Of a DNA stretch of 64,000 nt, positions 1-64,000 are shown piece after piece. How positions within the stretch are numbered: the first letter of the stretch is position 1; the number at the start of each line of letters is the position of its first letter. The stretch lies in assembly GCF_053078305.1 (NCBI RefSeq), contig NZ_CP166879.1, one strand, 5' to 3'. Made by a program: the position numbers and the translations under genes. The notes under the pieces are model-generated. The model ran no database searches. It was given only the letters and a program-made list of their open reading frames with translations, and was not told the origin of the DNA.

Positions 1-590
1 ATCACAGATCTAACCCGACAGGCATCGTGAATTAACAGACTGGAATACTCCGGTTTTACTTGGAAGTAAGGTGCCCGTTCAAAATGCGCCGGACGAACAA
101 CAGGCTCACGTACCAACAGGGCTCTTCGTGATTTCCTACCGGAGCGCTCAAATGCCTTTTCAGTATAGAGATCTGTAAGTAAAACCGCCCGAACCCGCAC
201 AGCACTATAAGGTAATATTTGAGCCAGTACTTCTCCCCACAAAGCCTCATATATTGCATGAACAGCGCCGAGTGCACCATTAGAATGACGTTCGTCAGTA
301 CCTTCGCCAACCAACGGATTACTTCCTATTCCTTTAACCTGGTAGTTACCATCAAACCCACAACGTGCACCACCTCCATTACGCTGAATACCACTGCCAC
401 CATAGCGCTCTGCATGGAACACTTTGGCAGAAGCTGTACTGCCAGGATCGATAATATAACTGCAGGCATTTTGCAGCTCGTCTGGATTTCTGACATCCTC
501 TGCACACCAGATTAATGAGGCCTTGATCTGCCTGGCAGTGAAAGGCACCAGGTTTTCATTCAGTTCAGAAAGTGAACACTGATGACTCAT
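1..590 (-). CDS. mchC: Microcin H47 maturation protein MchC-like, N-terminal part (gene continues past window start)
   Basis: Open frame on minus strand from ATG at 590-588 (MSHQCSLSELNENLVPF...) with no stop to window edge; GGAG Shine-Dalgarno upstream; lies immediately downstream of mchI-mchB as in the H47 cluster. Absent from the ORF track because it is edge-truncated. Identity is by position only. Confidence 0.5.
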   Translation of the reverse strand, partial: MSHQCSLSELNENLVPFTARQIKASLIWCAEDVRNPDELQNACSYIIDPGSTASAKVFHAERYGGSGIQRNGGGARCGFDGNYQVKGIGSNPLVGEGTDERHSNGALGAVHAIYEALWGEVLAQILPYSAVRVRAVLLTDLYTEKAFERSGRKSRRALLVREPVVRPAHFERAPYFQVKPEYSSLLIHDACRVRSV

Positions 591-614
591 CTGGCAGTAT
601 TCTCCGTTTCAATT

Positions 615-640
615 TTCATAAAAGAGTGTTCATAAAAGAG
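615..640. repeat. Tandem direct repeat ttcataaaagag x2 (2-bp spacer) between mchB and mchC
   Basis: Read directly: ttcataaaagag tg ttcataaaagag. Confidence 0.7.
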
Positions 641-861
641 CAAGTAAGTGTCCTGACAGCTTCTTCCTTATTACAGTAAAACTCTATTAATTACACATAA
701 ATTAAAAAATTATTTATCAACGACTGTAAATCATATCTTCATCAGTAAAGTGTTGAACATAAAAACACACTTATAAATGGATCTTCTATCTGTTTTAAAC
801 AAAAAGGATATATTTTACAGGTACTACCGAAAAAGTGCCTGTAAAATAAATAAAAATATAA

Positions 862-1089
862 TTAGCTACCGCCACCAGCAGAAGAACTGGCACTACCACT
901 TCCCACGGTCGAGCCAATTGCTGTTGTCAAACCGGCAGATACGGCTCCAACTACAACCCCAAGTGGACCACCAGGTATTCCGGCGAGAGCTCCAACAATA
1001 GCTGCAGCACCTGCAGCATTAGCTGAAGTAGCTGGCGCACCTCCCGCCCCGGAAATATATCTTAACTGTGATTCTGTTATTTCTCGCAT
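862..1089 (-). CDS. mchB: Microcin H47 precursor (class IIb siderophore-microcin)
   Basis: 75 aa, MREITESQLRYISGAGGA double-glycine-type leader followed by Gly/Ala-rich core and Ser-rich C-terminus; matches my recollection of MchB. Confidence 0.9.
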   Translation of the reverse strand: MREITESQLRYISGAGGAPATSANAAGAAAIVGALAGIPGGPLGVVVGAVSAGLTTAIGSTVGSGSASSSAGGGS

Positions 1090-1116
1090 ATAAACTGCAT
1101 ATAAACTCCATCATAT

Positions 1117-1326
1117 TTAACTTCCGTTTTTCCAGCCTGACCAGACCAGAATCCTTCGAATCCCATGAATCAGCTCAATAAAACCAAGAAATATTATAAA
1201 GCTTAGAAAAACGTCAACATAAGAATTCCCTTCGCCAACAATCCGAAGGGATGAAAGTGAAACCAATAAGATAGTAATAGGTAAACTGAATATAGCCGTC
1301 AATTGGGACAGTTTTTTATAACTCAT
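1117..1326 (-). CDS. mchI: Microcin H47 immunity protein
   Basis: 69-aa hydrophobic membrane peptide immediately upstream of mchB on the same strand. Confidence 0.85.
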   Translation of the reverse strand: MSYKKLSQLTAIFSLPITILLVSLSSLRIVGEGNSYVDVFLSFIIFLGFIELIHGIRRILVWSGWKNGS

Positions 1327-1738
1327 TAATCCCTACCTGTTGCTTTATTTTCATTATGAAAAGTTACCAAATCTTAGCACCTCAGTCAGGAGAGTCAGGT
1401 CATCGATAAAGAATATTCCAGTAGAGTGGCGCTCATGATCAAAGATAACAGCAAAGTTGATGACAGCGCTGACCGACTGTCATTTACAGAAACCCTGTTT
1501 GTAGCACATTCCATCTTACCTGACCTCACCCAGACAAAGACAAAAGAGAATGATTGTTATTTACTTTTCAAAAAAAAGTGTCATATTGTCCATATAAAGT
1601 CAAGAGGTATTTTACGTTATGTCACTGATGCAATTGTTAGTCAGGATCTCATGGTTGTCGCTCATGTATAACCTGAGACTTGAACGCACACTAATAGCAC
1701 TGACGGTCATACATCGGGAAATGTGAGGAGGCATAAGA

Positions 1739-1984
1739 ATGAATTGTGATAATAATCACAGAAATGAAGAATTCATTGTTACCTTTGATAAAGGCAACAA
1801 GCAAGACAATTCAAGACGAAAACACGATAATTTTCCTATAGAGGTAGAATCCTCCGTAGAGCAGGAGACACACTGTATCACAAATAATAAGTCGGCTTCC
1901 GGTATAGTAACACATGACTATGATGCCGATTATATTTGTGGTTGTGGTGAAATTATGTGTCCTGGTTGCGGTCATGACCTATAA
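1739..1984 (+). CDS. Hypothetical small protein with C-terminal Cys cluster (CGCGEIMCPGCGH)
   Basis: 81-aa ORF preceded by AGGAGG Shine-Dalgarno; AT-rich like the neighbouring microcin genes; no double-glycine leader. Confidence 0.4.
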   Translation: MNCDNNHRNEEFIVTFDKGNKQDNSRRKHDNFPIEVESSVEQETHCITNNKSASGIVTHDYDADYICGCGEIMCPGCGHDL

Positions 1985-2139
1985 CAAACATTTTTGCAAA
2001 CTGATACCTGATCAGGTACAAGCCTGTTGATTATTATGCTGAATATTTCATGTTATAAAACCATCGATATAAACATTAACAAGAAAAAACATATATTGTT
2101 TATCTGAACATTTATCGATGGAAAACCAAAGGGGAAAGT

Positions 2140-2574
2140 ATGTATCTTACGAAAAAGATTATAATAAGTATGATGTTTATATTACCATCTGCTGCATTTT
2201 CATCAGATCCACCTCCCCTTCAACAATCGTTAGAAAAAACAACCTATTTTTCTATAGGTATGAATGGGTTTATAGGCTATCAGAGCGAAGGGGAAAAATT
2301 ATACACACACATTCTTACATTAGATAATCCCGAAGAGATATTTAAAAATATAATAAAAAATAGAAAGTCAACTAAGGAGTCTAAAATTTATGCTGCTTGT
2401 GGGCTATATTATTTAAACGTAGAAAATATAGAGTCATTGTTTAATGAAAATGATAAACAAGAATATGTGTCTGTCTTAAGAGGGGATATTTTAACAAAAA
2501 TAAAACTGAATGATATTCTGAATTCTGTGATAATAAATGGTTGCAACACCAAATTAATATCTGAACATAAATGA
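2140..2574 (+). CDS. mchS3: Putative microcin I47 immunity protein (MchS3-like)
   Basis: 144 aa with N-terminal hydrophobic segment; 16 bp upstream of the I47 precursor gene (immunity-before-structural gene arrangement). Confidence 0.55.
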   Translation: MYLTKKIIISMMFILPSAAFSSDPPPLQQSLEKTTYFSIGMNGFIGYQSEGEKLYTHILTLDNPEEIFKNIIKNRKSTKESKIYAACGLYYLNVENIESLFNENDKQEYVSVLRGDILTKIKLNDILNSVIINGCNTKLISEHK

Positions 2575-2590
2575 GCAGGAGGTCTTTAAA

Positions 2591-2824
2591 ATGAGAGAAA
2601 TATCAGATCACATGCTTGATTTCGTGAAAGGAGGGATGAATCTTAATGGATTACCTAGTTCTACTAATGTAATAGATCTACGAGGAAAAGATATGGGAAC
2701 ATATATTGATGCTAATGGAGCATGCTGGGCTCCGGGTACTCCATCCATCATCATGTATCCGGGGGGAAGTGGACCTTCTTATAGTATGAGTAGTTCCACA
2801 TCCAGTGCAAACAGCGGCAGTTAA
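2591..2824 (+). CDS. mchS2: Microcin I47 precursor (MchS2)
   Basis: 77 aa; MREISDHMLDFVKGG leader (GG cleavage motif), Ser-rich C-terminus SSSTSSANSGS typical of siderophore-microcins; GGAGG Shine-Dalgarno. Confidence 0.8.
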   Translation: MREISDHMLDFVKGGMNLNGLPSSTNVIDLRGKDMGTYIDANGACWAPGTPSIIMYPGGSGPSYSMSSSTSSANSGS

Positions 2825-2830
2825 ATAAAT

Positions 2831-2858
2831 ACCCTCCGGCATGGCCGGAGGGTATTTA
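2831..2858 (+). terminator. Rho-independent terminator after mchS2
   Basis: Stem accctccggc / gccggagggt with 3-nt loop followed by T-rich tract. Confidence 0.5.
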
Positions 2859-3112
2859 TGATGTGCCTGTAAGACTCTACTTCTGTCGTCTCTTTACAAA
2901 GGCATATGATCTGTCATTTTGTACCAGACATCTTAACGAGAGCCTTTTCATATATTACTTACATACGTGAAATCTACAGTATAAAGCAAAAATTTTATTA
3001 AACCTGTTTTATATTTATCATCAATACAACAGATTTAATTCCGGAAAGTCACTCATCATCCCTTGAATGAACGTCATTTGATGTATTATTCTTACACTTG
3101 GATTAATTTAAG

Positions 3113-4387
3113 ATGATACCTATGAAAAACTATCTTTTCCAGACACCCGAAGATATTTGTGTACAGTTAAAAAAAATGACACATCCTGTCACAATAAGAA
3201 CAACAGATATTGCTAATTTCTGGCACTATCTTGAGTCAGCAACACTTCCAGTGATCACAAAAAGCACCACTACAGAAAATCGGGAGGTTACATTTCTGTG
3301 GCGCTCAGAGAAAGCACTGCAAGGCGTATATCTTCGCCTGAATCGTGTAACAGATAAAAAAGACGTCAAAAAAGGACTAATGACTCATATCCCTTCGACA
3401 GATATCTGGATGCTGACACTGGTGTTACCAGCTTCATATCGGGGCTCATACTCATTTATAGAAATTCCCACAGATATGACACAAAAAGACATATTTCAAC
3501 TAGGAAGTCGCTTCTCTCCATTACCCGGTAAATCTGATCCATTTAACAAAACAGCAGAAATAAATATACGAGGATTCGGAGAATCAGTCCTTTCTCTTGA
3601 TATGGCTCCTGAACAAAAGGAATGGGATGATACTTCCCATAAATGTACAGGTATTCTTTCAACATTACATTCCTTTGTTGCAGGATATCAACGCCGGATT
3701 CGTTTATATTTTCCCCTGAATCCAACATCAGTACCTCTTGGATTACTTGTGTTACCTGATGCTGAAACATGGTTTGACCGGATAGATATTACCCGGGCAT
3801 TAGATATGGCCATCACCACTGGTCGTATCACGCCAATGGCAATTATGGGGATAGACAATATTAATGAATCTGATCGTATGAATATACTGGGAGGCAATAA
3901 AGAACTCATCTTTGATATAGCGGAAAATCTGATACCCCAGTTATACAGAGACTATCCGGATATCGTATGGGCTGGTCGCTCTAATACTGTACTGGCCGGG
4001 CAGAGCCTCGGTGGAGTGACAGCACTGATGGCAGCTATATATGCGTCGACAACATTTGGTACAATCATTAGTCACTCACCTTCAATGTGGTGGAACCCTG
4101 ACCAGGGCAGCCCGATCTTGTTTACTGAGAATAATACCTCCTGGGTAAGTGAGCAGATACTTTCAGCGCCTCCGAAAGATGTAAATATTCGACTTGGAGT
4201 CGGTTCTTTAGAAGGTACAACCGTCTCACATGTTCAGCGATTGCATCATTCGTTAATCGCAGCTGGTTTGGAAAGTAACCTCACTGTCTATACCGGTGGT
4301 CACGATTATGCTTGGTGGCGCGGAGCAATTATTGATGAATTAGCAAATTATAATTGCAGGAAGGTATCAAATAATAACTCTGTGTAA
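3113..4387 (+). CDS. mchS1: Enterobactin/salmochelin esterase (Fes/IroD-like), MchS1-type
   Basis: 424 aa with GQSLGG serine-hydrolase motif; sits between microcin genes and the IroB-like glycosyltransferase. Confidence 0.75.
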   Translation: MIPMKNYLFQTPEDICVQLKKMTHPVTIRTTDIANFWHYLESATLPVITKSTTTENREVTFLWRSEKALQGVYLRLNRVTDKKDVKKGLMTHIPSTDIWMLTLVLPASYRGSYSFIEIPTDMTQKDIFQLGSRFSPLPGKSDPFNKTAEINIRGFGESVLSLDMAPEQKEWDDTSHKCTGILSTLHSFVAGYQRRIRLYFPLNPTSVPLGLLVLPDAETWFDRIDITRALDMAITTGRITPMAIMGIDNINESDRMNILGGNKELIFDIAENLIPQLYRDYPDIVWAGRSNTVLAGQSLGGVTALMAAIYASTTFGTIISHSPSMWWNPDQGSPILFTENNTSWVSEQILSAPPKDVNIRLGVGSLEGTTVSHVQRLHHSLIAAGLESNLTVYTGGHDYAWWRGAIIDELANYNCRKVSNNNSV

Positions 4388-4456
4388 AATATCTTTTTAT
4401 CGTCCGATAACTCTTTCTGCAATATTATTATGGGAGACTATCTCATTTATTTAGTG

Positions 4457-4485
4457 ATGTCCTTCATTTATGTGATGAAGGACAT
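4457..4485. terminator. Hairpin between convergent mchS1 and mchA
   Basis: Inverted repeat atgtccttcat / atgaaggacat with 7-nt loop. Confidence 0.45.
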
Positions 4486-4528
4486 TATATTACTCATAAC
4501 ATTTCTCGTTGAAAATTTCAGCAATACG

Positions 4529-5653
4529 CTACAATTGTTTCCCGTTGTTTTTTAATTTTCTCATCAAAACCTCTGCAATCTCTGCAGGACTGGGTTGTTC
4601 AGCCATTTCAGCGGCTACCTGATCTGAACAGAAGCGTAGTGAATCATCATAAAGCAGGCGATTTACCAAATCACTAGTCAGTCCATGCTTGTCCGGAATA
4701 ATCCCACACCCACGCTTCGCAACAATTTCTGCATTAACAGAGCGATCTGCACCTTCGCCAAACACAATCTGTGGTATTCCACTATACAGCGCTGTCAGGG
4801 TATTACCTGCGCCACCGTGATGAATAAATCCATCAGCTCCATTAAGGAATACACCCATAGGTATCCAGTCAACCAGACGTACATTTGATGGTAGTTTTCG
4901 TAAACCAGTACGAGCATTTATTGCAAGTTGCAAAATGATATCAGCATCAACTTCATTTGCAGAATCCATAACCCATGAAATCAGCTCCAGACCATCAACC
5001 ATTGGTTTTACAGTGCCAAGGCTGATAAGTAAACGTTTCCGATCAGAATCCCTGTCCCACCATGTTTCCTTTACAGCACCTCCGTTATAAGGAATATATC
5101 TCATTGAGATAACCGGTTCTCCAGCATTTTTAAGAATGCTCATACTTGGGGGAGCAACATCAATCCATGCTAAATCACATAGTGGACCGCTGACTCCATG
5201 CCGCCTGTAAGCATTGCTTAAAGAACGGTTTAACATCTGAATATGGGCAGATGTATGCGCGAATCCAACAGCCAGCATCACTGAAGGAATTCTATATTTA
5301 GCAGCAACCAATGGGCCTGCCGGACCAAGAGGGGGATAGACTATTAAATCTGGCCTCCATTTTCCTGCAAAATTGATGAGGTTATCTGCCATTTCATCGC
5401 TAAAAAAAGAGAAATGACCAATAATATTACTTTTTTTCCTCAACTCTTCCTGATGGCGATATCCAGCCTCTGAATCTAAACCTGGAACTGCATCAAAAAC
5501 AACCAGTCCAGCTTCTGCTGCTTTATTCGCGAATTTGCCAGCGCTACTAATTACTACATCATGTCCAATTACACGAAAGGCCTGAGCCAGAGAAATCAAT
5601 GGGTATAACAAACCGTACAGCGGTGGGCCAATAAAAAGAATACGTTTTCGCAT
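4529..5653 (-). CDS. mchA: IroB-like glycosyltransferase (enterobactin C-glucosyltransferase), MchA
   Basis: 374 aa with GT1 glycosyltransferase-like features (N-terminal MRKRILFIGPP..., C-terminal HHGGAGNT motif). Confidence 0.8.
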   Translation of the reverse strand: MRKRILFIGPPLYGLLYPLISLAQAFRVIGHDVVISSAGKFANKAAEAGLVVFDAVPGLDSEAGYRHQEELRKKSNIIGHFSFFSDEMADNLINFAGKWRPDLIVYPPLGPAGPLVAAKYRIPSVMLAVGFAHTSAHIQMLNRSLSNAYRRHGVSGPLCDLAWIDVAPPSMSILKNAGEPVISMRYIPYNGGAVKETWWDRDSDRKRLLISLGTVKPMVDGLELISWVMDSANEVDADIILQLAINARTGLRKLPSNVRLVDWIPMGVFLNGADGFIHHGGAGNTLTALYSGIPQIVFGEGADRSVNAEIVAKRGCGIIPDKHGLTSDLVNRLLYDDSLRFCSDQVAAEMAEQPSPAEIAEVLMRKLKNNGKQL

Positions 5654-6367
5654 TAAAAAAGTCCGTCTTCTGCTTACCTGTTTATTTTTCTATCTCTAAG
5701 AAAACATAATTAATATTATTTTTATGTGAGCTTATGCACAAAAATAACCAAGTATATTATCTTCTGGTAGAGATACAGGATACAGTTTGTAGGAGCTTTC
5801 TTTTTTGAACAATGATTTGCAGGACAGTTATGCTAAACTAGCGGAATCAGTATCACAACAATAAATGACTGTTCATACCTGAAATTTGAATTAACAGGCA
5901 TCATGAATGTCAATAGTCTAAGCGGTGACTACTTATATCGCTTGCATAAATACTAAACACTGACTAGAAAAGTATTGGATAACCCCGTCACTAAAAGTAA
6001 CGCTTCGGTTATTTGCTCGGAATGTATTAACGCCAAGATTGTTAGCCGTTACGCCTTATATCACTGGCGCTGACAAATGTTTCTTTTCTAATTTACTGAA
6101 CCGGCGCAGACACGCAGGAAAGCACGCCGGCACCGGTGTAATGCCAGTTCTAATCAATAAGAATGGAATGACGAATCAGTCAGGAAGGGATAACAACCCG
6201 CTGCTGAACGGAAGGTATCAGCAGGAAGATGAACGGGAATATCGCCAGCACCAAGGGCAGGGCCGGGTTCCACAATACCAGCGCTGGCATTTTGCACATT
6301 GCCAGCGTACCGGCATTACAACACGTTTCATGCTGCTGCCCCCAGGATTCCTCGATTCGTTGCTACA

Positions 6368-6405
6368 TCCACTGCTCTACTTCACTTCCACTGCTCCACT
6401 TCACT
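6368..6405. repeat. Tandem 19-bp direct repeat (1 mismatch) spanning the alpA copy-1 stop codon
   Basis: tccactgctctacttcact / tccactgctccacttcact read directly. Confidence 0.75.
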
Positions 6406-6579
6406 TTTGTACCAGCGGCTGCTGCGCCCCAGTTTGATGGGTTTAGGGAAATGGCCTTCACTGATCAACTTGTAAAACCATTTGTCGGTCATACCGGTGA
6501 AACTGGTGATATAGTTCATGTCGATCAGGGAATTATCGGCACGCAGAAATACGCTGTCGTGGCTTGTTGTAGTCAACAT
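6382..6579 (-). CDS. alpA: AlpA-family (phage Vis/AlpA) transcriptional regulator, copy 1
   Basis: 65 aa; ...MTDKWFYKLISEGHFPKPIKLGRSSRWYKSEVEQWK matches the AlpA family signature. Confidence 0.8.
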   Translation of the reverse strand: MLTTTSHDSVFLRADNSLIDMNYITSFTGMTDKWFYKLISEGHFPKPIKLGRSSRWYKSEVEQWK

Positions 6580-6644
6580 GGTCAGAATGTCCTGTGAGAT
6601 TTATGAAGATTGTGCGAATGCGGGGAATCTGCTGAGCTGTGCTT

Positions 6645-6860
6645 TCAGAACTGGCCTGTTACGGGATACCAGGGATTACCGGCGGGGTAACGGGCTTCCG
6701 GATCATACACACCACGATTATCGCGGACAAAATCACTGAACGCCCATATCACCTCTTTAAGTATGTCTTCGCAGTCCGGTAAATGACGATCCAGCGCCAC
6801 ATCCCGGGTGGTACAGCTTTGATGCGCCCGGTGACACAAAGCCCGGATTGTTCCAGACAT
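6645..6860 (-). CDS. Hypothetical 71-aa protein between the Gp2-family gene and alpA
   Basis: ATG-initiated ORF co-oriented with flanking genes; weak ribosome-binding site. Confidence 0.3.
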   Translation of the reverse strand: MSGTIRALCHRAHQSCTTRDVALDRHLPDCEDILKEVIWAFSDFVRDNRGVYDPEARYPAGNPWYPVTGQF

Positions 6861-6964
6861 CCTGAATCAAACGCCCCAGATTAGGGGCGTCGAAATATGC
6901 CTCTCTGACCATTATATTCCGGCGTACAGGTAGCAGGTCTGAAGTGACAATGCGTCACCTGACG

Positions 6965-7531
6965 TTAAAAGTCACTACACCCAAGATGACGTTCAATGGC
7001 ACCATAGGATTCAATGTAAGCCCGGGCCGTCTGTTCCAGTACACCAGGCTCAGCGTTGTATGTGTTAGCTGCATCAAATACCAACGACAACACTTCAGGA
7101 TACACAACCAGATGTGTAATGGAGTTATCTTCACTCAATACTTTTCCCCACGCCTGCTCAATCAGATTTCTTAGAACCACCACCTCACGACTCTTACACC
7201 AGACATCGTTATTAAGTAGCAGCACCATAAGATAAGGAGTGGTATCGTTAGCCACAGCTTCCCTACTCCAGAGATAATATAAAGGGGTGGGCTCAACAGA
7301 TTGATCTTTACGTCGCTTACACTGCAAATATTCAGAAATGAGTCTATGCAGTTCACCAGTAAAATCAGCCATCAGAGAGGGAATGGCCTTATTAATACCC
7401 TGCCCTGGTATTAATTTAAATTGTAATAATTTAATTTCAGGATGTGTGGCTGCAGCCCGATACAGAGTTGCAAGGACACACTTTTGCCAGAGGGCGTTAC
7501 AGGAAAGCTTAACATTTGATTCTGTATACAT
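6965..7531 (-). CDS. Inovirus Gp2-like / YfjJ-YagK family protein, copy 1
   Basis: 188 aa with the hydrophobic core motif (YLMVLLLNNDVW) seen in YfjJ/YagK family; AAGGTG Shine-Dalgarno. Confidence 0.7.
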   Translation of the reverse strand: MYTESNVKLSCNALWQKCVLATLYRAAATHPEIKLLQFKLIPGQGINKAIPSLMADFTGELHRLISEYLQCKRRKDQSVEPTPLYYLWSREAVANDTTPYLMVLLLNNDVWCKSREVVVLRNLIEQAWGKVLSEDNSITHLVVYPEVLSLVFDAANTYNAEPGVLEQTARAYIESYGAIERHLGCSDF

Positions 7532-7598
7532 AATAAATCACCTTACAGTTACAACAGGTCAAAAACCGCTGTAGCCAGAGTTACGCTGGCCTGATGCT

Positions 7599-7808
7599 TT
7601 AGCATCGGGCTTCGTCAAATAATCCAGAATCCAGACGTGCCAATAAGCGCTGATACTGCTCAGGGAAATCAGGAGCATTAATATCCTGGATGTCACGTCC
7701 ATTAGCAGGGAAATGAACAATGCAGCCCCCTGGATTAACTATGCAGAAATCATCCTGAGGCACTGATAAATACGGAGAGGACTCTCGCGTATGGTTGATT
7801 GACACCAC
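7599..7808 (-). pseudogene. Possible gene remnant (ORF lacking an ATG start)
   Basis: 69-codon frame starting with GTG, no in-frame ATG; protein-like C-terminus (DFPEQYQRLLARLDSGLFDEA). Confidence 0.25.
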
Positions 7809-8009
7809 AGTGCGAATTCGGCGGATGCGAGATCACGGTACGATTCCGCACCACACTACCAATCAATACCCCGGGTTTTATTCAGGTAAGCAGGACTGCG
7901 GATATCCGGTGTCGCGCCGTTGTGTCACGAACGGGGTGGGTGCGAAACACCGGATAAAATACAGGTTGGCAATACCTCTGAACGCCCTGCGCAGAGCGGG
8001 GATTTCGGA

Positions 8010-8816
8010 TTAAGTACTCGCACCTCCGCAGTCCTCAAACAAGTCTGGCTGGTAGCTGTAAACAGACTTCGTACATACCGCTCTGCAATAAATCCCCGTA
8101 CCACAGGCCTCACAGAACTTCTTCCCATGAAAAAACTGCTCACACATCACACAATGCCACTCCAGCACGACCGATAATGGCGATAAAAACATCGCCATAT
8201 CCTCAATGTAAGGGTGGGACTTTTCCGGATTCAGCACCACACAGTCCGCCTTCTGTTGCTCACTCAGGGCATGTAAATCATGCTCAAACCATGCCCCCTG
8301 AGCATCTGTCTGCAGAATCAACCGGCCATGGCAGGAAAGGCAGAAACAATGCCGGATATTTCTGCTGAGCGCAGAGTCGGCACTGATAATGTGTTCACCC
8401 GGCGTGATCCCCAGCCCCGTTTTTATACCGTTCATTCTGCTACCCCCCTCCTCACTGAAGCGTCCGGTCTGGCAGTGTGTGCAGTACCGCTCCCCATAAT
8501 AATCGTGGTGACATTGTCTGCAGTGCCAGCTGGCTTTACGCACCACGGGTAAGGCATCCGGGACGAATTGCTGCAGACGTTTAATCAACTGTATTTCTCT
8601 GCGTTCCGGCCTGACATAAGGACATTGCTGCGCGTGCTCCGTCAGCCCTTCGTCAGCGTGTTCAAACCAGGGCCGTTCAGTGTCGTATTGCGGGTGGTAT
8701 CTGAGTGCACTGCCGCAAAGGTGGCAGGTGTAGCGGTCGTAAGGCGCAGTCTGTGCGGTACGGGCCCCCGTCAGACGTCCGTTGCCATCAAGAGCGAGAA
8801 AGGATTTTGCGTACAT
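8010..8816 (-). CDS. Cys/His-rich protein with internally duplicated zinc-ribbon-like motifs
   Basis: 268 aa; two halves each carrying CxxC ... WFEH ... WHCxxC ... CxxC patterns; GAGGAA Shine-Dalgarno. Confidence 0.65.
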   Translation of the reverse strand: MYAKSFLALDGNGRLTGARTAQTAPYDRYTCHLCGSALRYHPQYDTERPWFEHADEGLTEHAQQCPYVRPERREIQLIKRLQQFVPDALPVVRKASWHCRQCHHDYYGERYCTHCQTGRFSEEGGSRMNGIKTGLGITPGEHIISADSALSRNIRHCFCLSCHGRLILQTDAQGAWFEHDLHALSEQQKADCVVLNPEKSHPYIEDMAMFLSPLSVVLEWHCVMCEQFFHGKKFCEACGTGIYCRAVCTKSVYSYQPDLFEDCGGAST

Positions 8817-9075
8817 AGTATATATTCCTCAGCCGCCAGACGACACGCAGGCAACAGCCGTCCAGGTACGGGCAGCGTGGTCAGGTGTGAATGGCGGTTC
8901 AGTTAAAATCTGGACTGGAGTTTGGGTAAAGCAGGCTGGTTGCTGTTACAGCACTGTGGTTGTCACACAATGGCCCACTGACGTAAAAAACAGTCAGTGG
9001 GCGAGTGGATACATCGTTGCCGCCAGACAACAACCCATACTTTTGGTTTGCCGGGTATTGGTGCGCCTGTCGTGT

Positions 9076-9645
9076 TCAACTCCGGCTACAGCCAAAATTG
9101 CGCTCACCGGTGCCGCGAGCTTTGGTATGCTCCTTCGCCAGATAGCCAGAACGTTCCAGCACCTGCTGAAAGCCGGTTTCATCATCGCGTTCCAGCCACA
9201 CCGCTGGCTTGTCAGGAAAATGTGCCAGCGTGTCATAACGTCCGGCATCCACTCCCAGGGCACTGCACCAGGCCTGTTTAATAATCCCGGCCAGTGACCC
9301 CGGAGCGCGGTAATCGCCGGCACGACACCAGGTATCCCGGTTGACCAGCAGCAGCAGGTGATAGTGTTTTTTGCCTTTAAGCTCCCCGAACTCCCGGGCC
9401 CAGGCGTAATGCAGGGTCGAGGAATGCACGCGTTTACCTTCCCGATGCTTACGTTTCTGGTAAGCGTCGATTCGGGCTTTCAGGGCATTGATGAAGCGGG
9501 ATATCACAGCCGCGTCCGTTGCTGCCGGTACATCCGGGAGACGCAGATCAACCCGCAATGCCGTCAGACGGGGATGAACATCCAGTGCGTGCCGCACCGT
9601 CTCACGAATACGTTGCTGCCAGAAGGGGTTGTATTTGTAGGTCAT
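9076..9645 (-). CDS. Inovirus Gp2-like / YfjJ-YagK family protein, copy 2
   Basis: 189 aa; KKHYHLLLLVNRDTW motif; GGAGA Shine-Dalgarno. Confidence 0.7.
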   Translation of the reverse strand: MTYKYNPFWQQRIRETVRHALDVHPRLTALRVDLRLPDVPAATDAAVISRFINALKARIDAYQKRKHREGKRVHSSTLHYAWAREFGELKGKKHYHLLLLVNRDTWCRAGDYRAPGSLAGIIKQAWCSALGVDAGRYDTLAHFPDKPAVWLERDDETGFQQVLERSGYLAKEHTKARGTGERNFGCSRS

Positions 9646-9849
9646 GGTTAAATCTCCGTATGGTTTCGTTCATACGGATTAACCACGCCGTAAAAAATGC
9701 GCAGAGTCCCTGAAGTGATCTCCAACCAGGCAATATCTCAGGCACTCTGAGATAACCCGAACGGTCGTCTCCGGACTGACGGTTGAATTTTCAGCGTTGT
9801 TTTTTTAATGTAAAAAACCGATTACGGATAAGGCTGTGAGGAGGGAGTT

Positions 9850-10050
9850 ATGGTGATACGCAAAAAGAAGTGCTGGGACTGTGGAAACGCGATTACTCAT
9901 AATACTGTGTGTTGCCCGTATTGTGGTTCTGTCGACCCCTTCGGCTATTACCGGAATACAGACCGTATCGTTACTATACTGCTGGCACTGATTATTGTGG
10001 TCCTGCTGACTACTGTCAGCGTCAGTGTGTATATACTGTGTAGCTGGTGA
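9850..10050 (+). CDS. Small zinc-ribbon membrane protein
   Basis: 66 aa; CWDCG ... CCPYCG followed by one hydrophobic helix; strong GAGGAGGG Shine-Dalgarno. Confidence 0.5.
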   Translation: MVIRKKKCWDCGNAITHNTVCCPYCGSVDPFGYYRNTDRIVTILLALIIVVLLTTVSVSVYILCSW

Positions 10051-10464
10051 GATAACGGTTCATGTATCCCCTGAGCTGACAGTGTACCGGGTATATTAAG
10101 CGTAACCGACAGGTTCTCCTTCATACCATATTAAATTTTTCCAGGTATTGCCGCTGCCTTATTTCGTCTCATACAGGAAAACTCGTCTGGGTTTCTGACA
10201 AATACGTGAAACTCACAGCCCCTCAATATCAACCACACGCTGTAAGCCGGTAATACCTGAAAATCAGCCCATTACCGCCCACGCCTCCGGCACCATTCCC
10301 TTTAGATTTCGAATTCTTTGTTGTCGCTATACCGCTTAACGTTCCCGGTATTATCCTGGTTCCCGACAACAGGAACATATTCAGCTTTTAATAACCTGAG
10401 AAGAGCCAATAAGAATCACAAAGCGGATAACACCTGGCGCGATGCAGTTGTGATTACCGAACGC

Positions 10465-10662
10465 TCAGATGACATATTTCCAGACTGAAGCGGGAACACG
10501 ATCGTAAAGCTTGTTCATTGTCAGTTCTGCCAGCCAGTGATCAACCACAGAGTTGAAGGCTTCCAGTTCCGCAGAGGTAAGTTTATAACGCGTGTGGGAA
10601 ATCACTTTTTCCAGCGTCTCCCGGGATGAACAACGACGGAACTGCTTTGGTTTTAACTTCCA
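10465..10662 (-). pseudogene. Gene remnant (frame-disrupted small ORF)
   Basis: Protein-like 65-codon frame (...ETLEKVISHTRYKLTSAELEAFNSVVDHWLAELTMNKLYDRVPASVWKYVI) without a start codon; the nearby ATG is in another frame. Confidence 0.3.
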
Positions 10663-11372
10663 TTAGCCTCTCATCACTTTATGCTGCAATTAACGTGATA
10701 CTGTCAGCATACCGCCAGACTGGCATTCTGGTACCCACCCCAAACTCATTACTCCCGAGCCACCACTTAACCGGTCTCTCAGACTGTCACTCACCAGGTC
10801 GGATATGTTTACCGCTCAGACGGATGCTTAATGCACTCTGTTCACGTACATTGCAGATACGTTTTATATACGCGGGTTATACGCCAGCTATCAGGGATAG
10901 CGCAGTCTGTTGCTACTGCGTTCTCATCATGCCCACTGATCACACTCACCGTGTTTATTTCACATATATGAACTCATGTATTTGATCTCATGTGTTTGAT
11001 CTCTCTTATATATTTATAATACCAATCAGACAGTCTTATCCCATCGGTGATACCTGTCACCTGCCCACCGGACACGGTCTGCCCCATCGTAACCGCCCCG
11101 TAAATAACTCTGCAATTATCAGAACGCCAGTTTTCCCCTCTTCCTCACGAAAATCATCCCTTCTTTATCGCGCGCGCGTGCGGAAGCATCGTTTCGTAAC
11201 AACCACCCGGCATACCGGTACGGCTCAGCCACCGTAACCTCCCCGTTTATCTCCTGGCGGTCACATTCCCGATTATTTTTTACGTTTCTCCCCGGTTGTT
11301 ATGCCGGTGAAGGTGGTGCGTTGTTTTCATGACCACACCGGCTGGTTTAACAACATCCGGAGGAACATTCTC

Positions 11373-11579
11373 ATGATCACCCCAGTTTCACTGATGGATG
11401 ACCAGATGGTCGACATGGCATTTATCACTCAACTGACCGGCCTGACCGATAAGTGGTTTTACAAACTCATCAAGGATGGTGACTTTCCTGCGCCCATCAA
11501 AATGGGCCGCAGCTCCCGATGGCTGAAAAGCGAAGTGGAAGCCTGGCTGCAGGCGCGTATTGCACAGTCCCGTCCGTAA
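11373..11579 (+). CDS. alpA: AlpA-family transcriptional regulator, copy 2
   Basis: 68 aa from MITPVSLMDDQ...; TDKWFYKLIKDGDFPAPIKMGRSSRWLKSEVEAW; GGAGG Shine-Dalgarno. Confidence 0.8.
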   Translation: MITPVSLMDDQMVDMAFITQLTGLTDKWFYKLIKDGDFPAPIKMGRSSRWLKSEVEAWLQARIAQSRP

Positions 11580-11659
11580 TTCTTAACCGTTCATCTGCAG
11601 CAGACGCAGTCTCCGGCCTGCCGGCGGCGTTCTGCTGCCTGTTATCCCCCGTGAGGAAT

Positions 11660-12268
11660 ATGAAAATGAAACCACAGTATCAGACCCGTTACGAGCTGCT
11701 CCACGAAAGCTACCAGAAATGGCTGACCGGCTTCACCCGGCACGCCGTATCCTGGGGCGTGTGTCATCCGAATATCTACTACTTCCATAATCTGACGCCC
11801 GGGTGGGTGTCATTCAATGGTGAAAAACCGGAGATTGCCATCGTACCCCAGAGTCTGCACCGGCTGATGTATGGTCCGGACAAACGGACCACGCCGCCCC
11901 TGGATGATGATCTGATAGTGAATTTATGCACCAGTGAACATCTGCTGGTTCATCATCCGATGCTGGAAGGCATTCTCCTGTCTGAATGTGAACGTCTGAG
12001 GCAGCGTTCGCTGGCAAATAAACTGATCAGCCTCTTCCGTCAGTTTGGTGGCACGGAGTTGCGCCTCAAACTGGTCTGGCTTTGCTGGCTTGATTTAATG
12101 ACCGGAAACTGCCTTGACGACTGGACGGAGAATCTGAAACGGAAATCAGAAAAAGAGCTGGAGGAATGGATCATCAACCGTCAGAAGCAGAGCGCAGCAC
12201 TGACGGATCTGATGGATCAGTACGTGCTCCTGGCATACCGCACAACGGTTGACGATAAGCGCACCTGA
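11660..12268 (+). CDS. Hypothetical protein (about 203 aa) immediately downstream of alpA copy 2
   Basis: ORF with GAGGAA Shine-Dalgarno, start at ATG 11660 or 11666; no recognisable family. Confidence 0.6.
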   Translation: MKMKPQYQTRYELLHESYQKWLTGFTRHAVSWGVCHPNIYYFHNLTPGWVSFNGEKPEIAIVPQSLHRLMYGPDKRTTPPLDDDLIVNLCTSEHLLVHHPMLEGILLSECERLRQRSLANKLISLFRQFGGTELRLKLVWLCWLDLMTGNCLDDWTENLKRKSEKELEEWIINRQKQSAALTDLMDQYVLLAYRTTVDDKRT

Positions 12269-12491
12269 TGCCAGTTGTTTCAGGGAAGCTGGTATCCGGG
12301 CAGGGTGCCAGGGCTGACTGAACGGCCTGTCTGCCTGCCGTTTCGCTCTCCGTGCGTTCTGTCACACGCTGCACCTGAACGCCGGACTGCGGGCACGCAG
12401 ACAGGAAAGACGCAGGCTGGAACTTCTGACCGGCGGGTATCAGTTATATGCCTGTTGATTCATCACCACCACGCAGTTCCTGAGCTTTAGT

Positions 12492-12529
12492 TCATCACCG
12501 ATATTCATACATCTGAATATCGGTGATGA
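12492..12529. terminator. Perfect 16-bp inverted repeat (6-nt loop) between convergent genes
   Basis: tcatcaccgatattca tacatc tgaatatcggtgatga read directly. Confidence 0.6.
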
Positions 12530-12589
12530 AATCCCCATAATAATCAATCATCTAAGTCTGAAGCATAATAGAGAAAAACTGCTCACCGG

Positions 12590-14074
12590 TTACTTCGCTC
12601 TCAGCTTATTGTAGTGATAACCCGAGGTAAAAATACCAGAGACATCAGACAACTTTAAACTGGCTATCTGGGGAAGCAGAACATACATGGTTTTTCCTTC
12701 CGGCACGACAGAAAGCCTGAACTGAGATTCAAGAATGTTCAGCAATGCGTTCAGTTTTTTCCTGTTTCTGAACCGGCCCGGGCCACACTGGAGAATATAA
12801 TTTTTCCTGACACGGGGCGGGCATTCTCCGCGGCACTCCTCAATGAGCCAGTCGAACAGCTCCTCGGCGTCCTTCTGCTGCAGTTCAGATTCATTAGGTA
12901 ACGCAAATAATTTTTTATATTCATCTGTGTACCACGAACTTATTACGACAGCAGACGTCATGATATCGGCAGAGATTTTCCCTTCACCATAGCTGAAATA
13001 CTGAAATAACGCTGCAATTCTTGCAATGTTTTCTGTTTTTTTTGAAACATGTCCCCGAAACGGGCTTAAGGGTCCGGAAGGGGATAAATCCTGCTCCAGA
13101 ACATTATAGTGCTCAATAAATATTTTTTGCGCTTCAGGCGAAAAATGCAGACAATACCGTTCATCCTCACTGGATTTTTCAATACTGCCTCTGGCCAGTT
13201 CCATTAATCGTTCATGAAATGCCGTTAATGATCCTCCCGGAATCACAGCTCCATTAATAAAGCGTTTCCCCTGCGTGGTTGCAGGTTTACTGATAAGACA
13301 ACGGGCAAGAAAACCACTGTCCCTGGCAACAGAACCTTTTCGCTCCATATATCGGTCAAAAAGACCGGGTTGCACCATGAGGGATAACGTCATTCTGGCA
13401 TTTTCAATCATCTGTTCGGGTTCATTCTTTCTGTCCACAGACAATACAGAGCCATCCCACATTTTGTTAATAAAAGGCAACTCAGACAGGGTATATCCAT
13501 CAAATATAATACCGGCTTCATCTGACATAATACCCACTGAACGCCATTTACCACAAAGCTGATTCTTAATTGCCGCAGTCGTGGCATCATTAAAAATGAA
13601 TTTATACCTCACAGGTTCTTCCGCACTGTTTTTCTGAAGTACTTCCAGTTGTCTGAGGGTTTCTGACTCATCCGCGCCTTTGCGGAGTTCTTTATTCAGT
13701 TTTGACAACAATGCTTTTTTCTGAGCCTTTAAAAGCTCTTCCTTGTTTTTCCAGACAGCCAGTTCACTTTTGTATCTGGAATATAACTGCATCTCCTGCT
13801 GGTACAGGGGCTTCATTAATAATTTGTCCACTGCGGTTTTTCGTTCTCCGGACTCGGCAAGCGTCAGGAAAAAAAGAGAGACCGGCCCCCGCAGTGTATT
13901 CAGTCTGCAGACATCAATCAGATTCTGGCAGACAAGTGAAACAGCGCCCAGGGCAGACGCTGCCACAAGCCCAAGGGGAGCCTGCGTAATTTGCTGAGCT
14001 TCAATAACGGCATCACGAATGAGTGGAGGCAGCGAACTCAGGGGAAACTCATCACAAGGCTGACCGAATGACAT
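12590..14074 (-). CDS. YfjI-like protein (DUF3987-type, P4/CP4-like element protein)
   Basis: 494 aa from MSFGQPCDEF... (ATG 14074, GAGG Shine-Dalgarno); family assignment from recall of CP4-57 yfjI. Confidence 0.55.
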   Translation of the reverse strand: MSFGQPCDEFPLSSLPPLIRDAVIEAQQITQAPLGLVAASALGAVSLVCQNLIDVCRLNTLRGPVSLFFLTLAESGERKTAVDKLLMKPLYQQEMQLYSRYKSELAVWKNKEELLKAQKKALLSKLNKELRKGADESETLRQLEVLQKNSAEEPVRYKFIFNDATTAAIKNQLCGKWRSVGIMSDEAGIIFDGYTLSELPFINKMWDGSVLSVDRKNEPEQMIENARMTLSLMVQPGLFDRYMERKGSVARDSGFLARCLISKPATTQGKRFINGAVIPGGSLTAFHERLMELARGSIEKSSEDERYCLHFSPEAQKIFIEHYNVLEQDLSPSGPLSPFRGHVSKKTENIARIAALFQYFSYGEGKISADIMTSAVVISSWYTDEYKKLFALPNESELQQKDAEELFDWLIEECRGECPPRVRKNYILQCGPGRFRNRKKLNALLNILESQFRLSVVPEGKTMYVLLPQIASLKLSDVSGIFTSGYHYNKLRAK

Positions 14075-15303
14075 AGTAACCTCACTACACACAGATATAA
14101 AAGTACTGCAATTCTGGCTATTAATAGCAAAAATAGCAGTCAAATCAATATGAGGTAAAAATTTTTGTTGCTTTAATGGTTAAATAATAACCACAGTGTG
14201 TTTTGCTGCTGAAGAAAGACAAAATGAATCTGTGTGTCCCCTCCTTCCCTTCAGAGCACATCCACTATTCAAATTTTACACAACCACGTACGAACAAAAA
14301 GCATCATCCCGGGTATTGCAGATACCGGTTTCCTGCCGGGAAGAATCATAAACAGAACACCGGGAATAACGCCTTCAGGAATCCCCCCCTCCTGAAGAAG
14401 AATAAAATAAAGAAGACTACAGTTCCTGCACTGAATGCTGAGTACAATATTCTATGGACAGGATGACATATTTATAAATAACAAAAACCATTTAATACTG
14501 ATACATCAATAAAATACTTCCTCCCTGCTGACGCAGATAAAATGCACCATTTTTTCTTCAAATACTTCTGTATAATCGCCAGCCAATGATGAGAATGGAT
14601 TAAAATAACACTTCTTCGACAAACACAAAAACAGCCTTCATTTTACATCATCATCCAGTTTCAGTTAACCCCGGACGAGCGACAGCGTTTCAGTACAGGA
14701 ATTAAAAGCCAGCTTTTGCTCAGTAAAAACACACTCAACTAATAATATCTCAGCAGATATTATCCTGACCAGGACACCTCACATTACTGAATTCTCTTCC
14801 GACAGTATCACTGCACAAATAAAAAAGAACTGGATAAATATTCAGACCGGAAGAATGGTGTCACAAAAGCATTTAATCATTACGCATGACCAGGAAGGGA
14901 AACACTTAACCACATGGTATCAACAGATATCATTACGTGTGCACTCTTATAAAAAACACACAGAAGAAGTAAGATAATTATAAACGTAAATTTAATATCT
15001 CCCACTGACATCTCCCCCACAATACACTGAAAAATACTCACAGCAGTAAACACAGACACACCTGATAATCATGCAGCCGATAAATATTTTCCCCTTTACG
15101 GAGAAATCAGCCTGCTGTTTAACAATAACGGCGTATTTTCATGGAAGGAGATCACCCAGTAACGGATAAGTCCTGATCTCCTTCATGTTAATACGCAACA
15201 ATCCCATCGATTCAAAACAATTTCAGACAGATATTATCTCCGTGAATCCCCCGCCACCTTTCCGGTGCGCGGGGTTTTGTCTTTTTTCACCGGGAATACA
15301 TGT

Positions 15304-16176
15304 ATGAATCCGTCTGATGCCATTGAGGCAATTGAAAAACCGCTCTCCTCCCTGCCTTACTCGCTTTCCCGTCACATCCTGGAACATCTGCGCAAACTCA
15401 CCCGTCACGAACCAGTGATTGGCATTATGGGTAAAAGCGGGGCCGGTAAATCCTCACTCTGTAATGCACTGTTTCAGGGGGAGGTCACCCCGGTCAGTGA
15501 TGTTCACACCGGCACCCGGGAAGTACGGCGCTTCCGTCTGAGTGGCCACGGTCACAGCATGGTTATCACTGACCTGCCCGGGGTGGGCGAGAGCCGGGAC
15601 AGGGATGCAGAGTATGAGGCCCTGTACCGTGACATTCTGCCTGAACTGGACCTGGTACTGTGGCTGATTAAAGCCGATGACCGTGCCCTGTCTGTGGATG
15701 AGTATTTCTGGCGACACATCCTGCACCGGGGACATCAGCGGGTACTGTTTGTGGTGACGCAGGCCGACAAAACGGAGCCCTGCCATGAATGGGATATGGC
15801 CGGTATTCAGCCTTCTCCTGCACAGGCACAGAATATTCGCGAAAAAACGGAGGCGGTATTCCGTCTGTTCCGGCCCGTACATCCGGTTGTGGCCGTATCG
15901 GCCCGCACCGGCTGGGAACTGGATACGCTGGTCAGTGCGCTCATGACAGCGCTTCCCGACCATGCCGCCAGTCCCCTGATGACCCGACTGCAGGACGAGC
16001 TGCGCACGGAATCTGTCCGGTCTCAGGCCCGTGAACAGTTTACCGGTGCGGTGGACCGGATATTTGACACGGCGGAGAGCGTCTGTATTGCCTCTGTTGC
16101 ACGCACGGTTCTGCGTGCCGTCCGTGACTCGGTGGTCTCTGTTGCCCGCGCTGTATGGAACTGGATTTTCTTCTGA
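15304..16176 (+). CDS. yeeP: YeeP/YfjP/YkfA-family GTPase
   Basis: 290 aa; P-loop GIMGKSGAGKSS; directly upstream of flu as in CP4-44. Confidence 0.8.
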   Translation: MNPSDAIEAIEKPLSSLPYSLSRHILEHLRKLTRHEPVIGIMGKSGAGKSSLCNALFQGEVTPVSDVHTGTREVRRFRLSGHGHSMVITDLPGVGESRDRDAEYEALYRDILPELDLVLWLIKADDRALSVDEYFWRHILHRGHQRVLFVVTQADKTEPCHEWDMAGIQPSPAQAQNIREKTEAVFRLFRPVHPVVAVSARTGWELDTLVSALMTALPDHAASPLMTRLQDELRTESVRSQAREQFTGAVDRIFDTAESVCIASVARTVLRAVRDSVVSVARAVWNWIFF

Positions 16177-16295
16177 ACACTCTGCCAGGGGAAATGCCTG
16201 ATTACATTGCGTTAACCAACTGAAAACATGACACAAACCCCTCATCCCCCTCCTGTTTCTCTTGCGTGACCGCTCTGCTGTCAATAGAATAAAAC

Positions 16296-16331
16296 GATCG
16301 ATAAAACAGGTATCGATCGTTACTATCGATC
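16296..16331 (+). promoter_or_regulatory. Ag43 phase-variation switch: three closely spaced GATC (Dam) sites in the OxyR-binding region
   Basis: GATC at 16296, 16315 and 16328, about 220-250 bp upstream of the flu start. Confidence 0.7.
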
Positions 16332-16548
16332 GTTTATAGTGGTTAATGGTCTGCGAAAAGGCAGCTGAATCTCTTCATCATGCAGAACGGAATTGCACAC
16401 AACGGACTGATACTTCTCTGGCGGATGAGAGAGGGGAAGCATTTATGTCCGGGAAAAACCACTTTATCTGACCATGCTGTTTTGTACCTGCCGGTATCCA
16501 CATTTGTGGGTACCGGCTTTTTTATTCACCCTCTGTAAGGAAAAGCTG

Positions 16549-19500
16549 ATGAAACGACATCTGAACACCAGCTACAGGCTGGTATGGAATCACATTACGG
16601 GCACCCTGGTGGTGGCCTCCGAACTGGCCCGCTCACGGGGAAAACGCGCCGGTGTGGCGGTTGCGCTGTCTCTTGCTGCTGTCACATCAGTCCCGGCACT
16701 GGCTGCTGACACGGTTGTACAGGCGGGAGAAACCGTGAACGACGGAACACTGACAAATCATGACAACCAGATTGTCTTCGGTACGGCCAACGGAATGACC
16801 ATCAGTACCGGGCTGGAACTGGGGCCGGACAGTGAAGAAAACACCGGTGGGCAATGGATACAGAATGGCGGGATAGCCGGAAACACCACTGTCACCACAA
16901 ATGGTCGTCAGGTCGTGCTGGAGGGGGGAACAGCCAGTGATACGGTTATTCGTGACGGCGGGGGACAGAGCCTGAACGGGCTGGCGGTGAACACCACGCT
17001 GAATAACAGAGGCGAGCAGTGGGTTCATGAGGGCGGGGTTGCCACCGGTACAATTATCAACCGCGACGGTTACCAGAGCGTTAAAAGTGGCGGGCTGGCA
17101 ACAGGAACCATCATCAACACCGGCGCAGAAGGCGGCCCGGATTCTGACAACTCGTACACGGGTCAGAAGGTCCAGGGAACAGCAGAATCCACCACCATCA
17201 ACAAAAATGGACGGCAGATTATCTTATTTTCCGGGATAGCCCGTGACACTCTCATTTACGCAGGTGGTGACCAGTCGGTACACGGAAGGGCCCTGAATAC
17301 CACACTGAATGGCGGTTACCAGTATGTGCACAAGGACGGACTTGCGCTGAACACGGTAATTAACGAGGGGGGCTGGCAGGTTGTTAAGGCAGGTGGTGCT
17401 GTCGGTAACACCACCATAAATCAGAACGGTGAACTGAGGGTACATGCCGGCGGGGAAGCCACTGCAGTCACCCAGAACACGGGCGGTGCACTGGTTACCA
17501 GTACGGCTGCAACCGTTACCGGCATAAACCGCCTTGGAGCATTCTCGGTTGTGGAGGGTAAAGCTGATAATGTCGTACTGGAAAATGGCGGACGCCTGGA
17601 TGTGCTGACCGGACACACAGCCACTAATACCCGCGTGGATGATGGCGGAACGCTGGATGTCCGCAACGGTGGTACCGCCACCACCGTATCCATGGGAAAT
17701 GGCGGTGTACTGCTGGCCGATTCCGGTGCCGCTGTCAGTGGTACACGGAGCGACGGAAAGGCATTCAGTATCGGAGGCGGTCAGGCGGATGCCCTGATGC
17801 TGGAAAAAGGCAGTTCATTCACGCTGAACGTCGGTGATACGGCCACGGATACCACGGTAAATGGCGGACTGTTCACCGCCAGGGGCGGCACACTGGCGGG
17901 CACCACCACGCTGAATAACGGCGCCATACTTACCCTTTCCGGGAAGACGGTGAACAACAATACCCTGACCATCCGTGAAGGCGATGCACTCCTGCAGGGA
18001 GGCTCTCTCACCGGTAACGGCAGCGTGGAAAAATCAGGAAGTGGCACACTCACTGTCAGCAACACCACACTCACCCAGAAAGCCGTCAACCTGAATGAAG
18101 GCACGCTGACGCTGAACGACAGTACCGTCACCACGGATGTCATTGCTCAGCGCGGTACAGCCCTGAAGCTGACCGGCAGCACTGTGCTGAACGGTGCCAT
18201 TGACCCCACGAATGTCACTCTCGCCTCCGGTGCCACCTGGAATATCCCTGATAACGCCACGGTGCAGTCGGTGGTGGATGACCTCAGCCATGCCGGACAG
18301 ATTCATTTCACCTCCACCCGCACAGGGAAGTTCGTACCGGCAACCCTGAAAGTGAAAAACCTGAACGGGCAGAATGGCACCATCAGCCTGCGTGTACGCC
18401 CGGATATGGCACAGAGCAATGCTGACAGACTGGTCATTGACGGCGGCAGGGCAACCGGAAAAACCATCCTGAACCTGGTGAACGCCGGCAACAGTGCGTC
18501 GGGGCTGGCGACCAGCGGTAAGGGTATTCAGGTGGTGGAAGCCATTAACGGTGCCACCACGGAGGAAGGGGCCTTTGTCCAGGGGAACAGGCTGCAGGCC
18601 GGGGCCTTTAACTACTCCCTCAACCGGGACAGTGATGAGAGCTGGTATCTGCGCAGTGAAAATGCTTATCGTGCAGAAGTCCCCCTGTATGCCTCCATGC
18701 TGACACAGGCAATGGACTATGACCGGATTCTGGCAGGCTCCCGCAGCCATCAGACCGGTGTAAATGGTGAAAACAACAGCGTCCGTCTCAGCATTCAGGG
18801 CGGCCATCTCGGTCACGATAACAACGGCGGTATTGTCCGTGGGGCCACGCCGGAAAGCAGCGGCAGCTATGGCTTCGTCCGTCTTGAGGGTGACCTGCTC
18901 AGAACAGAGGTCGCCGGTATGTCTCTGACGACAGGGGTGTATGGTGCTGCAGGCCATTCTTCCGTTGATGTTAAGGATGATGACAGCTCCCGTGCCGGCA
19001 CGGTCCGGGATGATGCCGGCAGCCTGGGCGGATACCTGAATCTGATACACAACGCCTCCGGACTGTGGGCTGACATTGTGGCCCAGGGAACCCGCCACAG
19101 CATGAAAGCCTCATCGGACAATCACGACTTCCGCGCACGGGGCCGGGGCTGGCTGGGCTCACTGGAAACCGGTCTGCCCTTCAGTATCACTGACAACCTG
19201 ATGCTGGAGCCACAACTGCAGTACACCTGGCAGGGACTTTCCCTGGATGACGGTAAGGACAACGCCGGTTATGTGAAGTTCGGGCATGGCAGTGCACAAC
19301 ATGTGCGTGCCGGATTTCGTCTGGGCAGCCACAACGATATGAACTTTGGTAAAGGCACCTCATCCCGTGACACCCTGCGCGGCAGTGCCAAACACAGTGT
19401 GCGTGAACTGCCGGTGAACTGGTGGGTACAGCCTTCTGTTATCCGCACCTTCAGTTCCCGGGGGGACATGAGCATGGGTACAGCCGCAGCCGGCAGTAAC

Positions 19501-28913: not shown

Positions 28914-29236
28914 AACTGACTGTTTCACCATTAGCAGAACACGATCTTGAAGCTATAGGTGACTGGATCGCTCAGGATAATCCTGTCCGTGCAATCAGTT
29001 TTACCGAAGAGCTTTACCAACAATGTCTGTTGATAGCCGAATCGCCAGTACTCTACAGAGAAAGACCCGAATTAGGGGCTGGGATCAGAGGTTGTTCGTA
29101 TGGTCGTTACCTTCTGCTGTTCAGGGTACTGGATACTGAAGTTCGTATCGAACGTATCGTTCATGGTTCCCGGGATATCAACAGGGTACTTGCAGAGCCA
29201 GACGACAAACCATCAGATCATTTCTGGCAGCCATAA
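28910..29236 (+). CDS. parE: ParE/RelE-family type II toxin
   Basis: 108 aa; start overlaps parD stop by 4 nt (ATGA). Confidence 0.75.
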   Translation: MKLTVSPLAEHDLEAIGDWIAQDNPVRAISFTEELYQQCLLIAESPVLYRERPELGAGIRGCSYGRYLLLFRVLDTEVRIERIVHGSRDINRVLAEPDDKPSDHFWQP

Positions 29237-29483
29237 ACAAAATCTGTGCGTTAACGCTCCCTAACACAGGTAGCCAGGTATTTTATAAATCTCTGTATTT
29301 TGTTGTTACTTCGATTCCGCAATTCAGCATATCGAACCAGACAAAATGATTACAGCAAAGCACAAAAAAGAGGGATTATAGCGTCAAAAGAATTCGAATT
29401 GCACATGGGGGCCTCATTGGTGGCCTCGAAAACAACAAAGACAAAACAATCAATACAAAACAATTGGTTATATAACCAGTTTC

Positions 29484-29502
29484 ATTCCGAGTCCGGGCAC
29501 CA
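29484..29502 (+). repeat. tRNA-Phe 3'-end remnant (island att site / direct repeat)
   Basis: attccgagtccgggcacca equals the last 19 nt of E. coli tRNA-Phe including CCA; the upstream tRNA body is absent. Confidence 0.75.
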
Positions 29503-29512
29503 AATTCATATA

Positions 29513-29538
29513 AACGGACCTCCACGGAGGTCCGTTTT
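29513..29538 (+). terminator. Native pheU rho-independent terminator
   Basis: cggacctcc ... ggaggtccg stem followed by TTTTT. Confidence 0.6.
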
Positions 29539-30118
29539 TCGTTTCAGGACGCCACGATTTAAGCGTTCTGCCTCCAAATCAATTCTACCGATCTCAACCA
29601 GATTCTCCCCACATCACCAGTAATTTGCGGGCATATCCCAATTCGGGAAAATTAGTTCCTGAGCTATAGCACTGACTGACGTGAAATGTCGTGCGGCCCC
29701 GTGATGCTGTTGAACGTCAAATGACGTCATCAGGAGCGTAACGCATCCATAAAGCACAACACCGGTCTGAACGGCGACTGATGAGATTTTCTGAATGAGA
29801 ACAAAGAGAAATGTATCAGTCCGCTTGCTCATGCAAAGACTAACAATCCATTAAAATAGTAAGCGCTCCGGACAATTTTCCATGGATTATTTTCTGAACA
29901 TTTTTCTTTGGCAAAGATGATGAATTTTGATGGTAAGGAATATTACTTCTGGTTCTCAGTAAAATCCTTTCGTAATACCATGTAATCAAGAAGTTTATGG
30001 CTGGTAAAAATAACGTCTTGCATTCACCAATAATATGTAAATAAACCCATCTATAGATGGTAAAAATAGGTTGTGGCAATTATCATTGCATCATTCCCTT
30101 TTCGAATGAGTTTCTATT

Positions 30119-31657
30119 ATGCAACAACCTGTAGTTCGCGTTGGCGAATGGCTTGTTACTCCGTCCATAAACCAAATTAGCCGCAATGGGCGTCAACTTA
30201 CCCTTGAGCCGAGATTAATCGACCTTCTGGTTTTCTTTGCTCAACACAGTGGCGAAGTACTTAGCAGGGATGAACTTATCGATAATGTCTGGAAGAGAAG
30301 TATTGTCACCAATCACGTTGTGACACAGAGTATCTCAGAACTACGTAAGTCATTAAAAGATAATGATGAAGATAGTCCTGTCTATATCGCTACTGTACCA
30401 AAGCGCGGCTATAAATTAATGGTGCCGGTTATCTGGTACAGCGAAGAAGAGGGAGAGGAAATAATGCTATCTTCGCCTCCCCCTATACCAGAGGCGGTTC
30501 CTGCCACAGATTCTCCCTCCCACAGTCTTAACATTCAAAACACCGCAACGCCACCTGAACAATCCCCAGTTAAAAGCAAACGATTCACTACCTTTTGGGT
30601 ATGGTTTTTTTTCCTGTTGTCCTTAGGTATCTGTGTAGCACTGGTAGCGTTTTCAAGTCTTGATACACGTCTTCCGATGAGCAAATCGCGTATTTTGCTC
30701 AATCCACGCGATATTGACATTAATATGGTAAATAAAAGTTGTAACAGCTGGAGTTCCCCGTATCAGCTCTCTTACGCGATAGGCGTGGGTGATTTGGTGG
30801 CGACATCACTTAACACCTTCTCCACCTTTATGGTGCATGACAAAATCAACTACAACATTGATGAACCGAGCAGTTCCGGTAAAACATTATCTATTGCGTT
30901 TGTTAATCAGCGCCAATACCGTGCTCAACAATGCTTTATGTCGATAAAATTAGTAGACAATGCAGATGGTTCAACCATGCTGGATAAACGTTATGTCATC
31001 ACTAACGGTAATCAGCTGGCGATTCAAAATGATTTACTGGAGAGTTTATCAAAAGCGTTAAACCAACCGTGGCCACAACGAATGCAGGAGACGCTCCAGC
31101 AAATTTTGCCTCATCGTGGTGCGTTATTAACTAATTTTTATCAGGCACATGATTATTTACTGCATGGCGATGATAAATCATTGAACCGTGCCAGTGAATT
31201 ATTAGGTGAGATTGTTCAATCATCCCCAGAATTTACCTACGCGAGAGCAGAAAAAGCATTAGTTGATATCGTGCGCCATTCTCAACATCCTTTAGATGAA
31301 AAACAATTAGCAGCACTGAACACAGAAATAGATAACATTGTTACACTACCGGAATTGAATAACCTGTCCATTATATATCAAATAAAAGCGGTCAGTGCTC
31401 TGGTAAAAGGTAAAACAGATGAGTCTTACCAGGCGATAAATACTGGCATTGATCTTGAAATGTCCTGGCTAAATTATGTATTGCTTGGCAAGGTTTATGA
31501 AATGAAGGGGATGAACCGGGAAGCAGCTGATGCATATCTCACCGCCTTTAATTTACGCCCAGGGGCAAACACCCTTTACTGGATTGAAAATGGTATATTC
31601 CAGACTTCTGTTCCTTATGTTGTACCTTATCTCGACAAATTTCTCGCTTCAGAATAA
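30119..31657 (+). CDS. cadC: CadC, membrane-integrated transcriptional activator of cadBA
   Basis: 512 aa MQQPVVRVGEWLVTPSINQISRNGRQLTLEPRLIDLLVFF... Confidence 0.95.
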   Translation: MQQPVVRVGEWLVTPSINQISRNGRQLTLEPRLIDLLVFFAQHSGEVLSRDELIDNVWKRSIVTNHVVTQSISELRKSLKDNDEDSPVYIATVPKRGYKLMVPVIWYSEEEGEEIMLSSPPPIPEAVPATDSPSHSLNIQNTATPPEQSPVKSKRFTTFWVWFFFLLSLGICVALVAFSSLDTRLPMSKSRILLNPRDIDINMVNKSCNSWSSPYQLSYAIGVGDLVATSLNTFSTFMVHDKINYNIDEPSSSGKTLSIAFVNQRQYRAQQCFMSIKLVDNADGSTMLDKRYVITNGNQLAIQNDLLESLSKALNQPWPQRMQETLQQILPHRGALLTNFYQAHDYLLHGDDKSLNRASELLGEIVQSSPEFTYARAEKALVDIVRHSQHPLDEKQLAALNTEIDNIVTLPELNNLSIIYQIKAVSALVKGKTDESYQAINTGIDLEMSWLNYVLLGKVYEMKGMNREAADAYLTAFNLRPGANTLYWIENGIFQTSVPYVVPYLDKFLASE

Positions 31658-31789
31658 GTAACTCCCGGGTTGATTCATGCTAGGGAATATTTGTTGTTGA
31701 GTTTTTGTATGTTCCTGTTGGTATAATATGTTGCGGCAATTTATTTGCCGCATAATTTTTATTACATAAATTTAACCAGAAGACGTCAC

Positions 31790-31960
31790 GCAATCTATTG
31801 TAAACATTGAATGTTTATCTTTTCATGATATCAACTTGCGATCCTGATGTGTTAATAAAAAACCTCAAGTTCTCACTTACAGAAACTTTTGTGTTATTTC
31901 ACCTAATCTTTAGGATTAATCCTTTTTTCGTGAGTAATCTTATCGCCAGTTTGGTCTGGT
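31790..31960 (+). promoter_or_regulatory. cadBA promoter region with CadC-binding palindrome
   Basis: Perfect palindrome aaacatt g aatgttt at 31802-31816 upstream of cadB; AT-rich region. Confidence 0.5.
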
Positions 31961-32022
31961 CAGGAAATAGTTATACATCATGACCCGGACTCCAAATTCA
32001 AAAATGAAATTAGGAGAAGAGC

Positions 32023-33357
32023 ATGAGTTCTGCCAAGAAGATCGGGCTATTTGCCTGTACCGGTGTTGTTGCCGGTAATATGATGGGGAGCGGTATTGCA
32101 TTATTACCTGCGAACCTAGCAAGTATCGGTGGTATTGCTATCTGGGGTTGGATTATCTCTATTATTGGTGCAATGTCGCTGGCGTATGTATATGCCCGAC
32201 TGGCAACAAAAAACCCGCAACAAGGTGGCCCAATTGCTTATGCCGGAGAAATTTCTCCTGCATTTGGTTTTCAGACAGGTGTTCTTTATTACCATGCTAA
32301 CTGGATTGGTAACCTGGCGATTGGTATTACCGCTGTATCTTATCTTTCCACCTTCTTCCCAGTATTAAATGATCCTGTTCCGGCGGGTATCGCCTGTATT
32401 GCTATCGTCTGGGTATTTACCTTTGTAAATATGCTCGGCGGTACTTGGGTAAGCCGTTTAACCACTATTGGTCTGGTGCTGGTTCTTATTCCTGTGGTGA
32501 TGACTGCTATTGTTGGCTGGCATTGGTTTGATGCGGCAACTTATGCAGCTAACTGGAATACTGCGGATACCACTGATGGTCATGCGATCATTAAAAGTAT
32601 TCTGCTCTGCCTGTGGGCCTTCGTGGGTGTTGAATCCGCAGCAGTAAGTACTGGTATGGTTAAAAACCCGAAACGTACCGTTCCGCTGGCAACCATGCTG
32701 GGTACTGGTTTAGCAGGTATTGTTTATATCGCTGCGACTCAGGTGCTTTCCGGTATGTATCCGTCTTCTGTAATGGCAGCTTCCGGTGCTCCGTTTGCAA
32801 TCAGTGCTTCAACTATCCTCGGTAACTGGGCTGCGCCGCTGGTTTCTGCATTCACCGCCTTTGCGTGCCTGACTTCTCTGGGCTCCTGGATGATGTTGGT
32901 AGGCCAGGCAGGTGTACGTGCCGCTAACGACGGTAACTTCCCGAAAGTTTATGGTGAAGTCGACAGCAACGGTATTCCGAAAAAAGGTCTGCTGCTGGCT
33001 GCAGTGAAAATGACTGCCCTGATGATCCTCATCACTCTGATGAACTCTGCCGGTGGTAAAGCATCTGACCTGTTCGGTGAACTGACCGGTATCGCAGTAC
33101 TGCTGACTATGCTGCCGTACTTCTACTCTTGCGTTGACCTGATTCGTTTTGAAGGCGTTAACATCCGCAACTTTGTCAGCCTGATCTGCTCTGTACTGGG
33201 TTGCGTGTTCTGCTTCATCGCGCTGATGGGCGCAAGCTCCTTCGAGCTGGCAGGTACCTTCATCGTCAGCCTGATTATCCTGATGTTCTACGCTCGCAAA
33301 ATGCACGAGCGCCAGAGCCACTCAATGGATAACCACACCGCGTCTAACGCACATTAA
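32023..33357 (+). CDS. cadB: Lysine:cadaverine antiporter
   Basis: 444 aa MSSAKKIGLFACTGVVAGNMMGSGIALLPANLA... Confidence 0.95.
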   Translation: MSSAKKIGLFACTGVVAGNMMGSGIALLPANLASIGGIAIWGWIISIIGAMSLAYVYARLATKNPQQGGPIAYAGEISPAFGFQTGVLYYHANWIGNLAIGITAVSYLSTFFPVLNDPVPAGIACIAIVWVFTFVNMLGGTWVSRLTTIGLVLVLIPVVMTAIVGWHWFDAATYAANWNTADTTDGHAIIKSILLCLWAFVGVESAAVSTGMVKNPKRTVPLATMLGTGLAGIVYIAATQVLSGMYPSSVMAASGAPFAISASTILGNWAAPLVSAFTAFACLTSLGSWMMLVGQAGVRAANDGNFPKVYGEVDSNGIPKKGLLLAAVKMTALMILITLMNSAGGKASDLFGELTGIAVLLTMLPYFYSCVDLIRFEGVNIRNFVSLICSVLGCVFCFIALMGASSFELAGTFIVSLIILMFYARKMHERQSHSMDNHTASNAH

Positions 33358-33436
33358 TTAAAAGTATTTTCCGAGGCTCCTCCTTTCATTTTGTCCCATG
33401 TGTTGGGAGGGGCCTTTTTTACCTGGAGATATGACT

Positions 33437-35584
33437 ATGAACGTTATTGCAATATTGAATCACATGGGGGTTTATTTTAAAGAAGAACCCATCCGTGAAC
33501 TTCATCGCGCGCTTGAACGTCTGAACTTCCAGATTGTTTACCCGAACGACCGTGACGACTTATTAAAACTGATCGAAAACAATGCGCGTCTGTGCGGCGT
33601 TATTTTTGACTGGGATAAATATAATCTCGAGCTGTGCGAAGAAATTAGCAAAATGAACGAGAACCTGCCGTTGTACGCGTTCGCTAATACGTATTCCACT
33701 CTCGATGTAAGCCTGAATGACCTGCGTTTACAGATTAGCTTCTTTGAATATGCGCTGGGTGCTGCTGAAGATATTGCTAACAAGATCAAGCAGACCACTG
33801 ACGAATATATCAACACTATTCTGCCTCCGCTGACTAAAGCACTGTTTAAATATGTTCGTGAAGGTAAATATACTTTCTGTACTCCTGGTCACATGGGCGG
33901 TACTGCATTCCAGAAAAGCCCGGTAGGTAGCCTGTTCTATGATTTCTTTGGTCCGAATACCATGAAATCTGATATTTCCATTTCAGTATCTGAACTGGGT
34001 TCTCTGCTGGATCACAGTGGTCCACACAAAGAAGCAGAACAGTATATCGCTCGCGTCTTTAACGCAGACCGCAGCTACATGGTGACCAACGGTACTTCCA
34101 CTGCGAACAAAATTGTTGGTATGTACTCTGCTCCGGCAGGCAGCACCATTCTGATTGACCGTAACTGCCACAAATCGCTGACCCACCTGATGATGATGAG
34201 CGATGTTACGCCAATCTATTTCCGCCCGACCCGTAACGCTTACGGTATTCTTGGTGGTATCCCACAGAGTGAATTCCAGCACGCTACCATTGCTAAGCGC
34301 GTGAAAGAAACACCAAACGCAACCTGGCCGGTACATGCTGTAATTACCAACTCTACCTATGATGGTCTGCTGTACAACACCGACTTCATCAAGAAAACAC
34401 TGGATGTGAAATCCATCCACTTTGACTCCGCGTGGGTGCCTTACACCAACTTCTCACCGATTTACGAAGGTAAATGCGGTATGAGCGGTGGCCGTGTCGA
34501 AGGGAAAGTGATTTACGAAACCCAGTCCACTCACAAACTGCTGGCGGCGTTCTCTCAGGCTTCCATGATCCACGTTAAAGGTGACGTAAACGAAGAAACC
34601 TTTAACGAAGCCTACATGATGCACACCACCACTTCTCCGCACTACGGTATCGTGGCGTCCACTGAAACCGCTGCGGCGATGATGAAAGGCAATGCAGGTA
34701 AGCGTCTGATCAACGGTTCCATTGAACGTGCGATCAAATTCCGTAAAGAGATCAAACGTCTGAGAACGGAATCTGATGGCTGGTTCTTTGATGTATGGCA
34801 GCCGGATCATATCGATACGACTGAATGCTGGCCGCTGCGTTCTGACAGCACCTGGCACGGCTTCAAAAACATCGATAACGAGCACATGTATCTTGACCCG
34901 ATCAAAGTCACCCTGCTGACTCCGGGGATGGAAAAAGACGGCACCATGAGCGACTTTGGTATTCCGGCCAGCATCGTGGCGAAATACCTCGACGAACATG
35001 GCATCGTTGTTGAGAAAACCGGTCCGTATAACCTGCTGTTCCTGTTCAGCATCGGTATCGATAAGACCAAAGCACTGAGCCTGCTGCGTGCTCTGACTGA
35101 CTTCAAACGTGCGTTCGACCTGAACCTGCGTGTGAAAAACATGCTGCCGTCTCTGTATCGTGAAGATCCTGAATTCTATGAAAACATGCGTATTCAGGAA
35201 CTGGCTCAGAATATCCACAAACTGATTGTTCACCACAATCTGCCGGATCTGATGTATCGCGCATTTGAAGTGCTGCCGACGATGGTAATGACTCCGTATG
35301 CTGCGTTCCAGAAAGAGCTGCACGGTATGACCGAAGAAGTTTACCTCGACGAAATGGTAGGTCGTATTAACGCCAATATGATCCTTCCATATCCGCCGGG
35401 AGTTCCTCTGGTAATGCCGGGTGAAATGATCACCGAAGAAAGCCGTCCGGTTCTGGAGTTCCTGCAGATGCTGTGTGAAATCGGCGCTCACTATCCGGGC
35501 TTTGAAACCGATATTCACGGTGCATACCGTCAGGCTGATGGCCGCTATACCGTTAAGGTATTGAAAGAAGAAAGCAAAAAATAA
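33437..35584 (+). CDS. cadA: Inducible lysine decarboxylase
   Basis: 715 aa MNVIAILNHMGVYFKEEPIRELHRALERLNFQIVYPNDRDD... Confidence 0.95.
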   Translation: MNVIAILNHMGVYFKEEPIRELHRALERLNFQIVYPNDRDDLLKLIENNARLCGVIFDWDKYNLELCEEISKMNENLPLYAFANTYSTLDVSLNDLRLQISFFEYALGAAEDIANKIKQTTDEYINTILPPLTKALFKYVREGKYTFCTPGHMGGTAFQKSPVGSLFYDFFGPNTMKSDISISVSELGSLLDHSGPHKEAEQYIARVFNADRSYMVTNGTSTANKIVGMYSAPAGSTILIDRNCHKSLTHLMMMSDVTPIYFRPTRNAYGILGGIPQSEFQHATIAKRVKETPNATWPVHAVITNSTYDGLLYNTDFIKKTLDVKSIHFDSAWVPYTNFSPIYEGKCGMSGGRVEGKVIYETQSTHKLLAAFSQASMIHVKGDVNEETFNEAYMMHTTTSPHYGIVASTETAAAMMKGNAGKRLINGSIERAIKFRKEIKRLRTESDGWFFDVWQPDHIDTTECWPLRSDSTWHGFKNIDNEHMYLDPIKVTLLTPGMEKDGTMSDFGIPASIVAKYLDEHGIVVEKTGPYNLLFLFSIGIDKTKALSLLRALTDFKRAFDLNLRVKNMLPSLYREDPEFYENMRIQELAQNIHKLIVHHNLPDLMYRAFEVLPTMVMTPYAAFQKELHGMTEEVYLDEMVGRINANMILPYPPGVPLVMPGEMITEESRPVLEFLQMLCEIGAHYPGFETDIHGAYRQADGRYTVKVLKEESKK

Positions 35585-35597
35585 TTAGCTCGTACAA

Positions 35598-35626
35598 GGG
35601 AAGTGGCTTGCCACTTCCCTTTTTTG
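35598..35626 (+). terminator. cadA terminator
   Basis: gggaagtggc ... gccacttccc stem followed by TTTTTT. Confidence 0.55.
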
Positions 35627-35642
35627 CTCATAAGGAGAACAC

Positions 35643-37100
35643 ATGAAAACACCCTCACAGCCGCGCGCGATATACTATATCGTGGCGATCCAAATCTGGG
35701 AGTACTTCAGTTTTTACGGCATGCGTGCCTTACTCATTCTCTATCTCACCCATCAGCTTGGTTTTGATGATAACCATGCCATCAGCCTGTTCAGCGCATA
35801 TGCTTCTCTGGTTTACGTTACCCCTATTCTCGGCGGCTGGCTTGCCGACCGCCTGCTCGGCAACCGCACTGCAGTGATTGCCGGCGCGCTGTTAATGACT
35901 CTTGGCCATGTGGTGCTGGGCATTGATACAAATTCAACCTTTAGCCTGTATCTGGCGCTGGCAATCATTATTTGTGGCTACGGTTTATTCAAATCAAACA
36001 TCAGCTGTTTGCTTGGCGAGCTCTACGACGAGAACGATCATCGACGTGATGGCGGTTTTTCGCTGCTGTATGCTGCGGGCAATATCGGTTCTATCGCCGC
36101 CCCAATCGCCTGCGGCCTGGCTGCTCAGTGGTATGGATGGCATGTTGGCTTTGCCCTTGCGGGTGGCGGCATGTTTATCGGTTTGTTGATTTTCTTAAGC
36201 GGTCATCGTCATTTCCAGTCCACGCGTAGTATGGATAAAAAAGCGCTCACTAGTGTCAAATTTGCCTTACCAGTATGGAGCTGGTTAGTGGTGATGCTCT
36301 GTTTAGCCCCAGTATTTTTTACTCTGCTGCTGGAGAACGACTGGTCCGGATATTTGCTGGCGATCGTTTGCCTTATCGCCGCACAAATCATTGCCCGCAT
36401 GATGATCAAATTCCCCGAACACCGCCGTGCTCTTTGGCAAATTGTATTGTTGATGTTTGTCGGGACATTGTTCTGGGTACTGGCACAACAGGGCGGCAGT
36501 ACCATCAGTCTGTTTATCGATCGCTTTGTGAATCGTCAGGCATTCAATATTGAAGTACCTACTGCACTATTCCAGTCGGTGAATGCAATTGCGGTGATGC
36601 TCGCTGGGGTTGTTCTAGCCTGGCTGGCGTCGCCAGAAAGCCACGGCAACTCAACATTGCGCGTCTGGCTGAAGTTTGCCTTTGGCTTACTACTGATGGC
36701 TTGTGGCTTTATGTTGCTGGCATTTGATGCCCGACATGCAGCAGCTGACGGTCAAGCGTCAATGGGCGTGATGGTATCCGGGCTGGCGCTAATGGGCTTT
36801 GCCGAACTCTTTATTGACCCGGTGGCGATTGCGCAAATCACGCGTCTGAAAATGTCTGGCGTATTAACCGGGATTTATATGCTGGCAACAGGCGCGGTCG
36901 CCAACTGGCTGGCAGGCGTAGTGGCACAGCAGACGACAGAGTCGCAAATTAGCGGTATGGCAATTGCAGCTTACCAGCGATTCTTTTCTCAGATGGGAGA
37001 GTGGACGTTGGCTTGTGTCGCGATCATCGTCGTATTGGCCTTTGCTACCCGTTTCCTGTTTAGCACGCCGACGAATATGGTACAGGAGAGCAACGATTAA
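35643..37100 (+). CDS. dtpC: Dipeptide/tripeptide:H+ symporter DtpC (YjdL)
   Basis: 485 aa [36 protein letters not shown]... Confidence 0.9.
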
Positions 37101-37336
37101 CTGTCGTAAAAACAATTGGTTATGAATAAATTAACTTTCAGTTTATCACACTAGTAAATCGAGATTAATAAGTCATTTAAACCATTTTGATGGTTATTTA
37201 TTAGTGATATCAACTTGAGGTAAGCGTTAGTTTCGATAAGATAAACTGAGTTATTAATAGTCGAGGCAGATAATACAGTGTACCGATCTGTCTCTTTATC
37301 TACGCTAAATTGAAAGCTGGATTTAGAGGAACCAAA

Positions 37337-38854
37337 ATGTCTGAACAAGAAACACGGGGAGCCAATGAGGCTATTGATTTTAACGATGAACTGAGAAATC
37401 GCCGCGAAAAACTGGCGGCACTACGTCAGCAAGGTGTGGCGTTTCCCAATGATTTTCGCCGCGACCATACCTCTGACCAGTTGCACGAAGAGTTTGATGC
37501 GAAGGATAACCAGGAACTGGAATCCTTAAACATTGAAGTCTCGGTTGCTGGCCGAATGATGACCCGTCGTATCATGGGGAAAGCCTCCTTTGTAACGTTG
37601 CAGGATGTCGGTGGCCGTATTCAACTGTACGTCGCACGAGATAGCCTGCCAGAAGGTGTTTATAACGATCAGTTTAAAAAATGGGATCTGGGTGACATTA
37701 TCGGTGCCCGCGGTACGCTGTTTAAGACGCAAACGGGTGAGCTTTCCATTCACTGTACTGAGCTGCGCCTGCTGACTAAAGCACTACGTCCTTTACCAGA
37801 TAAATTCCATGGTCTGCAGGATCAGGAAGTTCGTTATCGTCAACGTTATCTGGACCTCATCGCTAACGATAAATCCCGTCAAACGTTTGTTGTCCGTTCA
37901 AAAATTCTGGCCGCTATCCGTCAGTTCATGGTCGCGCGCGGCTTTATGGAAGTAGAAACCCCGATGATGCAGGTAATTCCAGGTGGGGCATCTGCTCGCC
38001 CGTTTATTACCCATCATAATGCTCTGGATTTAGATATGTATCTGCGTATCGCGCCGGAGCTGTATCTGAAACGTCTGGTTGTAGGCGGTTTTGAACGGGT
38101 ATTCGAAATCAACCGTAACTTCCGTAATGAAGGTATTTCTGTTCGCCATAATCCTGAGTTCACAATGATGGAACTCTACATGGCGTATGCGGATTACCAC
38201 GATTTGATTGAACTGACAGAGTCACTGTTCCGCACCCTGGCACAAGAGGTTCTGGGTACCACTAAAGTCACTTATGGCGAGCATGTGTTTGATTTCGGCA
38301 AACCGTTTGAAAAACTCACCATGCGCGAAGCAATCAAAAAATATCGTCCAGAAACCGATATGGCCGACCTGGATAATTTTGATGCTGCTAAAGCATTAGC
38401 TGAATCTATCGGAATTACGGTAGAGAAAAGCTGGGGGCTGGGACGTATTGTCACGGAGATCTTTGATGAAGTGGCAGAAGCACATCTGATTCAGCCAACC
38501 TTTATTACGGAATATCCGGCAGAAGTGTCACCGCTGGCACGCCGTAATGATGTTAACCCGGAAATCACCGACCGTTTTGAATTCTTCATCGGTGGTCGTG
38601 AAATCGGTAATGGTTTTAGCGAATTAAACGACGCAGAAGATCAGGCTGAACGTTTCCAGGAACAGGTTAATGCTAAAGCTGCAGGTGACGACGAAGCCAT
38701 GTTCTATGACGAAGATTACGTGACTGCGCTGGAATATGGTCTGCCGCCAACCGCTGGTCTGGGTATTGGTATCGACCGAATGATTATGCTGTTCACAAAC
38801 AGTCATACTATTCGCGACGTTATTCTCTTCCCGGCGATGCGCCCACAGAAATAA
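37337..38854 (+). CDS. lysU: Lysyl-tRNA synthetase, heat-inducible
   Basis: 505 aa [44 protein letters not shown]...; lysU (not lysS) by position next to cadA-dtpC. Confidence 0.95.
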
Positions 38855-38972
38855 ATTTCACTTTAATGAACGAAGCAGTCAGGCGACTGCTTCGTTCGTC
38901 GTTCCGCAAATCCAGTTTTGAGGAGAGACGCTTCGTTTCACGATAACCAGCGGGTCCACTCAACTACAGCTC

Positions 38973-39146
38973 CTAAAAGAGAGAAAAAAGTAATGCCACA
39001 GGCAGACTCATTGGCCAGGTTATTCCGACCAGGAATGCACTAAGTAAACGAATATGTGTTTTCTCATGTGAGATAAACCAGATAATGACAAAGGATATGT
39101 TCACACCAATCACATAAAAAATTAATATTTTAGAGAATAGTGCCAT
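38973..39146 (-). CDS. ghoT: GhoT membrane-lytic toxin (type V TA)
   Basis: 57 aa MALFSKILIFYVIGVNISFVIIWFISHEKTHIRLLSAFLVGITWPMSLPVALLFSLF; below the ORF-track size cutoff, found by manual translation. Confidence 0.85.
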   Translation of the reverse strand: MALFSKILIFYVIGVNISFVIIWFISHEKTHIRLLSAFLVGITWPMSLPVALLFSLF

Positions 39147-39173
39147 TTTTTATGTTCTTCTTATCCTTCCTGG

Positions 39174-39470
39174 CTACTTGTAAAACTGACGGAAATAGTC
39201 ATCAACTGTCATAATGTTGAGGTCAAAATCAATATCCGGTAAGTCTAAGCATTTAAGCCTGATTAAATCTTCGATTTCACTTACGGCTAACGATGTCGTT
39301 ATTGCGAAGGAATTTTCATTCAATTGTCGTGGTATCCCATATTCATCAGCCACGATAGAAGAGAAATTCATATCATACATCAATGATCTTAACCTTAAGA
39401 ACACTGAGGAATAAGATGATGGATAATCAAAAGAAACAACATAAGTATTGAACTTGTTTTTACCTTCCAT
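39174..39470 (-). CDS. ghoS: GhoS antitoxin (endoribonuclease, type V TA)
   Basis: 98 aa MEGKNKFNTYVVSFDYPSSYSSVFLRLRSLMYDMNF... Confidence 0.9.
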   Translation of the reverse strand: MEGKNKFNTYVVSFDYPSSYSSVFLRLRSLMYDMNFSSIVADEYGIPRQLNENSFAITTSLAVSEIEDLIRLKCLDLPDIDFDLNIMTVDDYFRQFYK

Positions 39471-39696
39471 AATATGACTCCTATCAATATTGAACGCTTT
39501 GGGGACGCAAAACTTATTAACCCCGATTGATGATTCTCATATAGGAGATATTCTTTTTTTTGCTCAGTAAAGGGGATGACTTGGGACAAAAAAACGCTCT
39601 CTCTGCCCATTCTTTGTGCATCCCCCTACCCTTCAGATGCTCTCCTGCATCACTCCGCGGAGAGCATGAAAAATATCGTGGCTCTGTACTCTTCCA

Positions 39697-39969
39697 TCAA
39701 CTGCGAATATCATCATACTCCCGCGTTTTATCAAATTCGTGTTTCGCAAATGGGCATAGTGGGATAATTTTTCGTTTTTCCCGACGCATTTTTTCCACGA
39801 CTTTCGCAACCAGCTGTTTACCAATCCCTTGCCCTTTCAGGCTTTCATCGACATCGGTATGTTCGATAATTGCTAAATTCTCTCCGGTCGGCACAAAGAC
39901 AATTTCAGCGATTTGCTTGCCTTGTTCGTCATTAATGTAAAATTTATTGTGGCCTTCGCGTATTTCCAT
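39697..39969 (-). CDS. yjdJ: GNAT-like small protein YjdJ
   Basis: 90 aa [54 protein letters not shown]... Confidence 0.8.
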
Positions 39970-39980
39970 TTTACCCTCGC

Positions 39981-40211
39981 TTATTTATGACGGTATTTCA
40001 GCGCACCACTCGGGCACGTATCAATCACTTTCACCACAGTGGCAACGTCGACTTCATCCGGCATGATCCACGGCTTTCGTTTGAGATTAAATAACTTGCC
40101 GTTGCCACGTACGCAATTGCCAGAATGCTGGCATATCGCAGTGTTGAAATAGACATCGATCTTTTCGCCGGTATAACAGCGATAACCCCCGTCCAGTAGC
40201 GCCTGATCCAT
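39981..40211 (-). CDS. yjdI: Small Cys-containing protein YjdI
   Basis: 76 aa [41 protein letters not shown]... Confidence 0.8.
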
Positions 40212-40391
40212 GACCTTCCCTCTCTCATCAGTATGATTATCGCTATAAGCATAGCCCTGGAATCTTCATACAGCACTGGCAGTTTCCGTTGCCAGAGTCT
40301 CTTCCCCTATATAGCCAATCATTCTTACTCCCTTTGAATTACCCGCCTCATCAGAGATAATGCTTAAGAAATTTGTCACACAAGGAAGCTG

Positions 40392-42023
40392 ATGAGACAT
40401 TCATTGCCCTACCGCATGTTACGCAAACGTCCGATGAAATTGAGTACCACAGTGATCTTAATGGTCAGCGCGGTACTGTTCTCGGTGCTATTGGTGGTGC
40501 ATCTGATTTACTTCTCGCAAATCAGTGATATGACGCGAGACGGGCTAGCCAACAAGGCACTGGCAGTGGCGCGTACCCTCGCCGACTCGCCGGAAATCCG
40601 TCAGGGCTTGCAGAAAAAACCGCAGGAGAGCGGCATCCAGGCCATCGCGGAAGCCGTACGCAAACGCAACGATCTGCTGTTTATTGTCGTTACCGATATG
40701 CAAAGTCTTCGCTACTCGCATCCTGAAGCCCAGCGTATTGGTCAGCCATTTAAAGGTGATGACATCCTTAAAGCGCTGAATGGCGAAGAAAATGTCGCTA
40801 TCAATCGCGGTTTTCTGGCGCAGGCTTTACGCGTATTTACCCCCATCTACGATGAAAATCATAAACAAATTGGCGTGGTGGCGATCGGCCTTGAGTTAAG
40901 CCGCGTGACCCAACAGATCAATGACAGTCGCTGGAGCATTATCTGGTCAGTATTATTTGGCATGCTGGTCGGACTGATTGGCACCTGCATTCTGGTTAAA
41001 GTACTGAAAAAAATCCTTTTCGGCCTGGAACCCTACGAAATCTCCACGCTGTTTGAGCAACGCCAGGCCATGTTGCAGTCTATCAAAGAAGGCGTCGTTG
41101 CCGTGGACGATCGCGGCGAGGTCACGCTGATCAACGATGCCGCACAAGAATTGCTGAATTACCGTAAGTCGCAGGACGATGAGAAACTGTCGACGCTCAG
41201 CCACTCGTGGTCACAGGTGGTAGATGTCTCGGAAGTGTTACGCGACGGTACCCCGCGCCGCGACGAAGAGATTACGATTAAAGATCGGCTATTACTGATC
41301 AACACCGTTCCGGTGCGCAGTAATGGCGTTATCATCGGTGCCATTTCAACCTTCAGGGACAAAACTGAAGTACGTAAACTGATGCAGCGACTCGATGGTC
41401 TGGTCAACTATGCTGACGCACTTCGTGAACGATCCCACGAATTTATGAATAAATTGCATGTGATTCTCGGATTATTGCATCTGAAGAGTTATAAGCAGTT
41501 GGAAGATTACATTCTCAAAACAGCCAATAACTATCAGGAAGAGATTGGCTCTCTGCTGGGTAAGATCAAATCTCCGGTTATCGCTGGTTTTTTAATCAGC
41601 AAGATTAACCGCGCGACCGATTTAGGCCATACGCTGATTTTAAACAGTGAAAGCCAGCTGCCAGACAGCGGCAGTGAGGACCAGGTCGCGACGCTGATTA
41701 CCACATTGGGAAATCTGATAGAAAACGCGCTGGAAGCATTAGGGCCGGAACCCGGTGGCGAAATTAGCGTAACATTGCACTACCGTCACGGCTGGCTGCA
41801 CTGCGAAGTTAACGATGATGGACCGGGGATCGCACCCGACAAAATCGATCACATTTTTGACAAAGGTGTCTCGACAAAAGGAAGCGAGCGAGGCGTCGGT
41901 TTAGCACTTGTCAAACAACAGGTAGAAAATCTCGGCGGCAGCATCGCCGTGGAATCGGAACCCGGGATTTTCACACAATTTTTTGTCCAGATACCCTGGG
42001 ACGGGGAGAGGTCGAACAGATGA
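40392..42023 (+). CDS. dcuS: C4-dicarboxylate sensor histidine kinase
   Basis: 543 aa MRHSLPYRMLRKRPMKLSTTVILMVSAVLFSVLLVVHLIYF... Confidence 0.95.
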   Translation: MRHSLPYRMLRKRPMKLSTTVILMVSAVLFSVLLVVHLIYFSQISDMTRDGLANKALAVARTLADSPEIRQGLQKKPQESGIQAIAEAVRKRNDLLFIVVTDMQSLRYSHPEAQRIGQPFKGDDILKALNGEENVAINRGFLAQALRVFTPIYDENHKQIGVVAIGLELSRVTQQINDSRWSIIWSVLFGMLVGLIGTCILVKVLKKILFGLEPYEISTLFEQRQAMLQSIKEGVVAVDDRGEVTLINDAAQELLNYRKSQDDEKLSTLSHSWSQVVDVSEVLRDGTPRRDEEITIKDRLLLINTVPVRSNGVIIGAISTFRDKTEVRKLMQRLDGLVNYADALRERSHEFMNKLHVILGLLHLKSYKQLEDYILKTANNYQEEIGSLLGKIKSPVIAGFLISKINRATDLGHTLILNSESQLPDSGSEDQVATLITTLGNLIENALEALGPEPGGEISVTLHYRHGWLHCEVNDDGPGIAPDKIDHIFDKGVSTKGSERGVGLALVKQQVENLGGSIAVESEPGIFTQFFVQIPWDGERSNR

Positions 42024-42739
42024 TCAATGTATTAATTATCGATGACGACGCAATGGTCGCGGAGCTGAATCGCCGATACGTAGCACAAATCCCAGGCTTT
42101 CAATGCTGTGGAACAGCCTCGACGCTGGAGAAAGCCAAAGAGATTATCTTCAATAGCGATACGCCTATCGACCTGATATTGCTCGATATCTATATGCAAA
42201 AAGAGAACGGGCTCGATTTACTGCCTGTCCTGCATAACGCGCGTTGCAAAAGTGATGTGATTGTCATCTCCTCCGCAGCCGATGCGGCAACCATTAAAGA
42301 TTCGCTGCATTACGGTGTCGTGGATTACCTGATCAAACCCTTCCAGGCTTCCCGCTTTGAAGAGGCGCTCACCGGCTGGCGGCAAAAGAAAATGGCGCTG
42401 GAAAAACATCAGTATTATGACCAGGCCGAGCTTGATCAGCTAATCCACGGCAGCAGCTCCAACGAGCAGGATCCTCGTCGCTTGCCAAAAGGCTTAACGC
42501 CGCAGACGTTACGCACGCTGTGCCAGTGGATTGACGCGCATCAGGACTATGAGTTTTCAACCGACGAGCTAGCCAACGAGGTTAACATTTCGCGTGTTTC
42601 CTGCCGTAAATACCTCATCTGGCTGGTCAACTGCCACATCTTGTTCACCAGTATCCATTATGGCGTCACGGGGCGTCCAGTTTACCGTTACCGTATTCAG
42701 GCAGAACACTACTCACTACTGAAACAATATTGCCAATAA
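42020..42739 (+). CDS. dcuR: C4-dicarboxylate response regulator
   Basis: 239 aa MINVLIIDDDAMVAELNRRYVAQIPGF...; overlaps dcuS stop. Confidence 0.95.
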   Translation: MINVLIIDDDAMVAELNRRYVAQIPGFQCCGTASTLEKAKEIIFNSDTPIDLILLDIYMQKENGLDLLPVLHNARCKSDVIVISSAADAATIKDSLHYGVVDYLIKPFQASRFEEALTGWRQKKMALEKHQYYDQAELDQLIHGSSSNEQDPRRLPKGLTPQTLRTLCQWIDAHQDYEFSTDELANEVNISRVSCRKYLIWLVNCHILFTSIHYGVTGRPVYRYRIQAEHYSLLKQYCQ

Positions 42740-43309
42740 CGGATCGCTGGTTATCTGTAAGTAATAATTATTACCGTAATGCAAAATACCCCTGGCACAA
42801 GTTACATCCTTCATCAGTAAAACTTGTGCCAGATCAAATATAATTATCCCTCCATCATCGCTAAAAATTAATATCTCTTCAGGTGAACGGTGTTTTTAAT
42901 TTCAAAACGCTAACAAAAGTTAATTAACTATTATGTCACCCGCATTATGTGTATTTTTACCCACAAATGGGTAGATCAGATTAATCTATAAACCTAATGA
43001 TATCTGCCCTGAGAACAAAAAATAGACCGATAAATATCAATAAGATAACAGCAAACAAAACATTAACATCTGCGCAGTACAAACTTTAAACCCATCGCCA
43101 GAGAGTTTTTCTCTCTGAAAAAGCCGCTTATCACAGTGCATAAATTTGCCGCTGCTTTAATCAGCCAATATTCACTGTGAGGTATTTGCTAAAGCCGGTA
43201 ACGACCAAACGGATATTTAGTCAGGCTCTGAAAACAGTTCATACAAAACAGAACGTGACTGTGATCTATTCAGCAAAAATTTAAATAGGATTATCGCGAG
43301 GGTTCACAC

Positions 43310-44650
43310 ATGTTATTTACTATCCAACTTATCATAATACTGATATGTCTGTTTTATGGTGCCAGAAAGGGTGGTATCGCGCTGGGTTTATTAGGCGGTA
43401 TCGGTCTGGTCATTCTGGTCTTCGTCTTCCACCTTCAGCCAGGTAAACCACCGGTTGATGTCATGCTGGTTATCATTGCGGTGGTGGCGGCATCGGCGAC
43501 CTTGCAAGCTTCGGGCGGTCTTGATGTCATGCTGCAAATTGCCGAGAAGCTGCTGCGCCGCAACCCGAAATATGTCTCAATTGTCGCGCCGTTTGTGACC
43601 TGTACACTGACCATTCTTTGCGGTACGGGTCATGTGGTTTACACCATTCTGCCGATCATCTACGACGTCGCCATTAAGAACAACATCCGTCCGGAACGTC
43701 CGATGGCGGCAAGTTCTATCGGTGCACAGATGGGGATTATCGCCAGTCCGGTGTCGGTTGCGGTCGTGTCTCTGGTTGCAATGCTGGGTAATGTCACCTT
43801 TGATGGTCGCCATCTTGAGTTCCTCGACCTGCTGGCAATCACCATTCCATCGACGTTAATCGGTATCCTGGCGATCGGTATCTTCAGCTGGTTCCGCGGT
43901 AAAGATCTGGATAAAGACGAAGAGTTCCAGAAATTCATCTCAGTACCGGAAAACCGTGAGTATGTTTACGGTGATACCGCGACGCTGCTCGATAAAAAAC
44001 TGCCGAAAAGCAACTGGCTGGCAATGTGGATTTTCCTCGGTGCAATCGCTGTAGTCGCACTTCTTGGTGCTGATTCGGACCTGCGTCCATCCTTCGGCGG
44101 CAAACCGCTGTCGATGGTACTGGTTATTCAGATGTTTATGCTGCTGACCGGGGCGCTGATTATTATCCTGACCAAAACCAATCCCGCGTCTATCTCAAAA
44201 AACGAAGTCTTCCGTTCCGGTATGATCGCCATCGTGGCGGTGTACGGTATCGCATGGATGGCAGAAACCATGTTCGGTGCGCATATGTCTGAAATTCAGG
44301 GCGTACTGGGTGAAATGGTGAAAGAGTATCCGTGGGCCTATGCCATTGTTCTGCTGCTGGTTTCCAAGTTTGTAAACTCTCAGGCTGCGGCGCTGGCGGC
44401 GATTGTTCCGGTCGCGCTAGCGATCGGCGTTGATCCGGCATACATCGTGGCTTCAGCACCGGCTTGCTACGGTTATTACATCCTGCCGACTTATCCGAGC
44501 GATCTGGCAGCGATTCAGTTTGACCGTTCCGGCACCACCCACATCGGTCGCTTCGTCATCAACCACAGCTTTATTCTGCCGGGGTTGATTGGTGTGAGCG
44601 TATCGTGCGTCTTCGGCTGGATCTTCGCCGCGATGTACGGGTTCTTATAA
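43310..44650 (+). CDS. dcuB: Anaerobic C4-dicarboxylate transporter
   Basis: 446 aa [37 protein letters not shown]... Confidence 0.95.
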
Positions 44651-44727
44651 ATGCACTTTGCGTGCCGCCCGTGACTACGCGGCACGCCATTTTCGAATAA
44701 CAAATACAGAGTTACAGGCTGGAAGCT

Positions 44728-46374
44728 ATGTCAAACAAACCCTTTATCTACCAGGCACCTTTCCCGATGGGGAAAGACAATACCGAATACTATCTACTCA
44801 CTTCCGATTACGTTAGCGTTGCCGACTTCGACGGCGAAACCATCCTGAAAGTGGAACCAGAAGCCCTGACCCTGCTGGCGCAGCAAGCCTTTCACGACGC
44901 TTCTTTCATGCTCCGTCCGGCACACCAGAAACAGGTTGCGGCTATTCTTCACGATCCAGAAGCCAGCGAAAACGACAAGTACGTGGCACTGCAATTCTTA
45001 AGAAACTCCGAAATCGCCGCCAAAGGCGTGCTGCCGACCTGCCAGGATACCGGCACCGCGATCATCGTCGGTAAAAAAGGCCAGCGCGTGTGGACCGGTG
45101 GCGGTGATGAAGAAGCGCTGTCGAAAGGCGTCTATAACACCTATATCGAAGATAACCTGCGCTACTCGCAAAACGCGGCGCTGGACATGTACAAAGAGGT
45201 CAACACCGGCACTAACCTGCCTGCGCAAATCGACCTGTACGCGGTAGATGGCGATGAGTACAAATTCCTTTGCGTTGCGAAAGGCGGCGGCTCTGCCAAC
45301 AAAACCTATCTCTACCAGGAAACCAAAGCCCTGCTGACTCCCGGCAAACTGAAAAACTTCCTCGTCGAGAAAATGCGTACCCTCGGTACTGCAGCCTGCC
45401 CGCCGTACCATATCGCGTTTGTAATTGGCGGTACGTCTGCGGAAACCAACCTGAAAACCGTTAAGTTAGCAAGCGCTCACTATTACGATGAACTGCCGAC
45501 GGAAGGGAACGAACATGGTCAGGCGTTCCGCGATGTCCAGCTGGAACAGGAACTGCTGGAAGAGGCCCAGAAACTCGGTCTTGGCGCGCAGTTTGGCGGT
45601 AAATACTTCGCGCACGACATTCGCGTTATCCGTCTGCCACGTCACGGCGCATCCTGCCCGGTAGGCATGGGCGTCTCCTGCTCCGCTGACCGTAACATTA
45701 AAGCGAAAATCAACCGCGAAGGTATCTGGATCGAAAAACTGGAACACAATCCAGGTCAGTACATTCCACAAGAACTGCGCCAGGCCGGTGAAGGCGAAGC
45801 GGTGAAGGTCGACCTTAACCGCCCGATGAAAGAGATCCTCGCCCAGCTTTCGCAATATCCGGTTTCCACTCGTTTGTCGCTCACCGGCACCATTATCGTG
45901 GGCCGAGATATTGCACACGCCAAGCTGAAAGAGCTGATTGACGCCGGTAAAGAACTTCCGCAGTACATCAAAGATCACCCGATCTACTACGCGGGTCCGG
46001 CGAAAACCCCTGCCGGTTATCCATCAGGTTCACTTGGCCCAACCACCGCAGGTCGTATGGACTCCTATGTGGATCTGCTGCAATCCCACGGCGGCAGCAT
46101 GATCATGCTAGCGAAAGGTAACCGCAGTCAGCAGGTTACCGACGCGTGTCATAAACACGGCGGCTTCTACCTCGGTAGCATCGGCGGTCCGGCGGCGGTA
46201 CTGGCGCAGCAGAGCATCAAGCATCTGGAATGCGTCGCTTATCCGGAGCTGGGTATGGAAGCTATCTGGAAAATCGAAGTAGAAGATTTCCCGGCGTTTA
46301 TCCTGGTCGATGACAAAGGTAACGACTTCTTCCAGCAAATCGTCAACAAACAGTGCGCGAACTGCACTAAGTAA
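44728..46374 (+). CDS. fumB: Fumarate hydratase class I, anaerobic
   Basis: 548 aa [44 protein letters not shown]...; fumB rather than fumA by position after dcuB. Confidence 0.95.
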
Positions 46375-46496
46375 CCTCTTCGGCCCAGCGCCTGGCAGCA
46401 TGCTGCCAGGTGATCCCCCTGGGCCACCTCTTTTGCGATTGTAATTTCACGCTTGCTGGTGAATAGTCAGTATTTTCCCTGACTTGCGAACTCACC

Positions 46497-47126
46497 ATGA
46501 CCCGCACACTCAAGCCGTTAATTCTTAACACCGGCGCACTGGCGCTAACGTTAATCCTCATTTATACCGGCATTTCGGCCCATGACAAACTCACCTGGCT
46601 GATGGAAGTGACACCGGTGATTATTGTCATGCCGCTACTGCTTGCCACCGCCAGACGTTATCCGTTAACGCCGCTGCTCTATACGCTCATTTTCTTTCAC
46701 GCCATCATCCTGATGGTCGGCGGGCAATACACCTACGCGAAAGTCCCCGTTGGTTTTGAGGTGCAGGAATGGCTGGGGTTGAGCCGTAATCCGTATGACA
46801 AGCTGGGGCATTTTTTCCAGGGGCTGGTGCCTGCACTGGTGGCACGAGAGATCCTTGTGCGCGGGATGTACGTTCGCGGACGTAAAATGGTGGCGTTTCT
46901 GGTCTGTTGCGTGGCGCTGGCGATAAGCGCGATGTATGAATTAATCGAGTGGTGGGCGGCGCTGGCAATGGGCCAGGGAGCGGATGATTTTCTCGGCACC
47001 CAGGGCGACCAGTGGGACACGCAATCCGATATGTTCTGCGCGCTGCTTGGCGCATTAACGACGGTGATATTCCTCGCTCGCTTTCATTGCCGCCAGCTAC
47101 GGCGCTTTGGCTTGATAACCGGATAA
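46497..47126 (+). CDS. yjdF: Inner membrane protein YjdF
   Basis: 209 aa MTRTLKPLILNTGALALTLILIYTGISAHDKL... Confidence 0.8.
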   Translation: MTRTLKPLILNTGALALTLILIYTGISAHDKLTWLMEVTPVIIVMPLLLATARRYPLTPLLYTLIFFHAIILMVGGQYTYAKVPVGFEVQEWLGLSRNPYDKLGHFFQGLVPALVAREILVRGMYVRGRKMVAFLVCCVALAISAMYELIEWWAALAMGQGADDFLGTQGDQWDTQSDMFCALLGALTTVIFLARFHCRQLRRFGLITG

Positions 47127-47264
47127 CAACGTGCACTTTGTTGATGCCGGATGCGGCGTGAATTCCTTATCCGGTCTACAAAATTTGCAAATCCAAAGCA
47201 TTCCATTAAGACGTGGCCTGATAAACATATCGCATCAGGCCATTTTCGTTAGCTATTGTCCACG

Positions 47265-48686
47265 TCAGGCTTTCACATCACTCACTGCACCGACCGGAAT
47301 ATCAGCATGAACAGGCTCGTGCGGTACTTTGCGATATTTATCCAGCAGATGAATCTGGATCCTGCGCAGCGTGTCGCCATTGAGGCGATAGAAACGGAAG
47401 TAGAGAATCAGCGTTACCATGAAAAACAGAGTCGGTAGAGCAATCATAATAAACTGCATACCTAATAGGGCTTGCGTAGACTGTTCAACATTCGGTACAT
47501 AGCCAATCATCCCTAACACAACCGCAATGAAAAAAGCCGCAAAGGCTGAACCGCCCTTCACCACCATAGTCTGCACGGAGTAAGCGATGCTTTCACAGCG
47601 TACGTGCAGTTTATATTCACCGTAATCAACGGTATCTGCCACCATGATGACCTGTAATACCCAGAAAAGCGCCGTTCCCACATTCAGCAAGATACCCGCA
47701 ATCACAATGAGGACGACGTTGTGATAGCTCATTAATGCCATTAACAGGAGAACACCACAGCTTAACACCGGAAGAATAGATGCTCCGGCCCATAAAATGC
47801 GTCGGGATAATGATTTAACTAAGCGTGGGAAGAATACTAACGTCACCAGGTTAGCAGCTCCCGCATACGACAGATAATAGGGGAACAAATCCGCATCACC
47901 GATAACATATGAGAAATAATAGATAGCAAAGCCGGTAATAATGTTGCTGGCTACATTATAAGCAAGAGCCATACCCAAGAGGCATGAAAGCTGATCGTTT
48001 TTATAAATAAGCGCAACGATGGCTTTAAGTGTCAGATGGCTTCCTTCAGCAGACGGTTGATTGTCTGACGAAAAGACTTCATGCACATTGCGCAGAGTGA
48101 TGATGGTTGAAACAATAAAAAAGGCGATCAGTACCAGTGTGAACATCTGAAAGCCAAATCCCCGATCGCCACCGCCGACATAATTAACAAATGGTAGCGT
48201 CACACCTGCCGTAACAAAGCCCGCCAGACTGGCAAAAAAACGCGGATAAGGAACCAGTTGTTCACGCTCACGTTTATCGAGCGTGATGGTTGGAACCAGC
48301 GACCAGAAGGGAATATCCATAATGGTGTAAGTCATGCCCCAGAGGATGTAGGTCACGCAAACAAAGACAATCTGAGTAGTACCTTCAAACAGATGCGCAC
48401 TAAAGAGGAGAAATAAGATTACAGAGTTTGCCAACGTACCGATCAGGATCCAGGGTTTGAACTTACCCCATCGCGATCGCGTAGCATTTACAATCCATCC
48501 CATAATCGGATCGTTAATAGCATCCCAGATCCTCGCCACCAGAAACAAAGTACCGACCAAACCCACAGACAGCCCGACGACATCGGTGTAGTAATACATG
48601 AGGTACATATACACAATGCCGATCGCAAAATCCTTCCCGAACGCTCCAAATCCATAACTGAGTTTTGTAGTCATTGAAATGCTCAT
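47265..48686 (-). CDS. melB: Melibiose:cation symporter
   Basis: 473 aa from [40 protein letters not shown]... Confidence 0.9.
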
Positions 48687-48788
48687 AGGGTATCGGGTCG
48701 CTGTTACCAACGCCCGCCTTCTGTTATTGGTATCGTCAGAGGTGTGCGCCGGAATAAATCCCCCGGCGCAGTAGCGTTTAGTCGCGTT

Positions 48789-50144
48789 TTAACGGTGCAA
48801 CCAGCCTGGCAGCCAGTCGCCGTGGGCGGCAATCAGGTCGTCAACAAGAGCATATATTTCATCAATGCCCAGCACGGCGGCAGTATGCGGGTCCATCATC
48901 GCAGCGTGGTAAACACGGTCGCGATTTTCCGTAAGAATAGCTTCAGTCAGCAGCGTCTGTACGTTGATGTTGGTTTGCATCAGGGCGGCCAGATGCGAAG
49001 GTAGCGTACCGACTTTGGTCGGCTGAATGCCATTAGCATCAACCAGACAGGCCACTTCCACGCAACATCCTTGTGGCAGGTTATCAATCAAACCATCGTT
49101 ACGGACGTTGCCGTAAATCACACTCGGCTCGCCCGTCCAGATAGCGTTCATGATTGTGCTGGCATATTCCCGTGACGGTTTAATATCAATCCGGGAGGCG
49201 TTTTTATACTCCTCCAGCTCTTTATGCCAGTTCGCCAGCTGCTCGACGCAGCGTTTCGGGTACTCATCCAGCGGTACTTTATAACGCTCAATCAAATCCT
49301 CACGACCTGGCTTAATAAACCACGGTGTGTACTCAGCAAAATGTTCTGACGATTCCGTGACGAAATAGCCCAGCTTTTTGAACATTTCATAGCGCACAAT
49401 ATTCTGGCAGCGAGTATTGCCGTGAATATTCGGCTTCGGTGCCTGCCCTGCGTCATAAGCCGCCAGCAGTTCCGGGTAGAGATTCACGTAACTGCCGTCA
49501 GCGGTTTTGCGCTCCAGCTCCAGGTAAAACGCCATATGGTTGATACCTGCGCAACGGTAACGCAGCGTAGCCGGGTCGATATTGAGGTCACGCGCCAGCT
49601 CTTCCGCCGTTCCCTGCACCGAATGGCACAGCCCGACCTGTTTGATATGCGGATAGCGGGCATACATCGCCCAGGTATTCATCGCCATTGGGTTAACATA
49701 GTTGAGCATGGTGGCATCGGGGCAGACTTCCGTCATGTCCTCGCAAATTTGCCACAGATGCGGAATGGTACGTAGCGCGCGCATAATACCGCCCGGCCCC
49801 AACGTATCGGCAATGGTTTGTTCCAGACCATGCCGCTTACAGACCTCGAAATCAGTCACCGTGCAAGGTTCATAACCGCCAATCTGAAATGCCACCACGA
49901 CAAAATCGGCATCCTCTAAGGCTTCTTTCTGTTGGGTGTGGCAGGTGATTTTGCCGCTGGCCCCTGCTGAATCCATCAGCTTACGCACCACAATATGCGA
50001 CTCTTCCAGGCGGGTGGGGTCAATGTCCATCAGGGCAATATGCGCCGTTTTCAGCGCCTCGCGATGGAACACATCACCAAGAATATTTTTAACGAAAATC
50101 GTCGAACCAGCGCCGATAAATGTAATTTTGGGTGCAGACATCAT
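48789..50144 (-). CDS. melA: Alpha-galactosidase (NAD/Mn-dependent, GH4)
   Basis: 451 aa MMSAPKITFIGAGSTIFVKNILGDVFHREALK... Confidence 0.95.
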   Translation of the reverse strand: MMSAPKITFIGAGSTIFVKNILGDVFHREALKTAHIALMDIDPTRLEESHIVVRKLMDSAGASGKITCHTQQKEALEDADFVVVAFQIGGYEPCTVTDFEVCKRHGLEQTIADTLGPGGIMRALRTIPHLWQICEDMTEVCPDATMLNYVNPMAMNTWAMYARYPHIKQVGLCHSVQGTAEELARDLNIDPATLRYRCAGINHMAFYLELERKTADGSYVNLYPELLAAYDAGQAPKPNIHGNTRCQNIVRYEMFKKLGYFVTESSEHFAEYTPWFIKPGREDLIERYKVPLDEYPKRCVEQLANWHKELEEYKNASRIDIKPSREYASTIMNAIWTGEPSVIYGNVRNDGLIDNLPQGCCVEVACLVDANGIQPTKVGTLPSHLAALMQTNINVQTLLTEAILTENRDRVYHAAMMDPHTAAVLGIDEIYALVDDLIAAHGDWLPGWLHR

Positions 50145-50426
50145 GCAGATCTCCTGGCTTGCTTGAATAACTTCATCATGGCAGGCGAATCTGCAGAAAA
50201 CCTCCGGCTTCCAGGTTGAGCATTCCCATAAACTCAGATCCTGCGTGAAGCAGCAGTAAATCTGAGTTTATGGGAATAATTTACCTGAAAAGCAGAGTTT
50301 TCGGCCTCATGATGCTCGGACACTCCCCTCGCCTCTCTGAGAAGAGGGTGAAAACCGTGCTCCCACTCGCAGTCATCCTCCCTCACTCCTGCCATAATTC
50401 TGATATTCCAGGAAAGAGAGCCATCC
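50145..50426. promoter_or_regulatory. Divergent melR / melAB promoter region
   Basis: Intergenic region between divergently transcribed melA and melR; MelR/CRP sites expected from K-12 biology, not individually mapped here. Confidence 0.5.
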
Positions 50427-51335
50427 ATGAATACAGATACGTTTATGTGCAGCAGCGACGAAAAACAGACCCGCAGCCCGCTGTCGCTGTATTCGGAATA
50501 CCAGCGGATGGAGATTGAGTTTCGCGCACCGCATATCATGCCCACCAGCCACTGGCATGGTCAGGTCGAAGTGAATGTGCCTTTCGATGGCGATGTGGAA
50601 TACCTGATCAACAATGAAAAAGTGAATATCAATCAGGGTCATATCACGCTGTTCTGGGCCTGTACACCGCACCAACTAACAGATACCGGAACCTGTCAGA
50701 GCATGGCGATTTTTAATCTGCCGATGCATCTGTTTCTCTCCTGGCCGCTGGATAAGGACCTGATTAACCACGTCACTCACGGCATGGTGATCAAATCACT
50801 GGCTACACAGCAACTTAGCCCGTTTGAAGTGCGCCGCTGGCAGCAGGAATTGAACAGTCCGAATGAGCAAATTCGCCAGCTCGCCATTGATGAAATTGGC
50901 CTGATGCTCAAGCGATTTAGCCTCTCTGGCTGGGAACCGATTCTGGTCAATAAAACCTCGCGCACACACAAAAACAGCGTCTCGCGCCATGCGCAATTTT
51001 ATGTTAGCCAGATGCTGGGCTTTATTGCCGAAAACTATGATCAGGCGCTGACCATCAACGATGTGGCTGAGCACGTCAAACTTAACGCCAACTATGCAAT
51101 GGGGATATTCCAGCGGGTCATGCAATTGACGATGAAACAGTACATTACCGCGATGCGCATCAACCACGTTCGCGCGTTACTGAGCGATACCGATAAAAGT
51201 ATTCTCGATATTGCCCTGACGGCAGGCTTTCGTTCAAGTAGTCGTTTTTACAGCACGTTCGGCAAATATGTCGGCATGTCGCCGCAACAATACCGCAAAC
51301 TTAGCCAACAGCGCCGCCAGACGTTTCCCGGCTAA
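50427..51335 (+). CDS. melR: AraC-family melibiose operon activator
   Basis: 302 aa MNTDTFMCSSDEKQTRSPLSLYSEYQRMEIEFRAPHIMPTSHWHGQVEVNVPF... Confidence 0.9.
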   Translation: MNTDTFMCSSDEKQTRSPLSLYSEYQRMEIEFRAPHIMPTSHWHGQVEVNVPFDGDVEYLINNEKVNINQGHITLFWACTPHQLTDTGTCQSMAIFNLPMHLFLSWPLDKDLINHVTHGMVIKSLATQQLSPFEVRRWQQELNSPNEQIRQLAIDEIGLMLKRFSLSGWEPILVNKTSRTHKNSVSRHAQFYVSQMLGFIAENYDQALTINDVAEHVKLNANYAMGIFQRVMQLTMKQYITAMRINHVRALLSDTDKSILDIALTAGFRSSSRFYSTFGKYVGMSPQQYRKLSQQRRQTFPG

Positions 51336-51533
51336 AGACGATATCAGTATCAGCCAAAAAAATAGTTTAGCCGTCGATAATAAGCAGTGAAAATAATTTA
51401 AAATAATCACATAAAGCATTGTTTATAAAAACAAATATTTGAAAAATGTTTGTTTTTCACGCGCTTTACAGCCCGAAAAGGCCGGAAGATACTTGCCCGC
51501 AACGAAGATTCCTTCATAACCGGGTAAGCAATG

Positions 51534-53801
51534 ATGAAAGTATTAATTGTTGAAAGCGAGTTTCTCCATCAAGACACCTGGGTCGGTAACGCCGTTGAGC
51601 GTCTGGCAGATGCTTTAAGCCAGCAAAATGTTACCGTGATTAAATCCACCTCCTTTGATGATGGTTTTGCCATTCTCTCTTCAAACGAAGCCATTGACTG
51701 CCTGATGTTCAGCTATCAAATGGAACATCCGGACGAACATCAAAACGTCAGACAATTGATCGGTAAGCTTCATGAGCGCCAACAAAACGTGCCGGTCTTC
51801 CTGTTGGGCGATCGGGAAAAAGCCCTCGCCGCAATGGACCGGGATCTGCTGGAGCTTGTCGATGAATTCGCCTGGATTCTGGAAGATACCGCCGACTTTA
51901 TCGCCGGACGCGCCGTTGCCGCGATGACCCGCTACCGCCAGCAGCTGTTGCCGCCACTGTTCAGCGCGCTGATGAAATATAGCGACATCCATGAATATTC
52001 CTGGGCAGCGCCAGGCCACCAGGGCGGCGTTGGTTTTACCAAAACACCCGCCGGACGTTTCTACCATGACTACTATGGTGAAAATCTGTTCCGCACCGAC
52101 ATGGGCATCGAACGAACTTCCCTCGGTTCTTTGCTTGACCATACTGGCGCATTTGGCGAAAGCGAAAAATATGCCGCACGCGTATTTGGTGCCGATCGCT
52201 CCTGGTCGGTAGTCGTCGGTACTTCCGGCTCTAACCGCACCATCATGCAGGCTTGCATGACCGATAACGATGTCGTGGTTGTTGACCGTAACTGCCATAA
52301 ATCCATCGAACAAGGTTTGATGCTGACAGGCGCGAAACCGGTCTATATGGTGCCAAGCCGCAACCGCTACGGCATTATCGGGCCAATCTATCCGCAGGAA
52401 ATGCAACCTGAAACCTTGCAGAAGAAAATCAGTGAAAGCCCGCTGACCAAAGACAAAGCCGGGCAAAAACCGTCTTACTGCGTGGTGACCAACTGCACCT
52501 ATGACGGCGTGTGTTATAACGCTAAAGAAGCGCAGGATCTGCTGGAAAAAACCTCCGATCGTCTGCACTTTGACGAAGCCTGGTACGGCTATGCACGTTT
52601 CAACCCGATCTATGCCGATCACTATGCCATGCGCGGCGAACCTGGCGATCACAACGGTCCTACCGTTTTCGCCACCCACTCCACCCACAAACTGCTGAAT
52701 GCGCTTTCACAGGCTTCTTATATTCATGTACGTGAAGGTCGTGGGGCGATTAACTTCTCCCGCTTCAACCAGGCCTACATGATGCATGCCACCACCTCCC
52801 CGCTGTATGCCATCTGCGCATCCAACGACGTGGCGGTGTCGATGATGGACGGCAACAGCGGCCTGTCACTGACGCAGGAAGTGATCGACGAAGCGGTTGA
52901 TTTCCGTCAGGCGATGGCGCGGCTGTATAAAGAGTTCACCGCTGACGGTAGCTGGTTCTTCAAACCGTGGAACAAAGAAGTCGTCACCGACCCACAAACC
53001 GGCAAAACCTATGACTTTGCTGACGCACCAACCAAACTGCTGACCACCGTTCAGGACTGCTGGGTAATGCATCCGGGCGAAAGCTGGCACGGCTTCAAAG
53101 ATATTCCGGATAACTGGAGTATGCTCGACCCGATTAAAGTCAGCATCCTTGCTCCGGGAATGGGTGAAGATGGTGAACTGGAAGAAACCGGTGTTCCGGC
53201 GGCACTGGTCACTGCCTGGCTTGGTCGCCACGGCATTGTGCCTACCCGCACCACTGACTTCCAAATTATGTTCCTGTTCTCTATGGGCGTAACCCGTGGG
53301 AAATGGGGGACTCTGGTTAACACCCTTTGCTCCTTCAAACGCCACTATGACGCCAACACACCGCTGGCGCAGGTGATGCCGGAACTTGTTGAACAATATC
53401 CTGACACTTACGCGAACATGGGGATTCACGATCTGGGTGACACCATGTTTTCCTGGCTGAAAGAAAACAATCCTGGCGCACGGTTGAACGAAGCCTATTC
53501 CGGCCTACCGGTGGCGGAAATCACCCCGCGTGAAGCGTACAACGCGATTGTCGACAACAATGTCGAACTGGTATCCATTGAAAATCTACCAGGACGCATC
53601 GCGGCAAACTCAGTTATCCCGTATCCGCCAGGAATCCCGATGCTGCTGTCTGGTGAAAACTTCGGCGATAAAAACAGTCCGCAAGTAAGTTATTTACGCT
53701 CGCTGCAATCCTGGGACCATCATTTCCCTGGATTTGAACACGAAACTGAAGGAACTGAAATTATTGACGGTATTTACCACGTTATGTGTGTGAAAGCGTA
53801 A
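51534..53801 (+). CDS. adiA: Biodegradative arginine decarboxylase
   Basis: 755 aa MKVLIVESEFLHQDTWVGNAVERLADALSQQNVTVIKSTSFDDG... Confidence 0.95.
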   Translation: MKVLIVESEFLHQDTWVGNAVERLADALSQQNVTVIKSTSFDDGFAILSSNEAIDCLMFSYQMEHPDEHQNVRQLIGKLHERQQNVPVFLLGDREKALAAMDRDLLELVDEFAWILEDTADFIAGRAVAAMTRYRQQLLPPLFSALMKYSDIHEYSWAAPGHQGGVGFTKTPAGRFYHDYYGENLFRTDMGIERTSLGSLLDHTGAFGESEKYAARVFGADRSWSVVVGTSGSNRTIMQACMTDNDVVVVDRNCHKSIEQGLMLTGAKPVYMVPSRNRYGIIGPIYPQEMQPETLQKKISESPLTKDKAGQKPSYCVVTNCTYDGVCYNAKEAQDLLEKTSDRLHFDEAWYGYARFNPIYADHYAMRGEPGDHNGPTVFATHSTHKLLNALSQASYIHVREGRGAINFSRFNQAYMMHATTSPLYAICASNDVAVSMMDGNSGLSLTQEVIDEAVDFRQAMARLYKEFTADGSWFFKPWNKEVVTDPQTGKTYDFADAPTKLLTTVQDCWVMHPGESWHGFKDIPDNWSMLDPIKVSILAPGMGEDGELEETGVPAALVTAWLGRHGIVPTRTTDFQIMFLFSMGVTRGKWGTLVNTLCSFKRHYDANTPLAQVMPELVEQYPDTYANMGIHDLGDTMFSWLKENNPGARLNEAYSGLPVAEITPREAYNAIVDNNVELVSIENLPGRIAANSVIPYPPGIPMLLSGENFGDKNSPQVSYLRSLQSWDHHFPGFEHETEGTEIIDGIYHVMCVKA

Positions 53802-54125
53802 CCACTATTCCGCTGAAGGCGTAATTGTTTAAATAACATTACGCCGCCTGGCCTTAGGCCTTTTGAGTATGGCAACGTTTTCATAAAAATTGCTGCAAAC
53901 AAAAATGTCATACTTTTTGCGCGGCCCCACCCCGCGCTTTTTTTTGCCTGTTATTTACCCTGTAAAAAAATATGTACATGAGAAATTTTTATAAAAATTT
54001 GTAATATTAGTAAAACTCGTTATTTTTATGCATGTTTATATTCATCATACAATTATATAACCATTTCCCGGTATCGCTTTGCTTTAGCGAGAACTGGTCT
54101 TTTATTCGCACTCAGGAGTACATGT

Positions 54126-54887
54126 ATGAGGATTTGCAGCGACCAACCTTGTATTGTTTTATTGACTGAAAAAGATGTCTGGATAAGGGTGAATGGGAAA
54201 GAACCTATTAGCCTTAAAGCTAACCATATGGCGTTATTAAATTGTGAAAATAATATTATCGACGTCTCCTCTCTTAACAACACTTTGGTTGCTCATATTA
54301 GTCACGACATCATCAAAGATTACCTCCGGTTTCTGAATAAAGATCTCTCGCAAATACCAGTATGGCAACGTAGCGCTACGCCCATTCTCACCCTGCCATG
54401 CCTGACACCAGACGTCTTTCGCGTTGCCGCGCAACACAGCATGATGCCCGCAGAAACTGAGTCAGAAAAGGAACGAACACGCGCATTATTATTCACGGTG
54501 CTATCCCGTTTTCTCGACAGTAAAAAATTCCTTTCATTAATGATGTATATGTTACGTAATTGTGTAAGTGACAGCGTTTATCAAATTATTGAAAGCGATA
54601 TTCACAAAGACTGGAATCTTAGTATGGTAGCCAGTTGTTTATGTCTTAGCCCAAGTCTGTTAAAGAAAAAGCTGAAAAGCGAAAACACCAGTTATAGCCA
54701 AATAATCACCACCTGCCGCATGCGTTATGCCGTAAATGAATTAATGATGGACGGTAAAAATATCTCTCAGGTATCACAGTCCTGCGGCTACAACAGTACG
54801 TCGTACTTTATTTCTGTCTTTAAAGACTTCTACGGTATGACGCCGCTGCATTATGTTAGTCAGCACAGAGAACGCACTGTCGCCTGA
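54126..54887 (+). CDS. adiY: AraC-family regulator of the adi system
   Basis: 253 aa MRICSDQPCIVLLTEKDVWIRVNGKEPISLKANHMALLNCENNIID... Confidence 0.9.
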   Translation: MRICSDQPCIVLLTEKDVWIRVNGKEPISLKANHMALLNCENNIIDVSSLNNTLVAHISHDIIKDYLRFLNKDLSQIPVWQRSATPILTLPCLTPDVFRVAAQHSMMPAETESEKERTRALLFTVLSRFLDSKKFLSLMMYMLRNCVSDSVYQIIESDIHKDWNLSMVASCLCLSPSLLKKKLKSENTSYSQIITTCRMRYAVNELMMDGKNISQVSQSCGYNSTSYFISVFKDFYGMTPLHYVSQHRERTVA

Positions 54888-55023
54888 TTTTTAACCTTAA
54901 CGAAGAGCTATATTAATAACGGCATCAGCGATAACCCGGTCGATAATAATTCAACTATCGAATGCAGGCGTATGATATGACGTAATTTATTGTCACGAAG
55001 CTCGCCTTCGCAGGAGTTTAATT

Positions 55024-56361
55024 ATGTCTTCGGATGCTGATGCTCACAAAGTGGGCTTAATCCCCGTCACCCTGATGGTGTCGGGGAATATTATGGGGTC
55101 AGGTGTTTTTCTGTTACCTGCAAACCTGGCCTCCACCGGCGGGATTGCCATTTATGGATGGTTGGTGACGATTATCGGTGCGCTGGGGCTCTCGATGGTA
55201 TACGCCAAAATGTCGTTCCTCGACCCAAGTCCTGGTGGTTCTTACGCTTACGCCCGCCGCTGCTTTGGCCCGTTTCTCGGTTATCAAACCAACGTCCTCT
55301 ACTGGCTGGCCTGCTGGATCGGCAATATCGCCATGGTGGTCATTGGCGTAGGATATTTAAGTTACTTCTTCCCGATTCTGAAAGATCCATTGGTATTAAC
55401 CATCACCTGCGTCGTGGTGCTGTGGATCTTCGTCCTGCTGAACATTGTCGGTCCGAAAATGATCACCCGTGTGCAGGCCGTTGCCACCGTGCTGGCGCTG
55501 ATCCCCATCGTCGGGATTGCCGTATTTGGCTGGTTCTGGTTCCGTGGTGAAACCTATATGGCGGCATGGAACGTCAGCGGCCTGGGCACCTTCGGTGCAA
55601 TTCAAAGTACCCTTAACGTTACGCTGTGGTCGTTCATCGGTGTGGAAAGTGCCTCCGTTGCCGCAGGTGTGGTGAAAAACCCGAAACGCAATGTCCCTAT
55701 CGCCACCATCGGTGGGGTATTGATTGCCGCCGTTTGCTATGTGCTCTCCACCACCGCGATTATGGGGATGATCCCTAATGCCGCACTGCGCGTTTCTGCC
55801 TCGCCATTCGGTGATGCCGCACGGATGGCGTTGGGTGACACCGCCGGGGCCATTGTTTCCTTCTGCGCAGCTGCGGGTTGCTTAGGTTCACTGGGCGGCT
55901 GGACATTGCTGGCGGGTCAAACGGCGAAAGCCGCTGCCGATGACGGACTGTTCCCACCGATTTTTGCCCGTGTAAATAAAGCGGGTACGCCAGTGGCGGG
56001 GCTGATTATCGTCGGTATTTTGATGACCATCTTCCAGCTCAGCAGCATTTCACCAAACGCGACCAAAGAATTCGGTCTGGTGTCTTCCGTTTCGGTCATC
56101 TTTACACTGGTGCCATATCTTTACACCTGTGCGGCGTTACTGCTGCTCGGCCACGGTCACTTTGGTAAAGCACGCCCGGCATATCTGGCAGTTACTACCA
56201 TTGCCTTCCTCTACTGCATCTGGGCCGTGGTGGGGTCCGGGGCGAAAGAGGTTATGTGGTCATTTGTCACCCTGATGGTCATCACCGCCATGTATGCGCT
56301 GAATTACAACCGGCTGCATAAAAACCCGTATCCCTTAGATGCACCAATAAGCAAAGATTAA
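55024..56361 (+). CDS. adiC: Arginine:agmatine antiporter
   Basis: 445 aa [40 protein letters not shown]... Confidence 0.95.
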
Positions 56362-56464
56362 TTCCCCTTAATCCAGCAAAGATAAAAGCCAACCTTAAGA
56401 ACTTAAGGTTGGCTTAATTTTGCTTTGCGAGCATATGCGCACTTTGTTCGATGGAAACACCGTG

Positions 56465-58108
56465 ATGTTGAAGCGCCTACTAAAAAGACCCTCTTTGAAT
56501 TTACTCGCCTGGCTATTGTTGGCCGCTTTTTATATCTCTATCTGCCTGAATATTGCCTTTTTTAAACAGGTGTTGCAGGCGCTGCCGCTGGACTCGCTGC
56601 ATAACGTACTGGTTTTCTTGTCGATGCCGGTCGTCGCCTTCAGCGTGATTAATATTGTCCTGACACTAAGCTCTTTCTTATGGCTTAATCGACCGCTGGC
56701 CTGCCTGTTTATTCTGGTTGGCGCGGCTGCACAATATTTCATAATGACTTACGGCATCGTCATCGACCGCTCGATGATTGCCAATATTATTGATACCACT
56801 CCGGCAGAAAGCTATGCGCTGATGACACCGCAAATGTTATTAACGCTGGGATTCAGCGGTGTGCTTGCTGCGCTGATTGCCTGCTGGATTAAAATCAAAC
56901 CTGCCACCTCGCGTCTGCGCAGTGTTCTTTTCCGTGGAGCCAATATTCTGGTTTCTGTACTGCTGATTTTGCTGGTCGCCGCACTATTTTATAAAGACTA
57001 CGCCTCGTTGTTCCGCAACAACAAAGAGCTGGTGAAGTCCTTAAGCCCCTCTAACAGCATTGTTGCCAGCTGGTCATGGTACTCCCATCAGCGACTGGCA
57101 AATCTGCCGCTGGTGCGAATTGGTGAAGACGCGCACCGCAACCCATTAATGCAGAACGAAAAACGTAAAAATTTGACCATCCTGATTGTCGGCGAAACCT
57201 CGCGGGCGGAGAACTTCTCCCTCAACGGCTACCCGCGTGAAACTAACCCGCGGCTGGCGAAAGATAACGTGGTCTATTTCCCTAATACCGCATCTTGCGG
57301 CACGGCAACGGCAGTTTCAGTACCGTGCATGTTCTCGGATATGCCGCGAGAGCACTACAAAGAAGAGCTGGCACAGCACCAGGAAGGCGTGCTGGATATC
57401 ATTCAGCGAGCGGGCATCAACGTGCTGTGGAATGACAACGATGGCGGCTGTAAAGGTGCCTGCGACCGCGTGCCTCACCAGAATGTCACCGCGCTGAATC
57501 TGCCTGATCAGTGCATCAACGGCGAATGCTATGACGAAGTGCTGTTCCACGGGCTGGAAGAGTACATCAATAACCTGCAGGGTGATGGCGTGATTGTCTT
57601 ACACACCATCGGCAGCCACGGTCCGACCTATTACAACCGCTATCCGCCGCAGTTCAGGAAATTTACCCCAACCTGCGACACCAATGAGATCCAGACCTGT
57701 ACCAAAGAGCAACTGGTGAACACTTACGACAACACGCTGGTTTACGTCGACTATATTGTTGATAAAGCGATTAATCTGCTGAAAGAACATCAGGATAAAT
57801 TTACCACCAGCCTGGTTTATCTTTCTGACCACGGTGAATCGTTAGGTGAAAATGGCATCTATCTGCACGGTCTGCCTTATGCCATCGCCCCGGATAGCCA
57901 AAAACAGGTGCCGATGCTGCTGTGGCTGTCGGAGGATTATCAAAAACGGTATCAGGTTGACCAGAACTGCCTGCAAAAACAGGCGCAAACGCAACACTAT
58001 TCACAAGACAATTTATTCTCCACGCTATTGGGATTAACTGGCGTTGAGACGAAGTATTACCAGGCTGCGGATGATATTCTGCAAACTTGCAGGAGAGTGA
58101 GTGAATGA
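56465..58108 (+). CDS. eptA: Lipid A phosphoethanolamine transferase EptA (PmrC)
   Basis: 547 aa from [43 protein letters not shown]... Confidence 0.9.
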
Positions 58109-58773
58109 AAATTCTGATTGTTGAAGACGATACGCTGTTATTGCAGGGACTGATTCTGGCGGCGCAAACCGAAGGCTACGCGTGCGATGGCGTGACAACC
58201 GCGCGGATGGCGGAACAAAGCCTTGAGGCAGGTCATTACAGCCTGGTGGTACTGGATTTAGGGTTACCCGACGAAGATGGACTGCATTTTCTCGCCCGTA
58301 TCCGGCAGAAAAAATATACCCTGCCGGTACTGATCCTCACCGCTCGCGATACGCTGACCGACAAAATCGCCGGGCTGGATGTCGGTGCCGATGACTATCT
58401 GGTGAAGCCTTTTGCGCTGGAAGAGTTACACGCCCGTATCCGCGCCCTGCTACGACGCCATAATAATCAGGGCGAAAGTGAGCTGATTGTTGGCAATCTG
58501 ACGCTGAATATGGGTCGCCGTCAGGTATGGATGGGCGGTGAAGAGTTGATTCTGACGCCCAAAGAATATGCTCTGCTGTCACGGTTAATGCTCAAAGCAG
58601 GCAGTCCGGTGCATCGGGAAATTCTCTACAACGACATCTATAACTGGGACAATGAACCCTCGACCAACACCCTGGAAGTGCATATCCACAATCTGCGCGA
58701 CAAAGTGGGCAAAGCCCGTATCCGCACCGTGCGCGGCTTTGGCTATATGCTTGTCGCGAATGAGGAAAACTAA
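58105..58773 (+). CDS. basR: Response regulator BasR (PmrA)
   Basis: 222 aa [43 protein letters not shown]...; overlaps eptA stop. Confidence 0.95.
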
Positions 58774-58782
58774 TTGAATCTG

Positions 58783-59874
58783 ATGCGTTTTCTGCGCCGA
58801 CCAATATCGCTGCGCCAACGGCTGATATTGACCATCGGGGCCATTTTGTTGGTGTTTGAGCTGATCAGCGTCTTCTGGCTATGGCATGAAAGTACCGAGC
58901 AGATTCAGCTGTTTGAGCAGGCGCTACGCGACAATCGCAACAACGATCGCCACATCATGCGTGAGATCCGCGAGGCGGTCGCCAGCCTGATTGTCCCCGG
59001 CGTCTTTATGGTCAGCCTGACGCTATTTATCTGCTATCAGGCGGTACGCCGCATCACCCGCCCGCTGGCGGAGCTGCAAAAAGAGCTGGAAGCGCGCACC
59101 GCCGACAACTTAACGCCCATTGCCATTCACAGCGCCACCCTCGAAATCGAAGCGGTGGTTTCGGCGTTGAACGATCTGGTCAGTCGCCTGACCAGCACGC
59201 TGGATAACGAAAGGTTGTTTACCGCTGACGTCGCGCACGAACTGCGAACGCCACTGGCGGGGGTGCGTTTGCATCTGGAACTGCTGGAGAAAACGCATCA
59301 CATTGATGTAGCACCGTTAGTGGCACGGCTTGATCAGATGATGGAGAGCGTCTCCCAGCTGCTGCAACTGGCGCGTGCCGGACAGTCATTTTCTTCCGGT
59401 AATTATCAACATGTAAAACTGCTGGAAGATGTCATTCTCCCCTCGTATGACGAACTCAGTACCATGCTCGACCAGCGCCAGCAAACCCTGCTATTGCCAG
59501 AGAGCGCCGCCGACATCACCGTTCAGGGTGATGCAACCCTGCTGCGGATGTTATTGCGAAACCTGGTAGAAAACGCCCATCGTTACAGCCCGCAAGGCAG
59601 CAACATTATGATTAAGCTGCAAGAAGATGGCGGAGCGGTCATGGCAGTTGAAGATGAAGGACCAGGTATTGATGAGAGTAAATGCGGGGAGTTGAGTAAA
59701 GCGTTTGTACGAATGGACAGCCGTTATGGCGGGATTGGTCTGGGGTTAAGTATTGTCAGCCGCATTACACAGTTGCATCACGGGCAGTTTTTCCTGCAAA
59801 ACCGGCAAGAGACTTCTGGCACGCGCGCCTGGATACGGCTGAAGAAAGATCAGTACGTGGCAAACCAGATATAA
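58783..59874 (+). CDS. basS: Sensor kinase BasS (PmrB)
   Basis: 363 aa from MRFLRRPISLRQRLILTIGAILLVFELISVFWLWHES... (TTG at 58774 is an alternative start). Confidence 0.9.
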   Translation: MRFLRRPISLRQRLILTIGAILLVFELISVFWLWHESTEQIQLFEQALRDNRNNDRHIMREIREAVASLIVPGVFMVSLTLFICYQAVRRITRPLAELQKELEARTADNLTPIAIHSATLEIEAVVSALNDLVSRLTSTLDNERLFTADVAHELRTPLAGVRLHLELLEKTHHIDVAPLVARLDQMMESVSQLLQLARAGQSFSSGNYQHVKLLEDVILPSYDELSTMLDQRQQTLLLPESAADITVQGDATLLRMLLRNLVENAHRYSPQGSNIMIKLQEDGGAVMAVEDEGPGIDESKCGELSKAFVRMDSRYGGIGLGLSIVSRITQLHHGQFFLQNRQETSGTRAWIRLKKDQYVANQI

Positions 59875-59939
59875 AGAAAGCTGCTGACCACCAGCACGCT
59901 GAACACGGTAGTTAAACTTTCATAAACACGGTTTTTCAT
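59850..59939 (-). CDS. pmrR: Small membrane peptide PmrR
   Basis: 29 aa MKNRVYESLTTVFSVLVVSSFLYIWFATY with GGAGGAGAG Shine-Dalgarno; 3' end overlaps the basS 3' end antisense; found by manual translation. Confidence 0.8.
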   Translation of the reverse strand: MKNRVYESLTTVFSVLVVSSFLYIWFATY

Positions 59940-59941
59940 TG

Positions 59942-59968
59942 CACTCTCCTCCGTTAACCTGGAGGAGA
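59942..59968. terminator. Hairpin between basS and proP (also contains the pmrR Shine-Dalgarno)
   Basis: ctctcctcc gttaacc tggaggagag inverted repeat. Confidence 0.5.
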
Positions 59969-60053
59969 GTATGCGCGTCAGAGATTAAGTGAACCTTAAG
60001 AGTTCAATTGTTGGTCTGATAAGACAGCGTCACATCAGGCCATCCGTTTCAGC

Positions 60054-61556
60054 TTATTCATCAATTCGCGGATGTTGCTGCACCAGGCGGGTACGTTTCG
60101 CCTGCAAATCGGCAATCTCGTGGTCAATATCATCGATTTTCTGCTCGATATTATCGTAATGCTCGACGAGAATTTCCTTCGCTTCCTGTATATCTGACGC
60201 CGCCGGTGTTGCACCTTTCAACGGACGATTTGCCGTCTCTTTCATGGTTATGCCGGTGATTAAACCAACCACCGCCACTACCATCAGGTAATAGGCTGGC
60301 ATCATCAGATTCTGCGAGCTTTCGACCAGCCAGGCCGCCAGTGTTGGCGTCAGACCGGCAACCAGCACCGAAATATTAAATGCCGCCGCCAGCGCGCTGT
60401 AACGGATATGCGTCGGGAACATCGCTGGCAAGGTAGAAGCCATAACGCCCGTAAAGCAGTTAAGGATCACCGCCAGCATCAGTAACCCGGCAAAAATCAG
60501 ACCGATGACGTTACTGTTAATCAGAATAAACGCCGGGATCGCCAACACAAACAGGGCAACACTACCAAGTAGCACAAACGGACGACGGCCAAAACGGTCA
60601 CTCAGCAAGCCCATCACCGGCTGGACAAACAGCATACCGATCATAATGGCGATAATAATCAGCACCCCGTGGTCTTCGGAGTAATGCAGGTTATGCGACA
60701 AATAACTCGGCATATAGGTCAGCAACATGTAGTAAGTCACGTTGGTGGCAATTACCAGACCAATACATGTCAACAGGCTGCGCCAGTATTTAGTGGCAAT
60801 CTCTTTAAACGAGACTTTCGGGCCATCCTGCAAACCTTCGCGGTCGCCCTGTTCCAGTTTATCGACATGCTGCTGGAACGCCGGAGTCTCTTCCAGCGCA
60901 TGGCGCAGGTAAAGCCCGATAATCCCTAACGGCAGAGCGATAAAGAACGGAATACGCCAGCCCCAGTCGAGGAAGTTCTCTTCGCCGACAATGGTCGAAA
61001 TTAACACCACTACGCCAGCTCCCAGCACAAACCCGGCAATAGAACCGAAGTCCAGCCAGCTGCCCATAAAGCCACGTTTACGGTCAGGGGAGTATTCCGC
61101 AACAAATATCGACGCCCCGGTATATTCACCGCCGACCGAGAAACCTTGTGCCATCTTACAGATCAACAGCAGAATCGGTGCCCAAATACCAATCGTGTCG
61201 TAGGACGGTATTAAGCCAATACAGAACGTACTGATCGACATAATCACAATAGTGATAGCGAGGATCTTCTGGCGACCATATTTATCGCCCAACATACCAA
61301 AGAAGAGTCCGCCAAGCGGTCGAATCAGAAAGGGAACGGAGAACGTGGCAAGTGCAGCAACCATCTGCACGCTGGGGTCAGCCCCCGGGAAAAAAACTTT
61401 ACCTAATGCGTAAGCAACAAAACCATAAACACCAAAATCGAACCATTCCATTGCATTACCCAGTGATGCTGCGGTAATGGCTTTCCGCAGTTTACCGTCA
61501 TCAATAATGGTGACATCACGAAGGGTAATTGGTTTTACTTTTTTCCTTTTCAGCAT
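60054..61556 (-). CDS. proP: Proline/glycine-betaine:H+ symporter (osmosensory MFS transporter)
   Basis: 500 aa from MLKRKKVKPITLRDVTIIDDGKLRKAITAASLGNAMEWFDFGVYGF... to C-terminal coiled coil ...LQAKRTRLVQQHPRIDE. Confidence 0.95.
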   Translation of the reverse strand: MLKRKKVKPITLRDVTIIDDGKLRKAITAASLGNAMEWFDFGVYGFVAYALGKVFFPGADPSVQMVAALATFSVPFLIRPLGGLFFGMLGDKYGRQKILAITIVIMSISTFCIGLIPSYDTIGIWAPILLLICKMAQGFSVGGEYTGASIFVAEYSPDRKRGFMGSWLDFGSIAGFVLGAGVVVLISTIVGEENFLDWGWRIPFFIALPLGIIGLYLRHALEETPAFQQHVDKLEQGDREGLQDGPKVSFKEIATKYWRSLLTCIGLVIATNVTYYMLLTYMPSYLSHNLHYSEDHGVLIIIAIMIGMLFVQPVMGLLSDRFGRRPFVLLGSVALFVLAIPAFILINSNVIGLIFAGLLMLAVILNCFTGVMASTLPAMFPTHIRYSALAAAFNISVLVAGLTPTLAAWLVESSQNLMMPAYYLMVVAVVGLITGITMKETANRPLKGATPAASDIQEAKEILVEHYDNIEQKIDDIDHEIADLQAKRTRLVQQHPRIDE

Positions 61557-61819
61557 AGCTTTCCTCGCAGAGTTGGCCCATTTCCGCAAACGCCAGAAAA
61601 ATCAGCGCGACGGCCGCAAAAGGGGAGCGGGAATTGCAGGATGCAATCTCTGTAACAAGCGTAGCGGGTTTGCTTACACCCTCCGGTTAAGGAATGTACA
61701 ATCAAACCAGTTGACGCCTGAATTGGGCAGTTAATGACCTTTTTACCCTACCAGCGTTTAAATTTGTGATCAACTTCACACATGGATTTCGTTTAGGACT
61801 CATTGATGTAACTGATTAT

Positions 61820-62698
61820 TTACACCAAATTTACAGAGAAGATTTCCTCGAGCATTGCCCCCGCCAGACGCTGCGCTGAACAGAGTCGTGGCATCCCCAG
61901 CGCGACAGTTTGCCAGCGTTGGGTCACTGACCAGCAAACGGGTTGTTTATCTGCCGTGGTCCACTTTCCCAGCCAACTTAAAAAATCAGCATGATCCCCG
62001 CCCGTCGGAACGGTCGAAGAGGCAAACCACTGATGGTAATAGTGACGCGTGGTCGGGGCCGCATTGATACTCTCTGCCAGATGTTGTGTCGCTTTCACGC
62101 GCAAATCACCCAGCAACAACGCCACCGCTTGCGGGCCTCCCAGACGGCAGGCATCGCCAAATGCCCCCCAACGCAACTCTTCGAGAACGATAAAACAGCG
62201 CCCAGGCAACGACCAGGCGTTATACGCCCCAGCACGCCAGCGGGTAAAAATTTGCTCGCTCTGTTCACCCGCCTGCACCAGTAGGCCTCGTTGCGTTAAC
62301 GCCTTTTCCTTCCAGCGACAACGGGCTGAAAACCACTCATACAAGGCGGCAATTTGCTGAGGGAGCTCCGGGAAAGCAGAGTGCTGGCGGTGATCCATTT
62401 TTTGCAGCAGCGCCAGATGCTGCGCGATCTGCGTCAGCGCCAGATGACCGGGATCCAGCATCGACGCCAGTTTTTCCACCAATGTCAGACGCAGGCTAAG
62501 CGGCGCATTTAACATCCCGCCGTTCGTCCATGTCTGAAGCTGCACGCGCGCAAGAAGTTCCTGCATCAGTCGTTCACGAAACTGCTGCTGATGGGCTTGT
62601 GGAAGGCGGGCATCATCGCCCTGCGCCAGATCCACTAAAAAGCGCGGATGAACCGACTCCAGCACGCGACCGGGGCCGTCCAGTAACGTCTTGGTCAA
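61820..62698 (-). CDS. yjcZ: Uncharacterised protein YjcZ
   Basis: 292 aa MTKTLLDGPGRVLESVHPRFLVDLAQGDDARLPQAHQQQ...; start overlaps the upstream gene stop. Confidence 0.85.
   Translation of the reverse strand: MTKTLLDGPGRVLESVHPRFLVDLAQGDDARLPQAHQQQFRERLMQELLARVQLQTWTNGGMLNAPLSLRLTLVEKLASMLDPGHLALTQIAQHLALLQKMDHRQHSAFPELPQQIAALYEWFSARCRWKEKALTQRGLLVQAGEQSEQIFTRWRAGAYNAWSLPGRCFIVLEELRWGAFGDACRLGGPQAVALLLGDLRVKATQHLAESINAAPTTRHYYHQWFASSTVPTGGDHADFLSWLGKWTTADKQPVCWSVTQRWQTVALGMPRLCSAQRLAGAMLEEIFSVNLV

Positions 62699-64000: not shown

Follow-up and report, generated by a model that had tools for sequence, protein, structure and literature searches.

A widespread hypothetical gene paired with a Vis-type alpA gene in the backbone of CP4/SRL-type islands of Enterobacterales

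The alpA2 locus and its features

The window analyzed here, a 64,000-nucleotide (nt) stretch of contig NZ_CP166879.1, carries a small gene, alpA2 (positions 11373 to 11579, + strand), followed on the same strand by an open reading frame (the ORF; 11666 to 12268) of the Aec62/WP_000804452.1 family. On the basis of Pfam, PHROG, and PDB matches, alpA2 encodes a 68-amino-acid (aa) winged-helix DNA-binding protein of the AlpA/Vis/excisionase type. AlpA2 matched Pfam PF05930 (Phage_AlpA) with an i-Evalue of 1e-08 over model positions 3 to 51 of 51, and it also matched HTH_17 of Pfam (9e-07) and PHROG 66 (excisionase/regulator; 8e-10). A phmmer search of all PDB chains gave as its relatives 8c3t, an “AlpA family phage regulatory protein,” and TorI (1z4h). 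RefSeq names the product “helix-turn-helix transcriptional regulator,” and the AlpA homologues of other genera likewise have a precomputed Phage_AlpA hit. The putative role of AlpA2 is in excision or transcriptional regulation. A previous sequence-only reading of this DNA called alpA2 the second AlpA gene; the product of alpA1 (6382 to 6579, − strand) shares 65% identity with AlpA2 over 54 aa, and the label is therefore correct.

Upstream of alpA2, positions 11274 to 11372 (+ strand) form a conserved leader/promoter region, identified by MAFFT alignment. When 200 nt from each of 21 loci in many genera were aligned, the block was conserved up to the ATG, and the sequence farther upstream was unrelated. 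Its elements are an invariant TTTTTTAC and two repeats, CCGG-N8-CCGG and CCGG-N15-CCGGAGG, the second of which takes in the alpA Shine-Dalgarno sequence. There was no match to the sigma-70 consensus in the window. SOS control of alpA was rejected because no locus had LexA boxes upstream of alpA beyond chance matches to CTG-N10-CAG.

The sequence-only reading also described a 203-aa ORF that began 80 bp after alpA and had its own Shine-Dalgarno sequence. The gene, its spacing, and its ribosome-binding signal were all as described: the next ATG (11660) lies 80 nt past the alpA stop, the frame is open from there to the stop codon at 12266 to 12268, and GAGGAA can be read at 11653 to 11658 (+ strand). 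The length was not; the protein has 202 aa if translated from ATG 11660 and 200 aa from the RefSeq start, ATG 11666. The latter ATG is conserved in other genera and is 7 nt past GAGGAA; ATG 11660 is only 1 nt past it. Other genera keep AAGGAA at the Shine-Dalgarno position. The spacer between alpA2 and the ORF is 86 nt in the window.

The peptide quoted in that reading, LCTSEHLLVHHPMLEG, and the charged C-terminal stretch are both present in the ORF product, which has a mass of 23.6 kDa and a pI of 6.7. The product is identical to RefSeq WP_000804452.1, a “hypothetical protein,” and the RefSeq annotations of strains 11368 and VG38-53E1 include this CDS. It is also 100% identical over 200 residues to UniProt Aec62 (Q5K5T0). 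The 249-aa UniProt form of Aec62 starts at an upstream ATG (window position 11519) inside alpA; this start is not conserved in other genera, and the form is over-extended. The sequence is the same, and the name Aec62 is a mere label with no function attached to it. The ORF is a widespread known unknown, already catalogued as a hypothetical protein.

A two-tier GC-rich stem-loop, found by minimum-free-energy (MFE) folding, occupies positions 11597 to 11638 (+ strand) between alpA2 and the ORF and represents, in E. coli, a hairpin that is conserved across genera. Elsewhere than in E. coli the hairpin is terminator-like, with a U-tract following it that is visible in most genera. In a plain MAFFT alignment, 79% of the cells paired, versus ≤50% when the 3′ partners were slid, and one stem position covaried (GC in 15, CG in 9, AU in 1, and UA in 1). 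The corresponding values for 41 matches in a model-fitted alignment were 81.7% and ≤48.5%, part of the covariation count coming from this structure-fitted alignment. G-U pairs exceeded A-C mismatches by 41 to 15, which favors the + strand RNA. The folding energy z-scores, −1.5 to −2.1, were unremarkable by themselves, and Rfam gave nothing at an E value of ≤1 across positions 9500 to 16500. A Klebsiella copy (TCCGG-loop-CCGGA followed by GGTTTTCTGC) was flagged as terminator-like; the window copy, in which the stem is followed by GTTCTGCTGC, was not flagged because its T-tract is degenerate.

Downstream of the ORF is a perfect inverted repeat with 17-nt arms (12491 to 12507 and 12514 to 12530) and a 6-nt loop. 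It occurs once in the window, has folding z-scores of −6.4 and −7.0, and has no T-run. The alpA-ORF pair had been said to end at a perfect 16-bp hairpin. The hairpin is indeed perfect, but its arms are 17 nt long, not 16, and it lies 223 nt past the ORF stop, beyond the interval from 11373 to 12268 to which it had been assigned. It is only 60 nt from the yfjI stop, and in other genera the 450 nt that follow the homologous gene showed no counterpart of it. Because of this distance, the nearness of yfjI, and the missing equivalents, we do not consider the repeat part of the pair and rejected it as the pair's conserved end; it belongs to an E. coli-specific junction between the ORF and yfjI. The yfjI gene itself (12590 to 14074, − strand; DUF3987, helicase-like) is convergent, as had been reported, and lies outside the conserved pair. 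RefSeq names its product “YfjI family protein,” it matches PHROG 2373 (“DNA helicase”) at 3e-82, and it is 53% identical to YfjI of K-12.

Conservation of the ORF and its pairing with alpA

Of 5426 complete E. coli genomes, 3324 (~61%) contained DNA of the ORF, with a median of 2 copies per positive genome. The exact protein occurs on 390 contigs, and its 90% cluster has 4113 members. Homologues in the Enterobacterales are 29 to 64% identical to it; full-length ones (174 to 200 aa) are found in Klebsiella, Salmonella, Yersinia, Hafnia, Serratia, Pectobacterium, Providencia, Photorhabdus, and others, and in Salmonella the family is split into many lineages.

The sequence-only reading had raised the possibility that the ORF is a decayed fragment, and a chance open frame would be an equivalent explanation. 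In favor of either, the database names are just “hypothetical” or spurious (“Malate transporter” and “Secretoglobin family protein” appear in UniProt and RefSeq), and the 249-aa Aec62 annotation runs into alpA. We found no signs of decay, however. Length is conserved among 51 homologues, most of which have 177 to 203 aa, and 12 columns are invariant down to 23% identity (G102, L104, S106, E107, C108, R110, L111, L120, L139, C140, W141, and Y186). Where dS was measurable, dN/dS against orthologues with 46 to 63% identity was 0.09 to 0.27 (about 0.1 to 0.3), well under 1. With the conserved Shine-Dalgarno sequence and a confident AlphaFold model, these conservation data already refute decay or a chance frame, and we assign that explanation essentially no probability. 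The product of the ORF is a genuine, cytoplasmic protein of ~23.6 kDa.

Whether alpA and the ORF travel together had been posed as a question, and they do: 39 of 40 assessable species-level loci have an AlpA gene upstream on the same strand. It is directly upstream in 37, and in 2 more a Zn-ribbon gene lies between AlpA and the ORF. Among complete E. coli genomes, the 3324 counted above have the pair. The spacer is mostly 84 to 107 nt. The subfamilies without an adjacent alpA are divergent, namely a Salmonella type of 194 to 195 aa (loci L007 to L010) and loci L056 to L058. At the same loci, the ORF family diverges much faster (29 to 64% identity) than AlpA (64 to 84%). The ORF and a Vis-type AlpA gene are a fixed two-gene unit.

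A Gp2/YagK-like ORF lies within 4.5 kb of the Aec62-family gene in 43 of 45 loci. An HxH plus hydrophobic motif is present in 45 of the 55 Gp2/YagK-like ORFs. The side of alpA on which the Gp2/YagK-like gene lies varies, being upstream at some loci and downstream at others; the adjacency of alpA and the ORF is constant. Gene content farther downstream varies by genus and includes BREX, Dnd, an LlaJI-type restriction-modification (RM) system, and VgrG (type VI secretion system [T6SS]), and the ORF is the last conserved gene ahead of this variable defense cargo. The island in the window also carries a CbtA/CbeA pair. The Aec62 family was absent from phage records except for one unverified 3.6-kb contig. 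It was also absent from true plasmid records; the “plasmid” matches include Mb-sized records, and the sole small one inspected, NZ_CP070137.1, is a linear unnamed record. A phage or plasmid origin of the ORF was rejected on these grounds. Thus, the ORF belongs to the backbone rather than to the cargo of the CP4/SRL-type integrative islands found in Enterobacterales. It shares its strand and a module with genes for Zn-ribbon and Gp2/YagK-like (HUH motif) proteins, and this module borders on the variable cargo region. In the window, Gp2/YagK-like proteins are encoded at 6965 to 7531 and 9076 to 9645, and the Zn-ribbon protein is encoded at 8010 to 8816.

Family, fold, and possible roles of the ORF product

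The statement that the ORF has no obvious family held in every collection that we searched. Pfam gave no match to the ORF even at an E value of ≤10, and none of 44 family members had one at ≤0.001; NCBIfam, PHROGs, and PADLOC gave 0 families each; and PDB sequences gave nothing, either by phmmer or by profile. There was no homology to a P4 or CP4 structural or replication protein, a possibility that the sequence-only reading had itself raised. An HMMER profile search of 1.84 billion representatives returned just 122 matches, mostly fragments, with no informative domain fusion among them. The sole fusion, P0128, is a chimeric ORF in which phosphotriesterase-like sequence is joined to the C-terminal half of an Aec62-family protein. 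The divergent upstream “U300” gene was rejected as a remote paralogue (hhalign probability, 0.3%). Literature on the accession, on “Aec62,” and on the island gene names consisted of catalogue listings, with no functional study.

The AlphaFold model of the ORF product has a pLDDT of 87.1 and a pTM of 0.86. It predicts an N-terminal alpha/beta part (residues 1 to 70), a linker, and a C-terminal six-helix bundle (100 to 193). This confident model had no significant structural match among solved folds, and no DNA-binding, nuclease, NTPase, or other catalytic fold is recognizable in it. Two structural neighbors, A0A603XHA2 (Salmonella; 290 aa) and A0A6I2I7I8 (410 aa), have extra domains. The C-terminal bundle (residues 100 to 193) may be a death fold (CARD, PYD, or DED). 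After the remote-homology searches and structure prediction that had been proposed, neither sequence nor fold allows the ORF to be assigned. The sole candidate functional site, judged from conservation, is the invariant patch G-x-L-x-S-E-C-x-R-L plus L-C-W.

The explanation that we favor, tentatively and as somewhat short of an even chance, is that the ORF product is a core life-cycle protein of CP4/SRL-type islands that is made by read-through from alpA. The ~20 to 25 nt between the terminator-like hairpin and the Shine-Dalgarno sequence would leave the ORF no room for a promoter of its own; therefore, its expression probably depends on transcripts that start at the conserved alpA promoter/leader and partially read through, and would be lower than that of AlpA. 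The conserved terminator-like hairpin between the genes argues for attenuated read-through rather than for a separate AlpA-activated promoter. In the window, attenuation may not operate because the U-tract of the hairpin is degenerate there. The protein would probably serve to control or carry out excision, rolling-circle replication, or mobilization of the island, assisting or partnering AlpA, the HUH initiator, or both. We infer this life-cycle role; no homology links the ORF to excision, replication, or regulation. A pI of 6.7, moreover, is atypical for a DNA-binding protein and is a point against it, as are the lack of a recognizable DNA-binding or catalytic fold and the divergent subfamilies that have no alpA next to them.

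The ORF could instead be an accessory “warfare” gene, an anti-phage, anti-defense, or host/helper-interference effector at the entrance of the cargo hotspot, like the small early genes of satellite P4. Its place immediately before the BREX, Dnd, LlaJI-type RM, and T6SS cargo fits such a role, as do its faster divergence than AlpA, its many lineages inside Salmonella, and the corresponding slot in CP4-57 of K-12, which is occupied by abpA (annotated as an anti-bacteriophage gene), abpB, and rnlAB. Yet PADLOC gave zero matches, the dN/dS values (<0.3 where measurable) give no sign of diversifying selection, and the ORF is there whatever the cargo, tied to alpA and not to any one defense system. 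We regard this role as unlikely. Also quite improbable is a wider proposal, that the Aec62 family is a new-fold protein with an undescribed activity, either an excision/replication sensor/switch working with the Vis-type AlpA or an anti-phage/counter-defense effector at the cargo hotspot, in which the S-E-C-x-R/L-C-W patch would be an active or interaction site.

Co-occurrence with the same-strand Gp2/YagK-like ORF in 43 of 45 loci suggests another possibility, a replication accessory (loader, origin-binding, or ssDNA-handling protein) for this HUH initiator, occupying the position of YfjI in CP4-57 and too diverged to be recognized. CP4-57, which has no relative of the ORF, has alpA, then yfjI, and then the Gp2-like yfjJ; and in four loci weaker copies of the hairpin element (E values of 1.5e-4 to 4.7e-3) stand just before the Gp2-like gene, which suggests one operon. 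But the order relative to Gp2 varies and only the alpA-ORF adjacency is constant, the model has no NTPase, OB-fold, or primase-like feature, and the window and SRL-type islands have both the ORF and YfjI, so that the two are not simple alternatives; we think this reading improbable. Far less credible is a toxin-antitoxin-like or addiction pair, with a small helix-turn-helix protein upstream of a larger effector. The two genes, a small DNA-binding one and then a conserved larger one, are always together, and toxicity tests had been proposed in the sequence-only reading. Type II toxin-antitoxin genes are tightly coupled or overlapping, however, and these are neither: they are 84 to 107 nt apart in most loci with a terminator-like hairpin between them (an 86-nt spacer with the conserved hairpin in the window). 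In addition, AlpA2 is of the Vis/Xis/TorI family, and the island already has the CbtA/CbeA pair. Truncated or partial copies of the ORF are common in assemblies, but most are labeled partial, which fits contig ends, and so they say little either way about a toxin.

Most E. coli and many other Enterobacterales have CP4/SRL-type islands with virulence, resistance, and phage-defense cargo, and the activation, copying, and movement of these islands are poorly understood. The ORF is among their most constant genes, yet it has no Pfam family, annotation, or structural relative; it is a clear “known unknown” in the bacterium that has been studied best. Should it control island excision, replication, or mobilization, the spread of the cargo could be approached through it; otherwise, it is just another hypothetical gene of the backbone. 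Concrete elements for testing are the hairpin between the two genes and the conserved leader of alpA.

Comparison with known systems

AlpA of Pseudomonas aeruginosa is a processive antiterminator (PMC7969949, PMC9371919). It shares its name with AlpA2, and the setting is superficially alike, with a terminator-like hairpin ahead of the gene that is to be expressed. The PDB matches to AlpA2 included no chain of the P. aeruginosa protein, however (phmmer against all PDB chains at an E value of ≤1 gave 8c3t, TorI, and noise), and for that reason the shared name is not evidence for antitermination here. The two proteins have no detectable relationship, and we demoted to speculation the idea that AlpA2 acts on the hairpin as an antiterminator of the P. 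aeruginosa type. AlpA2 is akin instead to P4 Vis, KplE1 TorI, and Xis-type factors, through Pfam Phage_AlpA, 8c3t, and TorI 1z4h; the P4 genes sid, psu, delta, and alpha do not accompany it.

The AlpA protein of CP4-57 in K-12 is only 23% identical to AlpA2 over 60 aa (BLASTP), and tblastn at 1e-2 gave no match. With 23% identity to the K-12 protein, AlpA2 was rejected as an orthologue in the CP4-57 AlpA/SRL Rox subgroup; a K-12 equivalent of the ORF in CP4-57 was likewise rejected, no relative having been found. The position of yfjI also differs, directly after alpA and ahead of yfjJ in CP4-57 but convergent in the window. The larger plan is the same. In both, an AlpA-family gene leads a same-strand module with a Gp2/YagK-like gene, and in each, defense cargo comes next, followed by the YfjP/YeeP GTPase backbone.

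A close counterpart in gene order is the SRL island of Shigella flexneri, whose gene table lists Gp2, Hha, a Vis-like AlpA (orf41), orf42 with “no similarity,” and then YeeP and Ag43 (PMC6980539). The gene at the position of AlpA2 is called Vis(P4)-like in this table, and the excision factor listed is a different gene, rox (orf3) (PMC6980539). We equate orf42 with the ORF of the window by position only. The order Gp2-like, Hha, AlpA, ORF, YeeP GTPase, and Ag43, on to CbeA/CbtA, is shared by the SRL island and the window (PMC6980539).

The alpA2-ORF pair and its protein

The window is an E. coli pathogenicity island. The gene order, read from the RefSeq record of a stretch in strain VG38-53E1 with 99.3% identity, starts with microcin H47 genes, followed by the first alpA (alpA1, 6382-6579, minus strand), YagK/YfjJ, Zn-ribbon, and "inovirus Gp2 family" genes, an Hha-like gene, the second alpA (alpA2, 11373-11579, plus strand), a "hypothetical protein" (the ORF considered here, 11666-12268, plus strand), and a convergent "YfjI family protein" gene (yfjI, 12590-14074, minus strand). 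Beyond yfjI are a CP4-type backbone (YeeP-like GTPase, Ag43, IrmA, DUF905, DUF932, antirestriction, RadC/JAB, DUF987, CbeA/CbtA, DUF5983, DUF957, and DUF4942) and then the kps capsule genes; there are no tRNA genes in the window. The matching RefSeq record has gene-free stretches upstream of the alpA2 leader (10615-11273, ∼0.65 kb) and between yfjI and the GTPase gene (14075-15303, ∼1.2 kb), neither of which had a match in Rfam.

A sequence-only reading had proposed a second alpA followed, after 80 nt, by a 203-aa ORF of no obvious family. The second alpA was confirmed: AlpA2, of 68 aa, has a match to Pfam Phage_AlpA (1e-08). An ATG (11660) does lie 80 nt past alpA2, in frame to 12268, but the RefSeq entry (WP_000804452.1) begins at the second ATG (11666), giving 200 aa. 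This start is kept in other genera and lies 7 nt beyond a Shine-Dalgarno sequence, GAGGAA (11653-11658). The protein is 23.6 kDa with a pI of 6.7. It contains both the peptide quoted in that reading and the charged C-terminal region; in distant branches, the HH of the motif is not kept. Database entries for this gene, proteins P0128, P0001, and P0003 among them, include over-extended N termini; the 249-aa "Aec62" form (window 11519-12268) begins inside alpA, and P0128 is a chimeric 319-aa ORF consisting of phosphotriesterase-like sequence and the C-terminal half of the ORF protein. AlpA1, of 65 aa, is 65% identical to AlpA2 over 54 aa; its gene abuts microcin cargo and has no adjoining ORF relative. 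Perhaps the ORF was lost at this site, or perhaps alpA1 is a different kind of AlpA.

The ORF is a real gene. Of 5426 complete E. coli genomes, 3324 carry the alpA2-plus-ORF DNA at 80% coverage or more, and the positive genomes have it at a median of two places; the exact protein is on 390 contigs, and its 90% cluster has 4113 members. Homologues 55 to 95% identical occur in E. coli, Salmonella, Klebsiella, Yersinia, Hafnia, Cronobacter, Serratia, Pantoea, and Citrobacter. When 1.84 billion representative proteins were searched with a profile, only 122 matched; most of these are fragments, and a few are full-length relatives, down to ∼23 to 30% identity. Scanning one genome per GTDB species yielded 42 loci, all in Enterobacterales except for three in metagenome-assembled genomes (L025, L026, and L042) labelled Clostridiales, Bacillota, and Collinsella. 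These contigs carry alpA, the ORF, and a YeeP-like GTPase in plainly enterobacterial island DNA, and their labels are almost certainly due to binning contamination. The family was absent from the phage records and real plasmids searched. Twelve columns are invariant among 44 sequences (G102, L104, S106, E107, C108, R110, L111, L120, L139, C140, W141, and Y186), and dN/dS values versus orthologues were 0.09 to 0.27 where dS was unsaturated.

Two variants of the family are set apart. A Salmonella subfamily of 194 to 195 aa, ∼30% identical (L007-L010, 7001-7588; L017, 9031-9588), follows a Gp2-like fragment, not alpA, and has very many 75 to 88% identical lineages inside S. enterica; both subfamilies are present in one genome region, L017. 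In Brenneria (L028, 6580-6861), a degenerate 93-aa ORF in tandem behind the intact gene resembles the C-terminal half of the family (MEGVLLGQLC...IWLCSYNLMLG) and looks like a decayed duplicate.

As the sequence-only reading had it, no known family could be assigned: sequence searches of Pfam, NCBIfam, PHROG, PADLOC, and PDB gave no match for the ORF or any of the 44 family members. The AlphaFold2 model made with a broad alignment is confident (pLDDT 87.1, pTM 0.86). It predicts a helix-helix-beta-hairpin-helix N-terminal part (residues 8-69), a less confident linker, and then six helices (residues 100-193). Foldseek against AFDB50 returned family members only and no other fold relative; the names attached to these members ("Aec62" and the spurious "Malate transporter" and "Secretoglobin family protein") have no evidence behind them.

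Genomic context across genera

Genomic context is the main evidence on the ORF. Using tblastn of window proteins on all fetched loci, we found that an AlpA gene on the ORF's strand is its direct upstream neighbor in 37 loci and is upstream with a Zn-ribbon gene between in 2 more, so that alpA and the ORF travel together in 39 of the 40 judgeable loci. The alpA-ORF spacer is 84 to 107 nt in most loci. All-against-all clustering of neighboring ORFs placed a Gp2/YagK-like (HUH) ORF within 4.5 kb in 43 of 45 loci, nearly always on the ORF's strand; the HxH-hydrophobic motif is present in 45 of 55 such ORFs. Zn-ribbon genes are also frequent neighbors.

In genera other than the window's, this module faces away from a gene of 304 to 337 aa that evolves fast and is followed by the GTPase backbone (L003, 6284-7198, and L004, 5526-6539, both on the minus strand, with equivalents in ∼25 loci). 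The divergent gene had no match in Pfam or NCBIfam. Judged from its sequence, it appears to end in a ribbon-helix-helix-like motif (e.g., KKVINTYVQKDIKEKLDMLAKKNGRKINEELEVIIMNAW), and it may be a candidate for the island's repressor. The window lacks it, and the same position in CP4-57 is held by K-12 yfjH.

The content downstream of the ORF is wholly different between genera (L003, 9772-16600; L004, 8794-15069; L028, 7107-9823; L057, 9394-12597; L059, 4596-9547). Cargo sets include BREX (brxA/B/C) in Klebsiella, Dnd-type genes (DndB, PAPS reductase, SMC-like, and DndE) in Yersinia and Brenneria, an LlaJI-type restriction system with an AAA_5 ATPase, and VgrG/T6SS with DUF4123/SMI1 genes. Because of this complete change, we take the ORF to be the last conserved gene before a cargo/defense hotspot.

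Leader, hairpin, and palindrome

A conserved, terminator-like RNA hairpin separates the ORF from alpA. Two-tier stem-loops fold in the spacers of nearly all genera, with an inner stem TCCGG/CCGGA followed by GGUUUUCU in most. In a plain MAFFT alignment of the spacers, 79% of cells pair versus at most 50% with partners slid, and one stem position is occupied by GC (15), CG (9), AU (1), and UA (1). In the covariance-model alignment, which is structure-fitted and so biased towards pairing, 81.7% of cells pair versus at most 48.5% when slid, and the covariation score is 0.29 versus at most 0.095. G-U pairs outnumber A-C pairs 41 to 15, as expected of sense-strand RNA. In each of 37 loci, the model placed one copy of the element right in front of the ORF; it also found weaker copies of hairpin plus leader (E values of 1.5e-4 to 4.7e-3) just 5' of the Gp2-like gene in four loci (L047, 7143-7233; L048, 7151-7226; L051, 6898-6973; L052, 7157-7232). 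These second copies suggest a repeated intercistronic element in one operon.

The Klebsiella copy was flagged as terminator-like; the window's hairpin (11597-11638; spacer, -26.9 kcal/mol) has a degenerate T-tract and no terminator flag. Since only ∼20 to 25 nt lie between the hairpin and the ORF's Shine-Dalgarno sequence, a separate ORF promoter is unlikely. AlpA2 had no detectable relation to the like-named Pseudomonas aeruginosa antiterminator, and AlpA-dependent antitermination at the hairpin is speculation. The ∼100 nt 5' of alpA2 (11274-11372) are kept across many genera, while DNA further upstream is unrelated. TTTTTTAC is invariant in this leader, which also has two repeats, CCGG-N8-CCGG and CCGG-N15-CCGGAGG, the latter overlapping the alpA Shine-Dalgarno sequence; no LexA box was found upstream of alpA. 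The leader might act as a promoter/operator or form a structured 5' untranslated region.

The description of a perfect 16-bp hairpin ending the pair had to be amended. The inverted repeat (12491-12530) has perfect 17-nt arms and a 6-nt loop and is unique in the window, with folding z-scores of -6.4 and -7.0; it begins 223 nt past the ORF stop, and 60 nt separate it from the stop of yfjI. Given its position, its lack of a T-run, and the lack of an equivalent within 450 nt downstream of ORF homologues in other genera, we assign it to a junction specific to E. coli and not to the pair. It might represent a scar left by rearrangement, a site for protein binding, or a 3' structure acting in both directions.

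Possible roles and relation to named islands

The ORF encodes a protein that is conserved and under constraint. It has a fixed place after a Vis-type AlpA and, at the cargo border, shares a strand and a module with Zn-ribbon and HUH Gp2-like genes. Our favored reading, to which we give somewhat less than an even chance, is that the ORF would be made by partial read-through from the alpA promoter and would work together with AlpA and/or the HUH initiator when the island runs its own program of excision, replication, or mobilization. Its place at the hotspot edge would also suit an anti-phage, anti-defense, or interference effector, which we consider unlikely. We are doubtful, too, that it is a specific replication accessory replacing YfjI, and a toxin-antitoxin-like pairing with alpA2 seems very improbable. 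That the ORF is decayed or spurious is refuted by the conservation data and deserves virtually no credence.

The ORF's sequence is already in databases and published island maps as hypothetical or "no similarity," without a family description, and such a gene in CP4-type islands will not surprise a specialist. What this analysis adds is a count of how often the ORF is linked to AlpA and the HUH module, the finding that the family is confined to Enterobacterales, its predicted orphan fold, and the conserved alpA leader and intercistronic hairpin. For functional studies, the ORF offers a clean target that is very widespread.

In K-12, CP4-57 has alpA-yfjI-yfjJ, then defense cargo (the anti-bacteriophage gene abpA with abpB; rnlAB), and then yfjP; it has no ORF relative, and AlpA2 shares only 23% identity with its AlpA. 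In a survey of STEC islands, "Aec62" is merely a list entry (PMC6174562). The table of the Shigella SRL island gives orf39 as Gp2, orf40 as Hha, orf41 as a "Vis (P4)"-like AlpA, orf42 as "no similarity," orf46 as YeeP, and orf47 as Ag43; the listed excision factor, rox, is a different gene from orf41 (PMC6980539). Because the order from orf39 to orf47 is the window's order, orf42, never studied, is very probably the same gene as the ORF, known since 2001.

Follow-up and report, generated by a model that had tools for sequence, protein, structure and literature searches.

The non-coding spacer between a yfjI-family gene and a yeeP/ykfA/yfjP-type GTPase gene in a CP4-44/CP4-57-type island, and the portable phage-like module at its 3′ end

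Between a yfjI-family gene and the GTPase gene that diverges from it lies a G-poor stretch of DNA, and the question raised by this locus is what, if anything, that stretch encodes. The initial annotation offered three answers, namely a regulatory RNA, a long leader or a decayed gene. In the present analysis of the window, that is, the whole stretch of 64,000 nucleotides in which the locus lies, we have come to another reading, which we regard as probable: the body, of about 1 kb, is a neutral spacer, and function resides at the two ends of the gap, the 3′ end being a promoter–hairpin module of about 95 nt that carries a phage-like motif.

Extent, coding status and rate of change of the gap

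The locus comprises the following features.
11373–11579: AlpA-family gene (PF05930, E = 8.6e-9)
12590–14074, − strand: yfjI-family gene (DUF3987; Pfam PF13148, E = 1.3e-95), transcribed away from the gap
14075–15303, 1,229 nt: non-coding gap between the divergent yfjI-family and GTPase genes
15304–16176, + strand: yeeP/ykfA/yfjP-type GTPase gene (Pfam MMR_HSR1, 8.8e-15), 50–52% identical to K-12 YfjP and YkfA
16294–16530: IS102/isrC RNA (Rfam RF00124, 74.6 bits), between the GTPase gene and Ag43

The yfjI-family gene begins with the ATG at 14074, the start given in RefSeq to the 'YfjI family protein' of a 99.8%-identical genome, so the gap opens at 14075; the left edge had been drawn at 14144 because a TTG-extended ORF was followed. 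An Hha-family gene is also found in the island of the closest genome.

Three sequence clades were compared, namely that of the window, an 86–89% clade (A1) and a 76% clade (L011). The gap is non-coding, as first proposed: every ORF of at least 20 codons has been broken or shifted in one clade or another and none is intact in all three, the lengths of the indels between clades are not multiples of three, and six-frame translations matched no family in Pfam or PHROG. No start-to-stop ORF is longer than the 87-codon frame already noticed, which occupies 14203–14466. A 40-codon ORF at 15185–15307, whose stop overlaps the GTPase ATG, was rejected; in the 76% clade it is interrupted by a stop and its start is missing, and in other islands it is replaced. 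The interval 14075–15303 is a genuine non-coding spacer of a CP4-44/CP4-57-type island.

The compositional skew is equally real. The + strand of 14144–15303 holds 35.4% A, 23.4% C, 15.3% G and 25.8% T, a G fraction at the bottom of all 1,160-nt segments of the 64 kb (minimum 0.148, for the segment starting at 14101; median 0.241), and the GC content of the gap is about 38.5–38.7%, compared with a median of 49.7% for the window. The GC skew (−0.19 to −0.21) is the same in all three clades, and a strand-skew relaxation test found the substitution fluxes near balance. Gap identity for the three clade pairs is 0.88, 0.82 and 0.77, and identity at four-fold sites is 0.87, 0.87 and 0.81 in yfjI and 0.88–0.92 in the GTPase gene. 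The divergence of the gap equals or exceeds that of the four-fold sites of its flanking genes, which means that it changes at an approximately neutral rate.

Of 5,426 complete E. coli genomes, 1,761–1,867 have at least 80% of the region, in every case together with the same yfjI clade, and the yfjI–spacer junction is intact in 1,860 of the 1,908 genomes that have any match; among the matches listed, none has an annotation under the gap. A search of IMG/VR with an internal 16-mer returned one true match, apparently a further copy of this E. coli-type sequence. Through about 20% divergence the spacer has kept its strand skew and a length of about 1.2 kb (1,184–1,335 nt), with no deletion variant among approximately 1,860 genomes, a constancy that is mildly surprising for bacterial junk DNA. 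The slot itself is variable, other islands carrying in it a 290–383-aa gene or the abpAB or rnlAB defence genes.

The yfjI-proximal end and the spacer body

Upstream of the GTPase promoter, the gap can be divided as follows.
14075–14170, − strand: yfjI-proximal end, with a Shine-Dalgarno sequence, a candidate promoter and an operator-like palindrome
within 14075–14170, − strand: candidate yfjI promoter, TTGATT-16-TATTAA
14105–14140: operator-like palindrome (inverted repeat I2), with core GCTATTAATAGC, then AAAAATAGCA
14171–15130, no strand assigned: spacer body, gene-free, AT-rich, G-poor on the + strand and drifting approximately neutrally
14293–14342, no strand assigned: conserved block AACAAAAAGCATCATCCCGGGTATTGCAGATACCGGTTTCCTGCCGGGAA
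14373–14397, + strand: 8-bp hairpin cttcagga/tcctgaag
14906–14933, + strand: weak sigma-70-like site, within a moderately conserved stretch (14891–15009)
15131–15196, no strand assigned: near-perfect palindrome of 66 nt

The yfjI-proximal end would serve as a short promoter/operator region. Within it, TTGATT-16-TATTAA may be the yfjI promoter, as judged from a reading of the sequence, and TAATAGCAAAAATAGCA is invariant in all clades.

Inside the gap, only the block at 14293–14342 stands clearly above its surroundings in conservation, with 4 of its 50 columns variable compared with 29.5% in the body (P = 2.3e-4, about 0.006 when corrected). The three clades share neither a conserved pairing nor a conserved ORF in it; in a 26-codon frame on its − strand the changes are mostly replacements, and the 76% clade has a stop. 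The 8-bp hairpin of the initial annotation is also a real structure (−10.9 kcal/mol, z = −4.6), with a stability that none of 200 shuffles reached. It is not followed by a U-tract, and in the 86–89% clade it retains six Watson-Crick pairs and one wobble, with no compensatory change. The 66-nt palindrome, just upstream of the GTPase promoter, is a separate small module (−30 kcal/mol; z = −6.2 on the + strand and −5.0 on the − strand). It is missing from the 76% clade, and copies of it are found in the ibrAB/PerC island, in plasmid pVir68, 50 nt after cdtC, and, under the annotation 'stem_loop', in phage P-EibC upstream of eaaC. A 107-aa ORF annotated in the ibrAB island was considered as an element in common with the gap and rejected, only the palindrome being common to both, and the ORF call looks spurious.

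Several of these elements bear on the proposal that the body encodes a small RNA acting in trans, or forms the long 5′ leader of one of the neighbouring mRNAs (GTPase or yfjI). The conserved block, the sigma-70-like site at 14906–14933 in its moderately conserved surroundings and the terminator-like structure at 15249–15287 (see below), which could end a + strand transcript, are consistent with such an RNA, and the outer helix described below implies a start upstream of 15240 for some transcripts. However, the covariance models of Rfam 15 gave no match at E ≤ 1 on 14075–15303, the substitution rate is neutral, folding z-scores across the gap are modest, with the exception of two discrete hairpins, and promoter-like sites occur at chance level (5 observed, 3.3 ± 1.9 expected). 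In addition, the candidate promoter at 14906–14933 is deleted in one variant (L005), no covarying structure was found in the body in a three-clade comparison, which has little power, and the conserved GTPase promoter lies downstream of the whole body. We consider an RNA of this kind quite unlikely. As for isrC, the initial annotation rightly named it as an sRNA of the neighbouring yeeP–flu interval; it lies past the GTPase gene, outside this region.

That the body consists of one or more eroded genes, for example former cargo of the variable slot, is in our judgment highly improbable. Such an origin would fit with the variability of the slot among islands, with a strand skew that is unusually strong for neutral DNA and with short fragments common to other islands, but tblastn searches with the occupant proteins of the slot in other islands gave no match and, as described above, the six-frame scans were blank. 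A decayed copy of the 290–383-aa replacement genes was likewise rejected, no tblastn or blastn similarity extending past the last ~100 nt. The lack of ORFs is the same in all three clades, which differ by about 20%, and any decay must be older than their separation, so that the decayed gene proposed at first would have to be a very old one.

It has also to be considered whether the gap might be a replication or transfer origin served by YfjI (primase/helicase-like) or by YagK/YfjJ (inovirus Gp2-like). The AT-rich non-coding DNA does adjoin a DUF3987 gene, and CAGATA occurs six times, always on the + strand, against 0.43 expected. Nevertheless, most copies are not kept between clades, their count falls within the family-wise shuffle range, and a search for iteron arrays in the gap found none. 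Moreover, a scan of genome contigs located YfjI relatives of other genera at 16 loci, all at about 50% identity, and related non-coding DNA adjoins none of the 16. We regard an origin as extremely unlikely.

The neutral spacer is the reading that we prefer for the body. It would act passively, as untranslated AT-rich DNA such as H-NS binds, and its + strand RNA, C-rich and G-poor, would have the composition on which Rho acts; given both, the spacer may shield each promoter from the other and from transcription reading in. The high-affinity H-NS motif TCGATAAATT (PMC2094087) is not significantly enriched, with three sites of at most two mismatches in 1.2 kb compared with 1.4 per kb in the whole window. 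The conserved block at 14293–14342, the constancy of length and skew and the complementarity of the outer helix (see below) also speak against this reading.

The portable module at the GTPase end

The 3′ end of the gap holds the following elements.
15213–15249, + strand: GTPase promoter, assigned from K-12 homology and the match to an SPN3US-type motif
15211–15216 and 15232–15237, + strand: promoter hexamers TTCAAA (−35-like) and TATTAT (−10), with a 15-nt spacer
15242–15246, + strand: GTGAA, predicted transcription start, near 15244 as placed from the −10
15249–15274, + strand: leader hairpin of 10 bp with one bulge, intrinsic-terminator-like with its U-tract
15275–15287, + strand: U-tract UUUUGUCUUUUUU, directly after the leader hairpin
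15240–15246 with 15286–15293, + strand: possible outer helix, CCGUGAA with UUCAC-CGG, formed around the hairpin and extending to the weak ribosome-binding region

The comparison with K-12 that the initial annotation suggested exposed this cis-regulatory element of promoter, terminator-like hairpin and U-tract. The last 85–98 nt of the gap are common, at 94–99% identity, to islands whose upstream sequence is unrelated, and in an alignment of 16 GTPase loci conservation begins exactly at the promoter, the sequences upstream of it being unrelated. The module is present in 9,141 copies in 4,177 of the 5,426 complete E. coli genomes, often several per genome; it is portable and common to all yeeP/ykfA/yfjP paralogues.

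In the case of K-12 ykfA and yfjPQ, 'TTGAAA-15-TATCAT' sites are bound by the RNA polymerase sigma-70 holoenzyme in genomic SELEX (Shimada et al. 2014, PMC3946193); the paper calls them 'constitutive promoters', the hexamers having been chosen by eye near the binding peak. By sigma-70 criteria (16–18 nt spacing), TATTAT in the window is a good −10, TTCAAA matches the −35 at four of six positions and the 15-nt spacer is short. The third −35 position varies freely among the homologues of this promoter, and a sigma-70 consensus scan of the gap did not list the TTCAAA-15-TATTAT site. The supplementary tables searched held no transcription-start or 3′-end data for K-12 ykfA and yfjP. The conserved hexamers lie 67–93 nt upstream of the GTPase ATG and the predicted leader is therefore about 60 nt, which argues against the long leader proposed earlier.

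Between the promoter and the start codon, a GC-rich stem-loop is followed by a U-tract, which is the structure of an intrinsic terminator or attenuator. The K-12-type lineages have an equivalent stem of 12 bp, in which five pairs show compensatory double changes and 96% of cells are paired, with a covariation score reached by none of 500 shuffles; the window-type lineages have other stem sequences at the same place, and their MAFFT alignment is too poorly registered for pair counts, so that the covariation refers to the K-12-type lineages. A covariance model of the K-12-type leader finds the leaders and a second K-12 copy, upstream of ypjI. It does not detect the window-type leader, the stems being too different, and neither the ykfA-type nor the L045-type leaders have a match in Rfam.

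The possible outer helix appears in the minimum-energy fold of almost all of 18 leaders. Pairing of each 5′ strand with its own 3′ strand averages −8.1 kcal/mol, compared with −6.3 when strands are swapped, and none of 5,000 permutations was as good, in a comparison that leaves sequence relatedness uncontrolled. The 5′ strand of this helix overlaps the predicted start, and the helix may therefore be restricted to transcripts arriving from upstream; its complementarity suggests that some relevant transcripts begin upstream of the proposed promoter.

In the mechanism that we propose for this end, transcription from the TTCAAA-15-TATTAT promoter would start near 15244, the leader hairpin and U-tract would end the majority of host transcripts about 40 nt further on, and a weak ribosome-binding site would stand after the U-tract, before the GTPase ATG.

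Likeness to jumbo-phage promoters and to other known systems

The GTPase promoter closely matches the most repeated intergenic motif of the jumbo Salmonella phage SPN3US, an AT-rich motif centred at −10. A 37-nt matrix built from 13 SPN3US sites scores the promoter at 39.3 bits. The phage's own sites range over 32–46 bits, the runner-up in the window reaches 11.0 and no shuffle exceeds 17.4, and the flanks of the motif alone score 16.4 bits, a value reached by 1 of 127,928 window positions. A literature search with strings of the motif sequence retrieved no relevant paper, and the likeness to SPN3US is not mentioned in the searchable papers. According to a review, jumbo phages encoding their own RNA polymerases all have an AT-rich motif centred at −10, which represents the early promoters of the virion polymerase (PMC7598289); by extension of this general statement, the SPN3US motif is presumably an early promoter. 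The likeness could reflect a switch fired by jumbo phages, a promoter cassette acquired from a phage, or a host factor shared by both.

The first of these possibilities would have the GTPase module silent in uninfected cells, its sigma-70 promoter being weak, its leader carrying a terminator and its ribosome-binding site being sequestered, and fired by the polymerase or another factor of an SPN3US-like phage. The GTPase, and perhaps the downstream Ag43, anti-restriction, RadC and toxin-antitoxin genes, would then be expressed in a defence or satellite-like response. In its favour, besides the general statement on early promoters, the match spans all 37 positions, including 22 flank positions unused in choosing the phage sites, and the motif is kept across GTPases only 50–60% identical, with unrelated sequence upstream. 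The lineage variants of the GTPase match different phage lineages, the variant ...GATATTATCTnnGTGA resembling SPN3US and phiEaH2 and the variant ...TATATATCATnnnnnTGAA resembling other large phage contigs. As GTPase homologues are absent from the phage collection searched, joint inheritance of gene and promoter from such phages is not seen. Against a phage-fired switch, the case is built from sequence comparison, the temporal class and polymerase of SPN3US being taken from the review, and the host's own sigma-70 polymerase is able to bind the K-12 homologues in vitro (PMC3946193). The match of the GTPase to LeoBC/LeoA in PADLOC is weak and confined to the GTPase domain. To our knowledge, no defence phenotype has been described for GTPases of the yeeP/ykfA/yfjP type. 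Furthermore, the polymerases of nucleus-forming jumbo phages stay within the phage nucleus or an early vesicle, away from the host chromosome. We therefore treat a phage-triggered switch as tentative and rather unlikely. Its most specific form is equally doubtful, namely that the ~95-nt module might be a jumbo-phage infection sensor, a chromosomal copy of a phage early promoter locked by a terminator and a helix sequestering the ribosome-binding site, so that expression of the island operon would await the presence of the phage transcription machinery, with lineages tuned to the variants of different phages.

Showing that the body is ordinary island spacer removes a false lead and directs attention to the ~95-nt module; few unannotated regulatory sequences of E. 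coli are as widespread as this module, which controls the entry to a long island array (GTPase, Ag43, IrmA, anti-restriction, RadC and CbtA/CbeA-type toxin-antitoxin genes). Should the phage likeness be functional, it would represent a natural host element listening for the private transcription signal of a phage, and would offer an experimental handle on the role of cryptic islands and their uncharacterised GTPases. Should it reflect only descent, it would mark promoter cassettes that move between jumbo phages and chromosomal islands.

Several known systems can be compared with this locus. With a conserved promoter spacer, a terminator in a short 5′ UTR and a long operon, it resembles lambda PR′-tR′, on which Q acts, and the PalpB-tB antitermination of P. 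aeruginosa, where AlpA acts at the alpB promoter (PMC7969949). This likeness raises the possibility that the AlpA of the island, whose gene lies at 11373–11579, binds the promoter spacer and loads onto the polymerase so that the latter passes the leader terminator, and the architecture, with its conserved −35/−10 spacer, intrinsic terminator in the 5′ UTR and long co-directional array, is the same as described there. However, the published motif GGGACGN5GGTA is missing from the spacer (the AlpA here is a differing orthologue), no pause element is evident, the promoter motif was not found upstream of intA, the known K-12 target of AlpA, and an island-specific regulator does not explain a motif that is multicopy in jumbo phages; we regard AlpA- or Q-type antitermination as a very unlikely account. 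The IsrC/IS102 sRNA of CP4-44 belongs to the same type of island, but downstream of the GTPase gene and outside the gap. The body itself resembles H-NS- or Rho-silenced island DNA, at 38.5% GC in a window of about 50%, untranslated and with a + strand RNA that would be C-rich and G-poor.

Compared with the motif of SPN3US and phiEaH2, aAAtnaTTTCAGATAGATATTATCTnnGTGA, the GTPase promoter scores within the phage range, the motif often has a hairpin after it near the 5′ end, and the distance from motif to start codon is similar (79 nt here, 45–76 nt at the nearest phage sites). Unlike the jumbo-phage promoters, it stands in a chromosomal island, in a single copy per island, before a host-type GTPase gene without phage homologue, and a terminator-like hairpin with its U-tract comes after it. 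Another close system is that of K-12 ykfA and yfjPQ. The window represents a second sequence subfamily, with another hairpin stem and GTGAA in place of CTGAAC, but position and sequence are homologous (TTCAAA-15-TATTAT here, TTGAAA-15-TATCAT in K-12) and in both a hairpin, a U-tract and a Shine-Dalgarno sequence are laid out alike downstream.

Composition and neutrality of the spacer

The interesting content of the flagged region is a promoter-leader module of ~95 nt at its 3′ end, together with the match of that module to a jumbo-phage motif. The window carries a CP4-44/CP4-57-type island, in which the region takes the following place.

Order of features in the island
Two YagK/YfjJ genes
11373-11579, AlpA-family gene
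200-aa ORF
Minus strand, DUF3987/YfjI gene (yfjI)
14075-15303, gap
15304-16176, plus strand, yeeP/ykfA/yfjP-type GTPase gene
16294-16530, IS102/isrC (Rfam match), between the GTPase gene and Ag43
Ag43, IrmA, DUF932, anti-restriction gene, RadC and others

The initial annotation had described a G-poor, A/C-rich noncoding stretch at 14144-15303. The stretch stands, but its left edge belongs to a TTG-extended ORF; with the annotated yfjI ATG at 14074, the gap becomes 14075-15303 (1,229 nt). A windowed scan of the 64 kb bears out the composition: the plus strand of 14144-15303 holds 35.4% A, 23.4% C, 15.3% G and 25.8% T, the G fraction is the minimum among all 1,160-nt windows, and GC is 38.7%, against a window median of 49.7%. 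Among 5,426 complete E. coli genomes, 1,761-1,867 have at least 80% of the gap. Its copies form three clades (~99% identical to the window, 86-89%, and one 76% representative), and none of the listed rows has an annotation under it. The gap always occurs next to this yfjI clade, the junction being intact in 1,860 of the 1,908 genomes with any match, and the DNA adjoining YfjI relatives of other genera (50% identity) is unrelated to it.

The noncoding call was correct. Indels of 1, 2, 5, 7, 23-28 and 71 nt occur among the clades, and each ORF of at least 20 codons is interrupted by stops or frameshifts in one clade or more, including the 87-codon frame (14203-14466), which is the longest in the stretch. 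In six-frame translation the gap matched neither a Pfam family (best E = 0.1) nor a PHROG, and tblastn with the proteins filling the same slot in other islands gave no match there, which leaves a decayed gene unsupported for the body (14171-15130). Nor is a small RNA supported for the body: Rfam at E ≤ 1 found nothing in the gap, the fold scan gave modest z-scores save at two separate elements close to the 3′ end, and promoter-like sites are not enriched. The isrC mentioned in the initial annotation is indeed present as an Rfam match (IS102, full-length, 74.6 bits), but outside the flagged region. The 8-bp hairpin is real (14373-14397; -10.9 kcal/mol, z = -4.6) and stabler than shuffles; it lacks a U-tract, and a sister clade has it in weakened form, with no compensatory change. 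The enterobacterial small RNA STnc630 is matched over its full length at 59843-60008 (minus strand, 181.8 bits).

Between the three clade pairs, identity across the gap is 0.88, 0.82 and 0.77, not above that of four-fold degenerate sites in either flanking gene (0.87, 0.87 and 0.81 in yfjI, 0.88-0.92 in the GTPase gene). Significant conservation is confined to two 50-nt windows (15257-15306 and 14293-14342), and substitution fluxes are close to balanced; the body thus behaves as a neutral spacer, save for one conserved block and a persistent skew, both unexplained. The block, 14293-14342, is the sole internal one, with 4 variable sites in 50 among the three clades, and contains CCCGG...CCGGG and TTCCTGCCGGGAA; it holds no conserved ORF or convincing promoter, and has no further copy in E. 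coli. All clades retain the skew (GC about -0.2, AT about +0.15), which is not seen in the non-homologous gaps at the same slot of other islands. A passive, AT-rich, untranslated spacer is the best-supported reading of the body, and probably the right one. Its composition suggests that H-NS and Rho may be involved there; a test for H-NS motif enrichment on the gap was not significant.

Palindromes and slot variants

At the yfjI end of the gap lie a plausible candidate promoter and an operator-like palindrome that is invariant in all clades (14105-14140). Towards the other end, a 66-nt near-perfect palindrome (15131-15196; -30 kcal/mol, z = -6.2), lacking a U-tract, is missing from the 76% clade. 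Further copies lie in unrelated horizontally acquired contexts (L012/L013 3500-3569, L067 2001-2064 and L066 1501-1559): in the ibrAB/PerC island, a short way past cdtC on plasmid pVir68, and in phage P-EibC upstream of eaaC, this phage copy being annotated 'stem_loop' by its depositors. It looks like an independent small dispersed hairpin module. The 86-89% clade (L003 ~3280-3350) has a 71-nt insertion after window position 14881, holding the palindrome ATCGATCACGGTTTGGCCAAACCGTGATCGAT and bounded by ATCATTACG repeats; in a variant, L005, there is a deletion between these repeats, and half of the element recurs as a partial copy in the ibrAB island (L012 2985-3018).

In three other island variants, the slot upstream of the GTPase promoter is filled by same-strand hypothetical genes of 290-383 aa (L007 1864-3015, L008 2085-3002, L009 2124-2996), barely related to one another, two of which terminate at a stop codon within the promoter motif (..TCC AGA TAA TTTCAGA..). 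This slot resembles a cargo hotspot with its right-hand recombination boundary at the -35 region. In L007, a dynamin-family gene follows the GTPase gene. The GTPase of the window itself has weak PADLOC matches, in the GTPase domain only, to LeoBC (E = 1.8e-8) and LeoA (E = 1.8e-5), which are dynamin-like 'Eleos' defence proteins.

The promoter-leader module

The last 85-98 nt of the gap recur in 9,141 copies at 94-99% identity in 4,177 genomes, including islands where the upstream DNA is an unrelated 290-383-aa gene. Among 16 aligned upstream regions of GTPases (37-60% identical, from K-12 and IMG/VR), similarity starts exactly at a -35-like hexamer and runs to the ATG, the DNA further upstream being unrelated. 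The window hexamers (15211-15237, TTCAAA-15-TATTAT) are homologues of the sigma-70 holoenzyme binding sites TTGAAA-15-TATCAT upstream of K-12 ykfA and yfjPQ (Shimada et al., PMC3946193). In every GTPase lineage a GC hairpin and then a U-tract lie 3′ of the promoter, with stem sequences that differ by lineage. The K-12-type stem shows compensatory double changes in 5 of 12 pairs, with 96% of cells paired, a covariation score reached by none of 500 shuffles and by no slid register. The ~10 nt that follow the -10 hexamer are complementary to the ribosome-binding region, specifically to each sequence's own partner, and the 5′ strand of this outer complementarity overlaps the predicted transcription start.

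The K-12-type covariance model picked up another copy in K-12, directly ahead of the ypjI pseudogene of CP4-57 (L010 22446-22548; MG1655 2775445-2775547; 82 bits); as promoter, hairpin and Shine-Dalgarno are complete there, ypjI may be a truncated GTPase paralogue. The leader model also gave a weak, non-significant match at window 27641-27711 (17.2 bits, E = 0.71); this terminator-like hairpin with T-run and Shine-Dalgarno, which immediately precedes a DUF4942 gene, is probably just a usual terminator between genes.

The working parts of the spacer would be its two gene-proximal ends. Transcription of the GTPase gene would start at the conserved promoter, and the leader hairpin is expected to end most host transcripts; the predicted leader of only ~60 nt argues against the long leader that had been suggested. 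That the AlpA homologue of the island antiterminates at this hairpin, by analogy with P. aeruginosa AlpA (PMC7969949), seems to us very improbable.

Likeness to a jumbo-phage promoter motif

An IMG/VR search with the exact spacer, -10 and start pattern of the GTPase promoter returned GTPase leaders and 29 distinct sites in large phage contigs, several per contig and each 40-75 nt upstream of a start codon. By BLAST the carriers are SPN3US-like jumbo phages: SPN3US, phiEaH2, ChrisDB, Caitlin, E. coli phages Lh1B and EC001, Proteus phage 7 and Aeromonas jumbo phages. Within its first 100 kb, SPN3US repeats the non-trivial 12-mers AGATAGATATTA, GATAGATATTAT and TAGATATTATCT most often, and 13 sites there precede genes of the same orientation, on the coding strand. 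From these 13 alone we made a 37-nt matrix.

Scores of the phage-derived matrix (bits)
SPN3US's own sites: 32-46
Window GTPase promoter: 39.3
Next best site in the 64 kb: 11.0
Best of 30 shuffles: 17.4
K-12 paralogues: 16-24

The 22 flank positions, unused in choosing the phage sites, give 16.4 bits alone, a score reached at one of 127,928 window positions, the promoter itself. At the level of sequence, the close match to the jumbo-phage motif is statistically solid; the K-12 paralogues look nearer to variants in other phage contigs. No GTPase homologue was found in the phage collection, and in metagenomes a GTPase gene follows the motif in 72 of the first 120 matches listed.

The phage-type promoter might be a switch fired by jumbo-phage infection, which we consider unlikely: nucleus-forming jumbo phages keep their polymerases sequestered from host DNA. 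Another option is a promoter cassette of phage descent that persists because the host polymerase uses it too. According to a review (PMC7598289), every jumbo phage with its own RNA polymerases has an AT-rich motif of this kind, centred at -10 upstream of early operons and read by the virion-carried polymerase. In SPN3US itself the motif may likewise serve as an early promoter; its sequence was printed nowhere in the literature searched. In the phage genomes (contigs L071, L074-L077, L081 and L107-L109; SPN3US 4427 and 65413), a stem-loop often lies 5-50 nt after the motif, sometimes with a T-run (L071, L081), an arrangement that resembles the layout of the GTPase leader.

Follow-up and report, generated by a model that had tools for sequence, protein, structure and literature searches.

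Phase variation of Ag43 is a textbook epigenetic switch of E. coli, controlled by Dam methylation and OxyR. Populations thereby become mixtures of ON and OFF cells for autoaggregation and biofilm formation. The locus studied here raises the question whether its copy of the Ag43 gene, flu (agn43), is under the same control. We analysed a stretch of 64,000 nucleotides (in the following called the window), in which a preliminary description had noticed three GATC sites upstream of flu and had taken them for the intact Dam/OxyR switch of Ag43. Judging from the sequence, the region 16262-16548 is very probably the regulatory region of an intact Ag43 gene (flu/agn43) with the canonical phase-variation switch.

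In the established system OxyR represses, methylation of the three GATC sites blocks OxyR and OxyR in turn blocks Dam, and agn43 switches at about 1e-3 per generation (PMC2909390, PMC3764049, PMC4872104, PMC13337833). Both agn43 allele groups of EAEC 042 have promoters with three GATC sites at similar spacing, and phase variation was inferred there (PMC2808357). A literature search for direct experiments on the operator type found in the window returned none, only K-12-like cases. The reading given here belongs to what is already known, because the system is a textbook one and the inference from three GATC sites is routine in the literature.

The flu gene lies in a CP4-44-like island with the order YfjI, GTPase, agn43, yeeR, IrmA, DUF905, DUF932, antirestriction, yeeS, yeeT and cbeA/cbtA, and over 12 kb the locus is 99.5% identical to E. 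coli C8. The genes next to the regulatory region are the following.

15304-16176, plus strand: GTPase gene, an intact homologue of the K-12 pseudogene yeeP (290 aa; Pfam MMR_HSR1, 8.8e-15)
16549-19671, plus strand: flu/agn43, an intact coding sequence for 1040 aa; the annotation of E. coli C8 names it agn43
19792-22308, 3′ of flu: yeeR-type gene (838 aa), whose product matches K-12 YeeR in its N-terminal residues

The encoded Flu protein is 89% identical to K-12 Flu from end to end and has a complete set of Pfam domains (ESPR, AIDA repeats, AC_1 (autochaperone) and Autotransporter beta-domain). A yeeP-type GTPase gene upstream and yeeR downstream are neighbours shared with K-12. Both are intact in the window, whereas in K-12 yeeP is a pseudogene and yeeR appears truncated. 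The GTPase is called "GTPase family protein" in E. coli C8, and the 3′ end of its gene aligns with K-12 yeeP. No Pfam family matched the 838-aa yeeR-type product; over residues 1-507 it shares 99% identity with K-12 YeeR (510 aa), which looks like a truncated form of the longer protein. Neither dam nor oxyR lies within the window. Of 5426 complete E. coli genomes, 5425 have dam and 5425 have oxyR, and in view of these counts and of the 99.5% identity to E. coli C8 the host almost certainly has both genes.

From the stop codon of the GTPase gene (16176) to the start codon of flu (16549) there is a gap of 372 bp (16177-16548). A string search of the window placed the three GATC sites inside it, with a total span of 36 bp. 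The preliminary description had put them at 16296, 16315 and 16328, within about 36 bp of each other in the yeeP-flu intergenic region; these positions proved exact, and so did the placement in this gap.

16296-16299, plus strand: GATC-I, with the putative transcription start (+1) at its G, taken from the 5′ end of K-12 isrC
16315-16318, plus strand: GATC-II, at +20
16328-16331, plus strand: GATC-III, at +33

CGATCG surrounds every one of the three sites and TATCGATCGTT surrounds two of them. The frame GATC-N15-GATC-N9-GATC occurs a single time in the window, and there is only one copy of the flu-type operator. GATC-I and GATC-II are joined by an inverted repeat of 11 bp (AACGATCGATA ... TATCGATCGTT, 16293-16321), which is perfect in the window and imperfect in K-12.

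How much does the cluster itself say about a switch? The window contains 211 GATC sites against 254 expected from shuffles, and the flu triple is the tightest among them. With uniform placement, a triple this tight or tighter appeared in 63% of simulated 64 kb windows, and therefore clustering alone is not significant. We rejected it as evidence, and here the preliminary description, which had argued from the clustering, was weak in its argument although its reading as a switch stood. The same 63% of random placements would speak for a chance cluster or a non-functional relic, in which the sites have no regulatory role at this locus. What goes beyond chance is the frame: it is unique in the window, with about 0.002 exact matches expected per window by an analytic estimate, it is embedded in CGATCG, it matches the frame of K-12 and it is retained in 112 of 120 sequences (see below). 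The next triple of the window (48441, 48447 and 48475; span 38 bp, 48441-48478) has another spacing, is without the ATCGATCG context and looks like chance.

For comparison with the K-12 flu regulatory region, a check proposed in the preliminary description, we set 16296/16315/16328 of the window against 1818/1837/1850 of K-12 MG1655 (locus L001) in gapless register. In both, the three sites lie at 0/+19/+32 from the 5′ base of the leader, and no base differs between -13 and +8. We discarded a MAFFT alignment with K-12 in which a 13 bp gap within the GATC box gave the impression that the window had no counterpart of K-12's GATC-III, whereas the gapless register shows identical spacing. The leader terminator, the Shine-Dalgarno region, the start of the signal peptide and the consensus positions of both OxyR half-sites predicted below are shared as well. 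In contrast, the stretch +9..+15 between the GATC sites, the sequence from +37 onward and most of the leader are unrelated or highly diverged. Identity amounts to 42/58 across -16..+42 and 66/120 across -45..+75. The leader of the window is about 33 nt longer than that of K-12 (intergenic distances of 372 bp and 327 bp, respectively), and the base following GATC-I is G in the window and in most alleles but A in K-12.

The three-GATC frame and the YfjI-GTPase-agn43 island context are also found at agn43a (c3655) and agn43b (c1273) of CFT073. The operators of these two genes differ from that of the window in their K-12-like spacers, with 43-44 of 58 footprint bases matching. According to Blow et al., the six GATC sites 5′ of these two genes carry no methylation on either strand (PMC4752239), which agrees with the mutual exclusion of OxyR binding and methylation known from K-12. 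A spacing exactly as in K-12 and CFT073 argues against a chance cluster.

The gapless alignment with K-12 also yielded a candidate promoter.

16262-16267, plus strand: -35 hexamer TTGCGT, inferred from the gapless K-12 alignment, 17 bp 5′ of the -10 hexamer
16268-16284, plus strand: promoter spacer, a hypervariable patch
16285-16290, plus strand: -10 hexamer TAGAAT, inside the block -13 to +8

The -35 hexamer differs from that of K-12 (TTGTCC), yet it is near-invariant among alleles of the window type (pi = 0.006). The block -13 to +8 containing the -10 hexamer, which is the same as in K-12, is invariant or nearly so among 70 distinct operators. A generic promoter scan called no promoter at the flu regulatory region because the -35 hexamer is a weak match to the consensus; we did not take this empty result as evidence that a promoter is absent. 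The 5′ end of K-12 isrC in RefSeq is the G homologous to the G of GATC-I at 16296, and the isrC annotation in K-12 spans from this G to the T-run of the terminator just 5′ of flu. Wallecha et al. 2002 reportedly mapped the start of agn43 to the G of GATC-I. A sigma-70 promoter that would drive the full-length Ag43-family gene thus appears to have its start among the GATC sites, with the position of the start transferred from K-12.

We searched for OxyR sites with the dimer consensus ATAGnTnnnAnCTAT; PMC2909390 prints a slightly different form, which we took as a typographical error. The search gave a pair of predicted half-sites with a summed score of 16/20, 32 bp apart from start to start.

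16284-16298, no strand assigned: predicted OxyR half-site 1, ATAGAATAAAACGAT, with 8/10 consensus positions and the same sequence in K-12
16316-16330, no strand assigned: predicted OxyR half-site 2, ATCGTTACTATCGAT, with 8/10 consensus positions

Half-site 1 overlaps the -10 hexamer, +1 and GATC-I, while GATC-II and GATC-III, 13 bp apart, mark the two ends of half-site 2. The K-12 flu operator also scores 16/20 at identical positions, and all consensus positions of both half-sites are shared. As a positive control we scored the classical oxyR-oxyS operator, which reached the same total of 16/20 with 8/10 for each half-site against ATAGnTnnnAnCTAT; it differs in its half-site spacing of 22 bp instead of 32 bp, and it has no GATC sites and no methylation control. 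The OxyR consensus is low in information. Lone half-site matches of at least 8/10 numbered 23 in the window against about 31 in shuffles and are not significant, so that we rejected them as evidence and regard only the paired score with its control as informative. The flu pair is the best of about 64,000 positions in the window, and a score of 16 was reached anywhere in 6.5% of shuffled windows. That the best OxyR pair of the window lies on top of the GATC sites is a further point against a chance cluster or relic.

We also considered a register of +17..+31 for half-site 2, which likewise scores 8/10, and rejected it, since +28 and +29, which are consensus positions in that register, belong to the columns with the highest variability. 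The register +21..+35 was favoured because the variation spares its consensus positions. The spacing of 32 rather than 22 between the half-sites is our own reading and would fit an extended binding mode of reduced OxyR. Such a mode has been mentioned for gtr (PMC2909390). Overall, the DNA of the window very likely contains an OxyR site that covers the GATC sites, as predicted in silico. On agn43 of K-12, the footprint of OxyR(C199S) is said to extend over -16..+42 (Wallecha et al. 2002). By gapless alignment, we take 16280-16337 to be the homologous region of the window.

Are these positions under constraint in natural populations? As search anchor we used 47 nt in the leader terminator and retrieved 120 metagenomic copies. 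The anchor lies about 170 bp from the GATC box, and therefore the search has no bias towards intact GATC sites. The 118 metagenomic copies with enough upstream sequence were analysed together with the window and K-12, giving 120 sequences. All three GATC sites at 19/13 spacing were present in 112 of these 120 independent sequences, whereas GATC-II was lost in five, GATC-I in three and GATC-III in none. The losses of GATC-II are point changes to AATC or TATC (metagenomic loci L050, L062, L114, L126 and L158) and those of GATC-I point changes to GATG or AATC (L103, L141 and L060). These eight alleles may have altered or locked switching. Around GATC-I most alleles read GATCGAT, and the GATCAAT of K-12 is the minority form.

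The -45..+75 region occurred in 70 distinct operators, which fall into two types, that of the window and that of K-12, with few mosaics. By leader length, 95 of the 120 sequences belong to the window type. Mosaic alleles combine a K-type promoter with a window-type operator or a window-type promoter with a K-type operator. Their junctions lie in the invariant block -13 to +8 and therefore point to recombination inside the regulatory region. In complete E. coli genomes, the intergenic region was matched in 4017 of 5426, at up to 7 places per genome and with 6408 copies in total, and in 3447 of 4019 matching genome records a copy covers at least 80% of the query. NZ_CP062811 and E. coli C8 have this intergenic region without any difference.

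Diversity was calculated from 60-78 distinct window-type alleles. It is pi = 0.006 at the GATC bases, 0.005 for -10..+8 and 0.000 for +30..+36, compared with 0.25 at the neighbouring non-contact bases +25..+29, so that the GATC bases are about 40 times less diverse. Within half-site 2 the variable columns are the "n" positions 5, 7, 8 and 9 of the consensus (+25, +27, +28 and +29) and, weakly, position 6, whereas no variant occurs at the consensus A (+30) or in CGAT (+32..+35). Purifying selection on the operator is thus strong at precisely those bases that Dam and OxyR are expected to contact. A chance cluster or relic can point to the loss of one GATC site in 8 of the 120 copies, but the frame is kept in the other 112, the GATC bases are about 40 times less diverse than adjacent bases, and promoter, leader and gene are intact. 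This alternative is already contradicted by the conservation data, and we give it next to no credence. The reading of the three sites as the Ag43 Dam/OxyR switch, first made in the preliminary description, is supported by homology, by the calibrated prediction of the OxyR site and by this population-level footprint.

Two short patches stand out from the conserved surroundings. The first is the promoter spacer 16268-16284 (17 bp; pi = 0.21-0.22), the second lies at 16320-16324 (+25..+29) in the interval between GATC-II and GATC-III and has a pi of about 0.25 with up to 3-4 alleles per column. Natural haplotypes at +25..+29 include TTACT, TTGCT, CTGAT and TCACC. The diversity of both patches exceeds that of the remaining leader about 20-fold, and invariant blocks surround them. 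Third codon positions in the first 100 codons of flu (pi = 0.08) are 2.5-3 times less diverse than the patches. In the simplest reading, no constraint acts on the patches, which vary among old paralogues that recombine with one another, and the leader RNA beside them is under constraint. Another explanation, which we consider quite improbable, is that diversifying selection or a raised local mutation rate beside unmethylated GATC sites shapes the patches, that they tune promoter strength or switching, and that the kinetics of the window type differ from those of K-12. If this were true, the patches could tune ON/OFF rates between alleles and between paralogous copies.

Downstream of the operator we identified two further elements between the transcription start and flu.

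16296-16530, plus strand: flu leader RNA (IsrC / Rfam IS102 homologue), from a match to RF00124 and K-12 isrC at the homologous place
16490-16523, plus strand: intrinsic terminator, from a terminator scan, the Rfam structure and the fold

The match to RF00124 extends over 16294-16530, covers model positions 1-206 of 206 and scores 74.6 bits against a gathering score of 46. The terminator consists of a GC-rich 12 bp stem (16490-16517) followed by T6 (16518-16523), ends 25 nt before the ATG of flu and differs from that of K-12 in one loop base. A search of 298 Gb of contigs with a 17-mer from the terminator gave only chance matches in unrelated phyla, the pattern being too short for conclusions on taxonomic range. 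It has been reported that flu expression is controlled by antitermination at IsrC (PMC5389530).

The leader body of 131 nt (16356-16486) is less diverse than the flanking coding sequence, with pi = 0.012, which is about 7 times below the third codon positions of flu (0.08). It is largely unalignable with the K-12-type leader, and the sequences suggest two deeply diverged leader families, each internally constrained. A 52-codon ORF with an ATG start (16380-16538) includes the terminator hairpin and ends 10 nt short of the start codon of flu. No clear Shine-Dalgarno sequence precedes it, the homologous ATG in K-12 opens a short ORF that ends before the terminator, and the ORF of the window is probably non-coding.

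The leader offers another explanation for the conservation of the GATC palindromes. They might be kept mainly as an RNA hairpin at the 5′ end of the leader, for instance for transcript stability, and not as targets of Dam and OxyR. The IS102 consensus has a 9 bp hairpin formed by the palindromes of GATC-II and GATC-III with the loop at +25..+31, the predicted fold of the window leader pairs the GATC palindromes too, and the variable bases +25..+29 are explained equally well as loop bases. However, we found no compensatory changes in the stem; changes at +19, +20 and +37 are single-sided, and the fold of the whole leader is ordinary (z = -1.7). RNA structure cannot account for GATC-I and the invariant positions -13 to -1, which are located at the start or 5′ of it, and in K-12 the effect depends on DNA methylation and OxyR (PMC2909390, PMC4872104, PMC13337833). 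Moreover, roles in RNA and DNA are not mutually exclusive. An explanation by the RNA hairpin in place of Dam and OxyR is therefore very unlikely in our view, and we retain the reading as a Dam/OxyR operator.

The window contains, in register, all elements of the agn43 switch of K-12 that sequence analysis can test. We observed directly which elements are there, how they are placed and conserved, and that leader and gene are intact.

In the mechanism that we propose for this copy, a sigma-70 promoter (-35 TTGCGT, -10 TAGAAT) would direct transcription from the G of GATC-I (16296). An OxyR tetramer would occupy the half-sites 16284-16298 and 16316-16330 and so cover the -10/+1 region and all GATC sites. 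In the OFF state, OxyR would be bound to unmethylated GATC sites, block transcription and shield the sites from Dam, making the state heritable. In the ON state, Dam would methylate the GATC sites first after passage of the replication fork, OxyR would no longer bind, flu would be transcribed, and this state would be heritable as well. The transcripts would then cross the IsrC/IS102 leader of about 250 nt, with the intrinsic terminator just 5′ of the ATG as a putative second layer of control. Work on K-12 is the source for the start site, for the binding of OxyR and its sensitivity to methylation, and for switching, all of which would apply here by analogy. Homology and conservation together argue strongly that the flu copy of the window is phase variable.

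The proposed arrangement can be compared with gtr of phage P22 and opvAB in Salmonella, which also use Dam and OxyR. In gtr, pairs of GATC sites 13 bp apart lie at the ends of one OxyR half-site, like GATC-II and GATC-III at flu (PMC2909390). In contrast to flu, gtr has four GATC sites in two pairs and three half-sites, located upstream of the transcription start, and OxyR acts there as activator or repressor depending on the half-site pair occupied, whereas agn43 has a single repressor site over +1 (PMC2909390).

Could a locus with all these elements still behave differently from K-12? In this alternative, the operator type of the window would be biased towards one state or effectively fixed in ON or OFF, or its switching rates would be far from those of K-12. 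Proposed causes are the different +9..+15 spacer, the different -35 hexamer and the perfect inverted repeat of 11 bp that connects the first two GATC sites, AACGATCGATA / TATCGATCGTT, which K-12 is without. In its favour, 16 of the 58 footprint positions differ from K-12, sequence changes in cis can alter the stability of the switch (PMC4872104), and the literature search found no direct data on the window type. Against it, the consensus positions of the half-sites and the three GATC sites are identical to K-12, and the window type is the majority form (95 of 120 sequences; 3447 of 4019 records). The strong purifying selection on the GATC sites (pi = 0.006) is hard to reconcile with a locked switch. 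We consider such deviating behaviour unlikely and prefer the reading as a canonical switch.

With an intact switch, the flu copy of this strain is expected to behave like other copies, which involves no new biology. The result can be used for annotation and for reading expression or methylome data of the strain. Nearly all mechanistic work has been done on the K-12 operator, whereas the version found in the window predominates in nature and is the most common natural type.

Follow-up and report, generated by a model that had tools for sequence, protein, structure and literature searches.

The occurrence of cadC-cadBA and adiA-adiY-adiC within 26 kb of each other raises the question of whether both modules are intact and placed as in Escherichia coli K-12, whether they are paralogous as wholes, and whether their closeness has any functional meaning. 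We analyzed a window of 64,000 nucleotides (the whole stretch of DNA taken from NCBI RefSeq assembly GCF_053078305.1, contig NZ_CP166879.1), in which the interval 30119-56361 begins at the cadC start and ends at the adiC stop, with the gene order cadC, cadB, cadA, dtpC, lysU, ghoT/ghoS, yjdJ/yjdI, dcuSR, dcuB, fumB, yjdF, melBA, melR, adiA, adiY, adiC. The features to which the text refers are the following:

16294-16530, IS102, an Rfam match outside the cadC-adiC interval
29484..30118, plus strand, left edge of the K-12-like block, made up of the repeated pheU 3' end (19 nt) followed by the pheU-cadC spacer, in which the integrase remnant yjdQ lies
30119..31657, plus strand, cadC, membrane-integrated ToxR-like pH sensor and cadBA activator (K-12 comparison, NCBIfam, Pfam, PDB)
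31658..32022, plus strand, cadC-cadB spacer: cadBA promoter region with a putative CadC-binding region (alignment with K-12 and strain D8)
31732-31752, terminator-like hairpin of cadC (pattern scan)
32023..33357, plus strand, cadB, lysine/cadaverine antiporter (K-12 comparison, NCBIfam, Pfam)
33437..35584, plus strand, cadA, inducible lysine decarboxylase (K-12 comparison, NCBIfam, Pfam, PDB)
35596-35621, terminator-like hairpin after cadA (pattern scan)
35643..51335, dtpC, lysU, ghoT/ghoS (minus strand), yjdJ/yjdI (minus strand), dcuS, dcuR, dcuB, fumB, yjdF, melB/melA (minus strand) and melR (K-12 comparison)
51465-51493, promoter-like site of adiA (pattern match only)
51534..53801, plus strand, adiA, biodegradative arginine decarboxylase (K-12 comparison, NCBIfam, Pfam)
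53919-53937, terminator-like hairpin after adiA (pattern match only)
54126..54887, plus strand, adiY, AraC-family activator between adiA and adiC (K-12 comparison, Pfam)
55024..56361, plus strand, adiC, arginine/agmatine antiporter (K-12 comparison, NCBIfam)
56386-56415, hairpin 3' of the adiC stop (pattern match)
59843-60008, STnc630, an Rfam match outside the cadC-adiC interval

Consensus scans for promoters and terminators returned about as many sites as expected from shuffled sequence, and these sites serve only as descriptive landmarks. The two Rfam families that match the window both fall outside the cadC-adiC interval, in which no structured RNA was detected, and ARAGORN found no tRNA in the window. 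Mechanical calling of open reading frames starts cadA at 33398 and adiA at 51531, each of these being an upstream in-frame ATG.

The placement of the two modules can be read directly from the comparison with K-12. A single blastn alignment joins window positions 29484-62056 to K-12 positions 4362569-4330002 with 99.04% identity and three gap openings. The cadC-adiC interval measures 26,243 bp, compared with 26,241 bp in K-12 MG1655, and is collinear with it at approximately 99% identity; the only indels inside it are 1-nt insertions at 31666, in the cadC-cadB spacer, and at 46421, in the fumB-yjdF spacer, both of them intergenic. The K-12 genes from cadC to adiC are all complete in length in the window, none having a gap, an internal stop or an altered stop codon, and across the 23 genes from cadC to basR the comparison with K-12 revealed no frameshifts, stops, IS elements or indels. 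The earlier note on this DNA had described both modules as intact, with the dcu and mel loci between them, and had named alignment with K-12 as the check. That alignment bears out the gene identities, their intactness and their order, and curated family models concur: the six cad and adi genes have K-12 lengths, no internal stops and zero to two amino acid changes each, and dcuS, dcuR and dcuB as well as melB, melA and melR lie where they were said to lie, among other K-12 genes. The intervening genes, named after the annotation of K-12 and of the collinear strain D8, each have the K-12 length and differ from K-12 by zero to five amino acids.

The cad genes correspond to the Cad (AR4) locus of K-12 MG1655 (b4133-b4131) in identity, order, length and strand relations, with 11, 6 and 8 nucleotide changes in cadC, cadB and cadA, respectively, most of them silent, and with terminators and proximal promoter identical to those of K-12. 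CadC has the K-12 length of 512 amino acids, 511 of which are identical, the sole substitution being K328Q; its single transmembrane segment follows from this identity and is, to that extent, predicted. The protein scores 753 bits with the NCBIfam equivalog NF007540 (cutoff 400), contains the Pfam domains Trans_reg_C (residues 24-100) and CadC_C1 (residues 191-324), and matches PDB structures 3ly7 and 5ju7. Residues C208 and C272, which on the basis of published K-12 work we take to be the periplasmic cysteines, are present, as are D471, H240 and K242, presumably the acid-sensing residues. CadB (444 amino acids) is identical to its K-12 counterpart, reaches 920 bits with the cadaverine/lysine antiporter equivalog NF007754 (cutoff 585), belongs to AA_permease_2 in Pfam and has the AdiC structures as its nearest solved relatives. 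The cadB stop and the cadA start are separated by 79 nt on the same strand, an operon-like spacing in which the hairpin scan found no terminator-like site. CadA (715 amino acids), also identical to the K-12 protein, scores 1628 bits with the lysine decarboxylase subfamily model NF011929 (cutoff 1056), contains the OKR_DC_1_N, OKR_DC_1 and OKR_DC_1_C domains, and aligns from end to end with 3n75, a solved E. coli structure.

The adi genes agree equally well with the Adi (AR3) locus of K-12 MG1655 (b4117-b4115), including the position of adiY between decarboxylase and antiporter, an arrangement regarded as unusual and characteristic (PMC8989999); the spacers contain no indels, and the melR-adiA and adiA-adiY spacers each carry four to five substitutions. 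AdiA (755 amino acids) is identical to K-12 at 753 positions, the exceptions being A640S and V663I, scores 1704 bits with the arginine decarboxylase equivalog NF011603 (cutoff 1167) and contains three OKR_DC_1 domains. The S-T-H-K motif, which from published K-12 work we take to include the PLP-binding lysine, is present in both decarboxylases, with K367 in CadA and K386 in AdiA. AdiY (253 amino acids, HTH_AraC and HTH_18 in Pfam) differs from K-12 at one position, V136L, and is identical to the proteins of strains D8 and AVS0790; among its NCBIfam matches none is named for AdiY, the nearest being GadX, below its cutoff. AdiC (445 amino acids) is identical to the K-12 protein, scores 892 bits with the equivalog NF007929 (cutoff 574) and retains Y93, W202, E208 and W293, presumably the substrate-site residues described in published K-12 work.

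The family models also separate these proteins from related systems. CadA and AdiA are matched by the LdcC and ornithine decarboxylase models as well, and CadB and AdiC by those of PotE and the histidine-histamine antiporter, below the cutoffs of the latter two. Compared with the SpeF-PotE, LdcC and histidine/histamine systems, each protein of the window exceeds the cutoff for its own substrate class alone, with the exception of CadA, which also passes the LdcC subfamily cutoff, although the CadA-type model scores higher. Given the K-12 lengths, the collinearity, the curated models, the structures, the motif residues and the paralogy described below, these are almost certainly the chromosomal lysine-dependent (Cad, AR4) and arginine-dependent (Adi, AR3) systems of E. 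coli, at the site between pheU and eptA where they normally lie.

In K-12, Cad is induced by mild acid together with external lysine, with LysP as lysine co-sensor, and Adi in anaerobic rich medium of about pH 4.4; lysP itself lies outside the window. By analogy, the induction conditions, transport stoichiometry and regulation of the present systems would be those of published K-12 work, from which they are carried over. Each system would consist of a decarboxylase (CadA or AdiA) from the PLP-dependent Orn/Lys/Arg family, predicted to use up one cytoplasmic proton each time an amino acid is decarboxylated, and an APC-family antiporter (CadB or AdiC) that would exchange the incoming amino acid for the more basic amine, cadaverine or agmatine, the combination of proton use and exchange raising both internal and external pH. 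CadC, as a membrane-spanning ToxR-like one-component sensor, would bind the cadBA promoter at mildly acidic pH in the presence of lysine, and AdiY, a cytoplasmic AraC-type activator, would activate adiA and adiC when the pH is lower and oxygen is absent, a mechanism as set out in PMC8989999. All of this is textbook biology, and nothing new was found inside the cadC-adiC interval. Shigella and enteroinvasive E. coli are known for the loss of cad, and the intactness of both inducible systems sets the strain apart from them.

Intact reading frames could still accompany a module that is silent or altered through missense or regulatory changes. Relative to K-12, the cadC-cadB spacer has eight substitutions and the 1-nt insertion, all in its distal half, with no difference over the proximal 220 nt. 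One of the substitutions falls at the center of an AT-rich 17-nt quasi-palindrome, TAAACATTGAATGTTTA in the window and TAAACATTAAATGTTTA in K-12, which differ in that base alone, the arms being kept. CadC binds two sites, Cad1 and Cad2 (PMC5430869), and the quasi-palindrome probably corresponds to the Cad1 17-mer of that study, which shows the precise positions of its sites in figures alone. To these promoter changes could be added CadC K328Q and AdiA A640S, the serine being found in the window alone among the four strains compared and absent from K-12, D8 and AVS0790. However, apart from two, the spacer differences recur in the wild strain D8, among them the center base of the presumed Cad1 site, which led us to set aside a reading of the spacer as a regulatory variant; Q328 is likewise shared by D8 and STEC1590, and these are therefore common natural alleles for which K-12 is the outlier. 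Moreover, the arms of the palindrome and the proximal promoter are unchanged, and A640S, a conservative substitution, affects the C-terminal domain at a distance from the PLP site (K386). We accordingly give a silenced or altered module next to no probability and regard both systems as the ordinary Cad and Adi of E. coli.

The relationship between the two modules is more restricted than the earlier note had proposed in calling them paralogous. That description holds for the enzymes and transporters: CadA and AdiA share 36% identity over 740 columns (E-value 1e-163), CadB and AdiC 38% over 447 columns (E-value 4e-109), and a DNA-level trace of 83 nt at 73% identity persists between cadA and adiA. 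It fails for the regulators, since CadC is ToxR-like and AdiY of the AraC type, their Pfam families differ, and the best similarity between them has an E-value of 0.10 over 24 residues. The order of the genes is regulator-antiporter-decarboxylase in cad and decarboxylase-regulator-antiporter in adi, and the operon structures differ as well. Duplication of a whole module was rejected on these grounds, as the regulators are not homologous and the gene orders are unlike.

The K-12-like arrangement likewise stands for 30119-56361, which is covered by the single alignment, but not beyond 29484, 635 bp upstream of cadC, where it gives way to an island. Positions 29484-29502 contain a 19-nt sequence, ATTCCGAGTCCGGGCACCA, that is identical to the last 19 nt of K-12 pheU; identity stops immediately upstream of it, and downstream the pheU-cadC spacer is collinear with K-12 with seven mismatches. 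Neither dsbD, dicD nor a full pheU has a match within the window, in which positions 1-29483 are island sequence in place of the K-12 neighbors pheU-dicD-dsbD. Here cad follows 29.5 kb of island and the repeated pheU 3' end; intact pheU occupies that place in K-12. An island terminated by a directly repeated pheU 3' end has been described at the tRNA-pheU site (PMC7686366), and the pheU islands of E. coli, inserted between yjdC/dicD and cadC, have this repeat just upstream of cadC, as here. Positions 1-29483 are the distal part (29.5 kb) of a genomic island inserted at pheU, and elements of this kind are known. The source strain has the standard backbone of the chromosome over the stretch that begins at the pheU attachment site and reaches proP or beyond. 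Beyond annotation the importance of the locus is small, but the boundary provides a useful correction, in that the K-12 backbone starts only at 29484 and is preceded by the pheU island.

It remains to consider why the two systems lie so close together. Their proximity could have been functionally selected, for instance if both modules lay in one H-NS-silenced chromosomal domain or were coupled in space to CadC at its membrane anchor. The activity of Cad and Adi segregates among single cells (PMC8989999), H-NS is reported to control both systems (PMC2984483), and cadC and adiY are both AT-rich (GC 0.42 and 0.41, respectively). Furthermore, about 85% of complete E. coli genomes (4599 of 5426) retain the linkage, with at least 80% of window positions 31400-56361 in one collinear place. 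Yet the core-genome synteny of E. coli is conserved throughout, so that a kept cad-adi linkage carries no information, and in the remaining genomes, about 15%, the search did not return the interval as a single collinear block (strain AVS0790, for instance, has a fimbrial island adjoining yjdJ and no melB). Thirteen unrelated genes on both strands separate the modules, and in Salmonella a long distance separates cad from adi. Two random loci would fall within 26 kb of each other on a 4.64-Mb circle with a probability of about 0.011, but for any pair among six decarboxylase loci, six being an assumed count, the figure is about 0.16, which is not small; the proximity alone is neither statistically striking nor compelling, and we consider functional selection very improbable. 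A different account would make the cad module part of an old pheU-associated insertion, the two systems having become neighbors by horizontal transfer and not by local duplication. This is consistent with the pheU attachment sequence 616 bp from cadC, with the integrase remnant yjdQ in between, with the low GC content of cadC and its flanks (0.40 to 0.44), and with a paralog identity of 36-38%, far too low for recent local duplication. On the other hand, the GC content of cadB and cadA (0.49 and 0.48) is near average and the cad locus is found in nearly all E. coli, and we regard an old insertion as possible but rather unlikely.

The island end might also act on its neighbor, 635 bp away, by altering cadC expression, for instance through read-through or a change in the H-NS-bound AT-rich domain around cadC, or by rendering Cad prone to loss with the island. 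This is a conjecture that we hold to be very improbable; if true, it would shift the division of labor between Cad and Adi in this lineage. A similar island adjoins cadC in STEC1590. The integrase end of the present island and pheU itself lie beyond the window, and the cargo comprises a microcin H47 locus, Ag43, a CP4-like module and a ParE-like toxin, the microcin H47 locus and Ag43/CP4-like module standing in place of pap genes.

The order of genes across window 30119-56361 was established from the window ORF table and gene-by-gene mapping of E. coli K-12 MG1655 genes, and is as follows.

30119-31657, + strand, cadC
32023-33357, + strand, cadB
33437-35584, + strand, cadA
35643-37100, + strand, dtpC
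37337-38854, + strand, lysU
38973-39470, - strand, ghoT/ghoS
39697-40211, - strand, yjdJ/yjdI
40392-42739, + strand, dcuS/dcuR
43310-44650, + strand, dcuB
44728-46374, + strand, fumB
46497-47126, + strand, yjdF
47265-50144, - strand, melB/melA
50427-51335, + strand, melR
51534-53801, + strand, adiA
54126-54887, + strand, adiY
55024-56361, + strand, adiC

Next after adiC come eptA and basR. Every mapped gene has exactly its K-12 length, an ATG start and a terminal stop, and the mapping revealed no internal stop in any of them; the lysine-dependent (Cad) and arginine-dependent (Adi) modules are thus both intact and, as the earlier note had it, the dcu and mel loci (dcuS/dcuR, dcuB, melB/melA and melR) lie between them. 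A single blastn alignment, with three gap openings, joins window 29484-62056 to K-12 4362569-4330002 at 99.04% identity, the window being in the reverse orientation. Within the interval, the only indels relative to K-12 are one extra base in the cadC-cadB spacer and one in the fumB-yjdF spacer, so that it measures 26,243 bp against 26,241 bp in K-12. The K-12-like arrangement previously described therefore holds throughout the interval but breaks down upstream of window 29484, where an island adjoins. The finding is real, was correctly interpreted and is already known, with no sign of novelty inside its coordinates; the sole addition is the island boundary just beyond its left edge. Farther along, between basS and proP, there is an STnc630 sRNA match (182 bits, window 59843-60010); at its edge, three nucleotides (60008-60010) are inserted compared with K-12.

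Homology to K-12 starts within the final 19 nt of pheU (ATTCCGAGTCCGGGCACCA) and disappears directly upstream of them. This 19-nt stretch (window 29484-29502), a direct repeat of the 3' end of pheU, marks the right end of the island and is followed by the K-12 pheU-cadC spacer with its yjdQ integrase remnant. Window 1-29483 represents the distal portion of a genomic island inserted at pheU; the yjdC(dicD)-cadC interval is the insertion site documented for tRNA-pheU islands (PMC7686366). No tRNA gene was found in the window, and K-12 gene mapping placed neither dicD, dsbD nor an intact pheU there; the island is therefore longer than 29.5 kb. The following features were located in it.

1-5653, microcin H47 locus at the left window edge, 99.9% identical to E. 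coli 04-00955, comprising the next five features
~862-1089, - strand, mchB
~1117-1326, - strand, mchI
2140-2574, + strand, mchS3
3113-4387, + strand, IroD-like esterase
4529-5653, - strand, IroB-like glycosyltransferase
16294-16530, IS102 RNA (Rfam match)
16474-19671, Ag43 autotransporter of the CP4-like module
19786-22308, 840-aa ORF, a hypothetical protein in the annotation of related strains
28650-28913, 87-aa ORF overlapping the next
28910-29236, ParE-family toxin ORF

The genes for microcin export, mchE/F, fall outside the window, beyond its left edge. The CP4-like module comprises YagK/YfjJ proteins, YfjI/DUF3987, a YeeP-like GTPase, Ag43 and the 840-aa ORF, which has no Pfam match at E<=1e-5, together with IrmA, DUF932, an antirestriction protein, RadC, CbeA/CbtA, DUF5983, DUF4942 and the ParE-like toxin; the GTPase, the IS102 match, Ag43 and the 840-aa ORF all fall within window 15265-22308. 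The island closes with the 87-aa and ParE-family ORFs, probably a type II toxin-antitoxin pair. Strain STEC1590 carries a similar island adjoining cadC, with no toxin-antitoxin pair annotated at this position. In 04-00955 the matching segment (window 1-28531) ends before the pheU repeat and cadC, so the island may occupy a different chromosomal site in that strain.

The earlier note also called the two modules paralogous, which is borne out for the decarboxylases (CadA-AdiA, 36% identity across the entire length, E 1e-163) and the antiporters (CadB and AdiC, 38%, E 4e-109) but not for the regulators. The best CadC-AdiY protein match has an E-value of 0.10 over 24 residues and their Pfam families differ, so that, judged by sequence, the two are unrelated. 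At the DNA level, a faint trace of 83 nt at 73% identity between cadA and adiA emerged from blastn of the window against K-12. The order is regulator-antiporter-decarboxylase in cad and decarboxylase-regulator-antiporter in adi, the location of adiY between adiA and adiC having been described as unusual (PMC8989999). With unrelated regulators and a different gene order, cad and adi do not resemble a duplicated whole unit. Their closeness is not in itself statistically remarkable. Going by published K-12 work, each system would pair a cytoplasmic decarboxylation that consumes protons with an antiporter swapping the amino acid for its amine. Given external lysine and a pH of about 5.8, the membrane sensor CadC and its co-sensor LysP would turn on Cad; Adi would be turned on through AdiY in rich medium under anaerobiosis, at a pH of about 4.4.

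CadC, CadB, AdiA and AdiC pass their own curated NCBIfam equivalog models far over cutoff, as CadA does the lysine decarboxylase subfamily model; AdiY matched no model above cutoff in the NCBIfam library but contains AraC-type HTH domains and is identical to K-12 AdiY at 252 of 253 residues. CadA, CadB and AdiC are identical to their K-12 counterparts. The substitutions elsewhere are CadC K328Q, AdiY V136L, and AdiA A640S and V663I. Since CadC Q328, AdiY L136 and AdiA I663 also occur in the other wild strains compared, K-12 is the outlier at these positions. AdiA S640 (codon at 53451), a conservative substitution that falls in the C-terminal domain, is confined to the window among four strains compared, being absent from K-12, D8 and AVS0790. 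The PLP-lysine motifs (STHK367 in CadA, STHK386 in AdiA), the CadC periplasmic residues C208, C272, D471, H240 and K242, and AdiC Y93, W202, E208 and W293 are all present, and we take their functional roles to be those assigned in K-12. CadA matches the solved E. coli structure 3n75 over its full length, the CadC periplasmic and DNA-binding domains match 3ly7 and 5ju7, and the nearest solved relatives of CadB are AdiC structures.

The cadC-cadB spacer differs from K-12 by eight substitutions and the 1-nt insertion, all within its distal half and all but two common to strain D8, whereas the 220 nt adjoining cadB are identical. The differences cluster at window 31781-31810 and include an A to G change of the centre base in a 17-nt AT-rich quasi-palindrome (TAAACATTAAATGTTTA in K-12, TAAACATTGAATGTTTA in the window), both arms of which are intact; D8 has these clustered differences too. 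This element is presumed to be the 17-mer core of the CadC-binding site Cad1 discussed in PMC5430869, a placement that we infer because the sequence appears there in figures only; the window version is probably a common natural allele. The adi spacers show a few substitutions and no indels. Hairpins with T runs are predicted 3' of cadC, cadA and adiA, and one without a clear T run 3' of adiC, as pattern matches whose counts are near shuffled expectation.

Of 5426 complete E. coli genomes, 4599 carry at least 80% of window 31400-56361 in one collinear place; in about 15% the interval is not in one collinear piece. The best matches, to D8 and others, are 99.6% identical, and the window's lineage therefore has no exact copy in that collection. 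One exception to collinearity is AVS0790 (NZ_CP124436.1, 827-16451), in which an island encoding a fimbrial usher/chaperone cluster and an S6-family autotransporter peptidase adjoins yjdJ, melB is missing and yjdF leads directly into melA.

Follow-up and report, generated by a model that had tools for sequence, protein, structure and literature searches.

The GhoS/GhoT pair (YjdK/YjdO) of Escherichia coli K-12 was reportedly described by Wang et al. in 2012 (Nat Chem Biol 8:855) as a type V toxin-antitoxin system. In GhoS, R28 is reported to be the most important catalytic residue, and the combined substitutions L25I and M31L to turn the antitoxin into a toxic RNase (PMC4010927). The toxin MqsR prefers 5'-GCU, a triplet that is missing from the ghoT mRNA, and an MqsR-to-GhoT cascade has been reported (PMC4344625, PMC4905990). 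Residues F38 and I21 of GhoT are discussed in mutagenesis and modelling work that is cited in PMC4344625. OrtT (YdcX), an orphan GhoT homolog of E. coli, belongs, like GhoT, to the PF10753 family and is likewise a small two-helix membrane toxin, but it has no adjacent GhoS, is not neutralized by GhoS, and has two GCU sites (PMC4344625).

We analyzed a stretch of 64,000 nucleotides from contig NZ_CP166879.1 (assembly GCF_053078305.1), referred to below as the window, for the presence and state of this system. Based on sequence identity, family membership, gene order, and synteny, we place a probability of about 0.93 on the reading that the pair found here is the chromosomal E. coli ghoST, the founding type V toxin-antitoxin system, intact and in its K-12 position. 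The features of the locus and of the adjacent DNA are collected in Table 1.

Table 1. Positions of ghoST, its putative signals, and other features within the 64,000-nt window
Feature	Position	Strand	Remarks
ghoS (yjdK), antitoxin	39174..39470	(-)	ATG start, 98 aa
ghoT (yjdO), membrane toxin	38973..39146	(-)	ATG start, 57 aa
ghoS-ghoT spacer	39147..39173	(-)	27 nt, CCAGGAAGGATAAGAAGAACATAAAAA, purine-rich; identical to K-12
ghoS codon 63 SNP, GCA>GTA (A63V)	39283	(-)	nonsynonymous relative to K-12
ghoS 5'-GCU triplets (n=3)	39248..39350	(-)	gene positions 121, 213, 221
ghoS Shine-Dalgarno, AGGAG	39478..39482	(-)	7 nt before ATG; read from sequence
yjdJ-ghoS intergenic region	39471..39696	(-)	226 nt; 8 nt differences from K-12
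Sigma-70-like match	39734..39706	(-)	inside yjdJ 3' end
Hairpin in ghoT-lysU spacer	38868..38897	.	perfect, 13 bp, 4-nt loop; from folding of the spacer
lysU, mechanical ORF	37310-38854	(+)	514 aa from TTG
Genomic island at pheU site	1-29480		next to the K-12-collinear part
Partial 3' tRNA-Phe copy	29481-29502		TTCATTCCGAGTCCGGGCACCA
CbeA, type IV toxin-antitoxin pair	25978-26466	(+)	PF06154, 1.7e-54
CbtA, type IV toxin-antitoxin pair	26415-26933	(+)	PF06755, 2.1e-62
ParD, type II toxin-antitoxin pair	28650-28913	(+)	PF03693, 3.9e-17
ParE, type II toxin-antitoxin pair	28910-29236	(+)	PF05016, 7.9e-18
sRNA STnc630	59843-60008	(-)	Rfam, 181.8 bits, above gathering score
'IS102 RNA'	16294-16530	(+)	Rfam, 74.6 bits, above gathering score

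The two genes lie on the minus strand with ghoS upstream of ghoT and an operon-like gap between them. The ghoS ORF encodes a product whose N-terminus is MEGKNKFNTYVVSFDYPSSY, and that of ghoT encodes MALFSKILIFYVIGVNISFVIIWFISHEKTHIRLLSAFLVGITWPMSLPVALLFSLF. A sequence-only reading of this DNA had proposed a type V ghoS-ghoT pair at 38973-39470, with a 98-aa GhoS followed by a 57-aa GhoT too short for the ORF track. Each of these points held: at 57 aa, ghoT falls below the default 60-aa minimum of the ORF listing and becomes visible at a minimum of 20 aa, at which setting both ORFs fall exactly at those limits, ghoS first and ghoT 27 nt behind it. That reading did not mention the minus-strand placement of the pair. 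No frameshift or internal stop was found in either gene in the window sequence.

The identity of both products was assessed with protein families and by comparison with K-12. GhoS matched PF11080 (3e-40; score 136.5 bits, cutoff 21; positions 6-93 of the 94-position profile covered) and GhoT matched Toxin_GhoT_OrtT, PF10753, over the full length of the profile (8.9e-26), while no NCBIfam model matched either protein. The only solved structure matched by sequence was 2LLZ, the NMR structure of YjdK/GhoS, to which the protein is identical at 97 of 98 residues. At the nucleotide level, ghoT is identical to K-12 MG1655 b4559 (174/174 nt), and its product is exactly GHOT_ECOLI. The ghoS gene differs from K-12 MG1655 b4128 at 5 nt, of which 4 are synonymous and 1, giving A63V, is nonsynonymous. 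The claim that both proteins have the expected sequences is thus exact for GhoT and one residue off for GhoS. Over the 842-nt interval bounded by the yjdJ and lysU stops, there are 14 differences from K-12 and no indels. The window and K-12 have in common the locus, gene order, 27-nt spacer, neighbors, reported functional residues, and distribution of GCU triplets described below, and differ in GhoS A63V, the 4 synonymous changes in ghoS, and the 8 differences in the upstream intergenic region. Pfam families, K-12 identity, gene order, and synteny agree on a type V ghoS-ghoT pair.

These same results bear on whether the ORFs might be chance reading frames or decayed pseudogenes. Apart from the shortness of ghoT (57 aa) and the A+T richness of the pair, nothing speaks for such a view, and we reject it outright on the strength of family matches at 3e-40 and 9e-26 with full-length profile coverage, a ghoT that equals its K-12 counterpart at every nucleotide, and the lack of stops and frameshifts in either gene. 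The toxin gene is assigned as ghoT, and its OrtT paralogue is ruled out, because the gene lies directly downstream of ghoS, contains no GCU, and is identical in nucleotide sequence to K-12 ghoT.

The genes around the pair were also compared with those of K-12. The order cadCBA-dtpC-lysU-ghoTS-yjdJI-dcuSR is the same as in K-12, and ghoST sits between lysU and yjdJ, in the K-12 position, within 12 kb that are 99.1% identical in DNA sequence. By Pfam, YjdJ is a GNAT protein and YjdI a Fer4_19 protein. The mechanical lysU ORF is 514 aa long when read from TTG, compared with 505 aa (1518 nt) in K-12/RefSeq; the listed TTG start is an upstream in-frame extension, and the real start is elsewhere. 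On a larger scale, positions 29481-64000 of the window are collinear with K-12 at 99.0% identity. When a 751-nt query covering the locus was searched against 5426 complete E. coli genomes, 5333 (98%) gave a match, which in 5267 genomes spanned at least 80% of the query length, and the matched genome stretches carry ghoS and ghoT annotation in RefSeq. The placement of the pair in a core region, as the sequence-only reading had it, is borne out by this collinearity and by the occurrence of the locus in 98% of complete E. coli genomes.

The composition and the distribution of the pair add to this picture. The G+C content of ghoST is 34-35%, compared with 48.9% for the window. A search that reaches only relatives sharing exact 5-residue words placed the relatives of GhoS in 47 clusters at 90% identity among 5.8 billion proteins, and those with a source name were all labelled E. 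coli, Shigella, or human gut metagenome. Because the pair is A+T-rich, has few GhoS relatives, and is present in nearly every E. coli genome, these results suggest that ghoST, a lineage-restricted element, was acquired long ago and has by now come close to fixation in E. coli, and that it is not ancestral core DNA.

A divergent ghoS-ghoT locus was seen among the metagenomic relatives, at positions 1011-1457 of L008 (metagenome contig ERZ27254724 k141_124395; also L009 and L010). Its genomic context is a different one, rich in A+T, with a membrane-protein gene on one side and an EamA-family gene on the other. There, TAT replaces the ghoS stop codon, such that a single ORF runs into ghoT. Ahead of the conserved N-terminal strand, the ghoS-like part lacks an ordinary start codon, and it carries K in place of R28. 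In the same contig, ghoT keeps its own ATG and has a strong AAGAGGG Shine-Dalgarno sequence. The protein cluster has 91 members. Judged by its sequence, the locus looks like a decaying antitoxin beside a retained toxin.

We asked how the residues and the predicted fold of GhoS compare with those of the described protein. L25, R28, and M31 are all present in the wild-type state, and R28 is invariant in 6 full-length homologs. An AF2 model of GhoS (mean pLDDT 68, moderate) has the order beta-alpha-beta-beta-alpha-beta, with strands at residues 8-15, 37-39, 54-59, and 83-88 and helices at 18-33 and 63-76. The best PDB match to this model was 2LLZ (TM 0.75, Foldseek). Many of the next-best matches were Cas2 chains (2IVY, 4ES1-3, 1ZPW, 5ZYF, and others), although these are weak (E 0.007-0.09, TM about 0.45-0.5, 10-21% identity). 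The ferredoxin-like beta-alpha-beta-beta-alpha-beta fold is common to the GhoS model and Cas2, the CRISPR adaptation nuclease, whereas GhoS forms a narrow Pfam family by itself and has no CRISPR or cas genes nearby. As modelled, GhoS has a Cas2-like ferredoxin fold, in agreement with the published description.

The single amino acid difference from K-12 was examined in the same framework. Using a 55-mer centered on the SNP, for which megablast seeds only if the SNP base matches, the V63 allele was found in 0 of 5426 complete E. coli genomes and the K-12 allele (A63) version in 5290. Draft assemblies do carry V63: the exact protein was found on 46 contigs and is indexed in 103 blocks of an assembly collection. 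The neighbors are always the same there, with an intact ghoT alongside, and one of the contigs, belonging to GCA_018683035.1, matches 6.3 kb of the window at 99.95% identity. In the moderate-confidence model, helix alpha-2 begins with residue 63. Nearly all homologs have Ala in column 63, whereas the most divergent homolog has Glu; the neighboring column varies freely.

We regard A63V as most likely neutral. An effect on the protein, by which A63V would weaken GhoS or shift its specificity and leave this lineage with a leakier or differently tuned GhoT switch, could draw on the rarity of V63 among complete genomes, on the near-constant Ala in column 63, and on the published sensitivity of GhoS specificity to conservative changes (PMC4010927). 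It is nonetheless extremely improbable: the exchange of Ala for Val is conservative, the site, as placed by the model, starts helix alpha-2 far from R28 in the sequence, the most divergent homolog tolerates Glu there next to a freely varying column, and V63 persists in many draft assemblies beside an intact ghoT. Conservative changes are not automatically neutral, since L25I and M31L near R28 made GhoS a toxic RNase. If A63V did alter the RNase activity or substrate range of the antitoxin and reset the threshold for GhoT production in this lineage, which we consider highly doubtful, the substitution would parallel in nature what L25I/M31L did in the laboratory, where these changes made GhoS a toxin.

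The GhoT protein contains two hydrophobic stretches around a polar loop, SHEKTHIR, and has a GRAVY value of 1.5; both I21 and F38 are present. Given its 100% identity to the K-12 toxin, GhoT is predicted to damage the membrane and arrest growth.

Signals for the expression of the pair were sought in the flanking DNA. A good Shine-Dalgarno sequence precedes ghoS, while that of ghoT is weak or distant, with only the purine-rich spacer ahead of its start. The intergenic region between yjdJ and ghoS presumably contains the ghoST promoter and 5' UTR. The sole sigma-70-like match on the minus strand falls upstream of this region, and a promoter scan gave no more promoter-like sites than expected from shuffled sequence. 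No MqsA-type palindrome (ACCT-N2-4-AGGT) was present upstream of ghoS, no RNA family was found by Rfam at the ghoST locus, and a terminator scan found no intrinsic terminator there. The 118-nt spacer between the convergent genes ghoT and lysU folds at -39.5 kcal/mol (z = -3.1) and contains a perfect hairpin that begins 14 nt past the lysU stop and 75 nt past the ghoT stop. This hairpin was not called by the terminator scan because no U-tract follows it on either strand; it is likely a shared transcription stop or stabilizer for ghoT and lysU.

The distribution of MqsR sites in the pair was then compared with the published one. There are 3 GCU triplets in the ghoS mRNA and 0 in the ghoT mRNA, an asymmetry that matches the reported MqsR-to-GhoT cascade. 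Zero GCU in a gene as short and A+T-rich as ghoT (174 nt) is only mildly unusual, occurring in about 10% of composition shuffles. The window does not include mqsRA.

The way in which the pair would act is carried over from published K-12 experiments on near-identical genes. By analogy with K-12, ghoS and ghoT would be transcribed as one mRNA, and GhoS, a small Cas2-like endoribonuclease, would cut the ghoT portion of this message such that the toxin is not made. Given the 99% identity of GhoS to the K-12 protein, neutralization is expected to occur at the RNA level and not through toxin binding. Under stress, the type II toxin MqsR, cleaving at 5'-GCU, would remove the ghoS half of the mRNA; because GCU is confined to the ghoS half, the ghoT message would become enriched. 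GhoT, with 57 aa and two hydrophobic helices, would then insert in the inner membrane and lower membrane potential and ATP, and slower growth would follow.

It has to be weighed whether this toxin-antitoxin model, applied to genes that are indeed ghoS and ghoT, misstates their normal role. On such a view, the pair is not a stress-triggered growth brake; the small RNase GhoS would serve a wider regulon, and the membrane peptide GhoT would do harm only on overproduction. Overproduced GhoS is reported to degrade about 20 other transcripts for purine/pyrimidine transport and synthesis (PMC4010927), the roles of MqsRA are controversial and transcription of a toxin-antitoxin system need not mean toxin activity (PMC11783221), and the GhoT homolog OrtT works without any antitoxin (PMC4344625). 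Against this, K-12 genetics and biochemistry support specific cleavage of the ghoT mRNA and rescue from GhoT (PMC4010927, PMC4344625, PMC4905990), 98% of E. coli genomes conserve the linkage, order, and spacing of ghoS and ghoT, and the GCU asymmetry fits the cascade. We consider the wider role very unlikely as the account of what this pair normally does, and we retain the toxin-antitoxin model.

Next to the K-12-collinear part, the window contains a genomic island at the pheU site. K-12 collinearity begins at a partial 3' copy of tRNA-Phe, just upstream of cadC, and the window contains no complete tRNA gene. Strain VG38-53E1 has a stretch that matches the first 25 kb at 99.3% identity and contains the microcin H47 genes mchB, mchI, and mchS3 along with agn43 and CP4-type genes. 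In VG38-53E1 the matching stretch adjoins kps capsule genes, which puts the island at another site in that strain. The 'IS102 RNA' match falls just upstream of the position of agn43 as mapped by the VG38-53E1 match.

Two other toxin-antitoxin pairs are present in this part of the window. The CbeA/CbtA pair lies inside the island and is followed by DUF5983 and DUF4942 genes; the limits given for its ORFs were set mechanically, and translation probably begins further downstream. The ParD/ParE ORFs overlap by 4 nt and lie at the very edge of the island, immediately ahead of the tRNA-Phe remnant. With ghoST, CbeA/CbtA, and ParD/ParE, the window holds three toxin-antitoxin systems of three types.

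From these results, we conclude that ghoST of this strain is an ordinary example of a system that was known before, at the position where it is known to occur. The strain retains a standard, intact ghoST in the conserved cad-lysU-dcu neighborhood, which in itself matters little, while the pheU-site island that adjoins this neighborhood contributes two more toxin-antitoxin pairs. In ghoST itself, nothing is specific to the strain except a rare, conservative substitution in the antitoxin. The value of the analysis lies in the correct annotation of the 57-aa ghoT, a gene that is overlooked by ORF size cutoffs.

Follow-up and report, generated by a model that had tools for sequence, protein, structure and literature searches.

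The window analysed in this work, a stretch of 64,000 nucleotides from contig NZ_CP166879.1 (RefSeq assembly GCF_053078305.1), contains the eptA-basR-basS / pmrR / proP locus of E. coli. The RefSeq annotation lists pmrB, pmrR and proP at this place, and pmrR bears its name in E. coli K-12 and in thousands of RefSeq genomes. The sensor kinase gene basS (pmrB) was located by its open reading frame and the RefSeq annotation at 58783-59874 on the plus strand, and it runs towards pmrR, which occupies 59850-59939 on the minus strand and encodes 29 amino acids followed by a stop codon. The product, a small membrane peptide modulating LpxT, reads MKNRVYESLTTVFSVLVVSSFLYIWFATY (translation of the open reading frame from 59939 to 59850, minus strand). 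It matches the NCBIfam profile NF033224 ("LpxT activity modulator PmrR") over residues 1-29 of 29 with 74.2 bits at a cut-off of 30, and this full-length match, together with a promoter that has a PmrA box and with its convergence on pmrB, identifies it as a member of the family. Upstream of pmrR and in the same orientation stands proP (60054-61556, minus strand, open reading frame and RefSeq); its end at 61556 was taken from the length of the K-12 gene, and the open frame continues to 61589.

The gene is the PmrR gene known from Salmonella and E. coli (Kato et al. 2012 and later work): the PmrA box is identical, and the overlap with pmrB/basS is likewise 25 nt long (PMC8129183, PMC8004244, PMC11429745). 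According to the literature PmrR binds and inhibits LpxT, and it sets the balance between phosphorylation by LpxT and phosphoethanolamine decoration of lipid A. Polymyxin and bile-salt resistance are affected by the peptide (PMC8129183). It is membrane-bound, it is translated and needed in low Mg2+ and it is harmful if expressed without stress (Vellappan et al. 2025, PMC11429745); growth is impaired by loss of PmrR and by its unscheduled expression alike (PMC11429745). For E. coli the gene, its PmrA box and the pmrB overlap have already been published, along with a pmrR-null strain constructed by deletion of the PmrA box (Tian et al. 2021, PMC8129183), and the 90-bp open reading frame with its 25-bp overlap was also described by Xu et al. 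2021 (PMC8004244).

A preliminary description of the window, made from the sequence alone, had placed a 29-residue pmrR frame on the minus strand and had let its last 25 nucleotides overlap the end of basS. This was borne out: since basS ends at 59874, the tail-to-tail overlap of the two coding sequences covers 59850-59874 on both strands, in agreement with the published descriptions (PMC8004244, PMC8129183). The pair pmrR-basS is listed as a convergent excludon by ExcludonFinder (PMC12288877), and it shares with convergent excludons the arrangement of convergent, overlapping units; it differs from them in that the length of the overlap is not conserved and that one regulator induces both genes. 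Mutual exclusion is here a candidate function only. The conservation was followed in a genome scan based on BasS, which gave 80 loci from 80 species. As in the window, 56 of the 80 loci have a hydrophobic open reading frame of 28-33 amino acids tail-to-tail with pmrB, and these 56 together with the window form the comparative set of 57 Enterobacteriaceae species used below. The tail-to-tail arrangement is conserved throughout, with a spacing that ranges from a gap of 8 nt to an overlap of 57 nt; the coding sequences overlap in 36 of the 57 species and do not in the other 21. Judged from this comparison, the overlap length of 25 nt has no evident significance of its own.

The scan also revealed open reading frames for PmrR-like peptides of 30 amino acids, with a PmrA box and a hairpin at the Shine-Dalgarno sequence, between a uvrB-like gene and pmrB (loci L010-L065, e.g. 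L025:3550-3642, L026:3568-3660 and L047:3579-3671) in Klebsiella, Raoultella, Kosakonia, Kluyvera, Phytobacter, Pseudocitrobacter and other genera. The tested examples gave either no hit to NF033224 or 17-20 bits, short of its cut-off, and such genes may go unannotated for this reason. Within the pmrR frame of the window the terminator scan recognized a terminator-like stem, UGCUGGUGGUCAGCA, followed by the U-rich tail GCUUUCUUUA (59882-59896, minus strand). It stands about 30 nt ahead of the pmrR stop codon and is present in some Escherichia only; besides this stem no candidate pmrR terminator antisense to basS was found.

Immediately upstream of pmrR there is a perfect inverted repeat of 10 bp, composed of ACTCTCCTCC at 59943-59952 and GGAGGAGAGT at 59961-59970, with a loop of 8 nt and with six G-C pairs among the ten. 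Repeat search and folding indicated that the arm at 59952 to 59943 on the minus strand is the Shine-Dalgarno sequence, GGAGGAGAGU in the RNA (GGAGGAGAGT as DNA), which ends 3 nt ahead of the ATG. The loop, AGGUUAAC, occupies 59953-59960 and the opposite, anti-Shine-Dalgarno arm, ACUCUCCUCC, occupies 59961-59970, both on the minus strand; the pmrR mRNA thus reads 5'-ACUCUCCUCC-AGGUUAAC-GGAGGAGAGU-GCA-AUG over this region. Of 5,409 E. coli records, 4,834 match the 76 nt around the hairpin with an identity of 99% or more. The stem-loop of 34 nt folds with -19.4 kcal/mol, compared with -6.9 +/- 2.4 kcal/mol for its shuffled versions (z = -5.3), the stem persists when the whole RNA of 214 nt from the proP stop codon to pmrR is folded, and the Shine-Dalgarno sequence is fully paired in the predicted fold of any RNA that holds both arms.

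An intrinsic terminator has such a stable, G+C-rich stem-loop, and a bidirectional one stands likewise between convergent genes; the pmrR hairpin lacks the flanking U-tract or A-tract on either strand. The sequence following the stem is GCAAUGAAAAAC on the minus strand and AUGCGCGUCAGA on the plus strand, no U-tract was found in either, and the terminator scan made no call here. The intrinsic terminator was rejected because of the missing U-tract. With these data the preliminary description can be corrected. It had rightly recognized the ribosome-binding site as one arm of an inverted repeat downstream of proP (the hairpin is situated 84 nt past the proP stop codon, 60054-60056), although the repeat was given as 9 bp at 59942-59968, while it is perfect over 10 bp with borders shifted by 1-2 nt, and what it called the right arm is, in plus-strand coordinates, the left one and, in the mRNA, the 3' one. 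It had further suggested that termination and translation are coupled: the translational half agrees with the pairing of the Shine-Dalgarno sequence and with the compensatory changes presented below, whereas the half concerning termination found no support, there being no run of T or U and no call by the scan.

The comparison of the 57 upstream regions showed that the helix is retained while its sequence changes, the two arms being for example ACUCUCCUCC/GGAGGAGAGU, CACUGUCCUCA/UGAGGAUAGUG, ACUCUCCUGA/UCAGGAGAGU or ACUGCCUUC/GGAGGGCAGU. In the uncorrected MAFFT alignment of these species, which are not independent of one another, pairing is found in 82.8% of the helix cells, and sliding the partners lowers this to 37-55%; sliding likewise brings the covariation score from 0.32 down to 0.17 or less. 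Changes on both sides of a pair were counted in 61 cells, as compared with 23.8 in shuffles, a value which none of 500 shuffles reached; the alignment pair 42-63, for example, occurs as CG, AU, GC and GU. These pair counts are conservative, since MAFFT placed five Phytobacter-type sequences out of the helix register. A palindrome arisen by chance and without function is an extremely improbable explanation: a purine-rich Shine-Dalgarno sequence and a pyrimidine-rich discriminator can pair by composition, and nothing further speaks for it, while the covariation in 57 species and the z-score of -5.3 speak against it, as does the frequency of perfect 10-bp hairpins, of which 0.7 are expected on average in a dinucleotide-shuffled 64-kb window and about 12 sites are found in the real one. 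Judging from the compensatory substitutions, the structure of the hairpin is under selection.

Two simpler roles of the palindrome were also considered. A stem of 10 bp at -19 kcal/mol is far too stable for melting at physiological temperature, and an RNA thermometer or other labile switch was therefore set aside. A protein-binding palindrome was dropped as well, because the arm sequences differ between genera and it is their complementarity that is kept.

The promoter of pmrR overlaps this hairpin, a central point that had escaped the preliminary description. The PmrA/BasR box, CTTAAGGTTCACTTAAT, was identified by motif and alignment at 59984-60000 (minus strand), 44 nt before the ATG, and consists of two direct hexamer repeats 5 nt apart; its deletion in E. 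coli results in a pmrR-null phenotype (PMC8129183). PmrA boxes overlap the -35 element in a PhoB-type arrangement (PMC4660055). In the comparative set the strict form of the box precedes most of the small open reading frames, its start being located 58-63 nt before the ATG. Invariance in all 57 species is confined to the TTAA cores of the box, a single G of the Shine-Dalgarno sequence, the TG of the start codon, and the positions A59972 and T59968. The last two define the -10 hexamer CATACT (59968-59973, minus strand), which begins 10 nt after the box and in which they take positions 2 and 6, that is -11A and -7T; no other -10-like hexamer was found between the box and the stem. The same geometry is seen at the eptA promoter of the window and of six other loci, where the box is followed, after 10 nt, by GAgcAT or GAGGAT. 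From the repeat and the 57-species alignment it follows that the 5' arm of the hairpin is made of the last three bases of the -10 hexamer and the discriminator of a PmrA-dependent promoter.

Because the -10 hexamer overlaps the 5' arm, the PmrA-driven start is predicted near A59960, inside the loop. Most species have a pyrimidine-purine step 6-8 nt past -7T, which is C59961/A59960 here and which in Klebsiella-type sequences is a CA exactly at the junction of arm and loop; the implied leader would have 18-24 nt across the species and about 21 nt in the window. With a start in the loop the regulated pmrR mRNA would therefore have no anti-Shine-Dalgarno arm, and from the geometry of the promoter alone it is most likely that this mRNA begins inside the hairpin and escapes the pairing. 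For the Shine-Dalgarno sequence the calculated mean unpaired probability rises from 0.09 in the long RNA to 0.34 in the short one, and the short RNA has the higher value in 53 of the 57 species. In the short RNA it is predicted to be only partly open, owing to pairing with sequence beyond the stop codon; this long-range pairing was set aside since the fold is no better than that of shuffles (z = -1.3).

Two further observations concern the promoters. Two Escherichia loci (L002:3568-3696 and L005:3568-3696) have a single-base change in the spacer, GACGCG being replaced by GATGTG or GATGCG, which creates an upstream in-frame ATG and an extended frame of 42 amino acids; the extension probably has no consequence, being upstream of the predicted start site. 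At 56386-56418, 25 nt past the adiC stop codon, there is an inverted repeat of 13-14 bp, AAGCCAACCTTAAG/CTTAAGGTTGGCTT, with -20.3 kcal/mol and followed by AATTTTGCTTTG, which is terminator-like on both strands according to the scan. The PmrA box of the eptA promoter (56402-56418) forms the 3' arm of this repeat, and thus a second PmrA-dependent promoter of the window is interlocked with an RNA hairpin.

Two kinds of RNA only are able to hold both arms of the pmrR hairpin: RNA reading in from upstream on the pmrR strand, and RNA in the basS sense. The stem may act in the latter, as a structure that forms or stabilises the 3' end of the eptA-basRS operon, the masking of the Shine-Dalgarno sequence being incidental; we consider this unlikely. 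The plus-strand stem-loop is nearly equal in stability (-18.9 kcal/mol), and in the experiments of Xu et al. 2021 a basS construct ending at +86 nt (59960), with the stem cut short, lowered basS mRNA about 315-fold and conferred no colistin resistance, one ending at +103 nt (59977), with the stem complete, gave partial resistance and one ending at +126 nt (60000) full resistance (PMC8004244). These truncations are confounded with the expression of pmrR, since +103 regains the -10 hexamer and +126 regains the PmrA box: the step from 103 to 126 corresponds to the exact inclusion of the box (59984-60000). Moreover, the half-life of the mRNA was unchanged in the same study (PMC8004244), the stem is not followed by a U-tract on the plus strand, and in several genera the true terminator of the basS direction is found beyond the box.

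The comparison of the two strands is also relevant to this question. In 39 of the 57 species the pmrR-sense stem is the more stable one, in 17 the basS-sense stem, and the helix contains 50 G:U cells as against 36 A:C cells. Each G:U pair of the pmrR-sense RNA becomes a C·A mismatch in the basS-sense RNA, and the antisense stem is weakened in this way in several genera, where it has -2.6 to -8.9 kcal/mol as compared with -9 to -15 kcal/mol in the sense direction (e.g. -2.6 against -9.3 and -4.8 against -11.1 kcal/mol). The strand preference for the pmrR sense that these figures suggest is modest.

Transcription of pmrR might alternatively start upstream of 59970. In this case the hairpin would be part of the primary transcript, where it would repress or tune translation or stabilise the mRNA; some factor or condition would then open it. 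The complete pairing of the Shine-Dalgarno sequence whenever both arms are present is in line with such a start, and so is the Rfam family RF02052 (STnc630), which matches the window over its full length at 59843-60008 on the minus strand (181.8 bits, gathering threshold 55). Its consensus structure already contains the pmrR hairpin and thereby puts it inside an RNA; it is also through this consensus only that the hairpin of Salmonella, a genus not among the 80 scanned loci, was visible. As originally defined, STnc630 spans the entire intergenic region between proP and basS in Salmonella, to which 27 reads from Hfq co-immunoprecipitation map, likewise in line with an upstream start; its northern result is entered in the defining paper as "nd", without a signal (PMC2515195). 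The coordinates are thus those of the intergenic region and not mapped RNA ends, and for this reason, and as the region encodes PmrR, a discrete small RNA with defined ends was rejected; STnc630 is best read as the promoter and mRNA of pmrR. The invariant A and T furthermore set the -10 at 59973 to 59968, where it overlaps the arm, with no other -10 between box and stem. With a stem of -19 kcal/mol, besides, the regulated mRNA could hardly be translated, but translation of PmrR does occur in low Mg2+. A start upstream of 59970 accordingly appears improbable to us.

The other source of an RNA with both arms is the gene upstream of pmrR. This gene is co-directional with pmrR in at least 52 of the 54 loci with a readable neighbour, a count that refers to the orientation of genes and not to RNA. 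It is proP in Escherichia and Citrobacter and, in most other genera, a gene of about 675 amino acids which we take to be UvrB-like. In some loci its end is just 55-63 nt before the pmrR ATG, which leaves no space for a terminator, and in the window the scan found no canonical terminator between proP and pmrR. The 3' region of proP contains an imperfect, REP-like palindrome (60012-60045, minus strand; -12 kcal/mol) without a U-tract, at the edge of which the window has 3 nt more than K-12 (AGACCAACAATT versus AGGCCAATT).

It was also considered, following the idea of termination in the preliminary description, whether the stem is chiefly a 3' structure of this upstream gene, proP or uvrB, either as a barrier to exonucleases or as a stop site assisted by collision or by Rho. 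The stem is the first strong structure past the stop codon where the gap is 55-63 nt, and proP has no canonical terminator in the window; still, we regard this as quite improbable, because the stem has no U-tract and its constant use of the Shine-Dalgarno sequence would be left unexplained. In addition, loci that already have a canonical terminator ahead of the box have retained the stem. In K. pneumoniae, Kosakonia and Pseudocitrobacter a canonical bidirectional terminator adjoins the PmrA box and the Shine-Dalgarno hairpin is still present; such G+C-rich terminators were located at L025:3701-3723, L047:3731-3754, L049:3730-3753, L013:3728-3758 and L055:3650-3681, and in the pmrR sense the T-rich sequence of the box serves as their tail. 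A role at the 3' end of the upstream gene and a gate on the translation of pmrR are, however, mutually compatible. The sole locus with a divergent neighbour, about 440 nt away, is that of Pantoea sp. A4 (L058:3490-3660), which is also, as a single case, the sole locus with a PmrA box and without the Shine-Dalgarno hairpin.

The arrangement resembles a control known from transposons. Fold-back inhibition of transposase mRNA, which gives protection from external promoters, was reportedly described for IS10 (Tn10) by Davis, Simons and Kleckner in 1985, and for IS50 (Tn5) it is said to have been described by Krebs, Schulz and Reznikoff between 1986 and 1991. In both elements an inverted repeat sequesters by pairing the ribosome-binding site of those transcripts alone that start outside, and the own promoter of the transposase gene starts within the repeat, hence the native mRNA is without the inhibitory arm. 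At pmrR, too, the Shine-Dalgarno sequence is paired with an upstream complementary segment and a co-directional neighbour is present; the -10 overlaps the upstream arm, and the start near 59960 is predicted from geometry. The differences are that pmrR is a chromosomal, regulator-dependent gene of a small peptide and not a transposase gene, that its mechanism is deduced, and that, unlike in IS10 and IS50, its anti-Shine-Dalgarno arm is the -10 and discriminator of an activator-dependent promoter.

We therefore propose that the hairpin is a gate on translation which depends on the start site of the RNA and which insulates pmrR from outside transcription, and we consider the proposal about evenly balanced between right and wrong. 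From the observed hairpin with its covariation, the positions of the Shine-Dalgarno sequence, of the box and of the -10, and the shared orientation with the upstream gene, we infer the start site, the read-through RNA and its amount, and the block of translation. Phosphorylated PmrA would bind the box at 60000 to 59984 and recruit RNA polymerase to the -10 at 59973 to 59968, and transcription would start at about A59960 in the loop. The resulting leader of about 21 nt would contain the Shine-Dalgarno sequence without its complement, and PmrR would be translated. RNA entering from proP or from the uvrB-like gene would carry both arms: here the stem of -19 kcal/mol would bury the Shine-Dalgarno sequence, 3 nt from the AUG, and no PmrR would be made. 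In this manner the synthesis of PmrR would depend on PmrA activity and would not respond to osmotic or SOS induction of the neighbour. Such a tight control is plausible, since PmrR is harmful without stress and needed in low Mg2+ (PMC11429745).

In a broader sense, it may be suggested that across the Enterobacteriaceae the discriminator of this promoter has evolved as the anti-Shine-Dalgarno sequence of its own gene, that the identity of the promoter decides whether the transcript can be translated, and that this is a conserved, chromosomal counterpart of the fold-back inhibition of transposons; we hold this tentatively, with slightly less than even confidence. The locus itself is well known, and apart from such a gate the finding would be a matter of ordinary annotation; the element added here, a conserved hairpin whose upstream arm is inside the gene's own promoter, is modestly new. 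Neither the Shine-Dalgarno hairpin as a translational element nor the location of its arm in the promoter is described in the three papers compared (PMC8129183, PMC8004244, PMC11429745).

If the proposed gate is true, it would explain the strict control by PmrA of a tiny gene which stands 55-115 nt behind an unrelated, strongly regulated gene. The effect of the "pmrB 3'-downstream region" on colistin resistance (PMC8004244) could then be reinterpreted, as +86 falls in the loop, +103 just past the -10 and +126 at the end of the PmrA box. The locus would furthermore be a simple example of an anti-Shine-Dalgarno logic embedded in a promoter, which could be searched for at other small open reading frames in 3' regions, and a potent membrane regulator of 29 amino acids would be insulated from the transcription of its neighbour.
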